Sequence record: LR756502.1
Length of the DNA stretch: 64,000 bases
Strand: one strand, 5' to 3'
The notes under the pieces are model-generated. The model did not search any database and was not told where the DNA came from. It saw only the letters and a program-made list of their open reading frames with translations. A program made the translations under genes and the position numbers. Shown here one piece after another: positions 1-64,000 of the stretch (within the stretch, counting starts at the first letter, position 1; the number at the start of each line of letters is the position of its first letter).

Positions 1-186
1 ACTCATCATTATGAACAATTGTATATACCTCTCTTAGTAACCACAAGTAATGTACTTATGTGTATATACTCTTACTCTTATATGTACTCTCTTTACTCAA
101 CTCTTGTTCATACCTTACTCACATTGTGTTCTAACTATTGTTCAGATAATTGTTCAAACTTTTGTTCTTAGTAATAATATAATTCT

Positions 187-194
187 TATATTTG
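187..194 (+). promoter_or_regulatory. Bacteroidota-type -7 promoter element TAnnTTTG
   Basis: TATATTTG with TTTG at 161-164 as a possible -33 element; heads the long + strand run of small ORFs. Confidence 0.6.
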
Positions 195-294
195 CTTATG
201 GATAATGATAATATAGGTTTCGAAATAAACTACAAGATTAAAAACCATAAAAAATCGCTTAACTAATCTTATCAATAAAAGAATACGGATAAAA

Positions 295-810
295 ATGAAT
301 GAAGTAATGAAATCGTTAACGAATATAGATATTGAGTGTCAATTAATGTCAGATATTGAATTACACTTGATTGTTACTAAATTACAAAAAGGTAATGATG
401 AGTTTATTTACCCTGTATATCCATCAAATGGGGACTACAATGGTCTTTTGCATACTGAGATTGGACGTTGTATGTTGGTTAAATATGGTGATAAGGTATC
501 TAAGTGTGAGAATATGATTATAGATATAAATAATATCTTATTAGATTTGAGTGATGAGGGGTTTCTTGTCACTGTTGGTTTTGCTCCAAATACTATAATT
601 TGTAGGGATGAATCTCCTAAGATAGTGGTTGATGTTGTCTCAACTATTAGTGCTATGAATTTTTCTTTTACTGAGTATATTGGTATATTAACTAGAGTTA
701 AGAGTTATGTTACGGGTGAGGGGTATGTTTTTGGTGATGGGTTTAACCCACCATCAATTGGTAGAGATCCTGATAGTTTATTAATGGATTATAAAATGTT
801 AATACAATAA
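295..810 (+). CDS. Untagged member of the DILxDLxDxG paralog family
   Basis: INNILLDLSDEGFLV...FSFTEYIGILTRVKSYVTGEGY matches the domain of N-tagged genes; no MKHL tag. Confidence 0.65.
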   Translation: MNEVMKSLTNIDIECQLMSDIELHLIVTKLQKGNDEFIYPVYPSNGDYNGLLHTEIGRCMLVKYGDKVSKCENMIIDINNILLDLSDEGFLVTVGFAPNTIICRDESPKIVVDVVSTISAMNFSFTEYIGILTRVKSYVTGEGYVFGDGFNPPSIGRDPDSLLMDYKMLIQ

Positions 811-813
811 GAG

Positions 814-1167
814 ATGAAACTTTATTCAGTTAGTACTGAGGACCTTAAAAAGGAACTACAAAGGAGAGAATCAGATCCAGGTATTTGGAGTGTTATAAAA
901 TATCTTCGTGATGATAGATCTCGTAGATATAATGAACCAAAGTATATCCATTTGATTGAAGATTCAAATGGTGTTCAAGTTGAAGTACAATTAGTTGGAA
1001 ATATTTATAATAAAGATTTAAATGATAAGCAACCAACTTGTAGTGATGATGAGCCTAATTGGGATAGTGATTGGGATGATTATGATGAATATTCAATTCA
1101 ATACTTCATCGGTAAGAAGGTAAGGATAGATTCATTTGACCCTCTCAAAATAAGTGAAATAATATAG
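814..1167 (+). CDS. Hypothetical acidic protein
   Basis: 117 aa ORF in a tightly packed operon; Asp-rich C-terminal half. Confidence 0.7.
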   Translation: MKLYSVSTEDLKKELQRRESDPGIWSVIKYLRDDRSRRYNEPKYIHLIEDSNGVQVEVQLVGNIYNKDLNDKQPTCSDDEPNWDSDWDDYDEYSIQYFIGKKVRIDSFDPLKISEII

Positions 1168-1175
1168 ATATTAAA

Positions 1176-1550
1176 ATGGAAAAAGAATTTGTACCATATG
1201 AACAAGCATTGGCTCTTAAAGAATTAGGGTTTGATGAGCCTTGTTTATCTAAATATGATAATGAAGGTATGTTTTATAATAATATACTTAATCGTAGTTC
1301 AATTACGGGGCAAGTTGCATCACCATTATACCAACAAGCATTTAGATGGTTTGAAGATAACCAATCAATGTTTGTTGAAAGAATAGTTATCACAAATGTT
1401 AATGAAGTAACGGGTATTGAATATAATATAAAATCGTGGAAATTTACACCCATAACAATTGAGTTTAATAATCCTTATGATAGTTTTGATAAGAATAAAG
1501 CGGAACTAAAATGTCTTAAAAGATTAATAGAAATAGTTAAAAATAAATAA
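1176..1550 (+). CDS. Conserved Bacteroidota-phage-type hypothetical protein
   Basis: MEKEFVPYEQALALKELGFDEPC...PLYQQAFRWF pattern, recalled from Flavobacteria-type phage small proteins. Confidence 0.55.
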   Translation: MEKEFVPYEQALALKELGFDEPCLSKYDNEGMFYNNILNRSSITGQVASPLYQQAFRWFEDNQSMFVERIVITNVNEVTGIEYNIKSWKFTPITIEFNNPYDSFDKNKAELKCLKRLIEIVKNK

Positions 1551-1555
1551 AATAA

Positions 1556-1963
1556 ATGGCAAAAATTAACAGAGTAAATGAAAACGATCTTTTCGGTCAC
1601 AAGATAACATCAATTGATCCGAGTGCATTATATGCGCTTATCTTTGACATTGATTATGATGATGCAGAATGGTTGGCTGAAAATCCACCACATTTGAAAT
1701 ATGATTGGAAGATAGTTAAATCGGAGTTAACATCATCTGATATGGAAGATGGTGGTGGAGATTACACAATAGTACTTAAACACTTACCTACTGGTCGGTT
1801 CTATGAAACATCATATACTGATTGGGATATGGGAAATACTGAGTTTGATGAGGAGTTGGGTAAGGTTATCACGGATGAAGAAGGTGGTCGTTGTGATCTT
1901 AATTGTGGATTAACTGAAGTAAAACCTAAACAAATAACAACAACAATTTACGAAAGAATCTAA
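1556..1963 (+). CDS. Hypothetical acidic protein
   Basis: 135 aa; TAATG overlap with next ORF. Confidence 0.7.
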   Translation: MAKINRVNENDLFGHKITSIDPSALYALIFDIDYDDAEWLAENPPHLKYDWKIVKSELTSSDMEDGGGDYTIVLKHLPTGRFYETSYTDWDMGNTEFDEELGKVITDEEGGRCDLNCGLTEVKPKQITTTIYERI

Positions 1964-2088
1964 TGAGAAACCCATTTGAAGAACAAGCTAACTATCATAA
2001 GAAGGAAGCTATAAAGTGGAGTAACCGTAGTAAAATAGCGGGAGTGATATTAGTAATTGTTGTTTATTTATGCTTTACAATATGTTAA
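1963..2088 (+). CDS. Small membrane peptide (41 aa, not in ORF track)
   Basis: MRNPFEEQ...IAGVILVIVVYLCFTIC; TAATG coupling; C-terminal hydrophobic helix. Confidence 0.55.
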   Translation: MRNPFEEQANYHKKEAIKWSNRSKIAGVILVIVVYLCFTIC

Positions 2089-2387
2089 AACTAATAAAGA
2101 AGATAAGAAGACATTTTGAGCTTAGAGTTCAACAAGAGGTCTTATGTGAATTGTGTTGTCAGCATTCACAAGATATGTATGTAATTAATTCGACTATTAG
2201 GATAGAATTTCCTAGATTGAATGAATTCTCTAGAGTAAATAGAGCGGTATCAAGAATTGATAAGATAATACCTAGTTGGTATTGGGTTATTGCTTATATA
2301 AGTGGTAGTGATTTAAGAATGAGGGTAGAAATTATAAGAAGGTTGAAATCGATGGGAGTTAATAGTTGGTGTCAGCATAAAATTTAG
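2070..2387 (+). CDS. Hypothetical protein
   Basis: 105 aa ORF; true start may be the ATG at 2082. Confidence 0.6.
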   Translation: MLYNMLKLIKKIRRHFELRVQQEVLCELCCQHSQDMYVINSTIRIEFPRLNEFSRVNRAVSRIDKIIPSWYWVIAYISGSDLRMRVEIIRRLKSMGVNSWCQHKI

Positions 2388-2394
2388 ATAATAG

Positions 2395-2601
2395 ATGGTA
2401 TTAAAATTCAATTCATTACCAGAAATAGATTGGTTGGTAACATATGGTAAGAGTTACAATATAGTTAAAGTATATAATGGAACATATACTATAATAAATG
2501 ATAATGGTCAGGAGGATGATTATGATGAATCGTTCTTTGATAAGAGGTCGGTACAAGATGAAAGGCATGTGAGGTTAAATAAAATATTAAATGATAATTA
2601 A
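2395..2601 (+). CDS. C-tail small SH3-like protein
   Basis: GKSYNIV...YTIINDNG; ends RHVRLNKILNDN. Confidence 0.7.
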   Translation: MVLKFNSLPEIDWLVTYGKSYNIVKVYNGTYTIINDNGQEDDYDESFFDKRSVQDERHVRLNKILNDN

Positions 2602-3031
2602 GGTTATGGGAAAGCTAGGTATATTTTTAGTATTGATGTTGTTATCGGTACAAGTAATAGGTCAGAGGGAAAGTAAGAAGGAAAGTAAAAAACTATCTAT
2701 AACATGTCATATAACAAGTGATACTGTACAAGAATATTTCTTAGTTAAGATATTATGTGACTATAATTTAGAAGCTGAGTTCAAAGCAGGAGAAAGATGG
2801 AGTTGTGATTTAGCTTTAAATAGAGAATATACGGTTATAGTTTATGTTGATGGATATTCTCCAATGTATGTTGTTATAGATGCTAAGACTAATAGGAGTA
2901 GGGCATATAAATATACTTTTACTATAAATATGGACTCATTGGATGTGAATGAGTATCCAGTACGTTTTGGTGAGATATTTTACAATGAGGATAGTAAGAA
3001 ATTTGATGGTTCATTTATAAAAAATAATTAA
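2591..3031 (+). CDS. Exported protein, carboxypeptidase-regulatory-like beta-sandwich (tentative)
   Basis: Sec-type signal LGIFLVLMLLSVQVIGQ; beta-rich, DLALNREYTVIVYVDGY. Confidence 0.45.
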   Translation: MIIKVMGKLGIFLVLMLLSVQVIGQRESKKESKKLSITCHITSDTVQEYFLVKILCDYNLEAEFKAGERWSCDLALNREYTVIVYVDGYSPMYVVIDAKTNRSRAYKYTFTINMDSLDVNEYPVRFGEIFYNEDSKKFDGSFIKNN

Positions 3032-3032
3032 G

Positions 3033-3386
3033 ATGGAATTAAAGGCAATTGATTTTAGGTTTTTCATTGGATGTTCATGTTATATTATGGATACTGATGA
3101 ACCGGTTCCCTCAACAATTGAGGGAATTGATGGTCATTCTAATACTGTTATTAGTGAGAGGGTATCTTATGTTCCTAGTTTAATAAAGCCGGTTTTAAGG
3201 AGGTTTGATACTTTATCTAGGCATGAGGTTGAGGGATTGAATAAGTTGTGGCCAAAGGAGAATATTAGGCGTACTGTGGTGGGTAGTATACAAATAGATG
3301 CTGAGATAACTGATTATTTGACATCTTTGGGTATAGATGTTTTTGGATGGATTGATAAGGGTTTAGCATTTGATGCTGGGAAGTAG
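3033..3386 (+). CDS. Conserved Bacteroidota-phage-type hypothetical protein
   Basis: IKPVLRR...LGIDVFGWIDKGLAFD pattern. Confidence 0.5.
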   Translation: MELKAIDFRFFIGCSCYIMDTDEPVPSTIEGIDGHSNTVISERVSYVPSLIKPVLRRFDTLSRHEVEGLNKLWPKENIRRTVVGSIQIDAEITDYLTSLGIDVFGWIDKGLAFDAGK

Positions 3387-3390
3387 GTAT

Positions 3391-3420
3391 AAAAAAACGA
3401 ACGGATTTTAGTATAATGAG
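3391..3420 (+). repeat. 29-bp direct repeat, copy 1 (gene-start element)
   Basis: AAAAAACGAACGGATTTTAGTATAATGAG; copy 2 at 3655-3683 differs at one position. Confidence 0.85.
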
Positions 3421-3649
3421 AGTAAATAGAATTAGGAAAATGAAGGATAAAAATATAGTAACATCACATTCAACGACATGTCAATTATGTGGTGAATTAG
3501 TTAGATGGTCTGATAATGATGAGGATTATGGTGACTTATATAGTAAGTTAAAGTATCATTTGAATAATGGGGCATGTGCTCGTAATGAGAAGATAAAGGA
3601 GATATTGGGGATAGAGAATGAACCAAATAGTATGAAGTGGTTTAAATAA
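3416..3649 (+). CDS. C-tail Cys-containing small protein
   Basis: CQLCG; RNEKIKEILGI near the C-terminus. Confidence 0.65.
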   Translation: MRVNRIRKMKDKNIVTSHSTTCQLCGELVRWSDNDEDYGDLYSKLKYHLNNGACARNEKIKEILGIENEPNSMKWFK

Positions 3650-3654
3650 CTACT

Positions 3655-3683
3655 AAAAAACGAACGAATTTTAGTATAATGAG
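3655..3683 (+). repeat. 29-bp direct repeat, copy 2
   Basis: AAAAAACGAACGAATTTTAGTATAATGAG, ending on the ATG of 3679. Confidence 0.85.
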
Positions 3684-3978
3684 TATAATGAGGGAGGAGT
3701 ATATATCATATTATGTTTGTGTAGGGGCCGATCAAGTGGATATGTTATTTTTCGACTCTTATAAAATAAAACGTGGTGATATATTTGAGTATCATGGATA
3801 TGTCACGGATGGTTATCCGGAACCTGTATCATTTCGTGTTCAACATGAAGATTACATTAAGTTAAGGAATAAGGATACTGGTATGGATGACTACTATCTT
3901 TTTAGGAATTTTATATCGGTACAAGATTTAAGGAATAGTAAACTAATAGAATTAGGAATAGAATTAGGAATAGAATGA
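3679..3978 (+). CDS. C-tail small protein
   Basis: Ends RNSKLIELGIELGIE; 12-bp unit ATAGAATTAGGA tandem at 3946-3976. Confidence 0.7.
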   Translation: MSIMREEYISYYVCVGADQVDMLFFDSYKIKRGDIFEYHGYVTDGYPEPVSFRVQHEDYIKLRNKDTGMDDYYLFRNFISVQDLRNSKLIELGIELGIE

Positions 3979-4262
3979 GAATAGAAGAACTTTATAGGAT
4001 AAATCCAGAATTAGATCCAAATTACTTTTCATCTTTGCTGCCGGGTCAAGAGATATCTGAATGTATATCTGCTGTAGTTGATTATTGTATTGAGAATAAA
4101 ACCTCAGCAACTCTTTCATTTAATGGGATTATTAATAGGGTTGAATCTTGGATTGATCCAAAAGAATTAGCTAACGTTTGGTATAGCAGACCAACCGAGA
4201 TATGGTATCAATCACAAAGATCATTAATGAGGAATCATAAAATAAAGGAGTTGGGAATATAA
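3975..4262 (+). CDS. C-tail small protein
   Basis: Ends RNHKIKELGI; ATGA overlap. Confidence 0.7.
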   Translation: MRIEELYRINPELDPNYFSSLLPGQEISECISAVVDYCIENKTSATLSFNGIINRVESWIDPKELANVWYSRPTEIWYQSQRSLMRNHKIKELGI

Positions 4263-4264
4263 AT

Positions 4265-4588
4265 ATGTTATTTGCTAAGAAGAGGTTTAGATCGAAGTGT
4301 ATTAATAATAAGTACATGGACTTTGGTAGTCATACTGGGTTTACGGAGAGGGAGAGTATCTACGGTCATTTAGTTGTTGGTGATTGGTATGATTTTGAGG
4401 TTGATGATAATGGTAGGGCTTGTATTGTATCAAATGATTTAAAATATTATAATGGATATTTCTTTTATAGTAGGGAAGATATAAATTCAAGATATCATTC
4501 GGGAATTGCATCACATATAGATTTCTATCTTTTCTTTGAATCGATAGATGGTATTAGAAATAGTAAATTAGAATCTATAGGGATATGA
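4265..4588 (+). CDS. C-tail SH3-like protein, paralog of 50591-50935
   Basis: CINNKYMDFGSHTGF; ends RNSKLESIGI. Confidence 0.7.
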   Translation: MLFAKKRFRSKCINNKYMDFGSHTGFTERESIYGHLVVGDWYDFEVDDNGRACIVSNDLKYYNGYFFYSREDINSRYHSGIASHIDFYLFFESIDGIRNSKLESIGI

Positions 4589-4791
4589 AAGTATTGTGTG
4601 TAAATATATTGCCATTTACGGTTGGTATTGAGGTAGGGGTTGAGTATGAACTTATGAGAGAATTTTATAGCGGTGATAATCTTATGTATATTATAAAAAT
4701 AAGTGAGGTATCTAGTGGAACATATACGGCTTCTCAGTTCAAGGGGATTGATGAGATAAGGCAAGAGAAATTAGAATCTATGGGGATATGA
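4585..4791 (+). CDS. C-tail SH3-like protein (xVxC family)
   Basis: MKVLCV...GVEYEL; ends RQEKLESMGI. Confidence 0.7.
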   Translation: MKVLCVNILPFTVGIEVGVEYELMREFYSGDNLMYIIKISEVSSGTYTASQFKGIDEIRQEKLESMGI

Positions 4792-5162
4792 GTTTTATTA
4801 TATTTATATACTCATTTCTAATATTGATCTTTGTTATAATGACGATGATTGTTATCAGGAAAACAAACCCTCATATCCTAAGGATGAGGATTAGAAGGAT
4901 AAGCCTGAAGAAGTTTATAAAGATGTATCTTATAATGTTGGTTATATTATTACTTATATCTTATAAGTCAAATAAAATTGAGGAGTATCCAGTATTAAAT
5001 TATGTTGATGCAATTGCACTAACAAGTATTATATCATATATGGTAATACTTAGAGGTGTGACTAATGAGGTTACGGTAGAAGAACGTGATTATATAAATG
5101 ATAATAGAGTATCTTTGGATAGGGACTATAAGATAAACAAGATACTTAAAAATAGAAGATAA
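4788..5162 (+). CDS. C-tail membrane protein (3 TM)
   Basis: Three hydrophobic segments; ends RDYKINKILKNRR. Confidence 0.7.
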   Translation: MSFIIFIYSFLILIFVIMTMIVIRKTNPHILRMRIRRISLKKFIKMYLIMLVILLLISYKSNKIEEYPVLNYVDAIALTSIISYMVILRGVTNEVTVEERDYINDNRVSLDRDYKINKILKNRR

Positions 5163-5163
5163 G

Positions 5164-5466
5164 ATGAAAGACGTAGTAATTAATGAATCTACATTTCCTT
5201 TATCAAATGGTGAATTTGGTAAGATAGCTATATTTATGTATACTGGTGATAGTGATCCAAGACCAATATTGGAGAACGCTATAGCTTACTATGTTGGTGA
5301 TAGTGAAGTTCCATATCATACATTTATAGATTCTCAATTGAATATTCCATGGATGATTACGCTAATAAGTAATATCGGTGATATGGATTACTCTATGTAT
5401 AATGGTGAGACAATGACTCAATTATTTAGGAATGATAGGTTAAATAGAATATTAGGTGAAAAATAA
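5164..5466 (+). CDS. C-tail small protein
   Basis: Ends RNDRLNRILGEK. Confidence 0.7.
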   Translation: MKDVVINESTFPLSNGEFGKIAIFMYTGDSDPRPILENAIAYYVGDSEVPYHTFIDSQLNIPWMITLISNIGDMDYSMYNGETMTQLFRNDRLNRILGEK

Positions 5467-5692
5467 AATGATACAAAAGGTGAAAATTAGAGATTGGATA
5501 GAAAATAAAACATCAGGACGAGTACCACCTCCACCGACCAATCCATCAAAAAGATATCAAGATATGAATGAGGAGATTCTTATCAATGATATGTTAAAAA
5601 GGATTGGTCTTGATAGAGAGGATCTTAAACATATGAAACCAAGTGAATTAAAAGCCAGAATAAGAGATAATAAATTAGATTCAATATTATAA
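5456..5692 (+). CDS. C-tail small protein
   Basis: PPPP stretch; ends RDNKLDSIL. Confidence 0.7.
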   Translation: MKNKMIQKVKIRDWIENKTSGRVPPPPTNPSKRYQDMNEEILINDMLKRIGLDREDLKHMKPSELKARIRDNKLDSIL

Positions 5693-5928
5693 TGTTTAAA
5701 GTTGGTGATAGAGTAAAGAGAAAGAACCATAACTATAGACACACTGAAGGGTGTGAGGTTATAAACTTAAATAACATTTTCTTCACTGACCGCATAATGG
5801 TTAGAGATTATGATATGCCAATGGAGAATAGCGTTGGATGTTTTGTAGAGACTTGGGTAAGGGTAACTGACTTAGTTGATGATTTGGATGGTTATAGAGA
5901 TAGACAATTAAATAAATTAGGAATATGA
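5692..5928 (+). CDS. C-tail KOW/SH3-like protein
   Basis: MFKVGDRV; ends RDRQLNKLGI. Confidence 0.7.
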   Translation: MFKVGDRVKRKNHNYRHTEGCEVINLNNIFFTDRIMVRDYDMPMENSVGCFVETWVRVTDLVDDLDGYRDRQLNKLGI

Positions 5929-6398
5929 TTGATATTGTTAGCTTATATGATTCGAATGATAGATTAACTAAATGGGATAGTGAGTCATATATAATTATAA
6001 CTCGTGGAGTATCAGAAGAAAGGGTATTAGTCAAAAAAAACATGCCATCTATAATGTTACATGAGATCGATGATTATATAAGAACCTGGGGATGTACGAT
6101 GTATGATATTTCATCCTGGGTGGACATGAGCACATATAAATCCTTTAATAATAGTATTTTTTGGTCAGGTCTTTTATTTGTAAGAATAGATATAAATACT
6201 TATCATACTGATATGATAAGCTTGGATTCATCTAATTGGTTTGATTATAAAAAGGAGAGTTTTAGATATAGATTTGATGAGTGGGTAGAAAGGACATCTA
6301 ATGCTTTAATATCAAATGGGAAAGATAATATACCACTTAAAAGGGAAATACATTTAAGATCTTTATTAAAAGATACAAAAAAAATAAACGAATTTTAG
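5925..6398 (+). CDS. C-tail protein
   Basis: REIHLRSLL near the C-terminus. Confidence 0.65.
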   Translation: MIDIVSLYDSNDRLTKWDSESYIIITRGVSEERVLVKKNMPSIMLHEIDDYIRTWGCTMYDISSWVDMSTYKSFNNSIFWSGLLFVRIDINTYHTDMISLDSSNWFDYKKESFRYRFDEWVERTSNALISNGKDNIPLKREIHLRSLLKDTKKINEF

Positions 6399-6406
6399 TA
6401 TATTTG
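6399..6406 (+). promoter_or_regulatory. Bacteroidota-type TAnnTTTG promoter
   Basis: TATATTTG in the intergenic gap before the C-tail gene run 6431-9302. Confidence 0.6.
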
Positions 6407-6430
6407 TATTAAAATGCGTAAGAAGATAAT

Positions 6431-6802
6431 ATGATTAGTGTTAGTATAAATGATTTTATTGGATTAAAGGTTGGTGATAAGTTCAACAATCTATCAATCT
6501 TTACAGACCAACCTTATCCAGGGTTATCAGTATCAGATTGGAATTGGAAACAAATCGAGGATGAAGTCCGACCTGGAACATATCCTATAGACCAGCAGTT
6601 TCTGAAAGCTCCATTTATAGTTCCAATTGGTACATTGTTTGAGGTAGTTTATATTCATAACTTTGTAGATGCTAAACACGTTCATTTTACTTATATAAGT
6701 GATGGTGTAGAATATAGTAGTTGGTTTTCGGTTGGATCACTTAACTCAAGATCATGTTTTATGAACTTCAGAGTTAATAATTTAGAAAAACTAGGAATAT
6801 GA
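6431..6802 (+). CDS. C-tail protein
   Basis: Ends RVNNLEKLGI. Confidence 0.7.
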   Translation: MISVSINDFIGLKVGDKFNNLSIFTDQPYPGLSVSDWNWKQIEDEVRPGTYPIDQQFLKAPFIVPIGTLFEVVYIHNFVDAKHVHFTYISDGVEYSSWFSVGSLNSRSCFMNFRVNNLEKLGI

Positions 6803-7071
6803 AATTAGTTTGTATAAAAGAATTTGGTAAATATGAAGTAGGTAAACACTATGAATACTGGACAAACTTTGGTGGTCTTAATCATATTGTAAAAGACTAT
6901 GATGGTGATACTTATCCATTTGATGGTCGTTGTGCAAGCTACGATCGACCATATGTTTTTGAATACTTTCAAATACTTGATGAATATAGAGATAATCAAT
7001 TAGATAAAATAATGAGAAATCCTGTTTGGGTAGAGGTAGTAAATGATAAAATAAGTAAAATTTTAGAATGA
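6799..7071 (+). CDS. C-tail SH3-like protein (xVxC family)
   Basis: MKLVCIK..VGKHYE; RDNQLDKIM followed by a second tail-like NDKISKILE. Confidence 0.7.
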   Translation: MKLVCIKEFGKYEVGKHYEYWTNFGGLNHIVKDYDGDTYPFDGRCASYDRPYVFEYFQILDEYRDNQLDKIMRNPVWVEVVNDKISKILE

Positions 7072-7319
7072 GAGTAGTTTGTATTAATGACACATATGGT
7101 AATTCCAGACATTTAGAATTATATAAGGTATATGATACTATTGATTCACAAGATGTTTCGAGATACGGATATTATACGGTATACTCAACTACTTATATTA
7201 ATCCCCTTCATAAAATGGGTCTTATTGAAGAGTTAAAGCAAATATGTGTTAATAAGAGGTGTTTTACAACATTAGAGGAATATAGAAGTAATAAAATTAA
7301 TAAACTATTAAATGATTAG
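7068..7319 (+). CDS. C-tail SH3-like protein (xVxC family)
   Basis: MRVVCIND; ends RSNKINKLLND. Confidence 0.7.
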   Translation: MRVVCINDTYGNSRHLELYKVYDTIDSQDVSRYGYYTVYSTTYINPLHKMGLIEELKQICVNKRCFTTLEEYRSNKINKLLND

Positions 7320-7647
7320 AAGAATATTTGATATGATTACAATAGCTTTTAATCCAAACTACTGGCTTATGAACTATAAATATTGTGATGTATGGGACAA
7401 AAAGCTGAATAAGCTTATGAATGAAAATGAATTTGTTATGTATGATATGCGGTATACCTGTGAATTGGGTGATTCTGTCATTTGGGTATCGAATCACCCA
7501 TATGCATCATTCATAGAATATAATACCTTCAATAAAGAAGTAAGAGCATCCAGATTAACAATAATAAAGGCTAATCGTAAATTTAATTATGATATTAAGT
7601 CAATTGAAGATAAGAGAGATATTAGGCTAAATAAGCTAATCAAATAA
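7312..7647 (+). CDS. C-tail protein
   Basis: Ends RDIRLNKLIK. Confidence 0.7.
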   Translation: MIRRIFDMITIAFNPNYWLMNYKYCDVWDKKLNKLMNENEFVMYDMRYTCELGDSVIWVSNHPYASFIEYNTFNKEVRASRLTIIKANRKFNYDIKSIEDKRDIRLNKLIK

Positions 7648-7688
7648 AGCAGATAGTTGTGAATATTAAAATAAACAAATAAATAAAA

Positions 7689-7874
7689 ATGAGTGATATA
7701 AACTTAGATGACCTAAAAAAGAAAAATGTACCGAAGAATGTTCGGCTACAGGTTACTCTATCTAAGGATCTTATAGATCGATTTGATAAGGTTGTTAATG
7801 AACACGGATTTGATAAATCAAAGCTAATGGAAAAGGCTTTGGAGACTTTACTTGATCGCATAGAAAAGAAATAA
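7689..7874 (+). CDS. Ribbon-helix-helix (CopG/Arc-like) DNA-binding protein
   Basis: VRLQVTLSKDLIDRFDKVVNEHGFDKSKLMEKALE: alternating beta-strand plus two helices. Confidence 0.75.
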   Translation: MSDINLDDLKKKNVPKNVRLQVTLSKDLIDRFDKVVNEHGFDKSKLMEKALETLLDRIEKK

Positions 7875-8035
7875 TGAATAAGGAACTAATACCAATACCA
7901 TCAACACTAAGTACTGCTAAAAAAGCAGGATATGATGTTTATATTGATAATAATACAGGTGTTATTACTGTATCATTTACTAGAAAAAAAAGAATACTTA
8001 AAATTAAAAATATACAAAAAGTACTAAATAAATGA
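7874..8035 (+). CDS. Small basic protein (53 aa, not in ORF track)
   Basis: MNKELIP...KVLNK; TAATG and ATGA overlaps at the two ends. Confidence 0.55.
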   Translation: MNKELIPIPSTLSTAKKAGYDVYIDNNTGVITVSFTRKKRILKIKNIQKVLNK

Positions 8036-8223
8036 AGAAGATAATTTTAATAACACCACTAATCATTCTAACGATAGTATTATACTTTTGTAAAGATTGG
8101 ATGCTCTCGGTAGTTCCTGATGGTAACTATTCAGAAAGAGTTATCCATAATAAATATATTTTTATATCTGTTATTGCTATTATAGGATTTGTATTTCTAT
8201 ATTTAACTAGAAGGAAAAAATAG
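8032..8223 (+). CDS. Small 2-TM membrane protein
   Basis: Two hydrophobic helices, basic C-terminus RRKK. Confidence 0.65.
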   Translation: MKKIILITPLIILTIVLYFCKDWMLSVVPDGNYSERVIHNKYIFISVIAIIGFVFLYLTRRKK

Positions 8224-8511
8224 ATGCAAGTAGCTAAGGAAGTAGATAGTAGTAATTTATATAAATTAGGTGATAAAGTTATCGTCCTATTTAATCGACC
8301 AAATATACCAGATATTTATAAGAGTGGTAAGTTTGGTGATGATGAGTTTGTTGTAAATAAAATACATTATGTGTCTGATTCCCCAAAAGGGTTCTATAGG
8401 TATCTAATTAAACATATGAACTCAAATATTTGCTTGTGGAAGTTTGATGAGGAAATTCAATCATTTATATCTATACAAAGGGAAAATAGATTAAAAGAAA
8501 TAGGAATATGA
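8224..8511 (+). CDS. C-tail KOW/SH3-like protein
   Basis: YKLGDKV; ends RENRLKEIGI. Confidence 0.7.
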   Translation: MQVAKEVDSSNLYKLGDKVIVLFNRPNIPDIYKSGKFGDDEFVVNKIHYVSDSPKGFYRYLIKHMNSNICLWKFDEEIQSFISIQRENRLKEIGI

Positions 8512-8789
8512 AAGATAGTATAAATATATTATTTTTGGGTAAAAATACTGTTGTAGTGGAATCAAGTAGTGGTCCAGTATTTAGGTATATGTATATGAGA
8601 ACTATAAAAGGACATCCAGAGTATTCATCTGCTACCCAAACTACATTCTCAAATGATTTAGAATACTTAAAGAAGTTATCACTTAATGAAGCTAATATGA
8701 CATTTGGTGATACTGATCCAATAACAGATGTAGAAGCTTTACATAAAAAATCACTTGAAGAATATTTTGTATCAGTAAAAAGAATATAA
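8508..8789 (+). CDS. Hypothetical protein
   Basis: 93 aa; ATGA overlap. Confidence 0.65.
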   Translation: MKDSINILFLGKNTVVVESSSGPVFRYMYMRTIKGHPEYSSATQTTFSNDLEYLKKLSLNEANMTFGDTDPITDVEALHKKSLEEYFVSVKRI

Positions 8790-8799
8790 TAATATAAAG

Positions 8800-9012
8800 A
8801 TGAGAGTAACAATTGAATTAGAGAAAGAAGACTTCGATGCAATGCATGATGTTATACTTGAAGTATGTGGTGAATCACCAAGTAAAGAAGAAATACAAAG
8901 CTTCTGGGATTTAATGCCTGATGATGTTAAAGGCACCGCAATACAATGGGGTTGTAATGATACAGTATTCAGAGATAATATGTATGAGTGGTTACAGAAG
9001 TTTGAAAAATAG
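8800..9012 (+). CDS. Small acidic hypothetical protein
   Basis: 70 aa, D/E rich. Confidence 0.65.
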   Translation: MRVTIELEKEDFDAMHDVILEVCGESPSKEEIQSFWDLMPDDVKGTAIQWGCNDTVFRDNMYEWLQKFEK

Positions 9013-9038
9013 TACGAAATGAAATTATTTATGAAAGA

Positions 9039-9302
9039 ATGAGTAATATGTTTATGTCTGATAAATATGATAAGTTTATACGTGAGTATAATAGTCAACA
9101 CACATCATGTCCTAAATGTGGTAGTGTTGAACATTCAACTACATTAATGGGATATATTCCCGATCTTAATAATCTAAAAGATTTTAAAGATAGAAATCTA
9201 TGTACTTGTATTAAATGTGGGGATAAACATTATACTCATGATAGAGTAAGTAAGGCTGATATAAGAGATGGTAAGATAGATAGATTGCTTGATGAAATTT
9301 AA
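9039..9302 (+). CDS. C-tail zinc-ribbon protein
   Basis: CPKCG...CIKCG; ends RDGKIDRLLDEI. Confidence 0.7.
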   Translation: MSNMFMSDKYDKFIREYNSQHTSCPKCGSVEHSTTLMGYIPDLNNLKDFKDRNLCTCIKCGDKHYTHDRVSKADIRDGKIDRLLDEI

Positions 9303-9313
9303 TAACTCAGGAT

Positions 9314-9613
9314 ATGAAACATTATACTAAATGCTTTTACTCGAATTGTTTTATAACATCACTGTATTTAATATTTACTGGTAGAGGTAATACCCTTTTG
9401 ATTTTAAAGAAAAAGAAAGGAATGTTTGAAGAGGGTAGAATACATTGGGCTGTATTAGATAAGAACGGGAACTATTGGAATTTCAGAAGAATAGGCAATA
9501 CTAAAAATAAAATATGTATTAACGGTAGAATAGAAGCTACATTCTTAAATAATAAACGCATAATGGACATTCACGAAAAGAGTATAATCTATAGACTTAA
9601 ACTAACTAAATAA
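9314..9613 (+). CDS. Hypothetical basic protein
   Basis: 99 aa ORF. Confidence 0.6.
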   Translation: MKHYTKCFYSNCFITSLYLIFTGRGNTLLILKKKKGMFEEGRIHWAVLDKNGNYWNFRRIGNTKNKICINGRIEATFLNNKRIMDIHEKSIIYRLKLTK

Positions 9614-9617
9614 AATT

Positions 9618-9881
9618 ATGTATATAGAAAGATTTTTCAACCCACAAGTACAAAATACAAATGAATGTGTTTTTTATAATACAAAAGAAGCATTAGAACA
9701 TTGTGAAAAACATTACACATTCATAAGACATTACTCTTTTAGAGGAGACCAATATATTAAATATGATGGTAAAAATCTAATTTGGAATGATGGTAGTATA
9801 GTTGATAAAGGAAAATTACCTAAAAGTGGTAATGGATGGGGTAAGTATTTTAATGAGATACACAACAGGTGCTCATTTTAG
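9618..9881 (+). CDS. Hypothetical protein
   Basis: 87 aa ORF. Confidence 0.6.
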   Translation: MYIERFFNPQVQNTNECVFYNTKEALEHCEKHYTFIRHYSFRGDQYIKYDGKNLIWNDGSIVDKGKLPKSGNGWGKYFNEIHNRCSF

Positions 9882-10065
9882 TTATATAATTACAGAATAT
9901 GAATAAGAAGATACAGGAACTACACGAGATAGACCGACCAATAGAACTAAAGATGAAACAAATGAGTATTATCTATAGCAAGATAATATCAAAGGGAAAG
10001 TTCATACCCAATCTAAACTGGTCAATCACAAGCCCATTAGAACCAATAGGATTAAAAAGGAGATA

Positions 10066-10173
10066 ATGAAAAATATATTACAATTTTGGGAAGATAGTGC
10101 AATAAGATTACCTTTAGTATTAGGTATGTTAACATTAATAGTAATAATTATTGGTGTGATATTATTGGTGTAA
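10066..10173 (+). CDS. Small membrane peptide (35 aa, not in ORF track)
   Basis: MKNILQFWED...LGMLTLIVIIIGVILLV; TAATG coupling to a 55-aa ORF at 9899-10066. Confidence 0.5.
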   Translation: MKNILQFWEDSAIRLPLVLGMLTLIVIIIGVILLV

Positions 10174-10194
10174 TAGGGTTGTGTATAGTTCATA

Positions 10195-10332
10195 TCACTC
10201 ATCAGCATATTCAAGAAACCCATCAATGACAGAATCAAATTCTTCAGCATACATGTTAAAGTCATCATCAGATAATAAATATCCCCACTCTTTTAACATC
10301 TGTAAATTTTCAAATTTCTTTAAGTGTTTCAT
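10195..10332 (-). CDS. N-tagged acidic microprotein (45 aa, not in ORF track)
   Basis: MKHLKKFE-NLQMLKEWGYLLSDDDFNMYAEEFDSVIDGFLEYADE; TAATG overlap with the upstream gene. Confidence 0.75.
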   Translation of the reverse strand: MKHLKKFENLQMLKEWGYLLSDDDFNMYAEEFDSVIDGFLEYADE

Positions 10333-10865
10333 TAAGATTTTATTATTATATCTATATAGTCAAATCCTTCTCTATTATAAACTATTTTATCGGATTGTAA
10401 CCCATACTTTTTTGGATCAAATTCATGAACTCCTGGTATTATCTTACTCATCTTTACTAATAACTCATCTGGCGTTAGTATTGATCTTTCACTCACATAA
10501 CTATTGTGACCACTCATCCCATGTGGTACATAGACAGATCTAATGGATTGTATATAACCACTATCTAGTAAATATTTTACCTTTGATTCTATTATTAAAT
10601 AGATTTGTTTATATTGATCCATTGTTATACAATCAAGGTTTTTCTTTGAAGGTATTGGTTCGAATCTAACCCAAACACCTCTTTCTTTTTCCGAACTATG
10701 AATACTATATGGTACTTTAAATTCACCATATTGTACAATATCGCTTATAGTTACTGGAACAGGAAAGTCATCAATATCAAATGCTTCTTTACTAATAGTA
10801 AGTAGATCTTTTGAACTTAGTCTACGATAGAATTCAGATTCATTATACTTTTTTAAGTGTTTCAT
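10332..10865 (-). CDS. N-tagged protein (putative virion internal protein)
   Basis: Starts MKHLKKYNES. Confidence 0.65.
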   Translation of the reverse strand: MKHLKKYNESEFYRRLSSKDLLTISKEAFDIDDFPVPVTISDIVQYGEFKVPYSIHSSEKERGVWVRFEPIPSKKNLDCITMDQYKQIYLIIESKVKYLLDSGYIQSIRSVYVPHGMSGHNSYVSERSILTPDELLVKMSKIIPGVHEFDPKKYGLQSDKIVYNREGFDYIDIIIKS

Positions 10866-10875
10866 TTTTGAAATT

Positions 10876-10917
10876 TTATTCTATATACTCAATTTTATTT
10901 TTCTTTAAGTGTTTCAT
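10876..10917 (-). CDS. Tag-only micro-ORF or remnant (13 aa)
   Basis: MKHLKKNKIEYIE*, directly behind TAATATATA (10922-10930). Confidence 0.55.
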   Translation of the reverse strand: MKHLKKNKIEYIE

Positions 10918-10921
10918 AAAG

Positions 10922-10930
10922 TATATATTA
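10922..10930 (-). promoter_or_regulatory. TAATATATA putative phage late promoter
   Basis: Recurrent 9-mer a few nt upstream of N-tagged starts. Confidence 0.6.
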
Positions 10931-10949
10931 TTTATCAAGTGTGTTTTTA

Positions 10950-11060
10950 TATAAGCAGGTTGGAGTATACTTGCTTCCCAAGTTAGGGTAGATGCTGAAA
11001 TCCTCACGGTCGCAATAGAGGATTGATATGTTCTGATTATTAAAGGGTTTCGGTATAACT
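10950..11060. other. GC-enriched intergenic segment with stem-loops (candidate structured RNA)
   Basis: AAGCAGG/CTTGCTT, CCC/GGG and AATCCTC/GAGGATT hairpins in an otherwise AT-rich gap. Confidence 0.3.
11028..11044 (+). repeat. 17-bp direct repeat left of the HNH gene
   Basis: ATGTTCTGATTATTAAA, identical at 11705-11721. Confidence 0.9.
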
Positions 11061-11121
11061 TAAATACCTTAAAACAAAGATACGGATAATATTTGAATCT
11101 ACCAAATAAATATATAATACA

Positions 11122-11700
11122 ATGAAGTATATAAAGGAATATAATGATTTCTTACTGGAACTTAGGAAGGTAGTAACTAGTAGTTCGGGTAGTGGTAGAA
11201 CGAAGTTTATTGATTGGGTACATGATGATCCAATTGATGCTAAGTCACCAAGTTCTGGTATTCTTCTTAAACAACAACTAAGTGATAGAGAATTCCAAGA
11301 TATGGTTGACCTATTTGATCCAGGAACACCAAAGAAAGGCATTAAAAAGCCAAGTGATAGTAGAATGGATAAGTTCAAAGTTACTATGAACAATCTACAA
11401 TTTCTTAAAGATAGAGCCAAAGAGATTGGTGAGCTAAGATGTGAATATTGTAATAAAGGACCTCTTGTTATTTATGATATTAATATGAAGGATGTAACTC
11501 CAGAAAGAATAGCTGATAGAAATTATAGATTTACTAAATTTAAATCAAGTGACGGAGCTACTTGTGATCATAAAGTTCCTCAATCTAAGGGTGGTGATAA
11601 ATTTGACTACTCAAATCTAGCAGTGTGTTGCTATAGATGTAATAAACTAAAGGATGATATGAGTTATGAGGATTGGATGGAGAGATTACGAGCACTTTAA
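11122..11700 (+). CDS. N-tagged HNH endonuclease (McrA/HNH_5-like)
   Basis: CEYC...CDHKVPQSKGG...NLAVCCYRCNKLK; starts MKYIKEYNDFLLE. Confidence 0.85.
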   Translation: MKYIKEYNDFLLELRKVVTSSSGSGRTKFIDWVHDDPIDAKSPSSGILLKQQLSDREFQDMVDLFDPGTPKKGIKKPSDSRMDKFKVTMNNLQFLKDRAKEIGELRCEYCNKGPLVIYDINMKDVTPERIADRNYRFTKFKSSDGATCDHKVPQSKGGDKFDYSNLAVCCYRCNKLKDDMSYEDWMERLRAL

Positions 11701-11704
11701 CCTG

Positions 11705-11721
11705 ATGTTCTGATTATTAAA
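11705..11721 (+). repeat. 17-bp direct repeat right of the HNH gene
   Basis: ATGTTCTGATTATTAAA. Confidence 0.9.
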
Positions 11722-11738
11722 TATAAATATATAACCTA

Positions 11739-12515
11739 ATGAAATACTTAAAAGGATATAAAATATTTGAGTCATCTGTATCTAAACCAGACCTTGTGGA
11801 TAGAATCAAATGGTATTCTAACTACTTACATCAATACATGAAGGATGTTAATAAGTATACCACATCCAATCTTAATTTCGGTTTTAGTTATTCTAAACTA
11901 GAGATAAGGCAAATATTTGAAGCTGCTGAAAAACTAAATCATAACTCATCAGATGGATTCATCAGGGCTATCAGTAATGAGTTTATTACATGGTCTGACT
12001 ATATGATAAAGGATAATGGAAGAATTAGATATAAGTTAAATGACTATCGAATAGATAAAGGATATGATAATTTTACTGATGAGTATAAAGAGGAATATAG
12101 ACATGAGTTATATAAACAACCAGTTTATTGGTTAATATATGCGGCAGTTGGTAGGGATATTAAGGAATCGATAGCTGGTACTATTTGGGATATAACTCCG
12201 AAAAAGAAATTCACTGAAGAGGATAGGATCTTTATATTAGATAGCTTAGAATCGGATTATGATACGATACCACTAACATCAGCATATGCTGATGCAGATT
12301 ATATTAATAAATGTGATGAATATATAAAATCCACTGAACAGGCTAACAATGCAGGAGTTAGTGTTGTGATAAGATTACCTGTTATGAGTGGAGTAAAAAT
12401 GGATTATGATTCTGAATTTATTAATAGATTACAATCTTATTTTTCAGGGGTTCTTATATTAAACGGAAGCAACCATTCAGATTATAGATTGTATCTGCCA
12501 TTTTATCAATGGTAA
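11739..12515 (+). CDS. N-tagged protein
   Basis: MKYLKGYKIFES; TAAATATATA upstream. Confidence 0.65.
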   Translation: MKYLKGYKIFESSVSKPDLVDRIKWYSNYLHQYMKDVNKYTTSNLNFGFSYSKLEIRQIFEAAEKLNHNSSDGFIRAISNEFITWSDYMIKDNGRIRYKLNDYRIDKGYDNFTDEYKEEYRHELYKQPVYWLIYAAVGRDIKESIAGTIWDITPKKKFTEEDRIFILDSLESDYDTIPLTSAYADADYINKCDEYIKSTEQANNAGVSVVIRLPVMSGVKMDYDSEFINRLQSYFSGVLILNGSNHSDYRLYLPFYQW

Positions 12516-12532
12516 CTTAATATATACTTTTC

Positions 12533-13042
12533 ATGAAACACTTAAAGAGATATAACGAATCAGGTACTTGGAATGATTACATAGGCACTCCTAAATCAGA
12601 TAAGATAAAGGATGACAGTGTATTCTATCTACTAGATAATATAGAAGAAGAACTAATGTCTTGCTTCTTATCTTTAAAAGACTTAGTTGTATTTAATAGA
12701 GTTGAGAGTGGATGGGTATCTATCCCACATGGACATGAGAATGGAGTTAATGATGACGCTGAGTATAATAGGTTTGAATTTACAAGTTATTCTAGACCAG
12801 GTGATTTTGCTAATACAAATTACTATGAGGCTTATAGATTGTGGTTTGCTATTAATGACCAAAAGGAACTTATAGATCATGATGGTATTAACTTTGTAAA
12901 AGATAATGATTTACTATTATTATCTGATATATGTAAAGAGCTAAATGATGCAGTTAGTAAGGTAGAGAATATATGTCATTGTGATATAGTTACTAATATT
13001 GATAATGGTGGAGTTGATGTAATAGTATATGCTAGAAAATAA
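12533..13042 (+). CDS. N-tagged protein
   Basis: MKHLKRYNES; TAATATATA at 12518-12526. Confidence 0.65.
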   Translation: MKHLKRYNESGTWNDYIGTPKSDKIKDDSVFYLLDNIEEELMSCFLSLKDLVVFNRVESGWVSIPHGHENGVNDDAEYNRFEFTSYSRPGDFANTNYYEAYRLWFAINDQKELIDHDGINFVKDNDLLLLSDICKELNDAVSKVENICHCDIVTNIDNGGVDVIVYARK

Positions 13043-13050
13043 ATATAGAG

Positions 13051-13518
13051 ATGAAACACTTAAAGACATATAAACTATATGAATCCAACAATGAAGTATT
13101 AGATTATATTGGTGAGATATTACATGATATAGAAGATGATGGATTTGAAGTTAACTATTATGTTAATAGAAATTACACAATTAATATTGATATATCATAT
13201 CTATCACAAGATGGATATCAAAGCAAATTTCTAGGCATTGACCATGATAGAAAATCATTTAGTTGGACTGATATATCAGGATCAATAGAACATATATCGA
13301 GTTATTTAGAAGATTCATCATATGAATTCGTTGAGATACAATATTACTCAAGAACATCAAGGGATTATGTTATATGTGATGATATTAACGATATGGATGG
13401 AGAATCGATTGGAGCAGAATTGATGTTAGGAACATATGATTGTAGAGTAACATTTGGTACTAAATACGAAGCAAGGTCATTAAAAACTGGAAGCGGAGGA
13501 TACTTAACAGATATATGA
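13051..13518 (+). CDS. N-tagged DILxDLxDxG-family protein
   Basis: MKHLKTYKLYES; IGEILHDIEDDGFEV...FSWTDISGSIEHISSYL. Confidence 0.7.
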   Translation: MKHLKTYKLYESNNEVLDYIGEILHDIEDDGFEVNYYVNRNYTINIDISYLSQDGYQSKFLGIDHDRKSFSWTDISGSIEHISSYLEDSSYEFVEIQYYSRTSRDYVICDDINDMDGESIGAELMLGTYDCRVTFGTKYEARSLKTGSGGYLTDI

Positions 13519-13994
13519 AACACTTAAAGAGTTATAATGAATCATGGATGGATAGAGTTGAAGGACCTGACCCCTACAAGGATGAGGTGATGTCAACTAT
13601 CGAAGATATATTTATTGATGCTAAGGATAATGGTGTTAGGGTTGTTGTTAATAATCACGATGCTAATAAAGATGATATAGAGAATAAGGAAATATATATC
13701 TTCCTAGATAAATATGTAACTGAACATAAGAGTGAGTTACTTATGTCTGATGTTAGAGATTCATTTGAAAGACTTAAAGAATATATGATTGAGGAGAGTA
13801 TTGAATTTGATTATGCTTTATTTGAGTTAAAGACACTTAGATCTAAGATTGGTTCTAAGATAAGTGGTGGTGGTCCTAATCTTCGTATATCAAGTGGTCC
13901 TAATCTTCGTATATCAAATGATATTAAAGATTTTTTATGGGCTAGTCCATCAGTTATGTTTGGTCATATTAAAATAGTAGTGAAAATTAAATGA
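13515..13994 (+). CDS. N-tagged DILxDLxDxG-family protein
   Basis: MKHLKSYNES; IEDIFIDAKDNG; 24-bp tandem duplication at 13870-13917. Confidence 0.7.
   Translation: MKHLKSYNESWMDRVEGPDPYKDEVMSTIEDIFIDAKDNGVRVVVNNHDANKDDIENKEIYIFLDKYVTEHKSELLMSDVRDSFERLKEYMIEESIEFDYALFELKTLRSKIGSKISGGGPNLRISSGPNLRISNDIKDFLWASPSVMFGHIKIVVKIK
13870..13917 (+). repeat. Perfect 24-bp tandem duplication, in frame
   Basis: GTGGTCCTAATCTTCGTATATCAA x2, giving GPNLRIS twice. Confidence 0.95.
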
Positions 13995-14767
13995 AACACT
14001 TAAAACCATATAAAATATTTGAATCAAAGAAAGATATTAAAGATAGGATATCTGTTGTAAAGGATTTCCTAACAGAGTTAATTGATGAGGGATATTATAT
14101 TACTTTTGAAACTGTACAAAATGGTACAAGATTAATAGTAAATATAACTAAAGGTAACTCTACTATATTTCATTGGAGTGATATTAAGGATGAGATACTC
14201 AGATTAATTGGACTATCTGATGATAATGGATTAATCTTTAGACACATGGGATATAATTCAGGTAGGAATGTATTTGGTGATAAAGTTAATTCATTTGAAA
14301 CTGATGAGGATATGTTCCTTGTATATTTAGGATTTGATATTAACTATGATGATAAGGAGTTCCACTTAGATAGTGAATCAGTTGAGGACTATTTATATTC
14401 TCTTAGAGATAGTGGGTCTTCACCTATTAAAGAAAATGTTACGAACATTACTAGTGTAAGGGTAGAAACAACTAACCTATTTGTATCTGTACTAAGTAAA
14501 GAACATGAGATAATGGGTGTTGCTAATATGTATATCAGAGGTGATGGATATAGATGGGAAGATATTAAGAATGAATTGATTAAGATACAAGATACATTAA
14601 ATACGATGACTAGTAATTCTTATGTATTGAGAATAGGTAGAGTTAAGGATATATTAAGTAACTTATTAGTTGTACATGAGCATGTATCGAATACTATTGA
14701 TAATGTAGATTCTGAATTAAAGAATGGTAAAATAGCTGATATGGAAATAATAATAAGACATAAATGA
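13991..14767 (+). CDS. N-tagged DILxDLxDxG-family protein
   Basis: MKHLKPYKIFES; VKDFLTELIDEGY...FHWSDIKDEILRL; second RWEDIKNEL repeat. Confidence 0.7.
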   Translation: MKHLKPYKIFESKKDIKDRISVVKDFLTELIDEGYYITFETVQNGTRLIVNITKGNSTIFHWSDIKDEILRLIGLSDDNGLIFRHMGYNSGRNVFGDKVNSFETDEDMFLVYLGFDINYDDKEFHLDSESVEDYLYSLRDSGSSPIKENVTNITSVRVETTNLFVSVLSKEHEIMGVANMYIRGDGYRWEDIKNELIKIQDTLNTMTSNSYVLRIGRVKDILSNLLVVHEHVSNTIDNVDSELKNGKIADMEIIIRHK

Positions 14768-15135
14768 AACACTTAAAGAAATATAATGAGAATTTCTTAT
14801 ATGATAAGAAATTCTCCGAGAGATATGGTATCAATCTTCAAGAGCTTCAGGATATCTGTAAGTATATACTTCAGGAGTTAGCAGATGAGGGATATGATCC
14901 ATATGTTGTTGTAAATGATGATACTATTACAGTTAGTATAGATGGTGTGAATGATTATCAAGTATTCACTATTGAGGAGATGGAGGAACACATCAGTCGA
15001 TTGGAAAGATATATAGGAGAGTTTGGTTACAAAGAGTTAGCGGGTGTTGTCAATTGGAGAAAGTATGTGAGTGATCGTGCGCCCAGTGGAAATTTAGTAA
15101 TTATTTATAAGAGAACAGGAATCCCAAGTATATGA
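14764..15135 (+). CDS. N-tagged DILxDLxDxG-family protein
   Basis: MKHLKKYNEN; CKYILQELADEGY...ISRLERYI. Confidence 0.7.
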   Translation: MKHLKKYNENFLYDKKFSERYGINLQELQDICKYILQELADEGYDPYVVVNDDTITVSIDGVNDYQVFTIEEMEEHISRLERYIGEFGYKELAGVVNWRKYVSDRAPSGNLVIIYKRTGIPSI

Positions 15136-15566
15136 AACACTTAAAGAGATATAATGAATCAACATATAACCAAGTTGATATGGTCAATGACCTAAAGGAT
15201 ATGCTATATGATATGATTGACTTAGGCTTCTATACTAGAGTTAGTGAAGAGAAAGGTCTTATTACAGTTTGTATATCTAGGTCATTCCTTACATTAAGAA
15301 ATATTAAAGGGTTTATTAGAAGTGAGGAAGAGTTAAATGCTTTGAAGGAACTATTAACTAGGGTCAATGAATATGGCAAGTCTTGTGAGCATTTAGTTGA
15401 TAGAACATGGCTTGCTAGGGTAAATAATCTAAGTGATGGTTTAATGAGTGGGCAGTCTATGATGAAAACCCAGCTTAATTATGATTCCTTTAATAAGTTA
15501 ATGAATGATAATAGATGTACGATGTATATAACAATGTACCCTAAAAATAGCAGAAATGTTTTTTAA
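15132..15566 (+). CDS. N-tagged DILxDLxDxG-family protein
   Basis: MKHLKRYNES; LKDMLYDMIDLGF. Confidence 0.7.
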   Translation: MKHLKRYNESTYNQVDMVNDLKDMLYDMIDLGFYTRVSEEKGLITVCISRSFLTLRNIKGFIRSEEELNALKELLTRVNEYGKSCEHLVDRTWLARVNNLSDGLMSGQSMMKTQLNYDSFNKLMNDNRCTMYITMYPKNSRNVF

Positions 15567-15617
15567 AAACGGGATTGAATATGGTCCAAATTATCCCGAC
15601 ATAATATATAAACACAT

Positions 15618-16154
15618 ATGAAACACTTAAAAGGATATAAAGTATTTGAGGATTCACAACGTGAAAAGGATCTACAATGGGCAATAGATAATGGTTTTAT
15701 TGATCAAAATGATTCCGATAAAACTAAAGATATATTAGCCGACCTTATAGATTCAGGTTTCATAATTGATATAGATGGTGGTGCTGAATCCCTTCTTACC
15801 GTTAGTATTAGTAAATCAGATGATACTCGTGATTTCCCAGAAGACTTTGATGATGATGGTGAAAGGTTCTCGAATAATGATTTTGAATTTACATACGATG
15901 AAGTTAAACCAGATATTGATGAGTTGATTAGTCAGTTATCTGATAAGTATCCAAAATATAGTATCTACTTAACACCATCTGGTGGGTATGATTCTCAAGA
16001 TATGGATGAGTTTATATCCAATAGTTTTTCATTAGATGATATATCAAGAGTAATAATATATTTTTACAGGGGATTTTCTGCAGAATCGATAGAGGGAATA
16101 GTATGGCCCCAGAGCTATTTAACCACGTTAAAACCTTTACCATTTAAACCTTAA
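15618..16154 (+). CDS. N-tagged DILxDLxDxG-family protein (acidic)
   Basis: MKHLKGYKVFED; TKDILADLIDSGF; TAATATATA at 15602-15610. Confidence 0.7.
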   Translation: MKHLKGYKVFEDSQREKDLQWAIDNGFIDQNDSDKTKDILADLIDSGFIIDIDGGAESLLTVSISKSDDTRDFPEDFDDDGERFSNNDFEFTYDEVKPDIDELISQLSDKYPKYSIYLTPSGGYDSQDMDEFISNSFSLDDISRVIIYFYRGFSAESIEGIVWPQSYLTTLKPLPFKP

Positions 16155-16216
16155 AGATAAGCAATTAATATATTATATACAAATTAACTTTTCACTCAGA
16201 CTGTTATATAATTCAT

Positions 16217-16414
16217 GTGAAAGTGATGTGTATTCGTTCTCGTGTAAATTTTAACCACACCGTACTAATAGTTGGTAAGGTATACGATGCAGAAGCTGTT
16301 ACTGAAAATATTTATATAGTTAATGGATGGTGGGAGTCCAAGGATTGCTTTACATCACTAGCAGAACATAGAAATAAACAATTAGAATCAATTGGAGTAT
16401 TCGAAACCCTTTAA
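16217..16414 (+). CDS. C-tail SH3-like protein (xVxC family)
   Basis: MKVMCI...VGKVYDA; RNKQLESIGV. Confidence 0.65.
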   Translation: MKVMCIRSRVNFNHTVLIVGKVYDAEAVTENIYIVNGWWESKDCFTSLAEHRNKQLESIGVFETL

Positions 16415-16634
16415 AATGAATAAAATAGTTGAATTCACCGAAGACTATGAGTTTAATGGTAAACTTTATAAGAAAGGACACCGATTCAAAGTAATTGGAT
16501 CATCCTATCGTGGATTAGACCTTGAAGATGCTGATGGCAATAGGATATATGAAACACTATTCATTAGTGCTTTTATTAATCCAGTACCTTTATCCGAATT
16601 AAGAGATGATAAATTAAAAGACTTAGGTATATGA
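16392..16634 (+). CDS. C-tail SH3-like protein
   Basis: KKGHRFKVIG; ends RDDKLKDLGI. Confidence 0.7.
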   Translation: MEYSKPFKMNKIVEFTEDYEFNGKLYKKGHRFKVIGSSYRGLDLEDADGNRIYETLFISAFINPVPLSELRDDKLKDLGI

Positions 16635-16843
16635 AACAAAAACAAAAATATAATGTAGGTGATAAGGTATATAATAAGAGTACCAAGTCATGTGGATACA
16701 TTACTGATATATATGTAAGAGAGGATAACCCACCAAATATACCATTATATAAAACTGATAACTGTTTGACATATCAGTTTGAATCTACCCTTGAATATGA
16801 TGAGGTGTATTTCAAGATGGTTAATAGATATAAAGTTAAATGA
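16631..16843 (+). CDS. KOW/SH3-like protein with an out-of-frame C-tail
   Basis: YNVGDKV; +1 frame at 16827-16856 reads DIKLNDLGI*. Confidence 0.65.
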   Translation: MKQKQKYNVGDKVYNKSTKSCGYITDIYVREDNPPNIPLYKTDNCLTYQFESTLEYDEVYFKMVNRYKVK

Positions 16844-16852
16844 CTTGGGTAT

Positions 16853-17182
16853 ATGAAAGCTAGTATTAAATGCGAATCTGTTTTTACTATTACTAACCGA
16901 GGTGTTGTTGTTACCGGAGAATTAATACATGGTGATGTTAGTATTGGTGATATGGTTGTTATAAAGGATAAGTTAGTTATAATATCTGGGGTTGATAACT
17001 TCACTAGACACCACACATCTCGGTACCATTCCGACACAGGCTTATTTAGTGAAGGGGTTTTTTGTGGTATATTACTCAAAGGTATTAAAAAAGAAGATTG
17101 TGTTGGGATAATTACAAAAACACTAGATGTTTTTGGTAAGGATGATTTAAGGAATGATAAGTTAAATGAATTATTAAAATAG
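16853..17182 (+). CDS. Stand-alone EF-Tu domain II-like protein with C-tail
   Basis: ESVFTITNRGVVVTG, ISGVDNF and CGILLKGIKKED align by eye to EF-Tu EDVFSISGRGTVVTG, TGVEMF and VGVLLRGIKREE; ends RNDKLNELLK. Confidence 0.8.
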   Translation: MKASIKCESVFTITNRGVVVTGELIHGDVSIGDMVVIKDKLVIISGVDNFTRHHTSRYHSDTGLFSEGVFCGILLKGIKKEDCVGIITKTLDVFGKDDLRNDKLNELLK

Positions 17183-17186
17183 AAAT

Positions 17187-17618
17187 ATGAATAAAGATAC
17201 AAATGAAGATTTTATAAAGATGTATAACAACTACAAAAGGATGATGGTTGAGCTAACATCTAACATTGTTAGTTATAGTGGTTGGAGTGATGAGTTTTCT
17301 CGAGGACAAATAAAGGAACTATATAATAAGTTAATTAAGGAATTTATTGATATTGATTTTCTTCGTTTCAATATTACTGAGTTAAAACAACTAGACTTTA
17401 AATGGTTTGATGAGAATCTAATATGTATGCCAGTTTGGGCTATTGATTGTTTACCTGATAAAGCAGAACTCTCATCTATTAGTGGTGATACAAAGATATT
17501 TGATAAATCAAAGGGATTGGATAAAGATGTTAGGTTTGGAGTTACTGCTTATGGTTTCAAAAAATCACAACTAAGAGATTCAATAATAGATACTATATTA
17601 GATGGAAATGGAATATAG
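17187..17618 (+). CDS. C-tail protein
   Basis: RDSIIDTILDGNGI. Confidence 0.7.
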   Translation: MNKDTNEDFIKMYNNYKRMMVELTSNIVSYSGWSDEFSRGQIKELYNKLIKEFIDIDFLRFNITELKQLDFKWFDENLICMPVWAIDCLPDKAELSSISGDTKIFDKSKGLDKDVRFGVTAYGFKKSQLRDSIIDTILDGNGI

Positions 17619-17823
17619 AGTAGTCTGTAAATATAATAAGATAAGAGAGAATTACAATATAACTATTAATAAAATATATGATGTTCTTGAGGTGAAAGTA
17701 TATGGCGCTTTCCCTACTTATGTAATTAAAGATGATGTAGGCAATATTAAGGAAATAAATTCAATTCTTTTCCTACCATTACAAAGAGATAGGGAAATTA
17801 AACTAGAGGTATTAGGAATATGA
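17602..17823 (+). CDS. C-tail SH3-like protein (xVxC family)
   Basis: YRVVCKYN...NKIYDV; ends REIKLEVLGI. Confidence 0.7.
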   Translation: MEMEYRVVCKYNKIRENYNITINKIYDVLEVKVYGAFPTYVIKDDVGNIKEINSILFLPLQRDREIKLEVLGI

Positions 17824-18098
17824 CTCGAGTCAAATATAAAGATCTCTACAATGGTAGATATGTTCAGTTTCATTATCCTAATGATAATCGAATTCTTAAA
17901 GTTGTGGAGCTAGAATATATAAGTGGGTTCCACGTAGCTGAGGAATTATCTTCAGGTCGATGGGAGGTAAGATATAGAATAGCAAGTCACTTATATGAAT
18001 TACCTACAAACCATGGATTATGGGAAACTGAAACCACATTGGCGTTAAATAGGGAATATAGGTTAAACAAATTACTTACTAATAATTATAATCAATAG
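17820..18098 (+). CDS. C-tail protein
   Basis: REYRLNKLL. Confidence 0.7.
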   Translation: MTRVKYKDLYNGRYVQFHYPNDNRILKVVELEYISGFHVAEELSSGRWEVRYRIASHLYELPTNHGLWETETTLALNREYRLNKLLTNNYNQ

Positions 18099-18102
18099 GA
18101 AT

Positions 18103-18513
18103 ATGATAAGAACTATAATAGATTATAATAACTATAATATGGATGAAATTCAATTCAATAGATTGAATGCTCAAGATAGGCTATCCTATATGGTTAATAG
18201 GTTCAAAATAGGAATGGATATAACTGTTAATGTTACGGATAAACCTGTTAAATCAGGTAAGATATATGGATTCTATGACTCAGGTACCAATCCCGACTTA
18301 GTAAGAGAAGGTAGAGCTAAAGCTTATAACGAAGTACCAGATGATTGTCGATTATGGTACTATACAATAGTATATGGGAATCCACATACTAAACTACCAC
18401 AATGTAATATATTTGTTGAGGTGGATGGTAAGATAGAAGGATACTATCCATTATGGGTATATCCCGATTATAGTAAGATAAGAAATAACAAATTAGAATC
18501 AATTGGAATATGA
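18103..18513 (+). CDS. C-tail protein
   Basis: Ends RNNKLESIGI. Confidence 0.7.
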   Translation: MIRTIIDYNNYNMDEIQFNRLNAQDRLSYMVNRFKIGMDITVNVTDKPVKSGKIYGFYDSGTNPDLVREGRAKAYNEVPDDCRLWYYTIVYGNPHTKLPQCNIFVEVDGKIEGYYPLWVYPDYSKIRNNKLESIGI

Positions 18514-18572
18514 CAAATATGGAAGAAGGAATGGATTATTGTAAAACAATACACTAAATAAATAAAAAGAAA

Positions 18573-18896
18573 ATGAATAAAGAAAGATTAAATGAAATAA
18601 TGAATTGTAAATGTTTGCAAAGTATTATTGAAAATGATAATACCGGACGAGATGAGCAATGGATGGGTCTTAGAACAATTGTAGTCCCATATGATAAATA
18701 TGTTTCTCCTATAACATTTGAATGTTCTACATCTTATAGGAGAACTGTTATTGATTTAGAAACAAATCGTACAACATATGATAGAGATGAACAGAAATCT
18801 TGTGGCATTCCATTTTTATATTGTCCTATATGTGGATCTAGATCAAAACATGAAATACCGAAAGATTCTTTCTACTATAAATTCCAAACTCTATAA
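18573..18896 (+). CDS. Cys-rich (zinc-ribbon-like) protein
   Basis: CKC...YCPICG. Confidence 0.6.
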   Translation: MNKERLNEIMNCKCLQSIIENDNTGRDEQWMGLRTIVVPYDKYVSPITFECSTSYRRTVIDLETNRTTYDRDEQKSCGIPFLYCPICGSRSKHEIPKDSFYYKFQTL

Positions 18897-19465
18897 TGAA
18901 AAACAAAAAGCAAATTAAGAAGATATCTAAGAATATACTTAAGGAGATAAATAAAAGTTATATCCTGAAAAAGAAAAGGTCTACCCAAGACAACTACTCA
19001 AACCTACCGGTGAACTCTGCAGCAGATCCTGCGTATGGTGGAACAGACTTTACTATCGGTGAGTATAATAAAGAAGTTAGCTTGAAGTTCAAAAAGCTAT
19101 TCAATAACATAATTAAATACCCTGATAATATCAGAGTTAACTACACATTAGATACCATAACAATTGATGTTGCTAACTCCAAATTATTGAAGAAACAACA
19201 TCAAAATACCAATACCGGAACCTTTGCCGCAACTGGTTTAGAATCAGTTAATATCTATATTCTAAAGGGTGGATTCTTCTCTATAACCCAAGGGTATAGT
19301 AAGTTTAGTAAGTATGTTGATGTTGATATGTATAATGATTTAATAGAGATAACCAAAAATACTATGATACAATCTAATATAGATAACTTCGATAGTATAT
19401 ATGATAGTATATCAATCGAGTCTGGTATCATAAGAGACTCTAACCTAGATGAGATATTAAATTAA
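18896..19465 (+). CDS. C-tail protein
   Basis: Ends RDSNLDEILN. Confidence 0.7.
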   Translation: MKNKKQIKKISKNILKEINKSYILKKKRSTQDNYSNLPVNSAADPAYGGTDFTIGEYNKEVSLKFKKLFNNIIKYPDNIRVNYTLDTITIDVANSKLLKKQHQNTNTGTFAATGLESVNIYILKGGFFSITQGYSKFSKYVDVDMYNDLIEITKNTMIQSNIDNFDSIYDSISIESGIIRDSNLDEILN

Positions 19466-19519
19466 GAGTGAATATACTACGCTTATGAAGTTAGGTTTTG
19501 TTTTAATATATATAGTATA

Positions 19520-20068
19520 ATGAAACACCTAATCCAATATAAAATATTCGAAACCAAGGATATTTCTTCTGAAGTTAGACAGACAATTAATGATATGTCA
19601 CTAGATCTAATAGATAGTGGACTCATAGCTAACATAGAAACATATTTCGTGCACTTCCCCGAAACATGGGTGAACGGAAGGTATGTGCGTAGTGGAACTT
19701 TACATCCTTCTGAAAGAAGTGGATATTGTTTTGTTGATATTATAATATGGAAACATAAAGGTGACTATCTTCATATCCCATATACCCTTGATAGAGAGTG
19801 TATTGATTTCCTACTAAGTCTAAATAGTTATATGTTATCAAATGAATATAAACTAAAAAATGTAACCATAAATACTGGTGGTTCAGAACCAAATCTACAC
19901 GTTAGTCACGCTAAAGTAATTGAATATGATAAGCGACCATTTGCTGATGTGAAATTGACTATTATCGATAATATTGAGAAACTATATACTGAAACAGTTG
20001 AAGAAGTATCGATTTGTTTCTTTGGCTATTCCGGAACATCCCCAAACTATAAGGATCCCAACAATTAG
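19520..20068 (+). CDS. N-tagged DILxDLxDxG-family protein
   Basis: MKHLIQYKIFET; INDMSLDLIDSG; TAATATATA at 19504-19512. Confidence 0.7.
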   Translation: MKHLIQYKIFETKDISSEVRQTINDMSLDLIDSGLIANIETYFVHFPETWVNGRYVRSGTLHPSERSGYCFVDIIIWKHKGDYLHIPYTLDRECIDFLLSLNSYMLSNEYKLKNVTINTGGSEPNLHVSHAKVIEYDKRPFADVKLTIIDNIEKLYTETVEEVSICFFGYSGTSPNYKDPNN

Positions 20069-20119
20069 ATTGTTTATTACAATATTATTCCATATCTTTA
20101 CATATTCAACTCAATAATC

Positions 20120-20299
20120 ATGACAATACTACTATACACACTATTAATTATATTTTGGGCCTTATGTGCTTATGGATCTATTATGTTCTATAAATGGCAA
20201 TTCAAAGATATTACTATTGGTATAACTATATTATCAATTGTATTAGCTCCTATTGGATTAATGGCTGGTATTATTAACTACTTACTCGAAAAGAAGTAA
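20120..20299 (+). CDS. Small 2-TM membrane protein (59 aa, not in ORF track)
   Basis: MTILLYTLLIIFWALC...LSIVLAPIGLMAGII; TAATG coupling. Confidence 0.55.
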   Translation: MTILLYTLLIIFWALCAYGSIMFYKWQFKDITIGITILSIVLAPIGLMAGIINYLLEKK

Positions 20300-20520
20300 T
20301 GAAAGTAATCTGTATATATGATAAGAACTTAATCGGTGGTAAAAGTATGTCTTATACCAAAGGTAAATGGTATGAAGTTCTATCCGACCAAGAGGCATTC
20401 AATAAAAATCATCAGTTTTATATAAAGTCAGATAATGGCACATACCCAGCAGTAGAAAGAAAGAATTTCATGACACTAGATGAATATAGAAACAACAAAT
20501 TAAAAGAAATAGGAATATGA
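20299..20520 (+). CDS. C-tail SH3-like protein (xVxC family)
   Basis: MKVICIYD...TKGKWYEV; ends RNNKLKEIGI. Confidence 0.7.
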   Translation: MKVICIYDKNLIGGKSMSYTKGKWYEVLSDQEAFNKNHQFYIKSDNGTYPAVERKNFMTLDEYRNNKLKEIGI

Positions 20521-20621
20521 TACAAATTTCTTTATCAGACTTCTTAGTTAATGGAGATGACTTTTCCTTCTTATTAAAGAAATCAAATAAACCCTCATAT
20601 GTTTTTATATTTTTCATTGTT

Positions 20622-21692
20622 CTATATATTAACCTCAATATTATCATATCCAGTTATATCCTTTAGAGTCTTTAATACCTTATCATTAACCTCCTGTTCC
20701 ATATCCTCAGTAGATTCTCGTGAACTTAATCCAAAAATATAAAATATATCATTGTGATTATTCATAACATGCTGAAAGTTCTTAGGGAACTTCCTATTAT
20801 AGGCAAATCGGTCGATTTGGTGATTGAATCCACCAAATGCAATACTTTCATGTTCGAGAGGCCTTATCCCTTTAATGGTTACTCGGTAATATAAAGTAAA
20901 TCCATCATCAATAGCATCTAACGATAAGTCTTTTAGTTTATCTATTAATTCAAAATCAATCCTATCCTTTACAATTGGTTCTACACTTTTCCATAGACTA
21001 TCTGTAATCTCCATATCCTCATCACTTATACCATCAAATGATACATCTCCCCATTCTATACTATATCCATTATCATCTTCATAGTAAATACCATTTGAAT
21101 ATAATGGATATAACCATCCTGTTTCTGAATCAAGAACATGACCAATGCTATTTAACTTTATCCAATTTGATGGTATTAATTTACCATGTTTTTCTGATTC
21201 GAATAACTTATTATCAACTGATTCAGATATATTCTTTAGTTTTTTATCTATAAATATTTCAATCCGCATATTTTGTATATCACCTGATGGTAATGGAAGT
21301 GCGGTTCTGATATTAGTCCACGGATCATCCTGCAATACATCTAAAATAGTTTCCTTAAATACACCTTTATCATCATGCCATTGATATTGAATGTCATACT
21401 TTATTCGATCCATATCAAAATAACTTTTCATTCTATCAGTAAACGTTAATATTCTATCAGCATCAAATGTCTCTCCTGTAAGCGCCGAGGGGGTAAATTT
21501 ACTTGGGGATGTTTGACGATCAATAGATATAGAAATCATATTATCAAATCTATCTATGCTCATTGATTTTACCTTAACCTCAAATCCATCATCTTCGAAG
21601 TCTAATAACATATCCTTAATATAGGTAGTTACATCAGCGAGAGAATATCCACTATTGGATTCAAATATTTTATATCTCTTTAAGTATTTCAT
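20622..21692 (-). CDS. N-tagged two-module protein
   Basis: MKYLKRYKIFES; IKDMLLDFEDDGF; internal NKLFESE; second module similar to 41861-42517 (IG.V.D..TG.LY; KDLSL...DDG). Confidence 0.7.
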   Translation of the reverse strand: MKYLKRYKIFESNSGYSLADVTTYIKDMLLDFEDDGFEVKVKSMSIDRFDNMISISIDRQTSPSKFTPSALTGETFDADRILTFTDRMKSYFDMDRIKYDIQYQWHDDKGVFKETILDVLQDDPWTNIRTALPLPSGDIQNMRIEIFIDKKLKNISESVDNKLFESEKHGKLIPSNWIKLNSIGHVLDSETGWLYPLYSNGIYYEDDNGYSIEWGDVSFDGISDEDMEITDSLWKSVEPIVKDRIDFELIDKLKDLSLDAIDDGFTLYYRVTIKGIRPLEHESIAFGGFNHQIDRFAYNRKFPKNFQHVMNNHNDIFYIFGLSSRESTEDMEQEVNDKVLKTLKDITGYDNIEVNI

Positions 21693-21704
21693 TTAGAGTA
21701 TATA

Positions 21705-22223
21705 TTAATCACTGAAGTATAAAATTAAAGATAACATATTCTTATTCATTATTTCATCACTTAGTAAAGCATCAAGGTCTTTATAATAGAGATAATTTGG
21801 ATAATCATTACCATAATTGACTTGTCTACTTGCCCATACATGGTCTAGCTTCAATCCTTTTTCCTTCAATAGATAATCTATCGGGAATTTCAATTCATTA
21901 ACAAATGTATTAATATCCATTTTATATTTAGGTTCATTAATTAATGAGTGTGATACTATGGGACTCTTTGTAATAAAGATTCGTATAATAGGATAGGTTG
22001 GATTATCTAGGATATGAAACGGAATACTACCCATATTTTTATATTTAGAAACATCTTCTCTACCATGATACATGATAGGTTTGTCAAATTTAATGCTCCT
22101 AGTCAAGTCTTTCGTGACAGTTACGAAGTAGTGTTCATCAGATAGAGGATAGAATAACTCTTCTATCTCTTTCATATCAGTTACATCACTAATATTCTCA
22201 TTATATCTTCTTAAGTATTTCAT
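21705..22223 (-). CDS. N-tagged DILxDLxDxG-family protein
   Basis: MKYLRRYNEN; IEELFYPLSDEHY. Confidence 0.65.
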   Translation of the reverse strand: MKYLRRYNENISDVTDMKEIEELFYPLSDEHYFVTVTKDLTRSIKFDKPIMYHGREDVSKYKNMGSIPFHILDNPTYPIIRIFITKSPIVSHSLINEPKYKMDINTFVNELKFPIDYLLKEKGLKLDHVWASRQVNYGNDYPNYLYYKDLDALLSDEIMNKNMLSLILYFSD

Positions 22224-22666
22224 TTTATAATTAGGTTGTCTTGGTTTTTAAATATAAGTTTTATTGAAATAAATACTATTGTCCAGATATCATTTGAGTT
22301 GGGAATAAACCCATCTTTGTAAGTGAAGTGGTTGTTTGCTGATGAGTATAGTTTAATATCTCCTAGTATAAATCTATCATTTAAATACTCCATCATTCTT
22401 TCTATATCTGGTCTTGCCTCTACCCATTTAAACTTCAATGATCCTGTATCAAAAGGACTTGGGTGGAAACTAAGACGTGGTTGTGGTGAGTCTCTTTTAT
22501 CAATAGTTATCTCTATACCCATAGGGTCATGTATTTTACCTATCAATACTTGATAGTCATCATCGAGTAGATTAGCTAATAGTTCTTTTATTTCATTTTG
22601 TAGATCACCAAACCAAATAAAGGGATTACCCTCTTCAAATATTTTATATTTCTTTAGGTATTTCAT
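22220..22666 (-). CDS. N-tagged DILxDLxDxG-family protein (start revised to 22666)
   Basis: MKYLKKYKIFEE; IKELLANLLDDDY...FKWVEARPDIERMMEYL. Confidence 0.7.
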   Translation of the reverse strand: MKYLKKYKIFEEGNPFIWFGDLQNEIKELLANLLDDDYQVLIGKIHDPMGIEITIDKRDSPQPRLSFHPSPFDTGSLKFKWVEARPDIERMMEYLNDRFILGDIKLYSSANNHFTYKDGFIPNSNDIWTIVFISIKLIFKNQDNLIIK

Positions 22667-23577
22667 ATCTTTTTGATCCAATGAATATTGATCCAGGTAA
22701 TTGAATCATCACCTAATGACTTCTCTAAATCATTAAATTTAATACATCTGGCTGTATTAGCATCTTGTAATTCTAGTTTATCAATTACAAATCCATTCTC
22801 CAATAGAAATGAATTTAGGTGGTCTAAGGAATGATTAACATCTTTATAATTAATTCTAACATTTCTCCTATACACAACTGTATTATCCAATTCATCATAG
22901 TCATCATCCTCAAAGTCCTCTGGTAGATCACCATTATCTATGAGAACCTGAGACACCATAGGTATTGACTCTCCTAGTTTAGACATCCTTATGGAAACTT
23001 TACAAACACCACCATATGCTCTAGATCTAATGTTGCCACCATTCTCACCATTCCGTATACTAAGGTCAACTATTATTCCATTATCTCTCATATCAGATAT
23101 AATGTCTTCAGTTGTGTTTACAATCTCAAGATTCTTTTCTACGAATTCTTTAACCGAAATATCGTAGTTGCTCTCGAATAATTTATATGCTTTTAAATAT
23201 TTCATATTTTCTTCTATTAGATGCTTATTTACATCCCACTTAACCTTACTAACAAATTGCGCCTTGTATTGATAACCATCGAATCTATCAGATCCTTTCT
23301 TCTCATATCCAAGTGGTTCTAAATAAGCTGATAGTCTACTGATGATATCCTCTAAATCTTTCCTTATATAACCACTAGGTTTATTTATATAAACATAGAT
23401 GGATAACATACCTCGACAAGGCATTGTTTCAACTTCAGTGTGAAATCTATTCTTACTATCATCCCAATTATCATCTGATAATTCTAATAGTATATCTTTA
23501 ATAGTTTGTACTGTTTCTATAACACCATCTCTATCAAAATGATTCTCAAATATCTTATACTTCTTTAAGTGTTTCAT
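22663..23577 (-). CDS. Fusion of two N-tagged family proteins
   Basis: MKHLKKYKIFEN and an in-frame internal MKYLKAYKLFES (ATG at 23205). Confidence 0.75.
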   Translation of the reverse strand: MKHLKKYKIFENHFDRDGVIETVQTIKDILLELSDDNWDDSKNRFHTEVETMPCRGMLSIYVYINKPSGYIRKDLEDIISRLSAYLEPLGYEKKGSDRFDGYQYKAQFVSKVKWDVNKHLIEENMKYLKAYKLFESNYDISVKEFVEKNLEIVNTTEDIISDMRDNGIIVDLSIRNGENGGNIRSRAYGGVCKVSIRMSKLGESIPMVSQVLIDNGDLPEDFEDDDYDELDNTVVYRRNVRINYKDVNHSLDHLNSFLLENGFVIDKLELQDANTARCIKFNDLEKSLGDDSITWINIHWIKKI

Positions 23578-23594
23578 TGAATCTATATATTACT

Positions 23595-24008
23595 TTAAGT
23601 GTTTAATATTCTTCCTTTGAACTCAATTTCATATTGCCTTTCCTTCTGTGCTCCGGTTGAATCAAGTCCACCACAAATATAGTCACTAGTGCGTGTTTTG
23701 GTAAGCCCTTCTAATTCAAGATACTTCTCTAACCTATTACTAACACTCTCTACGTCCGATAAAACAAATTTATCTTTATCATTTCTTATATGAATTTTTA
23801 TTAATGTTAGTGGCCAAGCAAACGATGAGGTGTCAAATTCAACACTAGTGAAATATTTATCATCTGTTAGATCAATTAATATATCATAACATGTTATTGA
23901 TATTTGCTGTGTATGATTGTAATTCTGGTGCGAAAGGACGATCATTTCGTTTCTTTTTGAATACTCTGATTTTGATATAGATTCATTATATGTCTTTAAG
24001 TGCTTCAT
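23595..24008 (-). CDS. N-tagged DILxDLxDxG-family protein
   Basis: MKHLKTYNES; CYDILIDLTDD...RLEKYLELEG. Confidence 0.7.
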   Translation of the reverse strand: MKHLKTYNESISKSEYSKRNEMIVLSHQNYNHTQQISITCYDILIDLTDDKYFTSVEFDTSSFAWPLTLIKIHIRNDKDKFVLSDVESVSNRLEKYLELEGLTKTRTSDYICGGLDSTGAQKERQYEIEFKGRILNT

Positions 24009-25108
24009 TTTAAATTAAATATTATATACATCGCATGTTCTCTAGCATGTAACCCATACATGGTTTCACCCCCTATCTCCATAAGCTCGTTCAAGTCACT
24101 ACTATGAAACACCGAACTATCCCTCCCCATCCAAGTCTTATTTGGATCATTTACATACATCAGACTATTCCTCGTTAAATCAATCCTATCAAATTCAAAC
24201 CCATAAGCATTACTAAATCTACTTATATTATCCTTTAATGTATCAACTAACTCTTTACTGAACGCCATATTAGTCGTCATAAACTTAATCATCAATTGGT
24301 TTTCACTAATCTGATTAAAGTCATTCATAGTTATCTTATTAGTATCAATATCCATTATATCTATGAATATATCCATAATGTCATTATATACTAATCTCTT
24401 CTCACCTATTCTTAATATCTGGTCACCTTTATCTTCAAACCTATAAAAGTTATATGATGAGGTCATATCAATTAATTTCTCTAAATCACTTCTTTTCATT
24501 ATATAACTTGGACTTGTATCAAACCCAGCAGATATTATTTTAATACCATTAACATTATATAAACCTACATTAATATGCCATGAACCATCATAGAACTTAT
24601 TACGTCTACCATTGGTTACATCCTTCTTTTCTTTATCTGTGAATGTGTGTCCTATGATATCTCCAACAATATCTAAATAGTGCCCTTTGAAATCAGGAAC
24701 TTGTTGTATTATAGGTTCTCTGCTAGGAACTTTAATATAAACATAACATCTCTTTTCTATAAGACCTTTCTTTAGAAAAGAAAATTCATCTTTTGGACCA
24801 TAGTCATATCCTAAATCTTGTAAGTGAAATTCACATAGTTCATTAAGATTGGATGTCCCAAGGTGTTCTGGGAACAAAGACATCACAGCTCTGTTGGCTA
24901 ATGTATTACTACCACCATCATATTTAATCTCCACCTTATTAACATGTGAGTCATTTCTACTATGGAAAGGCACACCTTTTGATCCACCTATATTAACTTT
25001 GGGTGACCAAAGATCTCCTAGTTGATAATCCCAATGTTTACTGGGTATATAATACTTAGTAAGTCCACTAGCTGATTCAAATATCTTATATGTCTTCAAA
25101 TGTTTCAT
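24005..25108 (-). CDS. N-tagged 367-aa protein
   Basis: MKHLKTYKIFES; C-terminal IMDIFIDIMD family-like module. Confidence 0.65.
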   Translation of the reverse strand: MKHLKTYKIFESASGLTKYYIPSKHWDYQLGDLWSPKVNIGGSKGVPFHSRNDSHVNKVEIKYDGGSNTLANRAVMSLFPEHLGTSNLNELCEFHLQDLGYDYGPKDEFSFLKKGLIEKRCYVYIKVPSREPIIQQVPDFKGHYLDIVGDIIGHTFTDKEKKDVTNGRRNKFYDGSWHINVGLYNVNGIKIISAGFDTSPSYIMKRSDLEKLIDMTSSYNFYRFEDKGDQILRIGEKRLVYNDIMDIFIDIMDIDTNKITMNDFNQISENQLMIKFMTTNMAFSKELVDTLKDNISRFSNAYGFEFDRIDLTRNSLMYVNDPNKTWMGRDSSVFHSSDLNELMEIGGETMYGLHAREHAMYIIFNLK

Positions 25109-25149
25109 AACATTATATATTAATATATAATGTTATGAAACATTTGAAG
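25094..25149. repeat. Perfect 56-bp palindrome spanning two divergent gene starts
   Basis: CTTCAAATGTTTCATAACATTATATATT|AATATATAATGTTATGAAACATTTGAAG. Confidence 0.95.
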
Positions 25150-25572
25150 CTATTTGAAAGTTTTCCTTATACCGATGACGAATTGGTATATAGAGAGATG
25201 ATACAATGCTGCAAAGATATTCTTCTAGAATTAGAAGATGATGGTATAAATACTAGAATACAGGGAAATGCAAAAAGATATACCTGGATATCACTTTTCT
25301 TTTTTAGAGAAGAAAAATTCACTTATTCAGATATAGAAAGTGTTGTTGAAAGATTAAAATCATATTTATCTGAATATGGTTTAAGTGTAAAATGGATGAG
25401 TCCGGATGAAAGAAATGAGAATAAACCCACAATTAAAACAATACCAGTACAGAACCCAACGAATCTCAAAGGCCAACTCTTACCATCAAAGACATCCATC
25501 CCAACTCTTGTTCCGATTATTGTGTACAAGGAATTGCTGATTTTACACCACATAAATGGAAAGCAGAGCTAA
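25135..25572 (+). CDS. N-tagged DILxDLxDxG-family protein
   Basis: MKHLKLFES; CKDILLELEDDG...FTYSDIESVVERLKSYLSEYG. Confidence 0.7.
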   Translation: MKHLKLFESFPYTDDELVYREMIQCCKDILLELEDDGINTRIQGNAKRYTWISLFFFREEKFTYSDIESVVERLKSYLSEYGLSVKWMSPDERNENKPTIKTIPVQNPTNLKGQLLPSKTSIPTLVPIIVYKELLILHHINGKQS

Positions 25573-25632
25573 GTGAAGAATCTTTTGACATTTATGTTAG
25601 TAAGTGGTATGATATTTATGATAAGCTATAGA

Positions 25633-26316
25633 TTAGTTTATTAATTTCTTTAATCTATCCAAAGACTTATTTAATTCTACTCTCCCTAATATCATATTGT
25701 TTACGATGTATGGTGGTTTTCCTGATGAGCTGGACCCAAGTCTATAAAGTAAGAGGTTTGCATTTGTGAAAAACTCAACATGACTAACATCACCACCTTT
25801 TCCTAATTTTGATTTTAACAGATCTGATCCTATTTGAAGTTCGGTTCTATTGACTTTAAAGTCAGATGAATATTCTTGCATTACAAACATATCATCTGAA
25901 TAGATATCTCCTTTGCTATTATATCTAGAACCAGATGCCATATCTGCACATGGACAGAATACTATTTTTGAATTATCAAATGGTATAACTAGGTAAACTG
26001 CTGAGTTATTTTGACCAAACACACCAGCATGTAAAGGAGAAGTTGAACCAATAATACTTTTATATCTTGGTACTGGATAATCTTTTCTCTTATTAAAGAA
26101 GTCGTGATATCCGTATGATGATCCATATGTTCCTTCTCTCTCAGTCTCTTTGTATAAAGCATACTCACCTATTTCACCACATCCTCTATATAACATATCA
26201 TTATCAAAGTTAAATTGAGTGCAGTTTTTCTTGAAGATATCAAGAAACTCTTCTTCTGTTAAAGGAGATGTTCTTGTTTTATTTTCAAATAATTTATGTG
26301 GTGTTATATGTTTCAT
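25633..26316 (-). CDS. N-tagged ADP-ribosyltransferase-like protein
   Basis: MKHITPHKLFEN; LYRG, GSTS and HVEFF consistent with the R-S-E ART signature. Confidence 0.55.
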   Translation of the reverse strand: MKHITPHKLFENKTRTSPLTEEEFLDIFKKNCTQFNFDNDMLYRGCGEIGEYALYKETEREGTYGSSYGYHDFFNKRKDYPVPRYKSIIGSTSPLHAGVFGQNNSAVYLVIPFDNSKIVFCPCADMASGSRYNSKGDIYSDDMFVMQEYSSDFKVNRTELQIGSDLLKSKLGKGGDVSHVEFFTNANLLLYRLGSSSSGKPPYIVNNMILGRVELNKSLDRLKKLIN

Positions 26317-26327
26317 GTAGAATAATA

Positions 26328-26675
26328 TTATTTCAGAAAGTCCATAACATTATTTTTAATATCATCACTTAGCTTTTTAAATTTATAACTAAACTCTGTC
26401 CACTTTATAGCCTCATCTTTATAAGATCTATCTAAACTAGCTACTAGTTTCATAACATCAACTCTCCCATACTCAGCCGCCATACAGTAGTAGTATCTAC
26501 CATTTGAAGATAAGTCAATACTTGATAATAAACTTTCAATCTCTGAGATACTAGAGTTATTTTTTATTAGATCTCTAAACTTAATCTTTTGGTCTGTATT
26601 TACCATTTTGCGTGTAGTGTTGCTTTCCCAGTTATCCGGAACGAAGTTTTCATTAAATCCCTTTAGGTTTTTCAT
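26328..26675 (-). CDS. N-tagged protein with an ankyrin-like repeat
   Basis: MKNLKGFNEN; MAAEYGRVDVMKLV. Confidence 0.5.
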   Translation of the reverse strand: MKNLKGFNENFVPDNWESNTTRKMVNTDQKIKFRDLIKNNSSISEIESLLSSIDLSSNGRYYYCMAAEYGRVDVMKLVASLDRSYKDEAIKWTEFSYKFKKLSDDIKNNVMDFLK

Positions 26676-26716
26676 ATTATAAATAATTTTTTGTATATAT
26701 TAATTTTTTGTATTTT

Positions 26717-27208
26717 TTATTGGTACTTGCTATCAATGCTTGATCTATTCTCCTCTGATACCCTTGTTATAGAAATTGTAATCATATTATTATTATAATA
26801 GAAAGAGAGTCTGATATTATTATCTATTCGAGATTCTATTACTGGTTTAATTTCCGATAACCTTTTTTCAATCACATTGAATAAATAATATGGTATATCA
26901 ATTATTATAATATTCCTCAAACAAATATTTTTATTATCATTGTAATGATAAGTGTATCCGCCATATGCCCATACTGGGAACAATTCTTCGCTCTTATTGG
27001 ATATAGTTAATCTACCCCATTGACCCACTATAACATCTTTATAGTCTACTTGTGTTATAAGATAGTCATCAAATATATCTTGAAGTGAATCAGATACTTT
27101 TATTATTAAATCATTTACCAACTCACGATAGATGAGATCATCAATTGTTAAATCACTTTTAATGGCATCGTGACCTTCAAATAGTTTATATGGTGCTAGA
27201 TATTTCAT
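26717..27208 (-). CDS. N-tagged protein
   Basis: MKYLAPYKLFEG; VSDSLQDIFDDY; TAATATATA at 27214-27222. Confidence 0.65.
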   Translation of the reverse strand: MKYLAPYKLFEGHDAIKSDLTIDDLIYRELVNDLIIKVSDSLQDIFDDYLITQVDYKDVIVGQWGRLTISNKSEELFPVWAYGGYTYHYNDNKNICLRNIIIIDIPYYLFNVIEKRLSEIKPVIESRIDNNIRLSFYYNNNMITISITRVSEENRSSIDSKYQ

Positions 27209-27237
27209 TTGGATATATATTAATATCTAATATATTT

Positions 27238-27522
27238 TTAAATTTTAAATAGCTTATTTAATTTCCTTTCTCTTGAATCATTTACACTTTCAAATCTTTT
27301 ACTATTGAAGTATAATGGCTCACCTTCTATTATAATTATATACCCTTGGTAATCTCGTAATACTAAATTAACCGAATCGATTTTATATAATCTCGCCTCA
27401 TATTCTTCATTTAATACTAATTTGGCATATGGATCCCATTCCTTAATGTCCTTATCAGTCCTTTTGTAGTAGAATTCTTCATCTACCCACACACCATTAT
27501 TATCTATACATACTAATCTCAT
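27238..27522 (-). CDS. C-tail SH3-like protein (xVxC family)
   Basis: MRLVCIDN; ends RERKLNKLFKI. Confidence 0.7.
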   Translation of the reverse strand: MRLVCIDNNGVWVDEEFYYKRTDKDIKEWDPYAKLVLNEEYEARLYKIDSVNLVLRDYQGYIIIIEGEPLYFNSKRFESVNDSRERKLNKLFKI

Positions 27523-27526
27523 ATAT

Positions 27527-28000
27527 CTAACTTAATAATGTATTGATTGTATTGTTTCTTATTGCGTCCTTTGTTTCGAAGTAGTCCTCGAAGAATTTAT
27601 AAGATGTAGTGAATTTTGAACTACCATATTTTTTTACCAATTCATCTCTTGTTACTGTTATGAACTCATATAATGTACCATTTGAATTAATAGAGTTTGG
27701 TTCACTTAGTATTCTGACAGTTGGTACCTCAATCTCCTTGGTGTACATTTCTTTTACTTCTTCATAGTTTAGGTATCCAGGTATTACCGTTGGTAGCTCT
27801 TCTTCTTTATATCCTTTTCTTATCCAGGAAACGCTCTTGGATATAATCCCAATATAATGAAAGTATTTCTCGTTATCAGTTATAACAGTTGGGGATTTAG
27901 TGTCATTTGATAATATAGAATACCAACTACCCTCTACAAATAGAAAGTCGGTACTCATATCTTCAAACTGAAAAATATATTTTTTCTTACACCTAATCAT
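27527..28000 (-). CDS. C-tail protein
   Basis: MIRCKK..GSWYSI; ends RNNTINTLLS. Confidence 0.7.
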   Translation of the reverse strand: MIRCKKKYIFQFEDMSTDFLFVEGSWYSILSNDTKSPTVITDNEKYFHYIGIISKSVSWIRKGYKEEELPTVIPGYLNYEEVKEMYTKEIEVPTVRILSEPNSINSNGTLYEFITVTRDELVKKYGSSKFTTSYKFFEDYFETKDAIRNNTINTLLS

Positions 28001-28052
28001 TTATTTATATATCTGAAGTATAAATATAAGGAATAAATATTATATATACGTT

Positions 28053-28439
28053 ATGAAATACTTGAAGAGATATTATGAATCCACTGAAACTTCCTTCAAT
28101 AAAGAAGACTTGGAATTTATATTCGCACATTCGTTTGATGTTGCTGATGATCATGGTATAGATGAGGTATATTTTAATCCGAATGATTTAGAAGAATGGG
28201 CACATAATGATTTCAGTAACCCAGATAGTTCATCACATCCAGTCACTTGCATCACCGGATATGAAGTGTCATTTCACCACGAATTTTATGATGAGTCTTC
28301 ATTAGAAGATTTTGAAAAGTATTCTAACTTAATAGCTGAGATTAAATCTGACATAGAAAGATTCAAAGGCATGTATAATGTGGGTGGTATATTCTTTTTT
28401 ATACATGATTCAATATTAAGATTAATAATAAGACCATGA
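28053..28439 (+). CDS. N-tagged acidic protein
   Basis: MKYLKRYYES. Confidence 0.65.
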   Translation: MKYLKRYYESTETSFNKEDLEFIFAHSFDVADDHGIDEVYFNPNDLEEWAHNDFSNPDSSSHPVTCITGYEVSFHHEFYDESSLEDFEKYSNLIAEIKSDIERFKGMYNVGGIFFFIHDSILRLIIRP

Positions 28440-28897
28440 AACATCTAAGAAGATATAATGAGAGTTTTAGAACAGATGATATAAAATCAAGTGAATCAGC
28501 GTTCTATCAATCCAATCTTCTTGGTGGAAAACAAACATTATCTCCAATTTGGCATGAACTTGCTCAAGATATAAAACAAACATTAGATGATATTGCAATA
28601 GATTTAAGAGATGATGGATATAATGTGAGTGTTAATGCGGCACAAAGAGCTTCTTATAGCAAAGATAAGTATATGATAGTAATGAATGTCTCTCTTGGAA
28701 TGAAACCACCTAGCTATGCCACACATATACCATTTGCTGTTAAAGATGTTGCACCAACACTCAGAAGAGTGGAAAGTTATTTAACTACACTAGATTTGGT
28801 AGATAGATATGATTACTTCATACATAGAACATATGATAGCATTGATGAGATAACTCCACTCTGGGTTGATGGTCTATCAATTAGAATATTTTTATGA
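28436..28897 (+). CDS. N-tagged DILxDLxDxG-family protein
   Basis: MKHLRRYNES; LDDIAIDLRDDGY...LRRVESYL. Confidence 0.7.
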   Translation: MKHLRRYNESFRTDDIKSSESAFYQSNLLGGKQTLSPIWHELAQDIKQTLDDIAIDLRDDGYNVSVNAAQRASYSKDKYMIVMNVSLGMKPPSYATHIPFAVKDVAPTLRRVESYLTTLDLVDRYDYFIHRTYDSIDEITPLWVDGLSIRIFL

Positions 28898-28947
28898 AAT
28901 ACCAATTAGTTATATAAATATATACTGTAATGAATACAATCGAACAC

Positions 28948-29358
28948 ATGAGACATTTAAAATCATATATAATATTTGAATCTAATACAGGCTTTTATTG
29001 TTCTCCTATATTCAAAGATACATTCTGTGATATATCTGATGACCTACCGGTAAATATAAATTATTCTGATTCTGAATTACCTGGATACCAAGGGAAGATT
29101 GTAATAACGCATGAGTTAAATACGGCTCGTGTTGATTACTTCCAAAAAAAATTAGACCTATTTAAATTGCTTCCTATTATGAAAAGTAAAATTGGATATC
29201 TAAAGGAAGAAGGATTTGACTTTGATATTAGTTTAAGTTTTCTTACTGGAAGAAGTTCATCAGAACATAGTTGGTATTTATCAAGTTTTAATATAAATGA
29301 CTTAGAGCCTCAAGTTATATATGGCACTTATAAAATTTTAATTTACATATTTAAATGA
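28948..29358 (+). CDS. N-tagged family protein (start revised to 28948)
   Basis: MRHLKSYIIFES; FKDTFCDISDD. Confidence 0.65.
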   Translation: MRHLKSYIIFESNTGFYCSPIFKDTFCDISDDLPVNINYSDSELPGYQGKIVITHELNTARVDYFQKKLDLFKLLPIMKSKIGYLKEEGFDFDISLSFLTGRSSSEHSWYLSSFNINDLEPQVIYGTYKILIYIFK

Positions 29359-29933
29359 AACACTTAACTACATATAAAATATTTGAATCCGTTAGAGATA
29401 TATCACAATATATCTCCGATATATTCACAGATCTAACGGATGAAGGATATGAAGTGGAAGTATATGATACCGACCCAAATCAAAAATTAAAACCAACTGG
29501 TCGTGGGGTTACATCACCAACTATCTATATTCCTAATCATGGTAACTATACAGATGCAACTACTATCTATATAACCAAATTACATGAAAAGGATGGTACT
29601 CTTTATAGAGACAATTTTAACACAAATGATATTAGATCATATGTTGATTGGTTGTGTAAGTATATGAAATCGGAAGGATTTACTAATTATTGGGCATGGG
29701 TAGAGGTGGATAAGAATATCCCTGTTATACCACATAAATCTGATAAGTTTTATAACTTGGTTCACTATGATAATGGGGTAACTTGGAATGAAAAGAAGGG
29801 TAAGTGGGTTTCTCATGGTCTACTTAGAAAAACGTTTAATAAGATAAAGGATAGAATAGCTAATGAGAAGATATTACCAAAGAACATATTAACTGAAAAT
29901 GTTAAATTGGTATTTGCTAAAGATAATAAATAA
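29355..29933 (+). CDS. N-tagged DILxDLxDxG-family protein
   Basis: MKHLTTYKIFES; ISDIFTDLTDEGY. Confidence 0.7.
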   Translation: MKHLTTYKIFESVRDISQYISDIFTDLTDEGYEVEVYDTDPNQKLKPTGRGVTSPTIYIPNHGNYTDATTIYITKLHEKDGTLYRDNFNTNDIRSYVDWLCKYMKSEGFTNYWAWVEVDKNIPVIPHKSDKFYNLVHYDNGVTWNEKKGKWVSHGLLRKTFNKIKDRIANEKILPKNILTENVKLVFAKDNK

Positions 29934-29940
29934 TAAGGAT

Positions 29941-30426
29941 ATGAAACATATAAAGAAATATAAGATATATGAGAATGATTCCGTTTCTGGTCAGATTGTG
30001 TCTGATATAAAGGACATCCTTAGGGATTGTGAGGACCTTGGGTTATCAATAAGTATAGATTTTGGTCGTTTTTTAAAAAAGTCTGGATATCTAGTTACAA
30101 TTAACTCGGTGCCTCGAAGATATAATATTCCTGCTAAGGTTCAGTTTAAAGATATATTACCTAATATTCAACATCTTATTAGTTATATGGATAGTGTCGG
30201 ATATAATAATTTTAATTATGTAGATACTGTATCGGGGTTTAATAACTACTATAAAATTGTTAGAGATGAGTGGCTTGGTGAAGATGTTCCACGCATTGCC
30301 TCTGAGGGTGAAATTAATAACATATTACCCAGTGTTGGTAGTGATAGTGACTCCATGATGTTTGCGCCTGCTGTTGGTAAGAAATTGTTTGTTGGTTTTG
30401 GTAAAATGATATTCTTTAAAGGGTGA
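29941..30426 (+). CDS. N-tagged DILxDLxDxG-family protein (start revised to 29941)
   Basis: MKHIKKYKIYEN; IKDILRDCEDLG...IQHLISYMDSVGY. Confidence 0.7.
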   Translation: MKHIKKYKIYENDSVSGQIVSDIKDILRDCEDLGLSISIDFGRFLKKSGYLVTINSVPRRYNIPAKVQFKDILPNIQHLISYMDSVGYNNFNYVDTVSGFNNYYKIVRDEWLGEDVPRIASEGEINNILPSVGSDSDSMMFAPAVGKKLFVGFGKMIFFKG

Positions 30427-30953
30427 AACACTTAAAGACATATAAATTATATGAATCTTATAAAAAACATCTATCCTTATCGTTAGATATTGCTAAAGAG
30501 ATATGTCTTGACTTAGAAGACGATGGATATGATGTAACTATAAATACAATCAGTGAAGTTCCTGATTGGGCGAAAGATTATATAGATAAAGGAATGAAAG
30601 TTACACATAAGCATCAGAATATAATTATTGAGATATCTAAGTTACGTAGTTACTTTGAGTATGATGATATTAAAGATACAGTCGAAAGATTGATTAATGT
30701 AATAGGACAAGGAGAGTTAGTTGATGATAAATTAAAAGGAAGAAATGGATTCAAACTAACCGATTACCCAGGATGGGGAGATGTTACTAAATATGTACCT
30801 AAAGTATATCACTATTGGAGATCAGATAGACATAGAGGTGGGTTATTTAATATACCTGGGATAGGATCTATGTGGGTAAAGAAAACAACAACCAAAGATG
30901 ATGATATCGAAAGATGTTTAAAATCTGAAATTAAATTAGTATTTACAAATTAA
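30423..30953 (+). CDS. N-tagged DILxDLxDxG-family protein (GTG start)
   Basis: MKHLKTYKLYES; ICLDLEDDGY...FEYDDIKDTVERL. Confidence 0.7.
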   Translation: MKHLKTYKLYESYKKHLSLSLDIAKEICLDLEDDGYDVTINTISEVPDWAKDYIDKGMKVTHKHQNIIIEISKLRSYFEYDDIKDTVERLINVIGQGELVDDKLKGRNGFKLTDYPGWGDVTKYVPKVYHYWRSDRHRGGLFNIPGIGSMWVKKTTTKDDDIERCLKSEIKLVFTN

Positions 30954-30966
30954 TAATATATAGTTA

Positions 30967-31749
30967 ATGAAACATCTTAAATCATTTGTTAATGTGCCTT
31001 TAGTCAAAGATGATATCATGGATATACTTACTGATGTCATTGATGAAGGTCTGTTTGTTTATGTCTATTGTACCGATACTATTGTAATGATATCTATTAA
31101 ACCAAATTACCCAAGATTGGGATTACTTCAATATAGTAATGAAGAAAAACCAAAACCTTTCCCTACCAGTGTTGTAAAATCTGATATTGAGAGAGTGATA
31201 AACTATTTAGGAGATGAGGTGTCTAGTGTCGGTTATACATATACTGAAAAGAAATGGAAAGCAACTACACCATGTGAATCAATTCCAGATAAAGACATAT
31301 ATGAATTAAACGTTGAGATACGACTAAATAAGTTAAAAGAAATTGATAAGTTATTTAGTGATAAGACCAGAACAAATGAATCAGAGAATATATCAAAATC
31401 AAGAAAATACATTGAAGGTAAATGCCTTGAGGAAATTAGGGATATTATAATTGATGTTAGTGATGAGTGTGTCACCGATGTTAGTGTATATAGCAGGAAT
31501 TCTATTGGTGGTAAGACCTTATATAATATAAACGTTAATTATAATGTTGATGATAGAAGTAAAGGTGTTAAACACAGCATCAACACAAGTATAGATTTAT
31601 ATAATAAATCACATAATATATCAAAATATCTATTCGATGCTCTCAAAAGATTAGAAGCGATAGGGTATGATATCGCCTATAGAAAAATAGAATCTTGGTC
31701 AATCAATGATGGGTCTGGACTTGATGCCAAAATACAAATGTGGAAATGA
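30967..31749 (+). CDS. N-tagged two-module family protein
   Basis: MKHLKSF; IMDILTDVIDEG; internal TNESE followed by IRDIIIDVSDE. Confidence 0.65.
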   Translation: MKHLKSFVNVPLVKDDIMDILTDVIDEGLFVYVYCTDTIVMISIKPNYPRLGLLQYSNEEKPKPFPTSVVKSDIERVINYLGDEVSSVGYTYTEKKWKATTPCESIPDKDIYELNVEIRLNKLKEIDKLFSDKTRTNESENISKSRKYIEGKCLEEIRDIIIDVSDECVTDVSVYSRNSIGGKTLYNINVNYNVDDRSKGVKHSINTSIDLYNKSHNISKYLFDALKRLEAIGYDIAYRKIESWSINDGSGLDAKIQMWK

Positions 31750-32273
31750 GGCACTTAAAGAAATATAATGAATCTACTAAGAACCCGGATGCTCTTCTCC
31801 AAGAAGCTGAATTTGTAAAAAAAGCAGAAGAAGAAAAAAAGGTATTGTCATCAATTAAAAGTGATGTAGAAGATATTTTATTAGAAGTATCTGATGAGGG
31901 ATTTTATACTCAAGTATCTATAAACAGATGGCATAAGAATGAACCATTCTTTACATATGGTGGATTACGAGATGGGTGGATTAGTGAGGTGAGATATAGT
32001 ATGGTTATCAATATAGTTAAGGAGGGATTAAAGCCAGGTCAGCCAATGCTTGGTAATACCAACTACTTTGATATTAATACAATAAAAGAACCTCTTATTA
32101 GATTGGAAGGATATGTTAAGGATAATCTACCTGGGTATAAAATGGAATATGATAATTCTGTGAATAGGGAGGCTTGGAAAGAAAATAGAATATTTTACTT
32201 ATCGTTAGTGACGGTAATTATTGATAGTTATAACGATGGTGTCCTTCCATCAAATTCACTTAGGATGATATAA
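31746..32273 (+). CDS. N-tagged DILxDLxDxG-family protein (start revised to 31746)
   Basis: MRHLKKYNES; VEDILLEVSDEGF. Confidence 0.7.
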   Translation: MRHLKKYNESTKNPDALLQEAEFVKKAEEEKKVLSSIKSDVEDILLEVSDEGFYTQVSINRWHKNEPFFTYGGLRDGWISEVRYSMVINIVKEGLKPGQPMLGNTNYFDINTIKEPLIRLEGYVKDNLPGYKMEYDNSVNREAWKENRIFYLSLVTVIIDSYNDGVLPSNSLRMI

Positions 32274-32284
32274 TATATAAGACA

Positions 32285-32773
32285 ATGAAGCACTTAAAAA
32301 CATATGAAAGTAAACACCCAATAGAAAATCTAGATATCGAATATATCCTGATGTGCTTTGCTGATATCATTGATGATTATGATGCAAATCGAGAGGTTAC
32401 TCTTTTAAGTGATGAAAGAGAAATTCTACCTGGTCATTCACACAAAACCTACCGTCATGATAGACTTAGAGAATCATGGTCAATCAGACTTAAATTATGG
32501 GATGATGGTGATGTTGATGTAACATCAGCTGTTCCTGGTCATACATATAAGGTTGGATATGATTTATATAAGTTATCACAAGAAGCTAAGAGAAGGAGTG
32601 ATATTCTACAAGATATAGATGTTGCGTCAAAAAGGATTAAGGATAAATATAACTATAACATATTCATAGATAAAGAGTTTACATCCTTTGAGGGTGGATG
32701 GAACAAAGGATGGAAAGAAGAATTTATAATAATTAGAATATCTTGGGATAAGGACAGAATGGCAAATACTTAA
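32285..32773 (+). CDS. N-tagged protein
   Basis: MKHLKTYES; TAATATATA at 32271-32279. Confidence 0.65.
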   Translation: MKHLKTYESKHPIENLDIEYILMCFADIIDDYDANREVTLLSDEREILPGHSHKTYRHDRLRESWSIRLKLWDDGDVDVTSAVPGHTYKVGYDLYKLSQEAKRRSDILQDIDVASKRIKDKYNYNIFIDKEFTSFEGGWNKGWKEEFIIIRISWDKDRMANT

Positions 32774-32776
32774 TTA

Positions 32777-33034
32777 TTATAATAACTCATTTAACTTATC
32801 TTCTCTTAATTCGATTATCGGTTTGAATCTACTACTTTTAAACCACCGGTGTCCTGTGGGGAATGGACCAAAATTAGTACTTAATATAAATATAGAATCT
32901 CCCTCTTTATTATAAAATCCAGTATATTTTTTACCTAATGTAAGTAGTTCATCTGCTTTATCAGTACTACCGTCACGATATACAAGTAATGTATTATTAA
33001 TGCAAATGAAATCCTGTTTTTGAGTGGTTTTCAA
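32777..33034 (-). CDS. C-tail SH3-like protein (xVxC family)
   Basis: FICINN..LTLGKKY; ends REDKLNELL. Confidence 0.7.
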   Translation of the reverse strand: MKTTQKQDFICINNTLLVYRDGSTDKADELLTLGKKYTGFYNKEGDSIFILSTNFGPFPTGHRWFKSSRFKPIIELREDKLNELL

Positions 33035-33369
33035 TATTTTTCTAATATTAAACTTAATTTTTTTTCTCTTTTATGTTCTTTGTATAATGATATTACAATA
33101 GTTCTTACTATCTCACTTTTATTTGAGAAATCTATTATATCATTATGGTAGATATTACTATGTCCTTGTGATGAGGAATCATCTGGCCATTTTGTCTCTA
33201 TTCTAATATACTGCCGATGTGAGATGGAGGTATCCTGATTACAATTGAAAATCATTCCTTTTTTATAACTAAGAATGGATCCATATTCAACCTCATCGGT
33301 TAGCCTATCACAGACTAACTTATTATTATTTGATACGAAATCGTATATACCTTCTAATTTGATCCACAT
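33031..33369 (-). CDS. C-tail protein
   Basis: REKKLSLILEKY. Confidence 0.7.
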   Translation of the reverse strand: MWIKLEGIYDFVSNNNKLVCDRLTDEVEYGSILSYKKGMIFNCNQDTSISHRQYIRIETKWPDDSSSQGHSNIYHNDIIDFSNKSEIVRTIVISLYKEHKREKKLSLILEKY

Positions 33370-33372
33370 TTG

Positions 33373-33606
33373 TTAGTGAGATTTAACCTTTTCGACTACT
33401 ATATTGAAGTTTTCTAACCAATCTTCATTATCATCATCTATCTGAATTATAAATCTATCATCAAATACATCCAATTCATAGAATCCATTTTCTTCTAAAT
33501 TTTCATCACACCAATCTGATAGTGTATCGAAGTGTTCATCGTTGTTAGCATCTAATTTGTCAATTGAAACAACATGTTCTGTTAGGCTATTATATATATC
33601 TATCAT
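33373..33606 (-). CDS. Very acidic small protein
   Basis: 77 aa, strongly D/E rich. Confidence 0.65.
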   Translation of the reverse strand: MIDIYNSLTEHVVSIDKLDANNDEHFDTLSDWCDENLEENGFYELDVFDDRFIIQIDDDNEDWLENFNIVVEKVKSH

Positions 33607-33893
33607 ATATTTTTCTTATTTTTCTTATTCACATAAACATTACCATCTTTATCTACCCAGTTACTACCATCCCATCGATGGTTATCACTTTTAAAAAGTA
33701 CTTGATACATTAACCATATACCAAGTGTAATACCATAAACACCTCCAACACATAAATAAATAATATATGTGAATAGTGCTGTGACTACTATAGTAACTGG
33801 ATTAGAAATCATAATTAATAGATTCTTAATTAGTTTTATAATATCTTCCTTTATTTTTGTAGGAATTCTTTTAATTCTTTCTTTAAATTTCAT
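33603..33893 (-). CDS. Small membrane protein
   Basis: Two central hydrophobic segments. Confidence 0.65.
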   Translation of the reverse strand: MKFKERIKRIPTKIKEDIIKLIKNLLIMISNPVTIVVTALFTYIIYLCVGGVYGITLGIWLMYQVLFKSDNHRWDGSNWVDKDGNVYVNKKNKKNI

Positions 33894-34073
33894 ATTTAGT
33901 CTAAGTTAGTTTCTTCATCAATTCTATCAAGTATTTTAATTACTCCTTGAAAATCTTCTAAGTCATCCATACACCTATCTAAGGATACCGTCAGGGCATC
34001 TTTTATAATCTCTATTTCTTCTAATGTAAATTTCATCTTAAATTAGTTTATATCTTTTTATTATAATTTTATA

Positions 34074-34081
34074 CAAATATA
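34074..34081 (-). promoter_or_regulatory. Bacteroidota-type TAnnTTTG promoter
   Basis: TATATTTG on the minus strand, heading the run 34036 to 32777. Confidence 0.6.
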
Positions 34082-34153
34082 TGAATTTTTTGTTATATAA
34101 CCAATAAGTGAGGTTTCATAAGATATATTATAAATATAATATATAACTTAACT

Positions 34154-35059
34154 ATGAAACACTTACAGAAGTATAATATATTTGAATCTAATAATACTAT
34201 AATAATAGATACGGTCAATGATATACTACTTGATATTAATGACCTAGGGTGGTGGAAAGCATCTTCATGGAAGAAGTATGAGGGTGTTCGATCTGATAGA
34301 GATGAAGATATTGTTGTTCTTATACGCATCGATTCTATTCCAGATCAAACTATATTCCAGAGGTCATTAGGTCAAGATACACGTATTGTTGAAATACCAT
34401 CAGAGGTTACGAGTACTATTAAAAGACTTTGTGACTACTTAGGAGACTATGATACGATTGCAACTATAGGAGATGATGATATTGGTCCCGGAGGAGATAC
34501 GGGTGATCATGTGGATGAAGTTGATATCGAGAATGGTCTTCTATATGGTGGAGATGGGAAAGTTATTACTAAACTATGGTTTAATGAGTTTATAAGAATA
34601 GATTTTACAAAATGCCTATGGAATCGAGGAGGATACTTAAAGAAATATAATGAAGGTGTTATATCTATTGGTAAGAGATTACATGATACGTTAGATGACA
34701 TTCTATTGGACATTAAAGATGATGGGTTCAGATCACGATCTGTAATAGGTAGAAGGTTTATCACAATTGAAATATCAAAAGATGAGAGTGAGAAGGTGAC
34801 ATTTAGCTTAAAATCAATTGAGGGTGTAGTTTCTCATATATCATCATTCCTACTTGATGAAGGATTTGATATGTCTGAGGCTTATACTAAAAATTATCAA
34901 TCATATGAGGGTGAGGCTTGGAAATCCAAGTTCTACCCAACCAATATAGATGAGTATAAAAAAGAACTAAAATATCAATCCTTCGTCTATTCAATAAGGT
35001 TGTCTTTTTCTAGAAGATCTTCTGAAACGGATATTTACTTTTCTAGAAAAAATATATAG
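34154..35059 (+). CDS. N-tagged two-module family protein
   Basis: MKHLQKYNIFES; VNDILLDINDLG; internal YLKKYNEG followed by LDDILLDIKDDGF. Confidence 0.75.
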   Translation: MKHLQKYNIFESNNTIIIDTVNDILLDINDLGWWKASSWKKYEGVRSDRDEDIVVLIRIDSIPDQTIFQRSLGQDTRIVEIPSEVTSTIKRLCDYLGDYDTIATIGDDDIGPGGDTGDHVDEVDIENGLLYGGDGKVITKLWFNEFIRIDFTKCLWNRGGYLKKYNEGVISIGKRLHDTLDDILLDIKDDGFRSRSVIGRRFITIEISKDESEKVTFSLKSIEGVVSHISSFLLDEGFDMSEAYTKNYQSYEGEAWKSKFYPTNIDEYKKELKYQSFVYSIRLSFSRRSSETDIYFSRKNI

Positions 35060-35064
35060 ATATA

Positions 35065-35556
35065 ATGAATCACTTAAAGACATATAATATATTTGAGAAG
35101 GAGATTAATGAGGATTTTAATGTTTATCCATGGTCTGGAGTTGGACCAGATAACATCTATGGTAGACATGATGTAATACATTCTCCAGAGGTAGTTGATA
35201 TAATCAAGGATAGGCTTACTGGATTAAGCGATGATGGGTTTAATATAGATATAAAAACGGGGTATAAGGTTGTAAGGTCAAAACTTCCTTCACATGTTAA
35301 GGAGATAGTTGTGAGGATAAAGAATCATGACTCTTTGTTTTCTATAAAAGAAGTATTAGATGACATCGTTGCATTATCATCACATATTAATAACGAGTAT
35401 ACTTTAAGTATTGATATTTCATTCGGTCAAAAATATTTGCCTATTCCAAAGCTTTTCGCAGAATCATATATTGATAGATTGAAAAAGATGTTTGATTCTA
35501 ATGTTGTTGGTATTGAATTGACTTTTCATAAAAGGAGAATTATAAAGCCAGATTAG
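35065..35556 (+). CDS. N-tagged DILxDLxDxG-family protein
   Basis: MNHLKTYNIFEK; IKDRLTGLSDDGF. Confidence 0.7.
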   Translation: MNHLKTYNIFEKEINEDFNVYPWSGVGPDNIYGRHDVIHSPEVVDIIKDRLTGLSDDGFNIDIKTGYKVVRSKLPSHVKEIVVRIKNHDSLFSIKEVLDDIVALSSHINNEYTLSIDISFGQKYLPIPKLFAESYIDRLKKMFDSNVVGIELTFHKRRIIKPD

Positions 35557-36029
35557 TTCTTAAGTTCGGTAACAAATCCTAGTCTAAACCAACCTTCATA
35601 TTTATTATAATATTCTGGGAATTTATTCATCATATCTAATAACAGGTCCTTAGGATTATTATACTCTATACTAGTATATCCAGGATAAGTGTATTTATCG
35701 CTTTCAAAATCAAATTTAGCCTTAGAAGACGTGATGAATATATAATTACATAATCTATCCATTACATCCCTTATATCACTCCATTCAAATACTCCTCTAG
35801 GATGAGACCCAATACCACCATGTCCGTCAGGTGTCTCACTTGATTTACCTATTGTTATCTCAAATGATAACCTATCACCATCTACTTTCCATAAGATACA
35901 TTCGGCATCAAATGACTCATCATTTAATTCCAATAATATATCCTTAATAGTAGATTCAACCTCAACTGATTCAGGTGTTTCATAGTTAACTTTACCTTCA
36001 AATACTTTATATGTAGTTAAGTGTTTCAT
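35553..36029 (-). CDS. N-tagged DILxDLxDxG-family protein
   Basis: MKHLTTYKVFEG; IKDILLELNDESF...FEWSDIRDVMDRLCNYI. Confidence 0.7.
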   Translation of the reverse strand: MKHLTTYKVFEGKVNYETPESVEVESTIKDILLELNDESFDAECILWKVDGDRLSFEITIGKSSETPDGHGGIGSHPRGVFEWSDIRDVMDRLCNYIFITSSKAKFDFESDKYTYPGYTSIEYNNPKDLLLDMMNKFPEYYNKYEGWFRLGFVTELKN

Positions 36030-36112
36030 AAGGATATATATTAATTATTAGTCTGTAAATAATTGCTACTCATTATTTAATATATATCAGTGATAAAAAT
36101 TCCAAATAAAGA

Positions 36113-36490
36113 ATGAAATTCTTAAAGAACTATAAGATATATGAGGCGATGTTCGATACATCTAGTTTAGAAGATATACTACTTGAATTGACTGATGATG
36201 GTGGTGAGTGGACAATAGTCCTAACAAAGGGATCTAATGGTAATGATTGGGTTGTTTTGAATATATGTTTTCGGATGAACACTGATATAACTAAAACTCT
36301 ATTAAGGGTAAATGATTATTTATCAACAGAGGGGTACCAACCAATTGGAAATACACCTGAAATAATTAGAGACATTAAATCAAATGATTTTGAGGATTCA
36401 TTTTATGTTAATATAACAATTGATGACAATGATGAGGCACAAAACAATATTGAAGTGCATTATGGTAAAAAATCCAATGAAATTCGTTAA
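36113..36490 (+). CDS. N-tagged DILxDLxDxG-family protein
   Basis: MKFLKNYKIYEA; LEDILLELTDDG...LLRVNDYLSTEGY. Confidence 0.7.
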   Translation: MKFLKNYKIYEAMFDTSSLEDILLELTDDGGEWTIVLTKGSNGNDWVVLNICFRMNTDITKTLLRVNDYLSTEGYQPIGNTPEIIRDIKSNDFEDSFYVNITIDDNDEAQNNIEVHYGKKSNEIR

Positions 36491-37263
36491 TGATACACCT
36501 AACCAGTTATAAAATATTTGAAACACACACTATACAGGAATCGGTTTTGGAACAACTATCATCTGATAAGAGATGGGTTACGGATTCTGATCTAATGGAA
36601 CACTGGATATATAAATATGACCACACACTACCAAATGGATACGTTCTTAGTATAATTGGTTTGTTGAAAGATAGAGGACAAGTCTATATGGGTTTATATA
36701 TCAACTTTGATGATAAACTATCACTGGTAGATCATGTAACAGATCCATATAATAAATCACATATTGATATTAGTTACCAAAACATTCTGGATTGGTGTAT
36801 TAAAGTGGGTGAAGAACAGTCTCAATATTTTATTGAAAGGGAGTCTTTACCGACAGAAGATGAGCTAAGAGACACTTTTATTGAGTTGTTGGAAGATATG
36901 GGATATACACTAATAGATATTAAATATGGATATACTAATACACCGTTTGTTAAATCTAAACCAGAATTTGATGGTAGGACACTCTATGAAGTAGATGAGG
37001 ATCCATATTGGAATAGGAGCCATAAGTCAAGTAAACATACAAAATTGGTAATGTACTACGAGCAACCAAATGGATCAAGTAGCGGTGTTGGGTTGGAAGT
37101 CAGTATGGATGAGTTGAAAGAACAATTTAAGCACCTAAAAAAGAGATTAGATATATTCGGATATAAAGTAAAATGTAATATCTATTTCACTCAAATAAGA
37201 TATTATTCAGGAAAACATAGACCAGAAGACTTTATAATAGTGATTGAAACCGCTAAAACTTAA
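36490..37263 (+). CDS. N-tagged protein
   Basis: MIHLTSYKIFET; LRDTFIELLEDMGY. Confidence 0.65.
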   Translation: MIHLTSYKIFETHTIQESVLEQLSSDKRWVTDSDLMEHWIYKYDHTLPNGYVLSIIGLLKDRGQVYMGLYINFDDKLSLVDHVTDPYNKSHIDISYQNILDWCIKVGEEQSQYFIERESLPTEDELRDTFIELLEDMGYTLIDIKYGYTNTPFVKSKPEFDGRTLYEVDEDPYWNRSHKSSKHTKLVMYYEQPNGSSSGVGLEVSMDELKEQFKHLKKRLDIFGYKVKCNIYFTQIRYYSGKHRPEDFIIVIETAKT

Positions 37264-37336
37264 AACAATACCGCTTGCTAGTTATGTATATCATAAGGTA
37301 ACTTCTTTCCGTATAAGAAAGAAAAATATAAGCCAT

Positions 37337-37456
37337 ATGAGAAATATACACCACCGCAGAAAAAACTATAATGAAGAAGGTATTGGAACAATAACTATAT
37401 TGTTAGCAATTCTAACTGTTTTAATTATTTTCTATAGTATATACAACGCTATTTGA
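37337..37456 (+). CDS. Small membrane peptide (start revised to 37337)
   Basis: MRNIHHRRKNYNEE (tag-like) followed by one TM helix. Confidence 0.45.
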   Translation: MRNIHHRRKNYNEEGIGTITILLAILTVLIIFYSIYNAI

Positions 37457-38024
37457 TAGCTGACTTGATAGCTGACTTGGTTGGCTTTTTCTTCTTCCTA
37501 AGTGACTCTTTAGCCAAAAGGAAGTTAGCTTTTAGCTCATCCGATGCTTTATCAATAATTACTTGTGTTTTAGATACACTATCCCATCTATATCTATCAT
37601 ATAGATGACTTGTGAAGTTGTGACATAATAGTATGGATCTTAACCACTCTACATCAGTTGATATATTGAGAAAATATTTTTTATTACTTACTAATAGTGA
37701 TGAGAACGCCTTTTTATCTCCCTGGAATCTTTTCATTCTATCTAGATATCTAATCTTTTCATTACCATCAGGGGTAATTTTTTCATATAAAGATATGAGT
37801 TCATGTATGGCCTGTTCTGTCTTACCCAGCTCACCTAGTATAGACTTTAGCTGGGTATCGCGCTCTTTTGATTTGAAATAATCAACAGCCTTTGAACTAC
37901 CAACCATTGTGTATTCTAGTATTTCTTGTGTGGTTGATGTTGCTGATGTTCTACGTATCATATCCCTCTCATTGCGACACATTCTATAACTCCTGCCTTG
38001 TTTAATTATCCAAATTTTATCCAT
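37449..38024 (-). CDS. Hypothetical protein with an internal C-tail motif
   Basis: Internal RDTQLKSILGE; 12-bp tandem at 37453-37476 gives KSAIKSAIK. Confidence 0.65.
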   Translation of the reverse strand: MDKIWIIKQGRSYRMCRNERDMIRRTSATSTTQEILEYTMVGSSKAVDYFKSKERDTQLKSILGELGKTEQAIHELISLYEKITPDGNEKIRYLDRMKRFQGDKKAFSSLLVSNKKYFLNISTDVEWLRSILLCHNFTSHLYDRYRWDSVSKTQVIIDKASDELKANFLLAKESLRKKKKPTKSAIKSAIK

Positions 38025-38030
38025 CGATAT

Positions 38031-38924
38031 TTATCTTTTAACTATTAATATTTCATGTGAGTCTTTAACAATCTTACTATTGTTTAATTGAATCCTATTT
38101 TTACCTATTCTCTTTTCTCCGTTACCCATTGAATAACTCCACTCTGGATAAAAAAACTCAAATCCTTTATAGTATTCCCTTATAGCTTCGCAATTATTAT
38201 ATGACATTACAAAGTCACCTTTGTGGTTGAGTAGCAAATCCCTTAATAACTCATGATCAAATCCACTATGATGCACATCTATATTCTTCATTGGATACAT
38301 TCCTTTATGCATTTTATTATCCAAACCCTTCTCTAGGAAGTATGGTGGATCTAAATACAAGAAATCATTTTTATGATTTATAATTGATTTATCAAATGTT
38401 AGTTGATTGACCTTTAGTGATGAGCAAGTAAAACTTCTAACACTTTCTATCATCTTATCCCATTTATCTTTTTTTAGATATACACTACTACCCCACCCTA
38501 GATAACCTGGTCCATATGAGCAGTTATGGTTAAAGTAATAGTAGGCAGCTCTAGTTATATCATCAAGTGTTACTATATTTTCTCTCTTATAGTAGTCTGT
38601 GTTCCAATCCTTTAACATCTCTTGTGTTTTATCCAAACTAAGTAGAACTTCTTTAATTGAAGCATATTCTTTAATAGTTGGGTCTATCATCATCATTTTA
38701 TCAGCCAACTCCTTTGGACTGTTTAGTAATACATTCCAGAAATTAACCAACATATCAAAGATATCATATCCAATAACTTCTTTATTTAGATTTCCCGCCC
38801 AATGTACTTCCAGTGATCCACCACCAATAAAAGGAGATACTATCTTATCATATCCAATTACATATGGTGTAATCTTATCAATAGCTTTACTCTTACCACC
38901 TGGATATCTTATTAAAGTCTTCAT
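38031..38924 (-). CDS. dam: DNA adenine methyltransferase (Dam/D12 class)
   Basis: RYPGGKS, SPFIGGGS, YLDPPY and SYN motifs. Confidence 0.9.
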   Translation of the reverse strand: MKTLIRYPGGKSKAIDKITPYVIGYDKIVSPFIGGGSLEVHWAGNLNKEVIGYDIFDMLVNFWNVLLNSPKELADKMMMIDPTIKEYASIKEVLLSLDKTQEMLKDWNTDYYKRENIVTLDDITRAAYYYFNHNCSYGPGYLGWGSSVYLKKDKWDKMIESVRSFTCSSLKVNQLTFDKSIINHKNDFLYLDPPYFLEKGLDNKMHKGMYPMKNIDVHHSGFDHELLRDLLLNHKGDFVMSYNNCEAIREYYKGFEFFYPEWSYSMGNGEKRIGKNRIQLNNSKIVKDSHEILIVKR

Positions 38925-38953
38925 TGTTGTTATATAAACAAATAAATAGAAAG

Positions 38954-39598
38954 TTATTCTATTATTTTTCTTATTTTAATATTTCTAAGTTCTGATTTAA
39001 CCCAATCATCTGATGGTCTTGGCTCATCACCATCAACATCCAATGACCAGTGATCTCCCTCATTAAAGTATTGACAGGTACTTGCCATACCAAGTGAGTA
39101 GCTATCAGTATCATCAAACATATCAGCTAGACAGCTAATATTAGTTCCCTCTACTGTATAGTTAGAGTATCCATGATCCTGATACACACAAAATTTACAG
39201 TCGTCACAAGATTTATAATTTCTAGCAAAGTCAATATCTTTAATTATTTGCTCTTTTGATTCATCCAGTGATTTGAATATTATTTGGTTCCTTATTTTAT
39301 AGATAAGCTCTATTTGAATATCCTTATCATATATATCTTCATTGAAGTCAATTATATGCGTCTCAAGTATATACTCACGCCATTTACCACCACTTGAGTT
39401 ATTTGATATACCACAGATGGCAAAATATTTTATGTTATTAACATACACTCTAACATACCACGATCCTTCTTTACCACTTAGAAACCCAAAGATATTTCCA
39501 CCATATCCCGTGTCATTTTTTGATATAACTGAATTAGCAGTTGCGAACCCTAGTATTCTCTTACCTCTTCCCTTACCTCTAACTACTCTTACTTTCAT
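38954..39598 (-). CDS. Riboflavin kinase domain fused to a Cys-rich domain and C-tail
   Basis: VVRGKGRGKRILGFATAN, ETHIIDFNEDIY and FKSLDESKEQIIKD (RibF kinase half); CDDCKFC; ends RNIKIRKIIE. Confidence 0.85.
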   Translation of the reverse strand: MKVRVVRGKGRGKRILGFATANSVISKNDTGYGGNIFGFLSGKEGSWYVRVYVNNIKYFAICGISNNSSGGKWREYILETHIIDFNEDIYDKDIQIELIYKIRNQIIFKSLDESKEQIIKDIDFARNYKSCDDCKFCVYQDHGYSNYTVEGTNISCLADMFDDTDSYSLGMASTCQYFNEGDHWSLDVDGDEPRPSDDWVKSELRNIKIRKIIE

Positions 39599-39813
39599 AT
39601 TCCTAACTCCTTTATCTTAAAATCTCTTATATCTACCAATAACTTCAATTCATATTCGCTCCTTTCTATGGAAATTATCTTCTCAAAGGGAGCCCTATAG
39701 ATAATAACAATCCTATCACCTGATGAAAAGAAGGCATTATCAAACACCAAAAAAGAATGTATATCTATATCAGGTATAAATGTTTTTAATATTTTATAGT
39801 CAAAGCGTTCCAT
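39595..39813 (-). CDS. C-tail small protein (start revised to 39813)
   Basis: MERFDYK...RDFKIKELGI. Confidence 0.65.
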   Translation of the reverse strand: MERFDYKILKTFIPDIDIHSFLVFDNAFFSSGDRIVIIYRAPFEKIISIERSEYELKLLVDIRDFKIKELGI

Positions 39814-39838
39814 TTTGTGGAATAGATTTTGGTTTCCA

Positions 39839-39846
39839 CAAACATA
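39839..39846 (-). promoter_or_regulatory. Bacteroidota-type TAnnTTTG promoter
   Basis: TATGTTTG on the minus strand, upstream of 39813, the riboflavin kinase gene and dam. Confidence 0.55.
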
Positions 39847-39908
39847 AGGATTTTTGTAGAAATCACCAAATAAATATATTCCACAAAATCTAATATATAG
39901 ATATAGAA

Positions 39909-40379
39909 ATGAGACATATAAAAGCATATAAGATATTTGAGTCGGATGTTAATTACCTTGACACAATAGTGGATATTCTACAATATTCTGCTGATCTTGG
40001 ATTGGATGTTGGATTACTCACAAATTCGAATGGTTATGATGATCCGATTATGTTAACTAAACATAATATTATGTTATCACCATCCAGAGAGGAAGTTGAA
40101 GTTATAAGAGTATTTATTGAACACAACCCTCCCGAATATAGTGACATTGTGTTTAAGTATAAGGACATTAAGGATGATGTTAATCATTTAATAAGATATA
40201 TGAAACAAATTGGATATAATGATTATTTATATCAAGATCAATATACTGAGTTTAACTATGCAAGGCCAATAAAGAAAGATGCATATGGTTATCCAATTAG
40301 CACTGTATGTGCTATACCAAATATAGTACCAAATGATGACGATAATATAGGAGTTATTAAAATAACATTCTATAGGTAA
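39909..40379 (+). CDS. N-tagged DILxDLxDxG-family protein
   Basis: MRHIKAYKIFES; FKYKDIKDDVNHLIRYMKQIGY; TAATATATA at 39891-39899. Confidence 0.7.
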   Translation: MRHIKAYKIFESDVNYLDTIVDILQYSADLGLDVGLLTNSNGYDDPIMLTKHNIMLSPSREEVEVIRVFIEHNPPEYSDIVFKYKDIKDDVNHLIRYMKQIGYNDYLYQDQYTEFNYARPIKKDAYGYPISTVCAIPNIVPNDDDNIGVIKITFYR

Positions 40380-40412
40380 AAATAAATATATAATAAAAAA
40401 GAAATACCAAAT

Positions 40413-40802
40413 ATGTCTAAGAAAGTTAAACCAATTAATGAAGAAGTTAAAATATCCGAGTATGAAGTGAAATTAGATCAAGCGGATAGTATAATAACAA
40501 AGACATGGAATATACTAAAGAAACATTGGGGTAAGTTATTAATATTCCTTTTAATCTATGGTTGTTATAAATTTGTTGTTGCTGTTGCTAATACGGATGT
40601 AAATAAATATCCAACTGAGGAGGTTATACAAACTGAGCCAGTCAACGACACAAAATCATCTGAAGTTAACCAAGAGCTTGAATATCCAACAACGCAGCTT
40701 GATGAAGTATATCTTGTTAGAGAATATGAGGAGTATCAAGACGATGGATCCATCGAGGTTATGCAAGTATGGAGTGATAGTACTAAAACTGTTAAGCAAT
40801 AA
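40413..40802 (+). CDS. Single-TM membrane protein
   Basis: WGKLLIFLLIYGCYKFVVAVA; acidic C-terminal domain. Confidence 0.65.
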   Translation: MSKKVKPINEEVKISEYEVKLDQADSIITKTWNILKKHWGKLLIFLLIYGCYKFVVAVANTDVNKYPTEEVIQTEPVNDTKSSEVNQELEYPTTQLDEVYLVREYEEYQDDGSIEVMQVWSDSTKTVKQ

Positions 40803-41347
40803 TGAAGTATATTAGAAAAATATTTGAAGCGGATAATACCTGGATAGACTATGATAGGTTTAATAGAGATCATAGTTATCGTTATTCGTTAAGACCTGGA
40901 ATTTTTAAAAAGGTAATGGATGAGATGCATGATGAGATAATAGAATTTTTTTATTCTATTATTGATGATGTTCCAGAGATATCTAACCCAGTTAACAAAG
41001 GGGATGATAATTATTATACTTTCAGAGTATCTGATAACTTTTATAGACTAGGAAAAAATGATTTTATTTCTAGTAGTAATACACTTGGTCGTGATTCAAA
41101 AGACTTCGCATTTATTATAAGAATTAACTTAGTTGACTTTGATGATAGTATTATTAAAGATATTAAATCTATATATGATAATATAAATGACTCTGGGTAC
41201 AGATGTCACTATGAATCCAGTATAACCACATCAGAATCAAATTACCCAGAATGTGCGAAAAGAAGATATAGTGTTAAATTCCTAATTTACACAAATGATA
41301 TGATGGATAGAATAGGAATAGATATAAATAAAATTCATCCGGATTGA
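40802..41347 (+). CDS. N-tagged protein
   Basis: MKYIRKIFEA. Confidence 0.65.
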   Translation: MKYIRKIFEADNTWIDYDRFNRDHSYRYSLRPGIFKKVMDEMHDEIIEFFYSIIDDVPEISNPVNKGDDNYYTFRVSDNFYRLGKNDFISSSNTLGRDSKDFAFIIRINLVDFDDSIIKDIKSIYDNINDSGYRCHYESSITTSESNYPECAKRRYSVKFLIYTNDMMDRIGIDINKIHPD

Positions 41348-41883
41348 AATATTTAAATACATATAAACTATTTGAAAGTAATTCCGAAGATACTGATGTA
41401 CTAATGGATTTGTTAAGGAATGATCTAGAAGATATATCATCACCTCTTTTTAATATAGATGATATTTTAATGTCTAAATGTGATTTTGGTTTTAAGACTG
41501 ATGGTAATCCAAAAAGGTTCCCTGATATTGAATACGAAAGTACTGGGTGTGTTATAAATGATCAAATTGATCCAATTGATTTTTCTGAGGTAATCGTAAA
41601 TAAGTATGCTTATACTAGATTGGGATTTCCTAGGAAATCGGTTAGTAAAAAGAAAAATGGACTAGCTCTGTTAGTTGATCCTGAAAAGGGAGATACTGAT
41701 GACTTCTATGATAATTATGATGGTACTTTTGCTGAGTTTAATGATGGTGTTATGCAAAAAGTATATGATACTCTGAATATAGAAAGGTTTAACTCATATG
41801 GATTTGAGGTTGTTAAATTAACAGGACCACATTCTATAAAAATTATATTGATTTATAAAAATGAAATACCTAGAGAAATATAA
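41344..41883 (+). CDS. N-tagged protein (TTG start)
   Basis: MKYLNTYKLFES. Confidence 0.65.
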   Translation: MKYLNTYKLFESNSEDTDVLMDLLRNDLEDISSPLFNIDDILMSKCDFGFKTDGNPKRFPDIEYESTGCVINDQIDPIDFSEVIVNKYAYTRLGFPRKSVSKKKNGLALLVDPEKGDTDDFYDNYDGTFAEFNDGVMQKVYDTLNIERFNSYGFEVVKLTGPHSIKIILIYKNEIPREI

Positions 41884-42517
41884 AATATTTGAGTCATATC
41901 TAAAAAGTAGAAATATACCACCTAGCTTCATCAGCTTTGATAGTATTGGTAGGGTATTTGATCCATATACTGGATATCTTTATTGTAAATTAAAAGATGG
42001 TGGATATGAACATGAGAACCCAGAGGAGTATACTGACTTTGATGACCATCTTAGTCCAGAATATCTAAGTATAATTAAGAGCCATTTAACCAATTCAAAG
42101 CCTTTGATTGATTATAATGAGGACTTAATACAATCCGCTAAGGATTTATCACTTGAATATACTGATGATGGATACACACTTCTTATTAGTTTAGATTTGA
42201 TGAGGGATGACAACTATGGATTTGATACTGGGGTAACAGTTAACCCACCAGAGTTTAAGCTAAGAATTGCTGAAATTTTATTTAATAATAGCATAGATGA
42301 TGAAAAGTGGTTAGATTTATCACCATATTATGTAGAGTCCATAAAATCTTGTAACTCGATAAGATATTGCATATCCATTTTGAAGGATAGTAAATATACT
42401 AGTCTTAATAAATCAAAACATTCTTCATACACACACGGTGAATATTCTAAAGAACTGATTGGTGTGCTAAGAAATATGTACCCTACTGAGAATATAAGAA
42501 ATCATTATACCTGGTAG
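41861..42517 (+). CDS. N-tagged protein, paralog of the C-terminal half of 20622-21692
   Basis: MKYLEKYKIFES; SIGRVFDPYTGYLY; AKDLSLEYTDDGY. Confidence 0.7.
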   Translation: MKYLEKYKIFESYLKSRNIPPSFISFDSIGRVFDPYTGYLYCKLKDGGYEHENPEEYTDFDDHLSPEYLSIIKSHLTNSKPLIDYNEDLIQSAKDLSLEYTDDGYTLLISLDLMRDDNYGFDTGVTVNPPEFKLRIAEILFNNSIDDEKWLDLSPYYVESIKSCNSIRYCISILKDSKYTSLNKSKHSSYTHGEYSKELIGVLRNMYPTENIRNHYTW

Positions 42518-42538
42518 ATAATTTTAATATATAATTTA

Positions 42539-42883
42539 ATGATTGATATGGATTACATATTTGTATATGGTGTTTTTAGAGACGCATCACACGATCTTTT
42601 AGAGAAAGCAATTTTCTGCGATAAAGCATTTGTATTTGGTCGAATATATCAAGTTAATGAATTTTACCCAGGTTATATTAGATCTGATTGTGATAATAAA
42701 GTACATGGTGATATCTATTTAGTAGACTCTGCTATTCTAGACGGATTAGATGAGTTTGAAGGTGATGAGTATGTTCGTAAGAAGATATGGTGTAGTATTG
42801 GTGAAGAGGTATGGATATATGAGTATAAGTATGATATTTCCGGATTCAAAGAAGTTATTGGTGGTGATTGGATATTAAGATAA
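42539..42883 (+). CDS. Gamma-glutamylcyclotransferase (AIG2/YtfP-like)
   Basis: IFVYGVFR, FYPG, VHGDIYLV and LDEFEG motifs. Confidence 0.85.
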   Translation: MIDMDYIFVYGVFRDASHDLLEKAIFCDKAFVFGRIYQVNEFYPGYIRSDCDNKVHGDIYLVDSAILDGLDEFEGDEYVRKKIWCSIGEEVWIYEYKYDISGFKEVIGGDWILR

Positions 42884-42884
42884 A

Positions 42885-43442
42885 TTATAACACTAAAATA
42901 GTAATATCTATTCTCTTATACTTTACTCCTTCTCTCATATATTTTATAATACTTTCTAGTTTAACAATACTCTCTAATGTCCTTTGTGATAATGGAATTA
43001 TTGGTGAAGTTTGATTATTATTAGTATCTGTATACTTATGAGTTATTGAAGACTTTATACGTTGTCCATTTAATTTTGATAAAGAATTTTTGGCACACTC
43101 CTCAAATTTATTAACAATACTAGTCCACCCAGACACACCATTCTCGATATCCCACGATTCACCATTTGGTGTAAATGAAAAAACATATGATCGTTGTAGT
43201 GTATCACCATCAATTGTGTGGTCTGCATCATGAACTTTTTGATTTGGAAAATCATCTGTTAGGTCATACATACACTCATCAACAATTGTAAAATACTCTT
43301 TCTTTAATTCTTTTATATCCTCTTCGGCTTTACTTTTAATATCATTAATTTTCATTTTATATTTTAATCCTGGTCGTAATAGATTATCTGCTTTTGAGAA
43401 GTCAATGGCCTCGAATACTTTGTATGTTTTTATACGTTTCAT
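42885..43442 (-). CDS. N-tagged protein (start revised to 43442), paralog of 47531-48049
   Basis: MKRIKTYKVFEA; YFTIVDECMYDLTDDF. Confidence 0.7.
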   Translation of the reverse strand: MKRIKTYKVFEAIDFSKADNLLRPGLKYKMKINDIKSKAEEDIKELKKEYFTIVDECMYDLTDDFPNQKVHDADHTIDGDTLQRSYVFSFTPNGESWDIENGVSGWTSIVNKFEECAKNSLSKLNGQRIKSSITHKYTDTNNNQTSPIIPLSQRTLESIVKLESIIKYMREGVKYKRIDITILVL

Positions 43443-43485
43443 TGTTAGTATATATAAAAATTGAATAAACATTTCATAACTAAGT

Positions 43486-44010
43486 ATGTATAATCTTATT
43501 ATGGAAATAAAATCAAAATATAAATTATTTGGAGGGTATGGTATTCTTTTATCAATTAATTGGTATATAGCTACACTACCTTGGACAACATTCCCAAATG
43601 CAAAAATTAATCCATTCAATACAGAGGTTTGGGAACATGGTGCGAATATATTAATGATGTGTATTTTCTTTGGAATACAATCGATTTTTTTACTATTGCT
43701 AATGACACAGTGTAAGAGCATATCAGTATCTAAGGAAGGAATTACATTTACAACTCCATTATTACCATTTCATAAGAAACGGAAGTGGTCCGACTATGAT
43801 TCTTTTTTAATAGTCAATGAAAGATCGACATGGGCTGAATATGAATCGATATGGTTGATAAAGGACAACAAGCTTAAGGATAGAATATCAATATTCTACT
43901 ATTCAAACTATCAGGATATAAAGGAGAATATAAACGGCAATAAATATGAACAAGTGGATATTGGTCAGTTTAGGCAGTTGTTGATTTGGTTTGGATATGA
44001 CGTTAGGTAA
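43486..44010 (+). CDS. 2-TM membrane protein with a PH-like domain (tentative)
   Basis: Two TM helices, then SISVSKEGITF...KWSDY. Confidence 0.5.
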   Translation: MYNLIMEIKSKYKLFGGYGILLSINWYIATLPWTTFPNAKINPFNTEVWEHGANILMMCIFFGIQSIFLLLLMTQCKSISVSKEGITFTTPLLPFHKKRKWSDYDSFLIVNERSTWAEYESIWLIKDNKLKDRISIFYYSNYQDIKENINGNKYEQVDIGQFRQLLIWFGYDVR

Positions 44011-44126
44011 AAATTTTTTTTCTTACGAGGCGAAAAAATTTTTTAAACTGACGCCGTCAGAAAATATATAATAAATAAAATAGAATCAGAGCTCTAATTT
44101 AGAGTTTATTATTAATATATAACTAA

Positions 44127-44954
44127 ATGAAATACATAAATAGTTATAAATTATTTGAAGAATCAGCTATCAAAACGGATAAATCGTTTGATTCTGTTGT
44201 TAAAGATGTATTAGCTGATCTTATAGATGAATATGTTTTTGTTGAGACTGCTCCTGGTCCATCACATAGACCAGATGTATATTATGTACTGATTAGATCA
44301 TCTGCCAATAAAATTACCATCGGACCAAAAGGTGATTTGATGGATATATCATCAAGCTTAACACAGTTGGTTTCATTTTTAGATAGTGATTATCTTTTAA
44401 CCGGATTGGATGTTGTTTGGATGGACACATCAAATAGTAAGCATAAGTTTAGTGAGATTATTTCCGATGTCATCACATACCCCTCTTCTACAGGTCAACC
44501 GAAAATAAAAAATGGAGAGAAGTTCTTCTCAAATTGTATTAAGCTGTTTTACCAAAATCACTATTTTGAGAACAATAAATTTAAATCGGTATCTGATGTA
44601 AGATTGGAATTTAGAAGAAGTAATGAGTCGGTACTTAATTATAAATTATCTAAGAGTGAATTTCATTTACTACATTCCGATTCTGAAAAAACAGTTGTAC
44701 TTGATAAATTTCTAAATGATACTAGCCGTTTTTATTACATTCTGTTTAAGAATAGTAAAATAGGTGCATTAAAATTGGTGTATGATTTGAATTCAAGAAG
44801 TAAACAGAATTTCAGAGTGTATGATAACTACAACGCCGAGATAGATTTTAATAAATTAGATATCTACTTGATGCAAAATGATATGAGATATGGTACATTT
44901 AATGATGCCTGGTATTATATCGAGGATGATTTTAATAATCAAGGATATCACTAA
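44127..44954 (+). CDS. N-tagged two-module family protein
   Basis: MKYINSYKLFEE; VKDVLADLIDE; internal RSNES; TAATATATA at 44113-44121. Confidence 0.7.
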   Translation: MKYINSYKLFEESAIKTDKSFDSVVKDVLADLIDEYVFVETAPGPSHRPDVYYVLIRSSANKITIGPKGDLMDISSSLTQLVSFLDSDYLLTGLDVVWMDTSNSKHKFSEIISDVITYPSSTGQPKIKNGEKFFSNCIKLFYQNHYFENNKFKSVSDVRLEFRRSNESVLNYKLSKSEFHLLHSDSEKTVVLDKFLNDTSRFYYILFKNSKIGALKLVYDLNSRSKQNFRVYDNYNAEIDFNKLDIYLMQNDMRYGTFNDAWYYIEDDFNNQGYH

Positions 44955-45363
44955 TTTTATTCTCTCTTATTCTTCTGTTGATTGTTAATACTACATCTTG
45001 TATATCTGTAGCATAGTCAAATAACTTAACACTACAACCATCGACCTCCAATATCTTAACACCACTAAAATCAGATGTTACATGATTTATTATATTTATA
45101 ATAATTGGTTCAGTTGTTGGTAATTTATCTGCAGATCTACCAATTGGTTTGAATAACTCATTCTCAATGCAAACTGAATTATTAACATCATTGATGTCAA
45201 TAAGTGATAGTATGTCACCATTAATAGTATCAAAAAGTATATAACAATGTTCGACTGGGATATTATAATATGTTGCAGCGGATGATCCAGATTGATATTT
45301 TTGAATTGCGATATATTTTATTTCCTTATTCAATTGCTGATAATGAGTACTCATCATCTTCAT
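44932..45363 (-). CDS. C-tail protein
   Basis: Ends RENKISDILDY. Confidence 0.7.
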   Translation of the reverse strand: MKMMSTHYQQLNKEIKYIAIQKYQSGSSAATYYNIPVEHCYILFDTINGDILSLIDINDVNNSVCIENELFKPIGRSADKLPTTEPIIINIINHVTSDFSGVKILEVDGCSVKLFDYATDIQDVVLTINRRIRENKISDILDY

Positions 45364-45476
45364 TAAAATACTCTTGGTTCATTGCAGTTTGAACATGTGT
45401 ATCCAAATTCTGGATTACTTGTATCACACTTAGGGCAGGTCCAAGCTCTGTAAATGCATTTTATTAGCTTAATCAT
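45363..45476 (-). CDS. RanBP2-type zinc-finger microprotein (37 aa, not in ORF track)
   Basis: MIKLIKCIYRAWTCPKCDTSNPEFGYTCSNCNEPRVF matches W-x-C-x2-C-x3-N-x6-C-x2-C; TAATG coupling. Confidence 0.75.
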   Translation of the reverse strand: MIKLIKCIYRAWTCPKCDTSNPEFGYTCSNCNEPRVF

Positions 45477-45489
45477 AGATATTATTTAT

Positions 45490-45948
45490 TTATTTATTTA
45501 TTAATGTATATATTGAATCTAGTTGATCTTTATTCCACCCTGGTGTGAACTCTGTTATACTTATGTTTCTGGAATCTGACTTAATTCTTAGTGTCCATGC
45601 ATCTGGTCTTCTACTCCTACTTTCTACCTTATATGTTATTGTTGATTCGGATATTATAAATGTTTTTGTTTTTACCTTATTATATAGTGTGAGTGAGTCA
45701 ATTGTTATATTGGATAAATTGTTGATAGATACTTTAGTTATTACTCTGGCTGTAAAAAACATTGATAATAAAAAAGATAAAACTAAGAACTCATATATCA
45801 GAAATGATTGAAAGTAGTTTTTCATAAAAACATTTGGTGCTAATAGGAATAGTGGTATACTAATTATGAATATTATAATTAGAGATGATATATTCTTTCG
45901 AATAATATCTTTTTCACTTATTGCATTTAAAAATGATGACTCCTTCAT
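45490..45948 (-). CDS. 2-TM membrane protein with a PH-like domain (tentative)
   Basis: Two TM helices followed by a beta-rich domain. Confidence 0.5.
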   Translation of the reverse strand: MKESSFLNAISEKDIIRKNISSLIIIFIISIPLFLLAPNVFMKNYFQSFLIYEFLVLSFLLSMFFTARVITKVSINNLSNITIDSLTLYNKVKTKTFIISESTITYKVESRSRRPDAWTLRIKSDSRNISITEFTPGWNKDQLDSIYTLINK

Positions 45949-46019
45949 TTTATTTATATTGTAATTTAATTAGAATGTTGTAATTTAAACTTAAAGTATA
46001 TTTATGGATATAATTAACT

Positions 46020-46424
46020 ATGATGTTAAAATTAAACATATCTGGATATAAATGTGGTGACTTTATTGTTGGTAATACGTATGACTTTACACATAATATC
46101 GGATCTTTGGTCAAGCTTAGTTATGTTGGTGATTCTAAAATAGATAAATGGCCAATATTTCAATACAAGAGAGATTTAAATAATTTAAATACTCACAAAG
46201 TAATTGAGTATAAGGACATGTGTGGTCGTGAATTGCTAGATGTTTGTGTTATTACTCCACTAGAGAATCAGAATTCTAGTAGATTCCTAAATAATAAGGA
46301 TAAAATAAATGACATATTATTAAAAAATGCAATGAATCAATTTGGGTTTAATCTAGATGATATAGATGATGATGATAAGGTTAAATCAATATTGAGGCAA
46401 ATTATTCTATCCGATATATTATGA
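46020..46424 (+). CDS. C-tail protein
   Basis: Ends RQIILSDIL. Confidence 0.65.
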   Translation: MMLKLNISGYKCGDFIVGNTYDFTHNIGSLVKLSYVGDSKIDKWPIFQYKRDLNNLNTHKVIEYKDMCGRELLDVCVITPLENQNSSRFLNNKDKINDILLKNAMNQFGFNLDDIDDDDKVKSILRQIILSDIL

Positions 46425-46648
46425 AAAGTGGTATAATAAAAATAGGCGATATTGTTAAATTTACAGATACATTTATTAGTGAGTGGATGTCTCTTGGGTT
46501 AATATCTGAGGAAGATGAGAGTTGGTGGCATGATCAACATATAGTAACTGAGGTTGGATATGAAGATAATGAAGAATATGTAATACTTGACAATGATGAA
46601 AATACATATACCAGTACAAGTGATGATAACTTTATCATTATTAATTAA
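46421..46648 (+). CDS. Acidic KOW/SH3-like protein
   Basis: IKIGDIVKF. Confidence 0.6.
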   Translation: MKSGIIKIGDIVKFTDTFISEWMSLGLISEEDESWWHDQHIVTEVGYEDNEEYVILDNDENTYTSTSDDNFIIIN

Positions 46649-47105
46649 TTACATCATCTATCTTACTATCTCTTTCGCTTTGGATATCGATATATCCACT
46701 CCAATTCTTTATTAGCTTCTTAGTTTCATCTTTTCTGGTCTTATCCCTGTATATTACATCATATTTAGTTTTTATCCAAGACTTCATTGAATCTACGTTG
46801 GTAAACCAGTGTTCATCTAAATTATCAACATATATTATTTTATCTTGATAAAGGAATACTTTTACATTCGATGATCCTTTCCTAATAACAATATAGAATC
46901 TACCATAATCGGTCTTTACTCTTTTTATACAACCGATATACATGAACATTTTTATAAAGGATATCTCACCATCAATAGATAATATGACGTCCGCTACTAC
47001 TAGTATAGGAATAAGTAAATACATGAAGAAAAATAAGGGGTTATGTATACCAAGCCAAGTGGCGATTAGTATATAACTGGTAATTATGATCATTGGTCTT
47101 GGCAT
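46641..47105 (-). CDS. C-tail membrane protein
   Basis: N-terminal TM pair; ends RDSKIDDVIN. Confidence 0.7.
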   Translation of the reverse strand: MPRPMIIITSYILIATWLGIHNPLFFFMYLLIPILVVADVILSIDGEISFIKMFMYIGCIKRVKTDYGRFYIVIRKGSSNVKVFLYQDKIIYVDNLDEHWFTNVDSMKSWIKTKYDVIYRDKTRKDETKKLIKNWSGYIDIQSERDSKIDDVIN

Positions 47106-47109
47106 ATTT

Positions 47110-47502
47110 TTAATTTAATAGATTTGATATAATTTTTTCCCTATACTCTGATTTGTTAATTTCAACCTTTTTAATATTATCACTTAACCACTCAGAGAAG
47201 ATGTTCAAGTCTGTTTTGGTGATCCGTTGTATGCGATAAAATTGTGACATATTCATAGAAGACCACTCACGGCATAGTTTTATTCTGGAGCTGTGTTCCA
47301 CAGAATCCCACCAATCCTTATTCTTACCAAGAGTACTTATAACTGAGTATACCTTATTTGTGAATTTTATAAGTTGTCTATTCTCTTGTCTTCTTGATTT
47401 TCTACTGAAAGAAGAGTCAGAGTACATATTTTTGTTGGAATCATCCAACTTTAATTGGTGATTTGTTTTTGCCCTTAGTGTATGTTTATCTTTATAAATC
47501 AT
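47110..47502 (-). CDS. C-tail protein
   Basis: Ends REKIISNLLN. Confidence 0.7.
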   Translation of the reverse strand: MIYKDKHTLRAKTNHQLKLDDSNKNMYSDSSFSRKSRRQENRQLIKFTNKVYSVISTLGKNKDWWDSVEHSSRIKLCREWSSMNMSQFYRIQRITKTDLNIFSEWLSDNIKKVEINKSEYREKIISNLLN

Positions 47503-47530
47503 TATACATTGTTTAAAATTACTAACAGAT

Positions 47531-48049
47531 TTAGAAGTTAAAATGATTATCCTCTGACTCTAACCCTTGAAAAAATGAGTCCCAATCAGCTCCAACAACT
47601 ATACCTACTGTGAAGTCTAATATGTATTCGTTCCTATTTACCTCTTGAATTATAAAATCAAGTGTCGATCTCTTTGATTTTATATTTGATACTTGTGGTG
47701 AGAATAACATTCCATCCTCCCTTTTATATTGAAAAGTTATAATAAATTTAGCATTTATAGCCTCTAGTCTACTTATAGCTGATAGACACTCGGATGAGAA
47801 CTTAGATATTTCATCGAATGATACTTTAAATTGATATGATATATTTATTGGTGAATTTGACAATATTCTTGGTATATCTATACCATCCCAATCGCATGTA
47901 CTTTGGAACTCATCAGATAGATAGTATAAGCATTCGTCAATTTCTGTTTTATAGACAGATAGAACATCTTCAATATCATCCTTAAACTTATCAGTTATTT
48001 TTGTGATTTTATTTTTTAATATATCACAATGTGAATTTATCATACACAA
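47531..48049 (-). CDS. Untagged paralog of 42885-43442
   Basis: KNKITKITDKFKDDIEDVLSVYKTEIDECLYYLSDEF; probable start at 48043. Confidence 0.65.
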   Translation of the reverse strand: MCMINSHCDILKNKITKITDKFKDDIEDVLSVYKTEIDECLYYLSDEFQSTCDWDGIDIPRILSNSPINISYQFKVSFDEISKFSSECLSAISRLEAINAKFIITFQYKREDGMLFSPQVSNIKSKRSTLDFIIQEVNRNEYILDFTVGIVVGADWDSFFQGLESEDNHFNF

Positions 48050-48054
48050 ATATA
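48047..48054 (-). promoter_or_regulatory. Bacteroidota-type TAnnTTTG promoter
   Basis: TATATTTG on the minus strand. Confidence 0.55.
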
Positions 48055-48077
48055 CGGAATAAATTTTAAAACGGCAC

Positions 48078-48512
48078 TTATCTTAATCTAAGTATGTTTA
48101 TATATCCTTCAGTTATCTTAATTTCTTGACCAATCATTTCAACATCAACCTCCCACTCTGTTTTATTTATATTTGAATTTAGATAATCATTGAATGATGA
48201 TTTGTTAATTCTCGCATACTCGAAGCATTTTTCCATATCATCTAGTGTAAACTTCTTCTCATCTGATAGACATTGCTCATATCCTTCCTCAAAACCGAAC
48301 TGTCTGCCATCCTGAACTTTAACATCGTGGTCTCTATATAAAGATCCATACTTAAATGATAAATCACTAATATTAACTGATGTATCTCCCCAAAGTTCAA
48401 TTAGTTGATATGTTTTAATCATTGGTATTCCTTCTATTTTTAATGTAGATGCTATCTTAGTGCTATCACTGTTTAATAGGTGGTAGTTATCATTAACTTG
48501 TATTAGTTTCAT
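48078..48512 (-). CDS. Hypothetical protein
   Basis: 144 aa; FEEGYEQC...FTLDDMEKCF. Confidence 0.6.
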   Translation of the reverse strand: MKLIQVNDNYHLLNSDSTKIASTLKIEGIPMIKTYQLIELWGDTSVNISDLSFKYGSLYRDHDVKVQDGRQFGFEEGYEQCLSDEKKFTLDDMEKCFEYARINKSSFNDYLNSNINKTEWEVDVEMIGQEIKITEGYINILRLR

Positions 48513-48519
48513 TTGTTTT

Positions 48520-48903
48520 TTATTTTTTTTCTAGAATAGATATATCAATATCTGATAGTGAGTCTATACCCATTTCATTTATCTTGTCTAATACGATATC
48601 TTTAGTTAGATTATCCTCGATGAATTTATAGAAGTTTTCATCTTCCACTATTTCTTTACCAAGAAGTAATTTTTCAGTAACATCTTCCACCTCAAATGAT
48701 ATATCATATTTTCTTAGGATATCAGACATTCTATCTAAAACTTTTTTATTAGATATTAAGTAAGTGCCAATAAAACCATCTTCGATAAAGTCAACCGCTA
48801 TCATATTAAAATCATGAATTTCTTTTTCTTCTTCTCGAGTTAATAGGAAGTTTGTGTCACTATCCTCCGGGAGTTTTGTGACTATTTTATAAACACTTTG
48901 CAT
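48520..48903 (-). CDS. Hypothetical protein with a DUF6576-like C-terminal helix (tentative)
   Basis: DIVLDKINEMGIDSLSDIDISIL resembles the ILDKIxxxGxxSL motif. Confidence 0.45.
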   Translation of the reverse strand: MQSVYKIVTKLPEDSDTNFLLTREEEKEIHDFNMIAVDFIEDGFIGTYLISNKKVLDRMSDILRKYDISFEVEDVTEKLLLGKEIVEDENFYKFIEDNLTKDIVLDKINEMGIDSLSDIDISILEKK

Positions 48904-48906
48904 AAA

Positions 48907-49521
48907 TTACTTGGTATTTCTAAATGAGTGTTTGAAATCAAATCCTCTACTAATTATCTTTTCTTTATCTGTTTGGTTGTTTGGTATATCTTTTGTTCTT
49001 GATAAGAAGTCGTATATCATTTGCCAAATTTGATCGGGTGTATAAACATTTTTCATGTTATAATCTTTAAGAATTGGGAATTTAGAAAACCTATGTCCTT
49101 TATGCTCAAGATCACCCAACGCGTCCTCTATAAGAATAGGGCAATTAAATATATCATTAACTAACCAGTCTGGATTTTGCTTTGTTGGTAGTTTTAGAAA
49201 TGGTATATTTGATGCATTCCTGATATGTTGGTCTAGTTTTATGTAGTAGTTTCTATCTTTTATACCACCTGGATTCCAATAGTACCATTTTTTCTTATTT
49301 TCTTCTATATCAAATTGAGCCAATTGGTCAGTAAAGTAAAAAGCACCTCCTCTGTATAATCCATCAATAACCTGTCCACAGATATGAAATGTTATCTTTG
49401 TGTCCATTGAATAGTCCTTGGTTATTTTAAAATCGGTTCTATCAAGTATTAATTTCTCATCAATACCATATATACCAACCAAGTAGTCATAGTAATCTTT
49501 ATATTTAGATATAATTTTCAT
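48907..49521 (-). CDS. Conserved phage hypothetical protein
   Basis: MKIISKYKDYYDYL...DKEKIISRGFDFKHSFR pattern, recalled from many phages. Confidence 0.6.
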   Translation of the reverse strand: MKIISKYKDYYDYLVGIYGIDEKLILDRTDFKITKDYSMDTKITFHICGQVIDGLYRGGAFYFTDQLAQFDIEENKKKWYYWNPGGIKDRNYYIKLDQHIRNASNIPFLKLPTKQNPDWLVNDIFNCPILIEDALGDLEHKGHRFSKFPILKDYNMKNVYTPDQIWQMIYDFLSRTKDIPNNQTDKEKIISRGFDFKHSFRNTK

Positions 49522-49540
49522 AGCGCTTTATATATTATCA

Positions 49541-49548
49541 CAAATATA
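49541..49548 (-). promoter_or_regulatory. Bacteroidota-type TAnnTTTG promoter
   Basis: TATATTTG on the minus strand, about 20 nt upstream of 49521. Confidence 0.55.
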
Positions 49549-49603
49549 TGGATAATAATTTATATTCAAGTATATAGTTATGTTTATAATTTATATATAA
49601 TAT

Positions 49604-49858
49604 ATGAAACATATAAGATCATATAAAATATTTGATTCAATTACTAGTAAAAAATTACTTGAATATGATACAACCAAAGGATCTTTATATGCTTATGATA
49701 AGAGAGCGATTACAGTTGGGTCCGAAGTAATTGAGCCATTAAAAGAGTTTCTTTATAATTGTAAGGATTGTGGTATTGAGTTTTACTCTATTAGAAATGA
49801 TGATGTTGTTTGTAAAAGGTGTGAATCTGATAATGTATGTCCAGTAATATATGAATAG
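49604..49858 (+). CDS. N-tagged zinc-ribbon protein
   Basis: MKHIRSYKIFDS; CKDCG...CKRCES. Confidence 0.65.
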   Translation: MKHIRSYKIFDSITSKKLLEYDTTKGSLYAYDKRAITVGSEVIEPLKEFLYNCKDCGIEFYSIRNDDVVCKRCESDNVCPVIYE

Positions 49859-49941
49859 TATGAATGTAATTTTTCAACAATTAAACAATTTAGGAGATTT
49901 GTATATAAGTAATATATAAAACAAAATATAATAACGAAATT

Positions 49942-50214
49942 ATGAAAAAATCAACACTTTTATTATTAACACTGATGGTTATAATGTTATCATCATTTAA
50001 ACTAAGAGATAATTATCCTTGTCATCCAAACGGTGATTTGGGTCCTTGTACTCATCCTATGCACCCGAGAGGTGACTTAGGGGCATGTACTCATATATTT
50101 TATGATGCTTGGGGAAATTTATGTTACCAACATGTTGGTGGTGATGTTTATCCTTGTACACATCCATTACATTATATTGGTGATGTTTATCCTTGTGTTC
50201 ACTTCTGTTACTAA
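49942..50214 (+). CDS. Exported Cys/His-repeat peptide
   Basis: Signal peptide followed by repeated (G-D-x-x-P)-C-x-H-x-x-H units. Confidence 0.7.
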   Translation: MKKSTLLLLTLMVIMLSSFKLRDNYPCHPNGDLGPCTHPMHPRGDLGACTHIFYDAWGNLCYQHVGGDVYPCTHPLHYIGDVYPCVHFCY

Positions 50215-50234
50215 TTATAGAGTTAGAATAAAAT

Positions 50235-50269
50235 AAAAAAATCTGGGCCAATTGGTTCAGATTTTTTTT
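50235..50269. terminator. Bidirectional intrinsic terminator
   Basis: AAAAAAATCTGGGCC-AATT-GGTTCAGATTTTTTTT between convergent genes. Confidence 0.8.
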
Positions 50270-50594
50270 ATACTCCTATTTCATTTAGTCTAATCTGTCT
50301 TACATCTCCAATTGCGTGATTTATATAAAGTTTGAACGTGGCTTTGTGGTATTCTGTTGACCACTGACTTCTATTGCCATTAATTGAGTAGTGGTCATCA
50401 ACTATATTATAAATATCAATGAAGTCACTGAAGTTGCTTAAAAGAAATAGAAGTTTCTGGTAGGATCGGCTGTCATAATATGTATAGTCCTTAAATGGAT
50501 ATTTATGCCCATGAGCATTTGATATATCGCAACATATACCAATTATCTCCGACATGACCTTTACCCTAACCCACTCTTTAGCCTCTTTTTTCAT
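50268..50594 (-). CDS. C-tail protein
   Basis: Ends RQIRLNEIGV. Confidence 0.7.
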   Translation of the reverse strand: MKKEAKEWVRVKVMSEIIGICCDISNAHGHKYPFKDYTYYDSRSYQKLLFLLSNFSDFIDIYNIVDDHYSINGNRSQWSTEYHKATFKLYINHAIGDVRQIRLNEIGV

Positions 50595-50935
50595 TTATCC
50601 AGTATATTATCTATATTTATATCTCTCATCTCTTCAACGGTGTAGAAGAAAATGGAGAATCTATTATGTTCTCCACCATATTTATCATTTCTATAAAACT
50701 CCGGACCGTCGGGTGATGATAGTTCTCTATATTCACAAGGATCTCCTTTGAAGTTCAATATTTTATAGTATTTTACTCCAGCGACAGCATTAATGTTTTG
50801 CGAGCAGTCATCATCAAACTCATACCATTCATCAACATTTAGATTTATATAATATTTCTCATGCCATTGAAACCCAGTATGGCTACCAAAATCATTATAT
50901 TTATTATTCTTACATATGGTTTTAAATCTACCCAT
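50591..50935 (-). CDS. C-tail SH3-like protein, paralog of 4265-4588
   Basis: CKNNKYNDFGSHTGF; ends RDINIDNILDK. Confidence 0.7.
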   Translation of the reverse strand: MGRFKTICKNNKYNDFGSHTGFQWHEKYYINLNVDEWYEFDDDCSQNINAVAGVKYYKILNFKGDPCEYRELSSPDGPEFYRNDKYGGEHNRFSIFFYTVEEMRDINIDNILDK

Positions 50936-51386
50936 TACAAAGTAGTTTACTTATTTTCATATCTCTATCTAATTTAACCTCATCAATTGTATCATATAAT
51001 GATCCATTGAATATAAAAATATCTCCATCAACAAAACTTAATGATACCTTATATCTATTTAAAAAATACTTACCACTCTTCCACTCAACAATATATCTAT
51101 CAATTAGATATTGCCCAATGTGATTAAGTATATTTTTTATTAACAAGTCATCAAGTAATTTAAATTCAATCATAATCATATGTGTTGTTGTGTCTTGGAT
51201 ATCACACCATTCATGACAAAGCTTGTGTATTATTCTCGTCGGTGCACTCTCCAAGTATCCAAATTTATCAGTCCTTCTTGGCTTGCTTCGTTTAGAAAAG
51301 CTCCTGTATTGGTCGGTTACACGGATATACCTGTCATATACATGTGACCTTTCCACATTTATTCCTTCATAAAAGCTAAATATCAT
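50928..51386 (-). CDS. C-tail protein
   Basis: Ends RDMKISKLLCNG. Confidence 0.7.
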   Translation of the reverse strand: MIFSFYEGINVERSHVYDRYIRVTDQYRSFSKRSKPRRTDKFGYLESAPTRIIHKLCHEWCDIQDTTTHMIMIEFKLLDDLLIKNILNHIGQYLIDRYIVEWKSGKYFLNRYKVSLSFVDGDIFIFNGSLYDTIDEVKLDRDMKISKLLCNG

Positions 51387-51439
51387 TTTATAAATATACG
51401 AATTAATATATACTTAAATATAAAAAAATAAATAATAAA

Positions 51440-51727
51440 ATGGAAAAAGAAAGAGTAGAACAAATAAAAATGGAACTAATCGATAATATTGAGAATGGTT
51501 CTGGTTTATCAGTTGAAGCATCACAAGATATACTTGATATGTTGGAGAACATATACAGAGATAGTTCATTATCAAAGGACACAACTCCTATGATTGGAAC
51601 AAACCCATTTAGATCTTCAGATTCAGATTCAAAATCATCAACAGACAAATCATCTAAAGACTTTAATGATGTATTAAACTACAGAGTTCAGAAGTTTAAT
51701 GAATTTGATAAAGAAGAAGGTCAGTAA
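51440..51727 (+). CDS. Hypothetical protein
   Basis: 95 aa; TAATATATA at 51404-51412. Confidence 0.6.
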   Translation: MEKERVEQIKMELIDNIENGSGLSVEASQDILDMLENIYRDSSLSKDTTPMIGTNPFRSSDSDSKSSTDKSSKDFNDVLNYRVQKFNEFDKEEGQ

Positions 51728-51732
51728 TTCTA

Positions 51733-51987
51733 ATGAAATATTTAGAATCATATCAAATATTTGAGTCCAAGTCATCTGTTAAGTTTACTAAACAACCGCA
51801 GAAAAAGGGAGCAAAGACAGATACCTATAATGTGTCCAAAGGAGGTAAAGTAATTGGTCAGGTAAAATGGTTAAGTAGAATGAGGGGATATGCTTTCTTA
51901 CCTACATCTGATTGTGATTCACAAATAAAAGATTTTGTTAAAGACCTAATGAAAAAGAGAAGGGAATCTAAGAAAAAGACTACTTAA
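51733..51987 (+). CDS. N-tagged small basic protein
   Basis: MKYLESYQIFES; IGQVKWLSRMRGYAFLP. Confidence 0.7.
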   Translation: MKYLESYQIFESKSSVKFTKQPQKKGAKTDTYNVSKGGKVIGQVKWLSRMRGYAFLPTSDCDSQIKDFVKDLMKKRRESKKKTT

Positions 51988-51992
51988 AATAA

Positions 51993-52023
51993 TCTCCGAT
52001 AGTATGATTAGTATTATCGGAGA
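51993..52023. terminator. Hairpin between convergent genes (probable terminator)
   Basis: TCTCCGATAGTA-loop-TATTATCGGAGA. Confidence 0.6.
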
Positions 52024-52877
52024 AGTTTTATTGTAATCTTCATAGAGTCTATGGTAATCTTTTCCTTCTTATCCTTAAAGATATCAACATTTATTCTACT
52101 CTCAACCTTACCATCATCTGTCACGGTGACGTCCTTGACCTCACAAACCTCAATATCACATTTAAATTCTATTAGTTTATTACCCCATCTATCATATATT
52201 TCATCACCTTTTATAACAACTCTTTGGTTATTTCTTTTACATTCATTATAAATTTCATTAATAAATGAATTGTATATGCCCATTAAATACTTCTTATCAT
52301 CCTTACTATCTGAGTTTGTTATTCTTGTAATAAGTTCTCTATATGAGAATCTCTCCAACCACTGGTCACCTTTGGCCTTTATATCGAAAAATATTTCATC
52401 ATCACGCTCAAAAGATATTTTGTCTATTTTATAATACTCATCTTTAATATCTCTCAATATTATAAAGTCAAAAACCTCTTGGAAGTCTATTGGGTATTTA
52501 ATTTCTTCCAAACTAAATGATATTCTAATATTTATTTCATTGATATCTTTCATTGATAGGAACACACTAACATCATCTGAACTAAAACTACTGAAGAAGT
52601 TGCAAACATTCTGTATATCCTTCAGTGTGTCTAAACTGAACTTGGTTAGAGTTTCTCTAACATCTTTATACTTAACATCATCTCTCTTTAATTCTATCTC
52701 TAATGTAGGATAATAGCTGGATTTTTTCTTTGGTTTATATTTTATATGACCGGTACTTGGTATATGATTAGCTTTGATAGATAATTTATATCCAATGTCG
52801 GTTAGACACTTACAAGCATTATTAATATCATTCTCGGATGTTACTAACTCGGTAAAGAATTTATCGATATTTGTCAT
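52014..52877 (-). CDS. Hypothetical 287-aa protein (possible divergent N-tag)
   Basis: MTNIDKFFTE; TAATATATA at 52882-52890. Confidence 0.6.
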   Translation of the reverse strand: MTNIDKFFTELVTSENDINNACKCLTDIGYKLSIKANHIPSTGHIKYKPKKKSSYYPTLEIELKRDDVKYKDVRETLTKFSLDTLKDIQNVCNFFSSFSSDDVSVFLSMKDINEINIRISFSLEEIKYPIDFQEVFDFIILRDIKDEYYKIDKISFERDDEIFFDIKAKGDQWLERFSYRELITRITNSDSKDDKKYLMGIYNSFINEIYNECKRNNQRVVIKGDEIYDRWGNKLIEFKCDIEVCEVKDVTVTDDGKVESRINVDIFKDKKEKITIDSMKITIKLLR

Positions 52878-52914
52878 AAAGTATATATTAATAAACTATC
52901 GTTTATTTAAAATA

Positions 52915-52944
52915 AAAAAGTCCCAGTTATTACTGGGACTTTTT
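52915..52944 (-). terminator. Intrinsic terminator of the SPFH operon
   Basis: AAAAAGTCCCAGT-TATT-ACTGGGACTTTTT, perfect stem. Confidence 0.85.
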
Positions 52945-52960
52945 ATTAATTACTTATGTT

Positions 52961-53824
52961 TTACTTTGTTGTTGGTACCGTAACAACTGGTTTTGAATTA
53001 TCATCCGATACGATTAGGTTGATATTCGCCGCATTTGGACTCTTAATAATTTCACCAAGAACCTCCCACTTACGAATCTGAATATATCCTGGGTTATTTT
53101 TAATAGCTGCTCCGATTGCCTCAATTGAAGCAACTTTATTCAGAGATGCTTCTTTCTCATTTTTGCTGGCCCATATAGTTTCATCTTCTTTGACGTTTGA
53201 TAGTTGGATGTCAATTAGGTCAAGTGGAACATTTGCATTTTTGAATACATCATTAGCCATCAATCCTATTTCAGCATTAACCTTATCAAAGTTATCCATT
53301 ACATCTTGGTAGTCTTTATACTTGGCAAAAATACCACGAACTTTTCCACGTATAGTCATTTTAGCAAATCGTTCGTAAACATCTTCTAAATATATAACAG
53401 ACACTCTATCTTGAGTAGTTCCGTTTGATACATATGGTACTGGTGTAACAGAAGCGAATGCATTCTCTCGTAGTTTTAATTCTTTAGGAACACGTAACTG
53501 GACATATATATCTACTGTTAGTGGACTTGTCTTAGTCATTACTCGGTGGTCCTCTTTATCATCTTTATTACCATTTGATCCAGCCTGACCAAATGACTCT
53601 TTTGATGTGATTGTTGTTGATTCTAATAGAACAAGTGAGGTTGATTGTCCATTACTAGCTACCTCTCCAAGGTCTACCTGACCAGCTTCTAATATACCAG
53701 AGGAGAATCCTGTTGGTGTTAATAGTTTTGCTGTGAATCCTGATGGGATGTTCGATACGTGGTTACTACAACTAGTAAATAGTGTAGTTATCGCAATAAG
53801 TGTAATAAAAATAATTTTCTTCAT
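52961..53824 (-). CDS. SPFH/Band-7 domain lipoprotein
   Basis: Lipobox LFTSC; VDIYVQLRV, IRGKVRGIF..Y and IDIQLSNV SPFH-like pattern; YIQIRKWEVL tail. Confidence 0.7.
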   Translation of the reverse strand: MKKIIFITLIAITTLFTSCSNHVSNIPSGFTAKLLTPTGFSSGILEAGQVDLGEVASNGQSTSLVLLESTTITSKESFGQAGSNGNKDDKEDHRVMTKTSPLTVDIYVQLRVPKELKLRENAFASVTPVPYVSNGTTQDRVSVIYLEDVYERFAKMTIRGKVRGIFAKYKDYQDVMDNFDKVNAEIGLMANDVFKNANVPLDLIDIQLSNVKEDETIWASKNEKEASLNKVASIEAIGAAIKNNPGYIQIRKWEVLGEIIKSPNAANINLIVSDDNSKPVVTVPTTK

Positions 53825-53848
53825 TTTTAAAGTTTTAGTTGGTTAGTA

Positions 53849-54154
53849 TTATCGTTTGTTGGTTGTTGTGTCGTTTGAAAGACGTGAATCAAAATTCACC
53901 TTTCCCTCATCTTGTATAGATTTATCAATTGATGTTCTTGAAATTCCATTAACTGATGCAATGTTTATCACATAGGTAATAAACATAATGGATGATACTG
54001 CGGTAATAATTAGGAACATCCTTTTTATTGGATTATAGGAATATCCTTTTAACATTGATTGGGTTACATTCCTCATTATAATTAAATAGGCCACCAAGGA
54101 TATAATGAGAAATAGTGAAAATCCTAGGATTGATGGTAGTAGTTGTCTTAACAT
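53849..54154 (-). CDS. 2-TM membrane protein, putative SPFH partner
   Basis: Two TM helices; immediately upstream of the SPFH gene. Confidence 0.65.
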   Translation of the reverse strand: MLRQLLPSILGFSLFLIISLVAYLIIMRNVTQSMLKGYSYNPIKRMFLIITAVSSIMFITYVINIASVNGISRTSIDKSIQDEGKVNFDSRLSNDTTTNKR

Positions 54155-54210
54155 AGTTTTTGGTTTTAGTGATAATTATTTATATTTGAATTTCCTTGGT
54201 TTGAAGTAAT

Positions 54211-54714
54211 TTAAAATACTACTTTTTCTGATATTGGGAATGTATTTATTAAATTAGTGAAGAATATCATGCTAGCATTATCGTTTATGAAGTACATTAC
54301 AAATACATATGATGGATTTCCGTTTTCATCCATTTGATCTTCATTAACATCGATTATAATCTTAATATTTTCATATTCTCTATCATTGTCTGTAAATTTA
54401 TACAATCTACCAGGTATATGCCTCCAATCACCTGTCTTCCTTATTTTTTTTAAATATCCAAGGAATACAAGGCTTTCCTCACCCTTATCTATCCCGATCA
54501 TTTCATGTTTGGTACTATCTCTAAAGGCGATTATATTACCTAACTTAAATGTATCTGTCATATCGATTATGGTATCTTTACCTCCTTCGGTTTTACCAGT
54601 CAACATGACGGTATTTATTTTAAATGAAATGGCATTTATTGATTTTGGAATAAACTGAGCAAGTACTGAATTTGCTACTAATATAAGCATTAGAGTTATT
54701 TTGAATGTTCTCAT
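54211..54714 (-). CDS. Exported beta-rich protein
   Basis: Signal MRTFKITLMLILVANSVLAQ. Confidence 0.6.
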   Translation of the reverse strand: MRTFKITLMLILVANSVLAQFIPKSINAISFKINTVMLTGKTEGGKDTIIDMTDTFKLGNIIAFRDSTKHEMIGIDKGEESLVFLGYLKKIRKTGDWRHIPGRLYKFTDNDREYENIKIIIDVNEDQMDENGNPSYVFVMYFINDNASMIFFTNLINTFPISEKVVF

Positions 54715-54732
54715 TTTTTATTATTATTTATA

Positions 54733-54740
54733 CAAATATA
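54733..54740 (-). promoter_or_regulatory. Bacteroidota-type TAnnTTTG promoter
   Basis: TATATTTG on the minus strand, upstream of 54714. Confidence 0.6.
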
Positions 54741-54781
54741 AGAACTATAATCCAATTATACTAATTTTATATATAATATTA

Positions 54782-55264
54782 ATGAGACATATAAAGTATT
54801 ATAGGGGTTTTGAGTCAACGTCATTAAAAGATGATATTTTGTTATATGTTCGTGATATACTTTCCGATATTTCTGATGATGGGTTTGGTATTGAGTTTAG
54901 TATTAAAAGTATGATGCCTACAAAGTATGTATCATCTAGACTAATGCCTAGTAGGGTTAAGGATTTTAGTGTTAGAATATCAGCTCCTATTAGTCCAAAA
55001 TTGAAATTTAGTAATGATTTTAAATTTGGTGATGTTAGTGGGTGTATAAATCATCTAATATCATTCATGGCAGATAATGGATATAAACAAGGTGGTATTT
55101 ACTCTGATTGGACTGGTGTCTGTCCAAGTGAGAAATCACATGCTTATAAAGTATTTACTGCAGACCGTGGTGATAAACTCATTTATCTGAATATTGATAG
55201 TCTTAATTCAGATAGTATAATATCAAACTATATAGAGATTTACTTTTATAATAAGGTGCTTTAG
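54782..55264 (+). CDS. N-tagged DILxDLxDxG-family protein (start revised to 54782)
   Basis: MRHIKYYRGFES; VRDILSDISDDGF...FKFGDVSGCINHLISFMADNGY. Confidence 0.7.
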   Translation: MRHIKYYRGFESTSLKDDILLYVRDILSDISDDGFGIEFSIKSMMPTKYVSSRLMPSRVKDFSVRISAPISPKLKFSNDFKFGDVSGCINHLISFMADNGYKQGGIYSDWTGVCPSEKSHAYKVFTADRGDKLIYLNIDSLNSDSIISNYIEIYFYNKVL

Positions 55265-55272
55265 TAAAAATA

Positions 55273-55680
55273 CTAAAACTTAATAATAAACCCTGTTGAA
55301 TACTGATTTGTTTTGTATCTTGATCCCATAATGAGGGTCCTTGTTGTTAATCTAAGATCTCGGGTTAGATAGAATTTAGCTCTAACATCATACTTAAATA
55401 TACTTAGGTATTCATCTGTTATATCATCATCATTAAAGGAATCAACATCATTTCCATCGATATTAAATTCATCCTCATTAATTCTTGTTGAGAAAGTTAT
55501 TTTTACGTTTCTAAGAACATAAGTATCTACATAATCATTTGATTGGTTAGTGTACCTAAGGTTAATATTATAAATTGAGGTAGAGTCCATTATATGATCA
55601 TATTTAGTGCTTAGTGATAGTTGAGCACTTGTTGATAATGATATTAACAACAATAGTAGTATTAATCTATATTTATACAT
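55273..55680 (-). CDS. Putative small outer-membrane beta-barrel protein
   Basis: Sec signal (LISLSTSAQ), alternating beta-strands, C-terminal YSTGFIIKF ending in Phe. Confidence 0.5.
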   Translation of the reverse strand: MYKYRLILLLLLISLSTSAQLSLSTKYDHIMDSTSIYNINLRYTNQSNDYVDTYVLRNVKITFSTRINEDEFNIDGNDVDSFNDDDITDEYLSIFKYDVRAKFYLTRDLRLTTRTLIMGSRYKTNQYSTGFIIKF

Positions 55681-55712
55681 TAATGGTTATATCTAATTAT
55701 ATAATAATTGTT

Positions 55713-56276
55713 TTATAAACAATTGAATTTTATAATCATTTGATTCAAGTCATCCAAGTGTTTATCTCCACCAATACTGTCTATCATCCTTGCTTTCTCA
55801 CTTATTATATAACCGAATTTGGATATTCTAACTCCATCTTTTTCATTAAATTCTGGTAGTTCATCATGGATAATCAATTGAACATCAACTGGACCAACTC
55901 TATAGGAGTCTGAGTAATCTGGATGAGCCCACCATCTTTGCTTCTGAACTGAAATTACTTTACTAACAAGGTCATATTGAATACCGAAGTGGTCACATAT
56001 TTTAAATGCCATTTCCTTGGTTACTATGAAGTCCCAATCTATCATCTTTCTATCTAACATCTCTTTGCCATTTAAGGTATAGCATCTTAATGCTCTTGAT
56101 CCTGTTAATACCCCGCCAATTTTAGTCACATATTTAATTAACTTACGATTAGGCATAAGTATTTGGAATTTCTTACTTTTTCTTTTACGAACATCAAATC
56201 CTACTTTGTGTTCGGTGGATAACATAGTTAGATTTATCTCTCTCACCCAAGATTTTATTTCTCCTACTCTATTCAT
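55713..56276 (-). CDS. Pol-beta-superfamily nucleotidyltransferase-like protein (start revised to 56276)
   Basis: VLTGSRAL...IDWDFIV...VDVQL: GS plus DxD plus a third Asp. Confidence 0.6.
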   Translation of the reverse strand: MNRVGEIKSWVREINLTMLSTEHKVGFDVRKRKSKKFQILMPNRKLIKYVTKIGGVLTGSRALRCYTLNGKEMLDRKMIDWDFIVTKEMAFKICDHFGIQYDLVSKVISVQKQRWWAHPDYSDSYRVGPVDVQLIIHDELPEFNEKDGVRISKFGYIISEKARMIDSIGGDKHLDDLNQMIIKFNCL

Positions 56277-56290
56277 TTTAATATTTTTTC

Positions 56291-56298
56291 CAAAGATA
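56291..56298 (-). promoter_or_regulatory. Bacteroidota-type TAnnTTTG promoter
   Basis: TATCTTTG on the minus strand, 15 nt upstream of the ATG at 56276. Confidence 0.6.
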
Positions 56299-56355
56299 CG
56301 GAATTTTCTTAAGATGTTAAATCTAATATATAGATAATCAAAATAAATAAAAAAC

Positions 56356-56658
56356 ATGAAACAATCAAGTTGGTTTAAAACGGAAGTGGACTTTGAAAGT
56401 TCTTTCAAGTTCTGGTTCGCACTTATGTGGCAAAATTCATATATTCAACTTTTCTCTGTTGGATTCATCTTATTACTTATGGAGTTAATAAAATTTGGAT
56501 GGGTATTGGATACTGTATCTGAAAATTTCTCATATGGTGTTTTTGGTGGTATCTTCACACTATTAGGAATGGTTATACCACTTGCGGTTACTTCAGTAAT
56601 TGGGTATAAGGGATTTTATCAATTTTGGAAAGATATAAAATTTGGAAAAACTAGATAA
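56356..56658 (+). CDS. 2-TM membrane protein
   Basis: Two hydrophobic helices; TAATATATA at 56324-56332. Confidence 0.65.
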   Translation: MKQSSWFKTEVDFESSFKFWFALMWQNSYIQLFSVGFILLLMELIKFGWVLDTVSENFSYGVFGGIFTLLGMVIPLAVTSVIGYKGFYQFWKDIKFGKTR

Positions 56659-57272
56659 TGAGAAATATTAAATCATATAAAGACTTCGCTAATGAGGAAG
56701 TAAACTGGAGAAAAGGAATGGCAACCGCTGCTCTAGGCGCATCACTTGCTATGTCATCCCCATTGATTGCAAACGGTAATGAAATTATTGATAAGATTGA
56801 AAATGTGTCAAGTAAATCAAAGAACTCAAATGATGATATGTTGAATAACATATTGGGTGAGATACATTCAAATATTAAAAGTACTGATAGTGCTAAGTAT
56901 ATTGAGTTATTTGATAAGTTATCATCACATCTATCCAAAGAGTATGGTTATGAGATAATTGCTAGGGATATTCCTAAGTTGGATAAAGAGACTATGTCTG
57001 ATATGAGCTTAGCTGAGTTAATGGGTTGGTTGGGTTCTATTTGTTTAGCTATATGTGGTGTCCCACAAGCTTGGATGTCCTATAAGGATAAACATTCTGA
57101 AGGAATTTCTTGGGCCTTTATTCTATTATGGGCTTTTGGTGAAGCATTTGCTTTGGCTTATGTGTATAATAAGTTGGATTTGCCTTTAGTTATGAACTAT
57201 CTAACTAATATTTTGATTGTTGCTATTATACTTTATTATAAGATAAATCCAGGCAAGAAGTCGGATTTATAA
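56658..57272 (+). CDS. N-tagged PQ-loop (SemiSWEET-like) membrane protein
   Basis: MRNIKSYKDFANEE; C-terminal GWLGSICLAICGVPQAWMSYKDKHSEGISWAFILLW... 3-TM PQ-loop unit. Confidence 0.8.
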   Translation: MRNIKSYKDFANEEVNWRKGMATAALGASLAMSSPLIANGNEIIDKIENVSSKSKNSNDDMLNNILGEIHSNIKSTDSAKYIELFDKLSSHLSKEYGYEIIARDIPKLDKETMSDMSLAELMGWLGSICLAICGVPQAWMSYKDKHSEGISWAFILLWAFGEAFALAYVYNKLDLPLVMNYLTNILIVAIILYYKINPGKKSDL

Positions 57273-57716
57273 AGTATGTCTTGGTATCTGGTATTTTAGA
57301 TATGATATCAACATTCTAATTTCTTTTTCACTTAAAATCTTATTAAATGCCATCATTCTTGGTGCTTTGGTATCCCATTCTTTTAGAAGAGATAGTGTAT
57401 ATTTGTCCTTTTCTTTTTCTAAAATATTTATATCCTCAATTATATTATACATTTTACCAAATCCTATTCTTGTTGACAATTTAGGCCCAGCTAAATCTCT
57501 TGTAAAGGAGTGACATGCTGCACAATTTCTTCTATAAATAACTTTACCCGATTCGATCCAATCTTCAGCATCACTAACAAACATTGTATCGATCTCCTTA
57601 ATAATAGATGATGTATCTTTTTGTGAACTAATTACTACTGGTGTTTTATTTGAATTTGAAGTACATTGTCCTATTAATAGGACTGCTAATATACCAAGTA
57701 TAAGTGTCTGTTTCAT
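57267..57716 (-). CDS. Class I cytochrome c, exported or lipid-anchored
   Basis: GKVIYRRNCAACH...GPKL...RMMAF...LSEKEIRMLISY; hydrophobic leader with Cys. Confidence 0.85.
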   Translation of the reverse strand: MKQTLILGILAVLLIGQCTSNSNKTPVVISSQKDTSSIIKEIDTMFVSDAEDWIESGKVIYRRNCAACHSFTRDLAGPKLSTRIGFGKMYNIIEDINILEKEKDKYTLSLLKEWDTKAPRMMAFNKILSEKEIRMLISYLKYQIPRHTL

Positions 57717-57717
57717 A

Positions 57718-58110
57718 TTAATATACTCTTACTTTTATACATTGTTGTGAGTTTGGTGATAATGTACCGGTCGCTATATTACCAACCGCGTCAATAACCT
57801 CCCAATCTATGCTTGATCCGCTGAAAAATTGATATTCTATACATCCACCTGCTGAGCAATTACCTGGTCCATATGGATAGTATGATGTTATGTTTCCGTA
57901 TAATGTGCCATTTATATAAATGGTTAGTGGTGGAAAGTTAGCTGGAGAGCTAACATAAAATATAGCTGTGGAGAATTGACATGAACCATCATTTTTATCT
58001 GCTTGATAATCATAGTTTATTGCTCTTGTGTCGGTACATCCCCTTTTATTATTACACCCACCGATTAATATGATTGTAAATAGGAATATTAAATTGAATA
58101 TTTTTTTCAT
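57718..58110 (-). CDS. Lipoprotein with a GCTD...DGSC module
   Basis: Lipobox LIGGC; GCTDTRAINYDYQADKNDGSC, typical of Bacteroidota surface proteins. Confidence 0.7.
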   Translation of the reverse strand: MKKIFNLIFLFTIILIGGCNNKRGCTDTRAINYDYQADKNDGSCQFSTAIFYVSSPANFPPLTIYINGTLYGNITSYYPYGPGNCSAGGCIEYQFFSGSSIDWEVIDAVGNIATGTLSPNSQQCIKVRVY

Positions 58111-58153
58111 GTTATTTATATCTAAATAATCTAAATTGTTTTATATATAGACT

Positions 58154-58597
58154 ATGAAATATCTATGTAGATACAAAGTATTTGAGTCCTTCAATGAAGA
58201 CCCGTCATCTGATATTGCATTGGAGGTAAAGGATGTACTGTGTGATTTGATTGATGATAATTACTTTACAGTAAATGTCGCATATAACAAATTAGGTGAT
58301 ATAAACCTTATAATAAGTATTTATAAGGAGGGGTTTAAGAGGTTTAAATGGACTGATAGTTTAAGTGATGAAATATTGGTTAATCTCAAATCTCACTTAT
58401 CGGATAGGTACTCAATAAAATCTATTAGAGGTATTATTGAAGTTGATGCAGTATTAAATGGTAACGGAGATTCATATAATCCTGTTAAAGAGTTTACGGT
58501 ATATTCATCCGGATATAGCCCTGATCCCGACTCATATAACTTTGATTTTTTTGAGATTGATGTGTATTTGGCGGAGAATAAATTACTCTCCGCCTAA
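58154..58597 (+). CDS. N-tagged DILxDLxDxG-family protein
   Basis: MKYLCRYKVFES; VKDVLCDLIDDNY...FKWTD. Confidence 0.7.
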   Translation: MKYLCRYKVFESFNEDPSSDIALEVKDVLCDLIDDNYFTVNVAYNKLGDINLIISIYKEGFKRFKWTDSLSDEILVNLKSHLSDRYSIKSIRGIIEVDAVLNGNGDSYNPVKEFTVYSSGYSPDPDSYNFDFFEIDVYLAENKLLSA

Positions 58598-58606
58598 CCT
58601 GAATAA

Positions 58607-59281
58607 TTATTTAGTTTTTATTAAAATTTCATCAACCATTCCATAGGCCTTAGCCTCTTCTGCTGTCATCCAATAATCTCTATCACTATCTGCCCAAACT
58701 TTATCATATGTTTGTCCACTGTGCTCGGCGATAATGTCATATAATTCCTTTTTTAATTTTTGAATTTCGCGAGCGGTTATTTCAATATCTGTTGCTTGTC
58801 CACTAGCTCCACCAAGTGGTTGGTGAATCATTACTCGCGAATGTTTAAGTGCTGCTCTTTTTCCTTTAGTTCCAGCACACATTAAAACAGCTCCCATTGA
58901 CGCAGCCATACCTGTGCATATAGTTGCAACATCTGGTGTTATGTATTGCATAGTATCGTAGATACCAAGTCCAGCATAAACTGAACCACCTGGGCTATTT
59001 AAATATATTTGAATATCTTTTTTAGCATCAACAGATTGTAGGAATAATAGTTGTGCTTGGATAATGTTTGCTACTTGGTCGTCAATTCCGGTCCCTAGGA
59101 AAATAACTCTATCCATCATTAGTCTAGAGAATACATCCATCTGAGTTATATTCAACTGGCGTTCCTCGATGATGTAAGGTGTTACATTTGAAATGTTGTG
59201 TTTTGTGTATGAGTCAAAGGTATTTCCGTTGATACCTTTATGCTTTGTGGCATACTTTCTAAATTCATTGTTATCGAACAT
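58607..59281 (-). CDS. clpP: ATP-dependent Clp protease proteolytic subunit (Bacteroidota-type)
   Basis: TPYIIEERQLN..MDVFSRLMMDR, NSPGGSV, GMAASMG (Ser), MIHQP (His) and DRDYWM (Asp). Confidence 0.97.
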   Translation of the reverse strand: MFDNNEFRKYATKHKGINGNTFDSYTKHNISNVTPYIIEERQLNITQMDVFSRLMMDRVIFLGTGIDDQVANIIQAQLLFLQSVDAKKDIQIYLNSPGGSVYAGLGIYDTMQYITPDVATICTGMAASMGAVLMCAGTKGKRAALKHSRVMIHQPLGGASGQATDIEITAREIQKLKKELYDIIAEHSGQTYDKVWADSDRDYWMTAEEAKAYGMVDEILIKTK

Positions 59282-59387
59282 ATTTCTTATTTAGGTTTAT
59301 TTTTATTATTTTTTCTTATTCATGTCATATATCATAATCAAATAAATAATTATGGATGAAAATACTATGATGTAGGTTGTCATTTAT

Positions 59388-59660
59388 TTAAAGTTTATTT
59401 TCTAATTCATCGTAAATAAAATAATTTAGACTACTTTCAAAGTCTTGACCATCCTTAAGTGATGGGTTTAGGTGGTGGTATATTTCGTGATATACTGTTC
59501 TGGTACTAAACAGGTCCTTGTTAAGGTAGATTTTTCTAAATGGGAATTCTACATATAAACCACGATAGTTTACGTCAGAAGTAAAGTATGCTTTTACTGA
59601 CAGGGCTTTATACTTTGTACAAAGATTATCATATAATTTTTGAATTTCGTTTAGTTCCAT
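59388..59660 (-). CDS. Small HExxH zincin-like protein (tentative)
   Basis: RTVYHEIYHHL. Confidence 0.5.
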   Translation of the reverse strand: MELNEIQKLYDNLCTKYKALSVKAYFTSDVNYRGLYVEFPFRKIYLNKDLFSTRTVYHEIYHHLNPSLKDGQDFESSLNYFIYDELENKL

Positions 59661-59664
59661 TCTA

Positions 59665-59672
59665 CAAATGTA
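59665..59672 (-). promoter_or_regulatory. Bacteroidota-type TAnnTTTG promoter
   Basis: TACATTTG, 4 nt upstream of the ATG at 59660; lies within the hairpin TTCTAC-AAAT-GTAGAA. Confidence 0.45.
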
Positions 59673-59697
59673 GAAAAAAAGTTTTAATAAAACTAAT

Positions 59698-59967
59698 TTA
59701 TAGATACTTTATTTGTTTTAGGTCTCCACTTGGTAGGTTCTGTCCTATGAATTCACCAGATTCAAATCCAAGGTCAGTATTCATCTTACTCACAAATATC
59801 TGTGGGGTTTTACCAGAGTCTCTGAATGATAATATTTCATCCTCATATTGATTAACGATTTTATTTATATCGTTTGGACTAAGGTTATGCTTTTTAAGTC
59901 CTGATATTACATCTTCAATATACTCTTGTTTTGTCCAGTATGATTCGTAGGTTTTTATATACTTCAT
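59698..59967 (-). CDS. N-tagged small protein
   Basis: MKYIKTYES; TAATATATA upstream. Confidence 0.65.
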   Translation of the reverse strand: MKYIKTYESYWTKQEYIEDVISGLKKHNLSPNDINKIVNQYEDEILSFRDSGKTPQIFVSKMNTDLGFESGEFIGQNLPSGDLKQIKYL

Positions 59968-59984
59968 ATGGTATATATTAATAG

Positions 59985-60203
59985 TTATCTTACTATTTCT
60001 ATTCCTATTTTGGTTTTACCGTAGTTTATATTTACCCAATCCATTTCAAGGTATTTCTCACCAGGATCAGGATATCCCATATCTCGCCATTTCTCAACAA
60101 GTCTATATTCTTGTTCCCTTGTGTAGTATTTAAGCCAGATAAAATTTCCAAATATTTTTTTTGGTAGATATGCGAAAAGTTTAATAATTCTTGTCTCGTT
60201 CAT
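59985..60203 (-). CDS. Hypothetical protein
   Basis: KLFAYLPKK...IWLKYY. Confidence 0.6.
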   Translation of the reverse strand: MNETRIIKLFAYLPKKIFGNFIWLKYYTREQEYRLVEKWRDMGYPDPGEKYLEMDWVNINYGKTKIGIEIVR

Positions 60204-60211
60204 TTTCTTAA

Positions 60212-60799
60212 TTAAAATTTTGGTTTAGCTTTTTGACGTGCAGATTTTTTAAAAAGTTTTTTGATTTTCTTTTTAACTTTATCTCCCCAAAAAAGTGACC
60301 ACTTGGCTTTACCATTTAAATTTACATAAGGTTTCATTTCGTTTTCATTTTTTTCTTTAATAGGTTCCTTTTTTTCTTCTAATACCTTATTTATTTTATC
60401 ATCCCTATATTCCGATATATCAATTCCTTTTAGTATATTATCCATAACAATATCTTGGTTTGATACCTTTAGCTTTGGCTTTATTTCATTTATATATATC
60501 CATTCTAATATTTTCTTAACTGGATATCTTGACATAGACATAAATGCTTTGCCATCCAACATATTTGGATTGTTTATGGTAACTGATCCATCATTTAAAT
60601 AAAATCCATTAGCTACATTAGCTGAATTTGTATCTAGTTCAATTCTACAATCAAATTTAGTTATACCATCTAGTGATATTGACTCATATCTATGAGTAGT
60701 GTCATTATTGAAGAAGCTATTAGATAGTGTCCATTTTAATGATCCATTTATGGTTGCTTTATATATGCTATCTATAATAGCTAGTAATTTTTTGTCCAT
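60212..60799 (-). CDS. Protein with an internal C-tail motif and basic extension
   Basis: RDDKINKVLEE followed by a Lys-rich tail. Confidence 0.65.
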   Translation of the reverse strand: MDKKLLAIIDSIYKATINGSLKWTLSNSFFNNDTTHRYESISLDGITKFDCRIELDTNSANVANGFYLNDGSVTINNPNMLDGKAFMSMSRYPVKKILEWIYINEIKPKLKVSNQDIVMDNILKGIDISEYRDDKINKVLEEKKEPIKEKNENEMKPYVNLNGKAKWSLFWGDKVKKKIKKLFKKSARQKAKPKF

Positions 60800-60820
60800 T
60801 GTAGTTTAACTTTATTTATA

Positions 60821-60828
60821 CAAATATA
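60821..60828 (-). promoter_or_regulatory. Bacteroidota-type TAnnTTTG promoter
   Basis: TATATTTG on the minus strand, upstream of 60799. Confidence 0.6.
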
Positions 60829-60874
60829 AGAATTATTTTTAATATTCAAATAATCAAAATAAATATATACTCAT

Positions 60875-61393
60875 ATGAAGTACATAGAACTATTCGAAAG
60901 ATTTTATAACCCAAGTAAAGATATAAAAGATAAATTAGACTCTATAATTAAAGATTTATTGAATAGGTATAAGGGAGGTAAGTCGTTTTTTGATGCTCTT
61001 GATGATTCTATAAAGGATATAACTAATCAGGATATGACTCTTGCTTTATTAAGGGGTAATACAAATGAGTGGATTGCAACATCCGGTGAGTTTGGTGATA
61101 CGATATATAAGCTATGGAAGTCTGGTAAGTTTAGGTGTAAGGGTTTGGTTGTATTTAATGGTAAGATGATGACAAATGAAATTGGTATTAATAATTGGTA
61201 CCCAATTGACTTTGAATTAGATAATAAGGAGTTTTTATATGTAGATGACTCTTATTTCTCTGGCAGTACTGCTAGAAAAATTGATAACTTCCTAAGTGAG
61301 TATAACTCAAGAGTTAAAAGCATATCTGTTATATATGATGGATCCAAGGAAAAAAATAAAATGGTTAAGTCCTTTTTTAGATATTATAAATGA
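60875..61393 (+). CDS. N-tagged type I phosphoribosyltransferase-like protein
   Basis: MKYIELFER; FLYVDDSYFSGSTA matches the PRPP-binding loop. Confidence 0.7.
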   Translation: MKYIELFERFYNPSKDIKDKLDSIIKDLLNRYKGGKSFFDALDDSIKDITNQDMTLALLRGNTNEWIATSGEFGDTIYKLWKSGKFRCKGLVVFNGKMMTNEIGINNWYPIDFELDNKEFLYVDDSYFSGSTARKIDNFLSEYNSRVKSISVIYDGSKEKNKMVKSFFRYYK

Positions 61394-62259
61394 AATACTT
61401 AAATAAATATAAATTATTTGAGTCAGAACAATCTTATTATGATAGAATTGAGGCTGAACAAGAAGAACTTAATAAATTCAAATATGGATCTGTTAAGGTT
61501 TGGGCTAAAGAGATATATGATAAGTTTAGAAAAGTAGAGTCTGAGATTGCATCAAAGATGATAAATGTTGATGGATCTGAGGTCTATCTGGCTAATAATT
61601 CACAACATTCTATAAAACTTGGATTCGGACGTAGCTATACTAAACTGAACTCTCTTATAGATAAATATAAAACCGCAGAAGGTCTTATATCCTATCTAGA
61701 AAAGGCAAATGATGAGATTAATAACATAAGAAAATCACTCGAAGGCCGATGGGATTATATTTCTAGAAAGAATGGTAAAAAAGGAACATCTGATGAGTAT
61801 GATAAGATAAAAAGGATGAGAGAGTTGATGGATGATTTTCAAGAACCATGGTCTATTTACAGAGAGCTAAAACAAGTTGACTTGGACATTTATCATGATA
61901 TTCTTTGGATGGTATCTGATTTAGCTGATGATTTAGATATGGAATCTGCAATTTCACACCTTGAGTTATGGAGAGGACTCGATATTCAATTAATTATGTT
62001 TAAGAAAGGAACCGAACCATATATTGAATGGGTGGTCGCGAATCATCAACAGACCACAAAGGGTAATATTAGTTTTAGAAAACTTGGATCTCTCTATACA
62101 AATGTATTTCTATCTAATATAATTATACCTGAGGATGAATTTAATAAAGTTTATGATATTGAGAATAGATTAAAACAATACTTCGATTCTGTTACAATAA
62201 GATATTCTCATAATAGATCTTGTATCTATATTAATCTCTGTAATCAAAAGGACATATAA
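61390..62259 (+). CDS. N-tagged helical protein
   Basis: MKYLNKYKLFES; coiled-coil-like N-terminal half. Confidence 0.65.
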   Translation: MKYLNKYKLFESEQSYYDRIEAEQEELNKFKYGSVKVWAKEIYDKFRKVESEIASKMINVDGSEVYLANNSQHSIKLGFGRSYTKLNSLIDKYKTAEGLISYLEKANDEINNIRKSLEGRWDYISRKNGKKGTSDEYDKIKRMRELMDDFQEPWSIYRELKQVDLDIYHDILWMVSDLADDLDMESAISHLELWRGLDIQLIMFKKGTEPYIEWVVANHQQTTKGNISFRKLGSLYTNVFLSNIIIPEDEFNKVYDIENRLKQYFDSVTIRYSHNRSCIYINLCNQKDI

Positions 62260-62552
62260 TGAAATACTTAAATACATATAAATTATTTGAGAGTATCTCC
62301 AAATATCCTGATGGGTTTGGTCGGTATTTAGATAACGATGATATACAAGATTCTCTTCAATATGATATAGGTGACATGGTTTGGGTTAGAGATTGGAGTG
62401 ATGTGCCATGTCAGGTTATGGATATAAAGGTTGGTGTGGATGTGTCTGGTAGTCCACACAATGAAATATTAGTATACTTTTACTATGTTAGAAATTCAGA
62501 GACAGAAGAAATAGAAAGGTTTAGATCATTTAAATTAAGTGAAATAGAATGA
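62259..62552 (+). CDS. N-tagged KOW/SH3-like protein
   Basis: MKYLNTYKLFES; YDIGDMVWV. Confidence 0.65.
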   Translation: MKYLNTYKLFESISKYPDGFGRYLDNDDIQDSLQYDIGDMVWVRDWSDVPCQVMDIKVGVDVSGSPHNEILVYFYYVRNSETEEIERFRSFKLSEIE

Positions 62553-63091
62553 AGTACTTAAAGACATACTCCTTATATAAAATACTTGAGAGCACTTTAA
62601 CAGATGTTAATTTTCCAAATGCTGAGGAAAAAATAAAAGACATATTGTCATATTTGATTGATGATGAGTTTTCTATAGATGTTGACTCTTATGAATTGGG
62701 TGAGTTCCAAAGGCTGCCATCCAGAATTTTATTAAACATACCAGAGTCTATAACTCAAAACATGGAATGGGATCCACTACCAATTCTAGTTATTATTATT
62801 GAATATTTTGATAATCAAGTGGAAACACAAAGAACATTCACAATTGATGAAATTGACCAACACATAAAAGAGTTAATTAATCAAATGAGTGATGATTATA
62901 CATTTTTTCAATATTGGAAGTCTTATTCAGAGAGTACTAATTTAAATTTAAAATTAATTGGTGATTATTCTAAATGGTGTTCAAATATTGATAAGGTGTC
63001 TGAAGGTGATGATTGTGAGTTAAACTACATAAGACTAGAATTTATAAAAAATACTAATCTAGTGTCAAAATCCACAAATTCCATCCAATAA
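62549..63091 (+). CDS. N-tagged DILxDLxDxG-family protein
   Basis: MKYLKTYSLYKILES; IKDILSYLIDDEF...FTIDEIDQHIKELINQM. Confidence 0.7.
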   Translation: MKYLKTYSLYKILESTLTDVNFPNAEEKIKDILSYLIDDEFSIDVDSYELGEFQRLPSRILLNIPESITQNMEWDPLPILVIIIEYFDNQVETQRTFTIDEIDQHIKELINQMSDDYTFFQYWKSYSESTNLNLKLIGDYSKWCSNIDKVSEGDDCELNYIRLEFIKNTNLVSKSTNSIQ

Positions 63092-63620
63092 CAATAACTG
63101 AGTGTATTGTCTCTGGTATTGCCATTCCCGGAAAAAATTTTAATGCTATTAACGGACCAACAACCATAGCAACTGCAAATGTTGTATGTGTCTGCCATTC
63201 TTTATATTGTAGGTGCTTTCTATTAAGATGAGCAAATAAGAAAACTATTAGTGGGTAAGCGAAGAAGTAAAGATACGCAGTGACATTATGAATATCGTGT
63301 GTCATATCTACTACTCCGGTGATAAATAAAAATGTGGATGTTAGTATAAATCCTAACTTTAGAAAGTTTGTATATCTTTCATGTAAACGTGTGTGATGTT
63401 TTATAAAAAGCATTACATTTATAAGAATAGAGACTGATAATATAGCGACACAGCTATTCCATATCCATCCTAGTTTCTTATCAACTCCCCAGAATGAAAG
63501 TTGAATATCTGTAAGCTTAAACTCAGTAACATTATAGCATAGTATGAATACTCCAATGAAAAGAAATATTGAAATGATGGTCTGCCACCTTCTAAACTTT
63601 TTAATATCAGAAATATCCAT
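63054..63620 (-). CDS. Multi-pass membrane protein (DUF998-like, tentative)
   Basis: 5-6 TM helices; LSFWG...HNVTAYLYF. Confidence 0.55.
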   Translation of the reverse strand: MDISDIKKFRRWQTIISIFLFIGVFILCYNVTEFKLTDIQLSFWGVDKKLGWIWNSCVAILSVSILINVMLFIKHHTRLHERYTNFLKLGFILTSTFLFITGVVDMTHDIHNVTAYLYFFAYPLIVFLFAHLNRKHLQYKEWQTHTTFAVAMVVGPLIALKFFPGMAIPETIHSVIVIGWNLWILTLD

Positions 63621-63659
63621 ATACCTTGTTATACTTAAATTTAGTATTTATGTTACATA

Positions 63660-63667
63660 CAAATATA
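63660..63667 (-). promoter_or_regulatory. Bacteroidota-type TAnnTTTG promoter
   Basis: TATATTTG on the minus strand. Confidence 0.55.
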
Positions 63668-63707
63668 CTGATTTTAATTTAAACAATAAAACAATAATAT
63701 ATAGTAT

Positions 63708-64000
63708 ATGATAATTAAAAGGTATAATGAATTTGTATTTGAGAATAAATCACCATTACTAGTTCTGCAAGATAATATTGATCGAGAGTTGATAGATATA
63801 ATACAATCGATAATACCTAGTGGTAAAATATTAGAAATATCTTGTGGAAACGGAGCGGACTCTATTGAGTTGGATAGATTAGGATATGATGTAACTGCTA
63901 CAGATTCAAATAAAGATTATGTTGAAAAGGCTGGTGAGTTTGTTAGGAGTCTTCATCATGATACAAGAGATGAGTTTCCGTTTGATGATGAACAATTTGA
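63708..64000 (+). CDS. N-tagged class I SAM-dependent methyltransferase (runs off the window end)
   Basis: MIIKRYNEFVFEN...KILEISCGNGADS...VTATD...FPFDDEQF; TAATATATA at 63695-63703. Confidence 0.8.
   Translation, partial: MIIKRYNEFVFENKSPLLVLQDNIDRELIDIIQSIIPSGKILEISCGNGADSIELDRLGYDVTATDSNKDYVEKAGEFVRSLHHDTRDEFPFDDEQF

Follow-up and report, generated by a model that had tools for sequence, protein, structure and literature searches.

The reference system is that of the internal proteins of phage T4, basic proteins that carry an N-terminal capsid-targeting sequence and enter the host together with the phage DNA. In T4, targeting depends on two aromatic residues at i/i+3 and processing on an I-x-E site (PMC9026906), and the IP loci vary between T-even phages (PMC3012670). 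A sequence-only reading of bases 1-64000 of LR756502.1 (the window, 64,000 nt of the 642-kb genome of an uncultured Mahaphage; Al-Shayeb 2020) had proposed that 53 ORFs share a T4-like tag of this kind and form a library of virion cargo. We find the observation to be real and, in fact, wider than described, whereas the interpretation is only partly supported.

Using regular-expression scans and a 13-residue tag HMM, we found 48 nonoverlapping ORFs in the window scoring at least 8 bits at the N-terminus; one weaker ORF and three short or alternative-start ORFs bring the count to about 51. The tag is not confined to the window: 148 of 979 ORFs genome-wide (15%) reach 8 bits, in comparison with 0 of 979 shuffled N-termini. 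Of the 117 matches scoring 10 bits or more genome-wide, 115 lie at the start, 111 of them at residues 1-3 and 4 at a slightly downstream alternative start, and only 2 are internal. The proposed tandem arrays, the ATGA/TAATG overlaps and the upstream TAATATATA are all present. Instead of one tag, we distinguished three classes: MK[HY][LI]KxYK[IL]FES (long), MK[HY]L[KR][KR][YF]NES (short) and MK[HY][LI]Kx[FY]E[SDG][FY] (third). The tag, 10-13 residues in length, ends in Glu in 43 of 47 long-class cases, the other 4 having Asp, and in 41 of 41 short-class cases, with a hydrophobic P3 residue and Ser/Asn at P1'; in the third class, the P3 residue is not hydrophobic.

The first tagged ORFs lie on the reverse strand: a short one at 10195-10332 (-) (45 aa, MKHLKKFENLQ), a regular-expression hit below the 60-aa size of our gene calls, and 10332-10865 (-) (177 aa, MKHLKKYNESEFY, short class, 19.8 bits). 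They are followed by 11122-11700 (+) (192 aa, MKYIKEYNDFLLE, 18.1 bits), which has a C-terminal HNH nuclease domain (PF01844, 4e-08, aa 139-177) and an AATATATA-type promoter-like element 5 nt upstream; 11739-12515 (+) (258 aa, MKYLKGYKIFESS, long class, 22.3 bits; element 5 nt upstream); and 12533-13042 (+) (169 aa, MKHLKRYNESGTW, 20.9 bits; element 6 nt upstream). A core alpha/beta family, defined by its own HMM, begins with 13051-13518 (+) (155 aa, MKHLKTYKLYESN, 21.7 bits) and continues with 13515-13994 (+) (159 aa, MKHLKSYNESWMD, 21.7 bits; ATGA overlap), 13991-14767 (+) (258 aa, MKHLKPYKIFESK, 23.8 bits; two core domains), 14764-15135 (+) (123 aa, MKHLKKYNENFLY, 18.1 bits), 15132-15566 (+) (144 aa, MKHLKRYNESTYN, 20.7 bits) and 15618-16154 (+) (178 aa, MKHLKGYKVFEDS, 20.1 bits; element 7 nt upstream). 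Further downstream is 19520-20068 (+) (182 aa, MKHLIQYKIFETK, 19.7 bits; element 7 nt upstream).

The next group is mostly on the reverse strand and starts with a short regular-expression hit at 20468-20617 (-) (49 aa, MKNIKTYEGLF). The core-family members here are 20622-21692 (-) (356 aa, MKYLKRYKIFESN, 23.0 bits; element 6 nt upstream), 21705-22223 (-) (172 aa, MKYLRRYNENISD, 18.8 bits), 22220-22666 (-) (148 aa, MKYLKKYKIFEEG, 23.0 bits) and 23595-24008 (-) (137 aa, MKHLKTYNESISK, 22.1 bits). ORF 22663-23577 (-) (304 aa, MKHLKKYKIFENH) is an in-frame fusion of two tagged units, the second tag MKYLKAYKLFES starting at aa 125, and scores 23.0 bits at the N-terminus and 22.4 bits internally. 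The longest tagged protein is encoded at 24005-25108 (-) (367 aa, MKHLKTYKIFESA, 25.8 bits; element 5 nt upstream). An inverted repeat at 25079-25164 (2 x 43 nt, 84%) holds two divergent promoter-like elements and the first codons of both flanking tagged genes. The ORF on its other side, 25135-25572 (+) (145 aa, MKHLKLFESFPYT, third class, core family, 19.3 bits), was used for homolog searches and AF2 modeling: it has 214 homologs with E<=0.001, of which the 16 whose sequences were read all carry the tag, and the model, based on a 128-sequence alignment, leaves residues 1-12 unstructured (pLDDT<50) ahead of a predicted helix at 14-35 and a beta-beta-alpha-beta unit. The group ends with the weakly tagged 25633-26316 (-) (227 aa, MKHITPHKLFENK, 10.1 bits), 26328-26675 (-) (115 aa, MKNLKGFNENFVP, 15.3 bits) and 26717-27208 (-) (163 aa, MKYLAPYKLFEGH, 15.5 bits; element 5 nt upstream).

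On the forward strand, we then found 28053-28439 (+) (128 aa, MKYLKRYYESTET, 15.7 bits; element 4 nt upstream), 28948-29358 (+) (136 aa from the tag Met, MRHLKSYIIFESN, 20.4 bits) and 32285-32773 (+) (162 aa, MKHLKTYESKHPI, 16.9 bits; element 5 nt upstream), interspersed with the core-family members 28436-28897 (+) (153 aa, MKHLRRYNESFRT, 18.5 bits), 29355-29933 (+) (192 aa, MKHLTTYKIFESV, 23.4 bits), 29941-30426 (+) (161 aa from the tag Met, MKHIKKYKIYEND, 21.5 bits), 30967-31749 (+) (260 aa, MKHLKSFVNVPLV, 13.5 bits; element 4 nt upstream) and 31746-32273 (+) (175 aa, MRHLKKYNESTKN, 19.4 bits). ORF 34154-35059 (+) (301 aa, MKHLQKYNIFESN, 23.5 bits) has three core-domain hits at E<=0.001 and is followed by core-family members 35065-35556 (+) (163 aa, MNHLKTYNIFEKE, 21.7 bits), 35553-36029 (-) (158 aa, MKHLTTYKVFEGK, 18.7 bits; element 5 nt upstream) and 36113-36490 (+) (125 aa, MKFLKNYKIYEAM, 15.4 bits), and then by 36490-37263 (+) (257 aa, MIHLTSYKIFETH, 17.0 bits).

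In the following stretch, 39909-40379 (+) (156 aa, MRHIKAYKIFESD, 20.5 bits) and 44127-44954 (+) (275 aa, MKYINSYKLFEES, 17.8 bits; element 5 nt upstream) belong to the core family, 40802-41347 (+) (181 aa, MKYIRKIFEADNT) has a weak or degenerate tag below the threshold (6.7 bits), and 41861-42517 (+) (218 aa, MKYLEKYKIFESY) scores 20.2 bits. ORF 42885-43442 (-) is tagged (185 aa, MKRIKTYKVFEA) if started at the tag Met, which is internal to a longer ORF running to 43721 and scores 12.2 bits, with a promoter-like ttatatata 6 nt upstream. The remaining cases are 49604-49858 (+) (84 aa, MKHIRSYKIFDSI, Asp in place of Glu, 20.3 bits; element 4 nt upstream); 51733-51987 (+) (84 aa, MKYLESYQIFESK, 17.3 bits); 54782-55264 (+) (160 aa, MRHIKYYRGFEST, core family, 17.7 bits; element 6 nt upstream); 56658-57272 (+) (204 aa, 16.2 bits), a PQ-loop membrane protein (PF04193, 4.7e-12) with MRNIKSYKDFANEE followed by hydrophobic segments and 3 predicted TM segments; 58154-58597 (+) (147 aa, MKYLCRYKVFESF, core family, 18.4 bits; element 4 nt upstream); 59698-59967 (-) (89 aa, MKYIKTYESYWTK, third class, 19.5 bits; element 4 nt upstream); 60875-61393 (+) (172 aa, MKYIELFERFYNP, 12.6 bits; element 5 nt upstream); 61390-62259 (+) (289 aa, MKYLNKYKLFESE, 19.1 bits); 62259-62552 (+) (97 aa, MKYLNTYKLFESI, 20.6 bits); 62549-63091 (+) (180 aa, MKYLKTYSLYKILES, core family, 15.9 bits); and 63708-64000 (+), which runs off the window end (MIIKRYNEFVFEN, 9.7 bits; element 4 nt upstream).

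Of the payloads listed in the sequence-only reading, the MTase, ART and PRTase were not confirmed. The "MTase" ORF 38031-38924 is a false positive, as its MKTLIRYPGGK is position 1 of the D12 Dam domain, and Pfam finds no ART or PRTase among the tagged ORFs of the window, only the HNH nuclease and the PQ-loop protein. Genome-wide, the tag also sits on SET, GNAT and lysozyme proteins; on the HNH, GNAT, lysozyme and PQ-loop proteins, it lies outside the Pfam domain. The 6 phage-side SET proteins whose sequences were read (63-100% identical to one another) all keep the tag, while the 12 cellular Flavobacteriia-type homologs read (52-61% identical) lack exactly those residues. Both synonymous codons are used at every conserved position of the tag, indicating selection on the protein, and tag strength is the same (17.2 bits) with or without an own promoter, although codon skew at codons 2, 3 and 9, together with near-leaderless spacing, shows some nucleotide-level constraint. 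Tagged proteins are at most 367 aa, mostly soluble and depleted of TM segments (3.4% vs. 12.3%, P = 6e-4), and the arrays vary between sister phages, as the T-even IP loci do.

The in silico checks suggested beforehand all came out compatible with a T4-like capsid-targeting sequence. The genome has a T4-type head module with a gp20-type portal (PF07230, 1.3e-57), a gp23-type capsid protein (MCP; Gp23, 3.7e-28) and, between them, a gp21-type head maturation protease (phrog_207, 6e-28) in which the T4 gp21 His85 and Ser140 motifs are conserved (GEFDHPD, VSSRAAG). The protease domain, aa 1-170 of L004:11272-13371, is fused to a scaffold with at least 10 strict repeats (about 13 by eye) of YSEY[IL]AEN, each an (I/L)-x-E site, and residues 4-10 of T4 IpII/IpIII are 5/7 identical and 7/7 similar to this core, in register. 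The long tag has Y7/F10 and I9-F10-E11. The tag HMM ranks T4 IpI 1st, IpIII 12th and IpII 15th of 1,576 T4 Met-start peptides, but the similarity is marginal (6-10 bits, E>=0.09) and the three T4 proteins count as roughly one independent observation. The element AATATATA, shared by tagged and structural genes, lies 0-35 nt upstream of ORF starts in 199 of 339 genomic occurrences (9.3 expected) and precedes 6 of 8 T4-late orthologs, in comparison with 3 of 18 replication orthologs; a gp55-type late sigma factor is also present.

The tagged ORF L001:16294-16539 is homologous to MCP residues 32-118 (E=2e-9), and its FNE, followed by D, aligns in register with the conserved INE, followed by N, of the MCP, so that homology starts right after the Glu in both. 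On the other hand, the T4 gp23 cleavage site aligns to a Glu-less stretch of the MCP, and the MCP peptide at Met32 scores only 2.3 bits with the tag HMM. In multidomain relatives, internal domains are often still preceded by LKxYNES linkers without a Met (22/70 in comparison with 14% in shuffled controls), which fits polyprotein processing.

A rival reading and several observations have to be weighed against capsid targeting. The phage also encodes ClpS, a ClpC-like unfoldase and ClpP, and a degron function thus cannot be excluded. About 30% of the tagged ORFs (44/148) are simply paralogs of the one alpha/beta-domain family. The tag is portable, and five ORFs have the core domain without a tag. 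Five tagged proteins, including the PQ-loop protein, have TM segments, for which the SPN3US ejection protein gp47 sets a precedent, and the tagged proteins are acidic (median pI 5.6), unlike the basic T4 internal proteins. A set of 148 cargo species would also be unprecedented.

With moderate confidence, and from sequence alone, we consider the best explanation to be that the motif M-K-[H/Y]-[L/I]-K-x-[Y/F]-(0-3 residues)-E-[S/N] is a portable N-terminal propeptide working like the T4 capsid-targeting sequence. The analysis itself establishes that the tag exists, is strictly N-terminal, portable and under protein-level selection, and that the genome has the T4-type head module with its protease and the shared promoter element; docking, cleavage, encapsidation, injection and late timing are our inferences from these. 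In this view, tagged proteins are probably made late, together with the head proteins, many from near-leaderless transcripts driven by an AATATATA late-type promoter and the rest from translationally coupled arrays. The aromatic/aliphatic face of the tag (L4, Y/F7, F10) would dock the protein onto the scaffolding core built by the protease-scaffold fusion protein and, after the shell closes, the protease would cut after the invariant Glu. The freed cargo, consisting of small, mostly soluble, acidic proteins, about 30% from the one alpha/beta-domain family and the rest ORFans plus a few enzymes (SET, GNAT, HNH, lysozyme, Toprim-like), would stay in the head and enter the host with the DNA. That would make the tagged proteins of this phage a hugely expanded, though unproven, version of the internal-protein system of T4.

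The sequence record LR756502.1 is an unannotated 642,428-bp "uncultured phage" genome with 30% GC, one of the four largest genomes of Al-Shayeb et al. 2020, placed in the Mahaphage clade and predicted to infect Bacteroidetes (PMC7162821); the window corresponds to its bases 1-64000, with 100% identity. The remaining genome was analyzed separately in twelve pieces (coordinates prefixed L001, L003, and so on), using a simple longest-ORF gene call that gave 979 ORFs. As described in the sequence-only reading, a shared N-terminal motif is present in the window, and a regular expression search found about 45 ORF starts with it. A 13-residue HMM built from 124 tags scored at least 8 bits on 48 window ORFs and on 148 of 979 ORFs genome-wide, in comparison with 0 of 979 shuffled N-termini, and the score distribution was bimodal with a peak at 14–22 bits. 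Of the 117 matches scoring 10 bits or more, 111 start at residue 1–3 and 4 at a slightly downstream alternative start; only 2 are internal, one of them being an in-frame fusion of two tagged units (22663-23577). The tandem arrays, the ATGA/TAATG overlaps, and the upstream TAATATATA reported earlier were also confirmed. We identified three tag classes, MK[HY][LI]KxYK[IL]FES (47 ORFs), MK[HY]L[KR][KR][YF]NES (41 ORFs), and MK[HY][LI]Kx[FY]E[SDG][FY] (about 30 ORFs). The Glu is found in 43 of 47 ORFs of the long class, the other 4 having Asp, and in 41 of 41 of the short class, and the next residue is mostly Ser or Asn. In addition, a small group with the tag variant M[KR]NIKxYxDFxNEE[VI]xW followed by a hydrophobic segment consists of window ORF 56658-57272, L001:31990-32634, L010:30849-31472, and L011:16926-17384. 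Three of the four score as transmembrane (TM) proteins, L011:16926-17384 being hydrophobic by eye only, and one member has a PQ-loop; if tags mean encapsidation, these would be membrane-active ejection proteins.

To distinguish protein-level from DNA-level conservation, we tabulated the codons under the motif. Every conserved residue uses both or all of its synonymous codons, for example K5 AAA 55/AAG 39, E11 GAA 29/GAG 19, and L4 TTA/CTA/CTT/TTG, and selection is therefore on the peptide. On these grounds, a nucleotide-level repeat or recombination cassette was rejected as the main cause. Some positions are nevertheless skewed beyond the genomic bias: codon 2 is AAA in 82% against 61%, codon 3 is C-ending in about 50% against 22–33%, and codon 9 is ATA in 23 of 24 cases. 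A secondary nucleotide-level constraint near the start therefore exists.

An iterated HMM search with the tag masked (4 iterations) found an alpha/beta domain in 44 of 148 tagged ORFs (26 of 48 in the window). The domain is introduced by an acidic helix, [IV]xD[IL]LxDLxDDG[FY], beginning at about aa 24; it also occurs in 5 untagged ORFs, and some ORFs hold 2–3 copies. The tagged ORFs are thus not a single family sharing homologous sequence beyond the motif. The other 104 are mostly ORFans but include an HNH nuclease and a PQ-loop membrane protein in the window and SET, GNAT, phage lysozyme, further HNH, and Toprim-like proteins elsewhere, the tag in each case lying outside the Pfam domain. Other payloads proposed in the sequence-only reading did not hold. 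The D12-class Dam methyltransferase (38031-38924, minus strand, 6.4e-26) was rejected as a tagged payload because the match is the normal start of the Dam domain, and the ART and PRTase payloads had no support from Pfam or PHROGs; ORF 38954-39598 (minus strand) is a riboflavin kinase (1.8e-22). Both genes sit between the tag arrays, and neither is tagged.

The clearest case of a portable tag is the SET-domain methyltransferase L003:44299-44742, of which we read 18 homologs. The 6 phage-side proteins, 63–100% identical to one another, all begin M[KR]Y[LI]Kx[FY]E[SND]FD[YF]D, whereas the 12 cellular homologs (52–61% identical; sources include Flavobacterium, Winogradskyella, and a Bacteroidota MAG) begin MDNNTIDA... 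or MSPDQNKIEV..., and homology starts immediately after the tag. The tag was therefore grafted onto a host-derived gene and then maintained, which rules out pure paralogy; the case also suggests a Flavobacteriia host and points to recent host-to-phage gene transfer. An AF2 model of the core domain from a 128-sequence alignment was of low confidence (pLDDT 54), with residues 1–12 unstructured, followed by a helix at 14–35 and a beta-beta-alpha-beta unit, and a Foldseek search of the PDB with it gave nothing with E<=0.001.

We then studied the distribution of the tag and the core family. The family has 214 homologs in a word-indexed search and 2214 cluster representatives at 50% identity in an exhaustive metagenomic search, all unannotated, and in 117 of 126 representatives the first domain is preceded by an N-terminal tag. 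An exact degenerate DNA pattern for the long tag hit 30 IMG/VR stretches (contigs of 6–476 kb, GC 25–32%), each carrying 1–7 tagged ORFs. In contrast, the same pattern hit only one contig in 185,579 species genomes, which we regard as a mis-binned fragment of the same phage lineage. The 18-kb contig JAIOYD010000005.1, labeled as a "Rickettsiaceae bacterium" MAG, carries tagged ORFs and the lineage's giant "MSNHK..LVFFN" protein, taken to be structural from its size, and is almost certainly a mis-binned huge-phage fragment. Among 50,697 phage records, only LR756502.1 (29 places) and its sister LR745206.1 (16 places) carry the tag together with the helix, and tblastn searches with the core family and with tag plus helix likewise hit only these two. 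The 735-kb LR756501.1 has only degenerate versions, in 9 of 240 sampled ORFs, and the first 50 kb of Tenacibaculum phage PTm1 has none (0 of 54). We found no cultured phage carrying the tag, and literature searches for the motif strings or for Mahaphage N-terminal motifs returned nothing relevant.

The capsid-targeting interpretation requires a gp21-like prohead protease, and the presence of one had been set as a test. Searches with T4 queries, Pfam, and PHROGs identified a T4-type head module at about 222–229 kb, containing a gp20-type portal (PF07230, 1.3e-57), a 699-aa head maturation protease (L004:11272-13371, genome 225272-227371; phrog_207, 6.1e-28), and a Gp23-type major capsid protein (MCP; 3.7e-28), the protease lying between the other two. 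A gp17-type terminase, a sheath protein, and a gp55-type late sigma factor (L004:3128-3493; phrog_234, about 1e-5) are also present; phmmer searches with T4 gp55, gp33, and gp45 gave no significant hits, and gp55 was recovered only through PHROGs. While the Pfam S77 match of the protease is below threshold (4.6e-4), a three-sequence profile against T4 gp21 gave 1.6e-07 with both catalytic motifs conserved, GEFDHPD aligning with GELNHPP (His85) and VSSRAAG with VSSRGLG (Ser140). The protease is fused to a scaffold-like region conserved in three Mahaphages (orthologs L051:9795-11918 and L052:9487-11910). In this region, a strict pattern finds 10 tandem 14-residue repeats, NIxYSEY[IL]AENLDK, and we count about 13 by eye in the alignment, each repeat containing an [IL]-A-E motif, the classical gp21 site type. 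A PDB sequence search with the protease-scaffold profile matched only a designed coiled coil, in the repeat region. Residues 4–10 of T4 IpII and IpIII, read from the T4 record, are 5/7 identical and 7/7 similar to the repeat core YSEYIAE, in register, which hints that peptides like the T4 capsid-targeting sequence (CTS) imitate a scaffold self-association and cleavage motif.

The surroundings of the head module add further tagged genes. Two lie directly upstream of the portal gene and are absent at that position in the sister phage, and they are thus variable accessories. Just downstream of the MCP, a protein with an NFACT-R RNA-binding domain (1.7e-14) and a 458-aa "peptidase" (phrog_4191, 3.2e-64), at L004:15253-15942 and L004:15975-17351, lie inside the module, next to an acidic poly-Asp protein with a tag variant (L004:17351-17869, MKLKKYKDIFEK) that is conserved in the sister phage. 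Elsewhere in the genome, tagged ORF L001:16294-16539 (genome 80294-80539; 81 aa) is homologous to residues 32–118 of the phage's own MCP (E=2e-9) and is a partial duplicate of the MCP N-terminal arm. Its tag end, ...SFNE/D (the slash marking the junction), aligns in register with the MCP's ...QINE/N, within a segment conserved in three Mahaphages as WM[AS]EYAE[FM]H[QS][IM]NEN, and in both proteins homology begins right after the Glu. This is what one would expect if "hydrophobic-N-E" marks the boundary between propeptide and mature protein, both in the MCP and in tagged proteins, the tag then replacing the putative MCP propeptide exactly at the conserved junction. However, the MCP peptide itself is not tag-like by HMM (2.3 bits), and the T4 gp23 cleavage site aligns to a Glu-less stretch of the MCP and is uninformative.

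The element AATATATA occurs 339 times in the genome (e.g., window 11113-11121 and 12518-12526), and 199 of the occurrences lie 0–35 nt upstream of an ORF start on the correct strand, where 9.3 are expected. The spacing is bimodal, at 4–8 nt and 18–28 nt. The far spacing precedes portal, terminase, sheath, MCP, and many ORFs longer than 1000 aa, while the near spacing is effectively leaderless and precedes 141 genes, of which 71 are tagged. The element is present upstream of 6 of 8 orthologs of T4 late genes, baseplate orthologs included, against 3 of 18 orthologs of replication or early genes. With a gp55-type sigma factor present, it is most simply a late promoter akin to that of T4, as inferred from sequence alone. 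The Bacteroidetes host-type -7 motif (TAnnTTTG) was a weak discriminator of temporal class (6.8% vs. 12.2%, P = 0.066). The 67 tagged genes lacking the element are mostly coupled to the upstream gene by ATGA/TAATG overlaps or by gaps of 15 nt or less, and their tags are equally strong (17.2 bits). At window 25079-25164, an 86-nt inverted repeat (43-nt arms, 84% complementary, with a perfect inner part) spans two divergent promoter-like elements and the first five codons of both flanking tagged genes (24005-25108 and 25135-25572). Window 1-10000, on the other hand, contains about 33–40 small plus-strand ORFs with no tags and no AATATATA elements, which looks like a separate, possibly early, gene class; several share weak paralogy (for example, 3679-3978, 4585-4791, and 20299-20520). 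The tagged proteins have a median length of 158 aa and a maximum of 367 aa; 3.4% have a predicted TM segment in comparison with 12.3% of size-matched untagged ORFs (P = 6e-4), and their median pI is 5.56 in comparison with 6.05 (P = 7e-4).

The closest known system is the CTS carried by the T4 internal proteins IPI, IPII, and IPIII, and by Alt as a short propeptide, and removed by the prohead protease gp21. T-even internal proteins are described as highly diverse with only a conserved CTS; its first 10 residues suffice for targeting, which depends on residues 4 and 7, whereas processing depends on residues 8 and 10, and Asp at position 10 blocks cleavage but not targeting (PMC3012670; PMC9026906). 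As in T4, a short N-terminal sequence is shared by otherwise unrelated, fast-evolving small proteins encoded in variable loci, in a phage with a gp20/gp21/gp23-type head module and a gp55-type late sigma factor. The long class has hydrophobic and aromatic positions L4/Y7/F10 and an I/L-F-E end, a pattern compatible with the i/i+3 spacing of the two aromatic or hydrophobic T4 targeting positions and fitting the (L/I)-x-E site, although its Glu directly follows the second aromatic instead of aromatic-I-A-E; the short class has only L4/[YF]7 and ends in Y/F-N-E with an aromatic at P3, and the third class has a variable P3. The tag HMM ranked T4 IpI first, IpIII 12th, and IpII 15th among 1576 Met-start peptides in all six frames of T4, but the scores were only 6–10 bits (E>=0.09) and the three proteins share one CTS; the resemblance is real but marginal. 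The phage differs from T4 in having about 148 tagged genes (15% of the proteome) against 3–5, three length classes, putative cargo that is acidic rather than basic, a third of it from one paralog family, and a protease fused to the scaffold. In the giant phages phiKZ, 201phi2-1, and SPN3US, large capsids carry dozens of packaged proteins (more than 50 head proteins in SPN3US), a gp21-related protease cuts after Glu with few other determinants, identical N-termini on the diverged paralogs SPN3US gp53/gp54 were likened to a CTS, and one ejection protein has a TM segment (PMC5694885; PMC9026906). However, those propeptides are mostly 80–130 residues long and not a single short consensus shared by more than 100 genes, and the lineage is chimallivirus-type, not the gp23/Mahaphage MCP lineage. 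The MuF-type polymorphic toxins of temperate phages reportedly follow the same logic, a constant N-terminal head-associated module presumed to bring a variable C-terminal effector into the phage head for delivery (Jamet et al. 2017), but MuF is a folded domain of about 300 aa, not a 12-residue cleavable peptide, and typically occurs as a single copy per genome.

The interpretation of the tag as a capsid-targeting sequence was partly supported. The tag, its strictly N-terminal position, its grafting onto a host-derived gene, the selection on the peptide, and the T4-type head module are established by the sequence analysis, whereas binding to the scaffold, cleavage, the specificity of the protease, packaging, injection, and late expression are inferred. 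We consider it about as likely as not that the tag is a cleavable capsid-targeting propeptide. In this view, tagged proteins would be expressed late together with head proteins, docked on the repeat-built scaffold core, cleaved after Glu by the gp21-type protease, retained in the head, and injected. Physical capacity is not limiting: T4 packs about 1000 internal protein molecules and SPN3US more than 40 MDa of ejection proteins, and one to ten copies of each of 148 proteins of about 18 kDa would come to roughly 3–30 MDa. In multidomain relatives of the core family, internal domains are often still preceded by ...[LI]Kx[YF]NES or ...KTNES linkers, usually without a Met (22 of 70, against 14% in shuffled controls). 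This fits polyprotein processing at tag sites and is hard to reconcile with a purely initiation-related role or with an N-degron role.

Other explanations appear less likely. The tag could be a protein-level address for something other than the capsid, either a docking peptide for another common partner or, most concretely, a turnover signal giving about 150 accessory proteins a programmed short life. The phage encodes a full-length ClpP (window 58607-59281, minus strand; PF00574, 1.6e-77), a two-ring ClpC/ClpB-type Hsp100 with a UVR motif (L008:26544-28667, plus strand), and a ClpS adaptor next to the terminase (L003:41052-41333, minus strand; 1.6e-18), with ClpS also present in a syntenic metagenomic contig. 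The tag is N-terminal, unstructured in the AF2 model, portable, and under protein-level selection, and removing 2–3 residues would, by N-degron rules, expose Tyr or Leu, classical ClpS N-degrons. However, ClpS reads a free N-terminal L/F/Y/W, whereas Met-Lys N-termini are not processed by methionine aminopeptidase, and thus no N-degron is exposed without an unknown peptidase. The most conserved features (the aromatic at 7, F10, and the Glu plus Ser/Asn, extending to residue 12) are not needed for ClpS recognition, and the Hsp100 has only about 65 residues before its first AAA module, such that the ClpS-binding N-domain seems to be missing. The shared promoter-like element with structural genes, the match to the gp21 site logic, and the MCP-derived tagged ORF are also left unexplained. 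We consider this reading unlikely.

Equally unlikely in our view is that the shared start is mainly an expression cassette, new genes being captured by in-frame fusion behind a resident late promoter plus the first roughly 12 codons, kept because they suit SD-less initiation, leaderless or by termination-reinitiation, in a Bacteroidetes host, with no posttranslational role for the peptide. The finding that 71 of 148 tagged genes have the AATATATA element 3–9 nt from the ATG while most others are ATGA/TAATG-coupled, the codon skew, the acquisition of the start region as a block in the SET case, and the palindromic promoter plus first codons shared by one divergent pair are consistent with this. 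Against it, residue classes (Y/F, L/I, E/D) are conserved rather than nucleotides, and 70 of 141 near-leaderless genes, including >1000-aa ORFs that are probably structural by size and orthologs of the T4 baseplate genes gp25 and gp5, have no tag. Tag strength does not depend on the initiation mode, and the Glu-Ser end and the aromatic spacing have no obvious role in initiation. The least likely is simple paralogy, the arrays being one family expanded by tandem duplication with occasional domain accretion and the tag the best-conserved N-terminal segment of its domain. The shared domain of the 44 ORFs, the high proportion of tagged first domains in the metagenomic family, and the low confidence of the AF2 model, which does not exclude a structural role for residues 1–12, are in line with it. 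But 104 tagged ORFs lack the domain, the 5 untagged ORFs have it, unrelated Pfam domains and the SET proteins carry the tag, and the linker between tag and helix varies from about 2 to 50 residues, unlike a fixed structural element.

The concept of a CTS on diverse internal proteins is established for T4. What is new is its apparent expansion to about 15% of a proteome in an uncultured Bacteroidetes huge-phage lineage, the three length classes, the grafting onto host-derived enzymes, the possible polyprotein processing, and the protease-scaffold fusion whose repeats resemble the T4 CTS core. A more far-reaching possibility, which we consider rather unlikely, is that the phage devotes these genes to a "pre-loaded proteome": more than 100 different CTS-tagged proteins, among them host-derived enzymes re-addressed by grafting a 12-residue tag and tandem-domain polyproteins cut at internal tag linkers, would be docked on the scaffold, trimmed, and injected with the DNA, making the capsid a general protein-delivery device with an evolvable, modular address code. 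If the tag is a capsid-targeting sequence, this lineage would carry by far the largest known set of virion-delivered proteins, which would help explain what some of the many "extra" ORFan genes of huge phages are for: proteins that act before any phage gene is transcribed, for example in anti-defense or host takeover. It would also supply a natural library of more than 2000 protein clusters sharing one short address, a clear case of a host gene being re-addressed by tag grafting, and a second, independent CTS for protein-packaging technology, which is currently T4-only. Even if the capsid reading is wrong, a 12-residue motif under selection on 15% of a proteome is an unexplained sorting or turnover code.

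Follow-up and report, generated by a model that had tools for sequence, protein, structure and literature searches.

The 642-kb genome of an uncultured lake phage (LR756502) encodes a large family of diverged alpha/beta domains carried behind a short N-terminal leader peptide. Our tentative reading, held at somewhat less than even confidence, is that a clade of huge phages of low GC content, whose heads are of the T4 type, uses a leader-peptide system of which this family forms the largest cargo class. With the same reserve, we propose that the leader may be cut off by the T4-type head protease and that the proteins may be carried inside the capsid. The ORFs and translations of bases 1-64000 (64,000 nucleotides; the window) were read directly. 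In the whole genome, 41 ORFs contain the alpha/beta domain and 93 have the leader, the latter amounting to about 10% of its ~967 genes.

A family of leader-bearing domains

The original prediction described about 30 diverged paralogs riding on a common N-terminal tag, and this description stands when the tag itself is kept out of the searches. An all-against-all phmmer comparison with leader-like N-termini masked still linked 21 + 3 window ORFs, and an iterative profile with the leader masked converged on 27 ORFs with 30 domain copies (E-values from 1.6e-21 to 9.3e-6). Three further leader-bearing ORFs are borderline for the domain (E 0.026-0.13). The profile-matched ORFs lie inside 13051-63091 in 26 of 27 cases, and the ten members first named as examples all belong to the family; among these, 54782 marks a Met inside ORF 54701..55264. 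Profile evidence indicates that the family is real and not a product of chance, because the leader-free 30-copy profile gives 1,377 matches at E<=1e-3 (108 at E<=1e-10) among 1.84 billion proteins.

A protein of this family is built from an 11-12-residue leader, a variable linker of ~10 residues and one to three domain copies of ~70-100 residues. Its genes are arranged in tandem, often overlapping by 4 nt. Below, genes are on the plus strand unless marked minus, and E-values are those of the iterative profile with the leader masked, unless another basis is given. The one member outside the interval, 295..810 (domain at aa 78-144; 5.1e-16), has no N-terminal leader. A run of leader-bearing genes then begins with 13051..13518 (aa 18-91; 3.5e-18) and 13515..13994 (aa 28-94; 6.3e-13), whose start overlaps the preceding stop by 4 nt. 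It continues with 13991..14767 (aa 23-73; 2.4e-12), where a weak second copy at aa 131-196 is not significant, and with the single-domain genes 14764..15135 (aa 30-89; 1.5e-17), 15132..15566 (aa 21-81; 1.7e-11), 15618..16154 (aa 36-109; 5.7e-15) and 19520..20068 (aa 21-110; 1.8e-13), the last with a long loop insertion.

On the minus strand, 20622..21692 has a leader and two domains (aa 24-72 and 253-302; 1.5e-10 and 9.3e-6) with Phe-Glu-Ser left in the linker, and the leader-bearing 21705..22223 is a borderline member (E 0.026). Also minus are 22220..22681 (one domain; 8.4e-15), whose leader Met lies 5 codons inside the ORF, 22663..23577, in which two leader-plus-domain units are fused in frame (6.7e-15 and 6.9e-13; second complete leader from aa 125), and 23595..24008 (aa 39-101; 2.6e-16). 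Plus-strand genes with a leader and one domain resume with 25135..25572 (aa 24-82; 1.6e-21), the member that was modelled, followed by 28436..28897 (aa 48-118; 6.8e-17), 29355..29933 (aa 18-109; 5.9e-16), 29899..30426 (5.3e-16; leader Met at codon 15, likely start 29941) and 30423..30953 (aa 22-92; 6.3e-16), which has a GTG start. Next to these, 30967..31749 (aa 17-84; 6.4e-15) has a weak second copy and Asn-Glu-Ser in its linker, 31740..32273 has one domain (aa 43-129; 1.2e-11), and 34154..35059 has two (aa 19-98 and 178-238; 1.1e-10 and 7.1e-15) with a decayed leader between them.

The remaining leader-bearing genes with one domain are 35065..35556 (aa 45-111; 7e-14), 35553..36029 (minus; aa 27-97; 5e-15), 36113..36490 (aa 19-75; 7.1e-13), 39909..40379 (aa 18-103; 9.3e-19), 54701..55264 (5.4e-14; leader Met at codon 28, likely start 54782), 58154..58597 (aa 25-84; 2.3e-11) and 62549..63091 (aa 29-115; 1.4e-13). 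Two more leader-bearing ORFs are borderline: 41861..42517 (E 0.044; helix-1 motif at ~aa 93-121) and 44127..44954 (E 0.13; helix-1 motif at ~aa 25-56). That some proteins carry two copies is thus clear, by the iterative profile, in three ORFs (20622..21692, 22663..23577 and 34154..35059).

The leader peptide and its promoters

Within the N-terminal leader, a basic/aromatic head is followed by a tail whose last residues are (Phe or Asn)-Glu-Ser; beyond residue 40, the leader pattern occurs only twice in 190,000 residues. Synonymous codons alternate in the leader (Glu GAA/GAG 14:14, His CAC/CAT 10:6, Ser by six codons), and selection therefore acts on the peptide, so that the codon usage shows selection at the protein level. 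In 25 of 29 leaders, AAA follows the start codon. A promoter motif found at the portal, protease, capsid and baseplate-spike genes lies upstream of 42% of leader genes versus 18% of other genes. This head-type motif may not be specific for late genes, because it precedes 199 genes, a DHH-family gene included. A second, host-like motif precedes 62 genes, one of which bears the leader.

It is quite improbable that the leader has no function as a protein, being instead a copied start module (promoter plus first codons) or a set of translation-favouring codons, with the family a neutral or selfish tandem expansion. Such an origin would suit the tandem genes with their frequent 4-nt overlaps, the recurrent AAA codon and the position of the head-type motif 13-16 nt ahead of many starts, which would therefore have very short 5′ leaders. 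However, most leader codons vary synonymously, 161 genes have the same motif without a leader, and the leader is kept on genes within operons and across the 1,377 matching clusters, where identity between the domains is down to about 20%. Selective Glu-Ser retention in internal linkers (see below) and the purifying selection seen in orthologues (dN/dS 0.34-0.41) speak against it as well.

Head genes and the Glu-Ser element

Between genes matching Portal_T4 (1.3e-57) and Gp23 (3.7e-28) lies an ORF that is probably a gp21-type protease-scaffold. It matches Peptidase_S77 at 4.6e-4, a score of 20.2 bits that is under the curated Pfam cut-off (27 bits), and our own profile, built from eight head proteases of giant phages, at 1.4e-5. 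Of 19 invariant columns it keeps 11, including a His and a Ser, and its close homologues have a precomputed PF03420 mark. PDB sequences gave no match to the protease domain, and the SPN3US protease, sheath and terminase, used as single-sequence queries, found no relative in this genome.

Proteases of the gp21 class cleave on the C-terminal side of Glu, and in T4 the leader has a length of 10-20 residues (PMC5694885). Here, Asn-Glu-Ser directly follows the protease domain in 120 of 120 homologues, which is weak evidence of conservation, as all are at least 82% identical, and it recurs twice near the scaffold C-terminus (background 0.3 per 1000 residues). The N-terminal region of the capsid protein has no strict [FYNL]-Glu-Ser site, which we count against the cargo reading. 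In multi-domain relatives, [FYNL]-Glu-Ser stands ~10 residues before the next domain in 67 of 137 internal linkers (49%), versus 24 of 948 control windows (2.5%; p=1.5e-47), and the leader head is kept in just 11 of the 137. Comparison of the linkers thus shows that Glu-Ser is retained where the leader head is lost. Also counting against the cargo reading, the spacing between this element and helix 1 is fixed, and the element could alternatively have a structural role.

Other leader-bearing proteins

Besides the family, the leader is found on an HNH nuclease, a lysozyme with a membrane segment, a Toprim-like protein, a PQ-loop membrane protein and a NUDIX protein, and Pfam marks OmpA-like and SAM methyltransferase domains on leader-bearing proteins of relatives. 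By analogy with T4, we count this diversity in favour of the cargo reading. On the other side, the PQ-loop integral membrane protein, NUDIX and methyltransferase look unsuited to a capsid, 93 leader proteins (~10% of genes) would far exceed the capsid cargo of any studied phage, and with a median pI of 5.2 the family is slightly acidic. The genome further contains genes for a canonical ClpP (1.6e-77) and a two-ring Clp ATPase, which could read N-terminal signals instead.

Several of these points would suit intracellular, non-virion proteins, an account we consider unlikely but worth weight. The leader would then be a processing or turnover signal, for example a pro-peptide that a Glu-specific protease removes or a tag for degradation by ClpP/Clp ATPase, and the domains cytoplasmic host-takeover or anti-defence binders with controlled lifetimes. 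The encoded Clp proteins, the ordinary cytoplasmic and membrane cargo, a share of the proteome that is much for one capsid, and a location among small ORFan genes, typical for accessory regions, all fit. However, a signal at a free N-terminus leaves unexplained why linkers retain Glu-Ser and lose the head, this element also stands beside the head protease domain, and among leader genes the host-like promoter motif is avoided and the head-gene motif shared.

Fold, variation and selection

Both helix motifs of the original prediction hold over the 30 copies. In helix 1, the counts are D 25, I 22, L 23, D/E 26, L 17 and D 30, followed by D/E 22, G 24 and F/Y 20; in helix 2, they are F 22, D/E 23, I/V 21 and R/H 22, followed by L/V 25, Y/F 22 and L/M 20. 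The intervening loops are indeed hypervariable, with inter-helix columns above 3 bits of entropy and insertions of up to 22 and 40 residues. In the model of 25135..25572, the elements run helix-strand-strand-helix-strand and form a two-layer sandwich, one layer being a small antiparallel sheet and the other the two helices. Column statistics and this one-member model support the proposed conserved scaffold with variable surfaces: the core that is conserved consists of the two helices, and variation is free in the strands and loops. A fold common to all members is suggested by profile homology, together with the one modelled member. Positive selection, which the original prediction proposed to map onto the surface, gave no gene-wide signal; dN/dS among available orthologues is similar to that of neighbouring genes.

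No relatives of the domain were found in Pfam, PHROG, NCBIfam, PADLOC, PDB or BFVD. Foldseek matches of the model are weak (the ribosomal protein S6 circular permutant, YajQ and a designed plait). The model contains no catalytic signature. Binding is the domain's most likely mode of action, with loops particular to each member on a shared scaffold.

Distribution and array turnover

The 1,377 matches are metagenome protein clusters, and among the matches listed nearly all start with the leader. The modelled member has many metagenome relatives of ~129 aa, most at 44-56% identity. Between related contigs, array content differs although flanking genes are 78-89% identical in DNA, and recognisable orthologues exist for only a few array genes. 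At IMG/VR loci with the leader, the domain is mostly absent (12 of 158 leader ORFs).

Such turnover makes it improbable that the proteins are packaged but purely structural, as a heteropolymeric inner body or scaffold extension that organises the 642 kb of DNA and does not act after ejection. That possibility rests on the same packaging evidence as the cargo reading; inner bodies and families of paralogous head proteins are known from giant phages (PMC5694885), and the helices, conserved in all members, could provide a contact common to them. One would nevertheless expect an essential structural component to be retained, whereas the domain is scarce among the IMG/VR leader ORFs, array content varies with few orthologues, and the loops are hypervariable.

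Long arrays of small alpha+beta proteins with variable content also recall the immunity or antitoxin-like arrays beside polymorphic toxins of Bacteroidota, the predicted host phylum being Bacteroidetes (PMC7162821). It is very improbable that the phage acquired such arrays as protection for the cell it infects: when the genomes of 185,579 species were scanned for one conserved subfamily, only two bacterial matches appeared, both under 30 residues and neither convincing, Pfam, NCBIfam and PADLOC have no match, and no toxin genes were recognised adjoining the arrays.

A possible route through the capsid

In the cargo reading that we tentatively prefer, leader genes would be expressed from the head-gene promoter type, and the leader head would dock each protein on the prohead scaffold/protease core, like the T4 capsid-targeting sequence. 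The gp21-type prohead protease would then cut after the conserved leader Glu and at the Glu-Ser sites retained between tandem domains. The freed domains would remain in the capsid and enter the cell along with the DNA. We infer cleavage, packaging, ejection, binding targets and any anti-defence role. No PADLOC hit or structural match favours either of the two roles first suggested, anti-defence binders or decoys and a heteropolymeric inner-capsid body. Binding through a common scaffold with member-specific loops leads us to infer that the family most likely serves as a panel of proteins that act early and bind host or defence factors.

Comparison with known systems

The model resembles ferredoxin-like (alpha+beta plait) small binding domains in having two helices on a small antiparallel sheet, but its element order is a permutation of the classic plait, and at E 0.11 and TM 0.33 for the best PDB match relatedness is not shown.

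The original likening to the T-even ip1 locus finds more support than a mere guess: a T4-type portal, gp21-like protease, gp23-like capsid and leader Glu accompany a Glu-Ser element that is met again where protease and scaffold adjoin and in the linkers between domains. T-even internal proteins are diverse and have only the targeting leader in common (PMC3012670). As with T4 IPI, IPII, IPIII and Alt and the T-even locus, a short leader is common to unrelated or diverged small proteins at a plastic locus (PMC3012670), and it ends at Glu, the cut site of gp21-class head proteases (PMC5694885). Both phages have gp20-, gp21- and gp23-type head genes, and enzymes as well as small binders occur among the cargo. 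Unlike the T4 internal proteins, this family, whose cleavage and packaging are proposed from sequence, is acidic, matched no solved structure in sequence or fold and includes tandem multi-domain 'polyprotein' forms; the 93 genes with a leader and the 41 copies of a single domain family compare with a handful in T4.

SPN3US gp53/gp54 and the phiKZ gp93 family offer a second parallel: they are diverged paralogues with (near-)identical N-termini containing the protease motif (identical among SPN3US ejection-protein paralogues), are processed after Glu and form abundant head cargo (PMC5694885). These ejection proteins are larger, with propeptides of up to ~125 residues and an Ala/Ser/Gly-x-Glu motif, whereas here Phe or Asn precedes the Glu of a leader of 11-12 residues.

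A family of diverged alpha/beta domains

LR756502.1 is an unannotated record of an 'uncultured phage' (642,428 bp, ~967 genes, GC content ~30%, no N within the window). The window corresponds to its bases 1–64000, and window bases 13001–38000 align to identical coordinates of the record at 100% identity. The phage has been placed in the huge 'Mahaphage' group, with a French freshwater lake as its origin and LR745206 and Mar_Mega_1 as sister genomes (PMC9723777, PMC7162821, PMC11165621), and Bacteroidetes is the predicted host phylum (PMC7162821). The window is densely filled with small ORFs; the remainder of the genome was scanned as twelve separate pieces (L003–L014), each by itself. The original prediction described about 30 highly diverged paralogs of one alpha/beta domain, and an iterative profile indeed settles on 27 ORFs that together contain 30 copies (domain E-values 1.6e-21 to 9.3e-6). 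Most members start with a short peptide, the leader, and when leader-like N-termini are masked, an all-against-all phmmer comparison of the window still links 21+3 ORFs. Three additional leader ORFs are borderline members. All ten proteins named as examples belong to the family, and the predicted range of 13051–63091 holds except for one member at 295..810, which lies outside it and lacks the leader. Two copies per protein, also foreseen, are clear in 22663..23577, 34154..35059 and 20622..21692, with a weak second copy in two more.

Column counts over the 30 copies bear out both predicted helix motifs: one Asp of helix 1 is invariant (30/30), one or two residues account for 17–26 of the 30 copies at neighbouring positions, and the same holds for 20–25 copies at the helix-2 positions. 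The stretch between the helices is as hypervariable as predicted, with column entropies over 3 bits and insertions as long as 22 and 40 residues. Compared in pairs, the paralogues are ~14–31% identical.

In the whole of LR756502, the domain occurs in 41 ORFs (44 copies), 34 of them in the first 100 kb. Among 1.84 billion representative proteins, a leader-free profile of the 30 window copies has 1,377 matches at E≤1e-3, of which 108 reach E≤1e-10. Two or three domain copies occur in many of them, and among the 147 matches listed nearly all begin with the leader. The member at 25135..25572 (+) has many relatives of ~129 aa, mostly at 44–56% identity and all unnamed, in a word-seeded search. Comparable arrays of leader genes, with small ORFans on their flanks, are present on related contigs of 41–150 kb. 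An IMG/VR search with the conserved subfamily returned one locus. A tblastn search of 50,697 phage records with two members, a method too insensitive for this family, found the source record only. Arrays of small variable proteins could also recall the immunity proteins of polymorphic toxins, a reading that is scarcely credible: a scan of 185,579 species' genomes with the conserved subfamily gave nothing convincing, just two matches of <30 residues, in MAGs, and no homologues beside toxin genes. No earlier account of the family or the leader was found in the literature on huge-phage paralogues or jumbo-phage capsid targeting.

The all-against-all comparison also revealed four further small paralogue sets in the window: 3679–3978, 7068–7319 and 20299–20520; 4265–4588 and 50591–50935; 42885–43721 and 47531–48049; and 45490–45948 and 53849–54154. 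The 42885/47531 pair has a helix similar to helix 1 of the family, and 42885..43721 contains an internal leader; this pair is possibly an even more distant offshoot of the family.

Fold and predicted role of the domain

Database searches leave the domain without a name. Ten proteins (seven family members and three leader-bearing non-members) gave nothing below E 0.02 in Pfam and, in PHROGs, only weak single hits for family members; the sole strong PHROG hit (2.9e-6) goes to the non-member at 25633..26316. Among 32 units, PADLOC returned single hits only (E≥1e-3, none significant) and NCBIfam none. No PDB chain was matched by sequence profile, nor by fold at E≤0.1 with a model of the 25135 protein.

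This AlphaFold model has a pLDDT of 70.5 over the whole chain, 85–94 over residues 11–40 and 77–93 from there to residue 90. It consists of a helix (14–35), two strands (41–45 and 49–55), a second helix (64–79), a strand (83–87) and a C-terminal strand (128–132). Repeating the prediction on a deeper, 79-row alignment lowered the pLDDT to 58 and left the order of elements unchanged; the fold searches are based on the pLDDT-70.5 model. With it, Foldseek found no match at E≤0.001 in the PDB or BFVD; what it returned below that level of significance were two-layer alpha+beta plaits of a generic kind. A TM above ~0.5 on a known member would mark a ferredoxin-like plait; the best TMq values are 0.33–0.38 at E of at least 0.1, for a model that is confident in its core and has a whole-chain pLDDT of 70.5. 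With one member modelled, a fold common to all members is suggested by profile homology.

Conserved positions map to the hydrophobic faces of the helices, to the Gly-aromatic helix ends and to an acidic stripe along helix 1, and the members are mildly acidic (median pI 5.2). A match to a known enzyme with conserved catalytic residues, which would have spoken against the predicted scaffold, was not found, and the conserved positions show nothing resembling a catalytic site. We infer that the domain is a binding scaffold with variable loops. That the family proteins are instead structural and build an inner body of the capsid is improbable. No kinship with known internal proteins emerged in sequence or structure from the profile and fold searches of the PDB or, at a significant level, from PHROGs.

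A leader peptide on diverse proteins

The leader is a recurring peptide of 11–12 residues, with a basic/aromatic head and a tail ending in Phe-Glu-Ser or, in the second common form, with Asn preceding the Glu. It begins ~45–50 ORFs of the window and 93 ORFs genome-wide (~10% of genes), and its pattern occurs only twice past residue 40 in 190,000 residues. Codons were counted over 29 window leaders found with a permissive pattern. The start codon (ATG 27, GTG 1, TTG 1) is followed at position 2 by Lys (25), Arg (3) or Asn (1), at position 3 by His (16; CAC 10, CAT 6), Tyr (12; TAC 7, TAT 5) or Phe (1), and at position 4 by Leu (24; TTA 18, CTA 5, TTG 1) or Ile (5). Position 7 is Tyr in all 29, position 10 Phe (25) or Tyr (4), position 11 Glu (28; GAA 14, GAG 14) or Asp (1), and position 12 Ser in 19, for which all six codons are used. 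Almost all positions vary synonymously, which shows that selection acts on the peptide rather than on the DNA. This variation led us to reject conservation of the leader as a DNA-level recombination or expression module, and it makes very improbable the notion that the leader has no function at the protein level.

Proteins outside the family carry the leader as well: an HNH nuclease (11122..11700 (+)), a T4-type lysozyme with a membrane segment, a Toprim-like protein, a PQ-loop membrane protein with a leader-like N-terminus (56658..57272 (+)), NUDIX, cyanophycin-synthase-N-like and DUF6576 proteins, and many ORFans. Among the carriers in relatives, Pfam marks identify one protein as OmpA-like and another as a SAM methyltransferase. 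A degenerate leader DNA pattern detects 78 stretches of IMG/VR contigs (contigs up to 476 kb, median GC 29%), where the domain is present in only 12 of 158 leader ORFs. The leader is therefore the wider feature, with the domain as one cargo class of several.

Two variants were observed. Some relatives have a longer leader, in which ~10 extra residues separate the basic/aromatic head from the Phe-Glu-Ser tail (8064–8459, 8848–9597 and 10356–10820 of relative L001; 9576–10004 of relative L021); such insertions fit a leader of two separable parts. A separate leader-bearing family has a membrane-spanning segment immediately after the leader (LR756502 95990–96634 (-) and 544849–545472 (-); L021 11415–12056).

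Glu-Ser sites in linkers and beside a probable head protease

Matches from two family searches include 122 proteins with at least two domain copies. In these, [FYNL]-Glu-Ser is present in 67 of 137 internal linkers versus 24 of 948 control windows (p=1.5e-47), at a median of 10 residues upstream of the next domain, a distance equal to that behind the N-terminal leader. The leader head is retained in only 11 of the 137 linkers. The tail thus works independently of the N-terminus, like a cleavage site between fused units, while the head appears to be needed only once, like an address.

The head module lies outside the window at LR756502 222545–229167 (12545–19167 of piece L006). It encodes a T4-type portal (222545..224260; Portal_T4, 1.3e-57) and a T4-type capsid protein (227452..229167; Gp23, 3.7e-28), and between them an ORF of 699 residues (225272..227371) that is a candidate protease-scaffold fusion. 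The first ~160 residues of this ORF match Peptidase_S77 at 4.6e-4, below the Pfam cut-off, and, at 1.4e-5, a purpose-built profile of eight annotated head proteases of giant phages. Of the 19 columns invariant in the eight proteases, 11 are retained, including a His and a Ser, and close homologues bear the PF03420 mark. When the protease, sheath and terminase of SPN3US served as single phmmer queries, none had a relative in this genome, and the N-terminal 200 residues of the candidate protease have no sequence match in the PDB. Beyond the protease domain the ORF resembles a scaffold and is rich in repeats; in the middle of the ORF, a unit of ~13 residues occurs ~11 times in tandem.

The leader tail recurs in this ORF: Asn-Glu-Ser directly follows the protease domain (residues 166–168) in 120 of 120 homologues, all at least 82% identical, and two more Asn-Glu-Ser and one Phe-Glu-Ser are found, the former near the C-terminus. 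The genome-wide background of Asn-Glu-Ser is 0.3 per 1000 residues. Giant-phage head proteases cleave away their own C-termini, and cleavage by the gp21-class proteases of T4, phiKZ, 201phi2-1 and SPN3US is in every case on the C-terminal side of Glu (PMC5694885).

Promoter-like motifs, accessory genes and array turnover

A 9-base AT-alternating motif has 26 copies in the window versus 13.7 expected, nearly all 13–16 nt ahead of a start codon and in the gene's orientation (e.g. 12518–12526, 15602–15610, 25114–25129, 34137–34145 and 44113–44121). A shorter 8-base form precedes 199 of the 967 genes genome-wide. Copies of the motif sit 13–30 nt ahead of the genes for portal, protease, capsid and baseplate spike and of two giant collagen- and CBM-bearing ORFs, and a DHH-family gene has one as well; the motif is upstream of 42% of leader genes versus 18% of other genes. 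It resembles a phage promoter, one that would yield mRNAs with very short leaders. A second, host-like motif (T-rich, TTTG core) stands upstream of 62 genes, the Dam methylase gene among them; only one of the 62 has the leader. In the window, it is upstream of 6431, 38924 (-), 49521 (-), 54714 (-), 60799 (-) and 63620 (-), and it may mark early genes read by the host polymerase. Both motif classes occur upstream of the HNH nuclease gene.

Accessory genes are dispersed among the arrays of the window (38031–38924 (-), 38954–39598 (-), 42539–42883 (+), 57267–57716 (-) and 56658–57272 (+)), with a D12-class adenine methyltransferase, a riboflavin kinase, a gamma-glutamyl cyclotransferase-like protein, a c-type cytochrome and the PQ-loop protein as products. 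Elsewhere, a ~30-kb block of co-oriented genes (LR756502 436611–466220; L010 30611 to L011 11220) encodes epimerases, aminotransferases, several glycosyltransferase families and methyltransferases. We considered this block as a set of structural genes and rejected it, as its content is sugar-nucleotide and polysaccharide genes plus a Clp ATPase. NAD synthase and the small chain of ribonucleotide reductase were matched in the same batch (436–477 kb).

Few array genes are shared with related contigs whose flanking genes are 78–89% identical in DNA. Gene-wide positive selection, raised along with the original prediction, is not seen and was rejected for the array orthologues that can be paired, whose dN/dS of 0.34–0.41 lies inside the range of their neighbours (0.06–0.62). 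The resulting picture is one of turnover via gain, loss and fusion, with purifying selection on each gene.

Leader proteins as candidate capsid cargo

We consider it quite possible, if short of probable, that the leader proteins are packaged and processed as capsid cargo. The leader head would act as the capsid address and the Glu-Ser tail as the site of cleavage by the head protease, also between fused domains. Several observations speak against this: 93 cargo proteins would be unprecedented; a PQ-loop membrane protein, NUDIX and a methyltransferase are poorly suited to a capsid; the N-terminal part of the capsid protein has no strict [FYNL]-Glu-Ser site; and the AT-alternating motif is common (199 genes), the DHH-family gene included. 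Moreover, the fixed distance from Glu-Ser to helix 1 could be a structural feature. N-terminal signals could also be read by a phage ClpP (canonical, Pfam 1.6e-77; window 58607–59281 (-)) together with a two-ring Clp-type ATPase (LR756502 ~436–475 kb), which would make up a complete phage-borne Clp protease. A leader that signals intracellular processing or turnover would suit the carriers that fit a capsid poorly; we regard it as unlikely, and the Glu-Ser tails of internal linkers stand away from the N-terminus.

A broader form of the cargo reading is more speculative, and we think it rather doubtful: in a clade of T4-headed huge phages, one 11-residue leader would be a general address that loads about a tenth of all the phage's proteins into the capsid for delivery with the DNA, among them dozens of alpha/beta binders with variable loops, synthesised as cleavable tandem 'polyproteins'. 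If so, the injected effector repertoire would be an order of magnitude above that of any studied phage. If the leader is a capsid address and cleavage site, the alpha/beta family, with 1,377 clusters but neither a name nor a structure, would serve as the chief injected effector scaffold in a widespread group of fresh- and salt-water phages. It would form a natural binder library, perhaps with host defences among its targets, and a label on ~10% of genes would help to account for part of the 642-kb genome. A leader that is both capsid address and cleavage site would also make the protein cargo of uncultured huge phages, possibly of other clades too, readable from genomes. Even if packaging is wrong, a linear motif in 93 proteins that is kept between tandem domains and adjoins the head protease is new and solid, as is a large uncharacterised protein family.

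The predicted analogy with T-even internal proteins gains independent support from sequence, and is unproven. T-even internal proteins are a highly diverse set with the capsid-targeting sequence as their only common feature (PMC3012670); in T4-type phages, this targeting propeptide is N-terminal, 10–20 residues long and common to diverse cargo, and the ejection-protein paralogues of SPN3US likewise have identical N-termini (PMC5694885). Here too, a short leader of 11–12 residues is common to diverse proteins (93 ORFs). T4-type systems pair a gp21/S77–S80-class protease with the T4 portal and capsid; in LR756502, portal and capsid are clear, and the ORF between them is a probable protease of this class by its S77 hit (below the cut-off), its match to the purpose-built profile, its His and Ser, and the PF03420 mark of close homologues. 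Finally, where the T4-type leader is cut after a Glu, the leader described here has a conserved Glu followed by Ser, a candidate cleavage site.

What the first reader, a model, noticed from the sequence alone, without database searches (positions are those of the whole stretch)
56658..57272. PQ-loop/SemiSWEET-like transporter carrying the N-terminal packaging tag
Seen: tag MRNIKSYKDFANEE, a hydrophobic WRKGMATAALGASLAMS segment, a soluble linker, then a 3-TM PQ-loop unit. Established: SemiSWEET/PQ-loop 3-TM units dimerise into solute transporters. Inference: if the tag means encapsidation, a membrane transporter would be delivered from the virion, which is very unusual. Alternatively the tag has a broader targeting role than packaging, so this gene is a key test of the model.
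Basis: partly seen in the sequence, partly recalled or inferred. Interest (0 to 1): 0.68.

Follow-up and report, generated by a model that had tools for sequence, protein, structure and literature searches.

The report
Megaphage SemiSWEET-like transporter with shared leader
A 642-kb freshwater "megaphage" encodes a conserved inner-membrane SemiSWEET/PQ-loop-type protein whose shared N-terminal motif sits in front of a secretion signal peptide. This protein is therefore almost certainly put into the host membrane rather than packed into the virus particle, so the motif cannot simply mean "packaging".

Summary
ORF 56658-57272(+) encodes 204 aa and is a PQ-loop protein (Pfam E=4.7e-12). A profile of its family matches solved SemiSWEETs across all three TM helices (E=1.7e-7). 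It is the only PQ-loop gene in the genome (LR756502.1, 642,428 bp).

It has 343 full-length homologues, several on contigs of 385-816 kb. In the 49 full-length homologues aligned, the PQ unit is the most conserved part (0.89) and the motif is also conserved (0.70).

The motif is real. About 87 of 923 ORFs carry it, and this N-terminus ranks 66th of 923.

New point: the "hydrophobic segment" is a Sec signal peptide. In 104 of 120 homologues it ends small-x-small followed by Gln, the Bacteroidetes Q-rule. The predicted topology is motif in the cytoplasm, an ~80-aa periplasmic helical domain, then a 3-TM unit running N-out to C-in.

At least three other ORFs share the motif-NEE-hydrophobic leader, and three more look similar.

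For the soluble tagged proteins the phage T4 capsid-targeting analogy remains good: hydrophobic residues at positions 4 and 7, [ILVM]-x-E at 9-11 in 41 of 87, and a gp21-type head protease in the genome.

The SemiSWEET sugar-binding residues are replaced, and a glutamate inside TM2 is invariant, so the substrate is probably not a sugar.

The parts
56658..57272 (+). Whole CDS (204 aa plus stop): leader motif, signal peptide, periplasmic helical domain, 3-TM PQ-loop unit
56658..56699 (+). Residues 1-14: shared N-terminal motif, sub-type M-[KR]-x-[IL]-K-x-Y-x-x-F-x-N-E-E. Y7 is found in 49/49 homologues, N12 in 47/48 and E13 in 48/48
56700..56777 (+). Residues 15-40: the rest of the leader. Basic W-R-K, a 12-13-aa A/G/L-rich h-region, a Pro-containing c-region, and A-x-G before N41. 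Homologues have small-x-small followed by Gln. Predicted Sec/SPase I signal peptide, or less likely an uncleaved signal anchor
56778..57011 (+). Residues 41-118: conserved helical domain, predicted periplasmic (near-invariant D59, L62, I65, L66, I69, L84, H91, Y96). No known family
57012..57251 (+). Residues 119-198: single PQ-loop / SemiSWEET-type three-helix unit with an invariant P136-Q137 hinge and invariant E162, N180, Y181 and N184
57018..57080 (+). TM1 (about residues 121-141, out to in), containing the PQ motif
57105..57167 (+). TM2 (about residues 150-170, in to out) with invariant W158, G161 and E162. A165 occupies the position of the SemiSWEET substrate-binding Trp
57180..57242 (+). 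TM3 (about residues 175-195, out to in). Y181 occupies the position of the SemiSWEET substrate-binding Asn; N180 and N184 are invariant
56356..56658 (+). Upstream 100-aa membrane protein, translationally coupled by a 1-nt stop/start overlap. It is conserved next to the PQ-loop gene only in the closest clade (58% identity) and may be a partner

Best explanation
The gene encodes an inner-membrane protein that the megaphage makes in the infected cell, which is most likely a Bacteroidota host. Residues 1-40 are a composite leader. The lineage-wide N-terminal motif (1-14, ending NEE-[IVL]) forms an unusually long cytoplasmic n-region. It is followed by a basic patch, an A/G-rich h-region and a signal-peptidase-I site. 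The leader drives the ~80-aa helical domain (41-118) across the membrane. The three PQ-loop helices then insert N-out/C-in, as in SemiSWEETs, and by analogy would pair as a homodimer to form a solute pathway. The SemiSWEET sugar-binding triad is replaced and a glutamate inside TM2 is invariant, so the substrate is probably not a neutral sugar; a cationic or proton-coupled solute is more likely (inference). In this protein the motif is therefore not an encapsidation signal for the mature protein. It is a cytoplasmic recognition element shared with about 80 soluble proteins and is lost if the leader is cleaved. Shown: PQ-loop membership, the SemiSWEET-type 3-TM unit, conservation of every module, signal-peptide features, and recurrence of the motif. 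Inferred: cleavage, topology, dimerisation, transport, and what the motif binds.
For: PQ-loop family: Pfam E=4.7e-12. The family profile matches SemiSWEET structures 4qnc, 5uhq, 5uhs, 9kax and 4rng without gaps over residues 120-203, with E from 1.7e-7 to 5e-4. The top seven Foldseek hits of the AF2 model are all SemiSWEETs, with TM-score per target 0.59-0.74. NCBIfam SemiSWEET_2 gives E=1e-8. Conservation: 343 homologues, several on contigs of 385-816 kb. In 49 full-length homologues aligned, the PQ unit scores 0.89 mean majority identity, the motif 0.70, the linker 0.60 and the signal region 0.57. Signal peptide: a 12-13-aa h-core follows W/F-R/K-K. 104 of 120 homologues then have small-x-small followed by Gln (VSA|Q, VAA|Q, VTA|Q, AKG|Q). 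This is the Bacteroidetes Q-rule (PMC5837995). Untagged secreted proteins of the same phage obey the rule too, for example 54211(-) and 55273(-). Topology: K/R counts are 5 in the N-tail, 2 in loop 1 and 3 in the C-tail, against 1 in loop 2 (counted from the sequence). This matches the SemiSWEET N-out/C-in orientation, which requires the linker to be translocated. The leader is modular. ORFs at genome 95990, 544849 and 580926 (the last with a lipobox) carry the same motif-NEE-[IV]-hydrophobic arrangement, and 79261, 400000 and 486695 are similar.
Against: No signal-peptide predictor could be run and cleavage is not demonstrated. The window copy itself has A-N-G followed by N, not Gln. The h-region is fairly conserved and rich in small-xxx-small motifs, which could instead mark a functional, uncleaved TM0 helix. 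The AF2 models are low-confidence (pLDDT 52-54). The dimer test could not be run. No substrate can be named, because gene neighbourhood is not conserved across clades. Strong conservation of the motif (Y7, N12, E13) shows that it does something here, and that function is unexplained.
Confidence: 0.6

Rival explanations
1. The motif is a T4-like capsid-targeting propeptide on this protein as well, so the PQ-loop protein, perhaps as an unprocessed precursor, is loaded into proheads, ejected with the DNA and inserted into the next host's membrane.
For: The motif resembles the T4 capsid-targeting sequence (CTS). It is a 10-11-aa N-terminal peptide with hydrophobic residues at positions 4 and 7, the targeting positions in T4 (PMC9026906). 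[ILVM]-x-E, the gp21 cleavage motif, lies at positions 9-11 in 41 of 87 tagged ORFs. The genome has a gp21-type head maturation protease (phrog_207 E=6e-28; Pfam S77 22.7 bits, below the 27-bit cut-off). Tagged proteins share nothing except the motif, as T4 internal proteins do (PMC3012670). Two tagged genes lie directly upstream of the portal gene.
Against: This protein has a signal peptide plus three strongly hydrophobic helices, so it should be captured by the Sec/SRP pathway. It lacks [IL]-x-E at positions 9-11. It is under strong purifying selection across the clade, unlike fast-changing internal proteins. To my knowledge no tailed phage is known to package a classical polytopic membrane protein.
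Confidence: 0.07
2. The motif is a cytoplasmic degradation or adaptor signal for the phage's own Clp system (or the host's FtsH). It would give timed turnover of about 9% of phage proteins, including membrane proteins with an N-terminal tail of about 19 aa in the cytoplasm.
For: The phage encodes a bona fide ClpP 1.3 kb away (NCBIfam equivalog, 406 bits against a cut-off of 361). It also encodes a 719-aa Clp-type AAA+ ATPase (PF07724 E=8e-70). The motif always sits at the extreme N-terminus and would be cytoplasmic on both soluble and membrane carriers.
Against: There is no sequence match to any known degron, and the evidence is purely positional. If the leader is cleaved, the mature transporter escapes such control. 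The [ILVM]-x-E regularity is better explained by a Glu-specific head protease.
Confidence: 0.12
3. The protein is not a transporter. It would be a membrane effector such as a holin/antiholin-like lysis protein or a superinfection-exclusion protein that merely uses a three-helix scaffold.
For: It is a small phage membrane protein. There is a weak PHROG holin hit (phrog_13682, E=0.36). It is coupled to another small membrane protein and lies in a cluster of envelope proteins.
Against: The match to SemiSWEETs is full-length. The PQ hinge and the S151, Y168, D174 and P176 equivalents of SemiSWEET gate residues are invariant, as are the polar intramembrane residues E162, N180, Y181 and N184. This pattern is typical of a ligand pathway. 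No endolysin was found next to the gene.
Confidence: 0.1
4. The hydrophobic segment is an uncleaved signal anchor (TM0), or a Tat-type signal. The mature protein would then have four TM helices and keep the motif on its cytoplasmic N-terminus. There it could tether or recruit other tagged-protein machinery, for example proheads assembling on the membrane.
For: The h-region is unusually conserved and A/G-rich, with small-xxx-small spacing. The n-region is long. T4 and SPN3US proheads assemble on the inner membrane and are released by proteolysis (PMC9026906).
Against: The -3/-1 plus Gln(+1) site is kept in 104 of 120 homologues. The h-core is only 12-13 aa long. Twin arginine is present in only 6 of 49 homologues, with R-K or K-S in the rest.
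Confidence: 0.15

Closest known systems
Bacterial SemiSWEETs (e.g. Leptospira biflexa 4QNC, Thermodesulfovibrio 4RNG, E. coli 4X5M)
   Same: A single three-helix PQ-loop/MtN3 unit of about 85 aa. The profile alignment is gapless. The PQ hinge and the equivalents of S34, Y51, D57 and P59 are kept. The charge distribution agrees with the N-out/C-in orientation.
   Different: It carries a 118-aa N-terminal extension made of motif, signal peptide and periplasmic domain. The substrate residues T13/W48/N64 are replaced by L130/A165/Y181, and a Glu in TM2 is invariant. NCBIfam SemiSWEET_2 scores 35 bits against a cut-off of 80. It is encoded by a phage.
Eukaryotic PQ-loop transporters (cystinosin, PQLC2/LAAT-1)
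   Same: Same Pfam family. There are weak profile hits to cystinosin (E about 0.02). Cystinosin also has a signal peptide and a luminal N-terminal domain (my knowledge). In three distant-clade contigs a cysteine-synthase-like gene lies two genes upstream.
   Different: Those proteins have seven TM helices with two PQ repeats. The cysteine-synthase link is absent from this genome.
Phage T4 capsid-targeting sequence of internal proteins, with gp21 L/I-x-E cleavage
   Same: A short N-terminal peptide shared by otherwise unrelated small proteins. Hydrophobic residues at positions 4 and 7. A Glu-ended [ILVM]-x-E in about half of the carriers. A gp21-type protease is present.
   Different: About 87 carriers here, against a handful in T4. 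This carrier and about six others continue into a signal peptide or TM segment, and this one lacks [IL]-x-E at positions 9-11. No virion data exist.
Conserved N-terminal extensions of signal peptides (ESPR of type V secretion; YSIRK-G/S signal peptides)
   Same: A conserved motif placed N-terminal to an otherwise ordinary signal peptide. This resemblance is from my knowledge and was not tested.
   Different: There is no sequence similarity. Here the same motif also heads about 80 proteins that have no signal peptide.
Stand-alone viral PQ-loop/COG4095 proteins (ESM Atlas clusters of 83-91 aa in which members with a taxon record are mostly viral, commonest Uroviricota)
   Same: The nearest neighbours of residues 115-204 in language-model feature space, scoring 0.91-0.92. 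Phage-borne PQ-loop units are therefore recurrent.
   Different: Those proteins are bare 3-TM units without the leader and periplasmic domain.

Membership tests
Pfam PQ-loop (PF04193) | Score above the curated gathering threshold | tested here: met
   45.9 bits against 22, E=4.7e-12; 48.2 bits in the six-frame genome search
SemiSWEET | A single three-TM-helix bundle unit aligned over its whole length | tested here: met
   Gapless profile match of residues 120-203 to 4qnc residues 3-85, E=1.7e-7; three hydropathy peaks; Foldseek top 7 all SemiSWEET
SemiSWEET | Pro-Gln hinge in TM1 | tested here: met
   P136 and Q137 are invariant in 53 sequences
SemiSWEET | Substrate-binding Trp (TM2), Asn (TM3) and Thr13 (PMC5972207) | tested here: not met
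   The aligned positions are A165, Y181 and L130; N180 is adjacent and N184 is one turn away
SemiSWEET | NCBIfam SemiSWEET_2 curated cut-off | tested here: not met
   35.2 bits against a cut-off of 80
SemiSWEET | Homodimer forming the translocation pathway | not tested
SemiSWEET | Sugar transport activity | not testable with these tools
   Needs uptake or proteoliposome assays
Sec/SPase I signal peptide (Bacteroidetes Q-rule) | Basic n-region, 7-15-aa h-region, small residues at -3/-1, Gln at +1 | tested here: met
   104 of 120 homologues; rule from PMC5837995. The window copy has A-N-G followed by N, so -3/-1 are met but Gln is absent
Tat signal peptide | Twin-arginine motif | tested here: not met
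   Positions 18-19 are R-K here; R-R occurs in 6 of 49 homologues
T4-type capsid-targeting propeptide | Extreme N-terminal ~10-aa peptide with hydrophobic residues at positions 4 and 7 | tested here: met
   I4 and Y7; PSSM rank 66 of 923; T4 rule from PMC9026906
T4-type capsid-targeting propeptide | L/I-x-E protease site closing the peptide | tested here: inconclusive
   Positions 9-11 are D-F-A. E13 is invariant, but its P3 residue varies (A/T/M/I/V)
T4-type capsid-targeting propeptide | gp21-family prohead protease in the genome | tested here: met
   Genome 225272-227371: phrog_207 E=6e-28. Pfam S77 scores 22.7 bits, below the 27-bit cut-off
T4-type capsid-targeting propeptide | Cargo physically present inside virions | not testable with these tools
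   The phage is uncultured and no proteome exists. The signal peptide and three TM helices argue against it

The most novel reading that the evidence does not exclude
The shared motif is a true prohead-targeting propeptide used by about 9% of the megaphage's genes. The motif-NEE-signal-peptide leader would then be a dual-address device. Either envelope proteins, including this transporter, are packaged as precursors and exported in the next host after ejection. Or their cytoplasmic motif tethers assembling proheads to the inner membrane until a Glu-specific protease releases them.
Probability: 0.1. Interest if true: 0.85.

Novelty: new variant of a known kind. Interest (0 to 1): 0.5.

Why it matters
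Three reasons. First, it adds a conserved membrane transporter-type gene to the core of the largest known phages. Its architecture (signal peptide, periplasmic domain, SemiSWEET unit) was not found in the representative cellular genomes scanned, although that scan used only two peptide patterns. Second, it gives a concrete sequence-level test of what the N-terminal motif carried by about 87 genes means. Because the motif sits in front of export signals on several conserved envelope proteins, it cannot be a simple capsid address. Third, the Q-rule cleavage sites independently point to a Bacteroidota host for an uncultured 642-kb phage.

Tried and rejected
- Structure prediction: two AF2 runs (24 and 53 sequences) gave only pLDDT 54 and 52. 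I used the model only for a Foldseek ranking, where all E-values were above 0.07.
- Domain-only word search: it found only 5 short fragments of the same family.
- GenBank phages: tblastn found no relative other than the record itself.
- ESM Atlas: nothing for the linker domain.
- RNA-level explanation of the motif: rejected. There is no conservation upstream of the ATG, and the position-4 codon varies in its first base (I/L/V), so the constraint is on the peptide.
- Recent paralogy as the explanation of the motif: rejected. A tagged protein finds no paralogue by tblastn, and 18 of 20 tagged proteins have no Pfam family.
- Alternative genetic code: not needed. The standard code gives 92% coding.
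- Guilt by association for the substrate: a cysteine-synthase-like neighbour occurs in three distant-clade contigs but is absent from this genome, so it remains only a weak lead.
- Expression: no RNA run holds the locus, and read laying was not used.
- Large profile search: not run, because the family scans did not leave the protein open.
- Literature: nothing found on phage PQ-loop proteins.

Full report
**Origin of the window.** The window is bases 1-64000 of LR756502.1, an unannotated 642,428-bp "uncultured phage". This is one of the >630-kb megaphages assembled from a French freshwater lake (PMC9723777). I rebuilt the whole record from 50-kb pieces. It has 31.5% G+C, no N, and the standard code gives about 92% coding with about 923 ORFs of at least 60 aa.

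ORF 56658-57272(+) starts at the first ATG after a stop, overlaps the stop of the upstream gene by one base, and encodes 204 aa.
- Pfam PQ-loop scores 45.9 bits against a cut-off of 22 (E=4.7e-12) on residues 119-171.
- It is the only PQ-loop match in the 642-kb genome.
- Hydropathy shows three strong helices (about 121-141, 150-170, 175-195) and a weaker A/G-rich segment at 20-38.

**A conserved megaphage gene.** A word-based search found 343 full-length homologues (47-89% identity among the 120 listed). Several lie on contigs of 385, 598, 617 and 816 kb.
- Across 49 full-length homologues, mean majority identity is 0.89 for the PQ unit, 0.70 for residues 1-14, 0.60 for the linker and 0.57 for the hydrophobic region.
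- Y7, N12 and E13 of the motif are essentially invariant.
- A pattern-limited scan of 185,579 species-representative genomes found only two distant matches, both to the PQ unit alone (32-34% identity). The full architecture therefore looks phage-specific.
- GenBank phages contain no other copy.

**Fold and family.** A profile of the family matches solved SemiSWEETs (4qnc, 5uhq, 5uhs, 9kax, 4rng) without gaps over residues 120-203, with E from 1.7e-7 to 5e-4. Cystinosins come next at E about 0.02.
- The AF2 models were poor (pLDDT 52-54). Even so, the seven best Foldseek hits are all SemiSWEETs (TM-score per target 0.59-0.74, E above 0.07).
- NCBIfam SemiSWEET_2 matches at E=1e-8 but far below its cut-off (35 bits against 80).
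- I mapped the alignment onto residues described for LbSemiSWEET (PMC5972207). The PQ hinge (P136, Q137) and the equivalents of S34, Y51, D57 and P59 (S151, Y168, D174, P176) are invariant.
- The substrate triad T13/W48/N64 is replaced by L130/A165/Y181. E162, N180 and N184 are invariant polar residues inside the membrane.
- I therefore file it as a PQ-loop protein with a SemiSWEET-type unit, but not as a SemiSWEET sugar transporter. A non-sugar substrate, possibly cationic or proton-coupled, is my inference.

**The hydrophobic segment is a signal peptide.**
- After the motif come W/F-R/K-K, a 12-13-residue A/G/L core, and a Pro-containing stretch. In 104 of 120 homologues there is then a small-x-small site followed directly by Gln (VSA|Q, VAA|Q, VTA|Q, AKG|Q).
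- This is the layout of a Sec/SPase I signal peptide obeying the Bacteroidetes Q-rule (PMC5837995).
- The window copy has A-N-G followed by N, so the -3/-1 positions fit but Gln is absent.
- Ordinary, untagged secreted proteins of this phage show the same rule, for example 54211-54714(-) and 55273-55680(-). This also points to a Bacteroidota host.
- Lys/Arg counts are 5 in the N-tail, 2 in loop 1 and 3 in the C-tail, against 1 in loop 2. This gives the SemiSWEET N-out/C-in orientation, which requires the ~80-aa helical domain 41-118 to be translocated. That is the job of such a leader.
- A Tat signal is unlikely, since R-R occurs in only 6 of 49 homologues.
- An uncleaved anchor remains possible, because the h-region is rather conserved.

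**The motif.**
- A PSSM built from 20 core motifs (M-[KR]-x-[ILV]-[KR]-x-[YF]-x-[ILV]-[FY]-E) flags 87 of 923 ORFs above the 99.9th percentile of internal-Met controls. Fifty of them lie in the first 100 kb.
- This gene scores 8.3 bits, rank 66 of 923, and 2 of 2670 controls reach it.
- The constraint is on the peptide, not the RNA. There is no conservation upstream of the ATG, and I/L/V alternate through first-base changes.
- The carriers share nothing else. Eighteen of 20 have no Pfam family (the two that do are a SET domain and a weak Toprim), the nine tested gave no PHROG match, and a tagged protein finds no paralogue by tblastn.
- An exact back-translated version of the motif occurs in 30 IMG/VR stretches, including contigs of 248-476 kb. 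Related loci carry about 2 motifs per 10 kb.

**For and against "packaging tag".**
- For: the motif resembles the T4 capsid-targeting sequence. That is a 10-residue N-terminal peptide whose positions 4 and 7 target and whose positions 8 and 10 (I-x-E) are processed by gp21. It is the only thing conserved among diverse internal proteins (PMC9026906, PMC3012670).
- For: here positions 4 and 7 are hydrophobic, and 41 of 87 carriers have [ILVM]-x-E at positions 9-11.
- For: the genome has a gp21-type head maturation protease (phrog_207 E=6e-28; Pfam S77 weak) between the portal gene and a major-head-protein-like gene. Two tagged genes lie directly upstream of the portal.
- Against generality: this protein and at least three others (genome 95990, 544849, and 580926 with a lipobox), plus three similar ones (79261, 400000, 486695), continue from the motif through NEE-[IVLF] into a signal peptide or TM helix. 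Intermediate forms link the two classes.
- Against generality: proteins routed into or across the membrane cannot at the same time be soluble prohead cargo.
- My reading: the motif is a cytoplasmic recognition peptide, and for this gene it is part of a leader, not a virion address.
- Alternative: it is a degradation or adaptor signal. The phage has a genuine ClpP 1.3 kb away and a Clp-type ATPase, which keeps this open.

**Gene context.**
- The upstream 100-aa membrane protein is coupled and conserved only in the nearest clade.
- In three more distant contigs a cysteine-synthase-like gene lies two genes upstream and RecA lies downstream. This genome has no such enzyme.
- A 2OG-Fe(II) oxygenase follows the gene in two contigs.
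- Context therefore gives no firm substrate.
- In the window the gene lies in a cluster of envelope proteins, including a lipoprotein c-type cytochrome.

**Verdict.** This is a new architectural variant of a known transporter family. Its main value is as evidence that the lineage-wide N-terminal motif is not simply an encapsidation tag. No RNA data exist for the locus, and no paper on phage PQ-loop proteins was found.

Noticed in passing
whole window and genome; e.g. window 11122, 11739, 13051, 13991, 15618, 20622(-), 24005(-), 25135, 34154, 36113, 39909, 44127, 61390, 62259, 62549: About 87 of 923 ORFs (33 of 106 in the first 50 kb) begin with the motif M-[KR]-x-[ILV]-K-x-[YF]-x-x-[FY]. 41 of them have [ILVM]-x-E at positions 9-11. 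The carriers are mostly acidic orphan proteins with no similarity to each other beyond the motif, apart from a D-I-L-L-D-L-x-D-D-G-like acidic box in 13. The pattern resembles the hyperplastic internal-protein locus of phage T4, on a far larger scale.
   Followed up: partly
window 22663-23577 (-): One 304-aa ORF has a full motif at its N-terminus and a second full motif at an internal Met, about residue 125 (start at 23205). It is either two tagged units fused in one frame or two genes with the separating stop lost.
   Followed up: no
window 57267-57716 (-): A phage-encoded lipoprotein c-type cytochrome. It has a lipobox-like signal and a CxxCH motif. Pfam Cytochrome_CBB3 and Cytochrom_C give E about 1e-7, and NCBIfam SoxX gives a weak hit (E=1.5e-4). 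It is convergent with the PQ-loop gene and overlaps it by 6 nt. The next gene, 57718-58110(-), is another lipoprotein.
   Followed up: partly
window 53849-58110: A cluster of seven envelope-directed genes. The secreted proteins 54211-54714(-) and 55273-55680(-) have cleavage sites of the form VLA|Q and TSA|Q. About ten classical signal peptides across the genome follow this Bacteroidetes Q-rule, which supports a Bacteroidota host.
   Followed up: partly
window 58607-59281 (-); genome 441807-442331 (L050): A cellular-type ClpP (NCBIfam equivalog PRK14514, 406 bits against a cut-off of 361; not the head-maturation type). The same phage also has a 719-aa open frame with a Clp AAA_2 domain (E=8e-70). 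The phage may therefore run its own Clp proteolysis.
   Followed up: partly
genome 221232-229167 (L005:7232-15164): The head module: two tagged genes, then portal (phrog_213 E=4e-59), two small reverse-strand genes, a 699-aa head maturation protease (phrog_207 E=6e-28) and a major-head-protein-like gene (phrog_138 E=2e-23).
   Followed up: partly
genome 208299-208742 (L004:44299-44739): A tagged SET-domain protein (Pfam SET E=2.3e-11). Apart from the PQ-loop protein it is one of the very few tagged proteins with a recognisable domain. A related 617-kb contig has an untagged SET gene 3 kb from its PQ-loop gene (L018:8946-9242).
   Followed up: partly
L016:3285-4157, L017:1240-2112, L051:1814-2686: In the 222- and 232-aa clades of the family, a cysteine-synthase-like gene (NCBIfam cysKM E=8e-97, just under its cut-off) lies two genes upstream of the PQ-loop gene on the same strand, and RecA lies downstream. 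LR756502.1 has no such PLP-dependent (Pfam PALP family) gene anywhere. This is a possible but weak hint towards cysteine/cystine-related transport.
   Followed up: partly
window 56651-56938 (-): A 95-aa antisense ORF overlaps the 5' half of the PQ-loop gene. It has no support and is most likely spurious.
   Followed up: no
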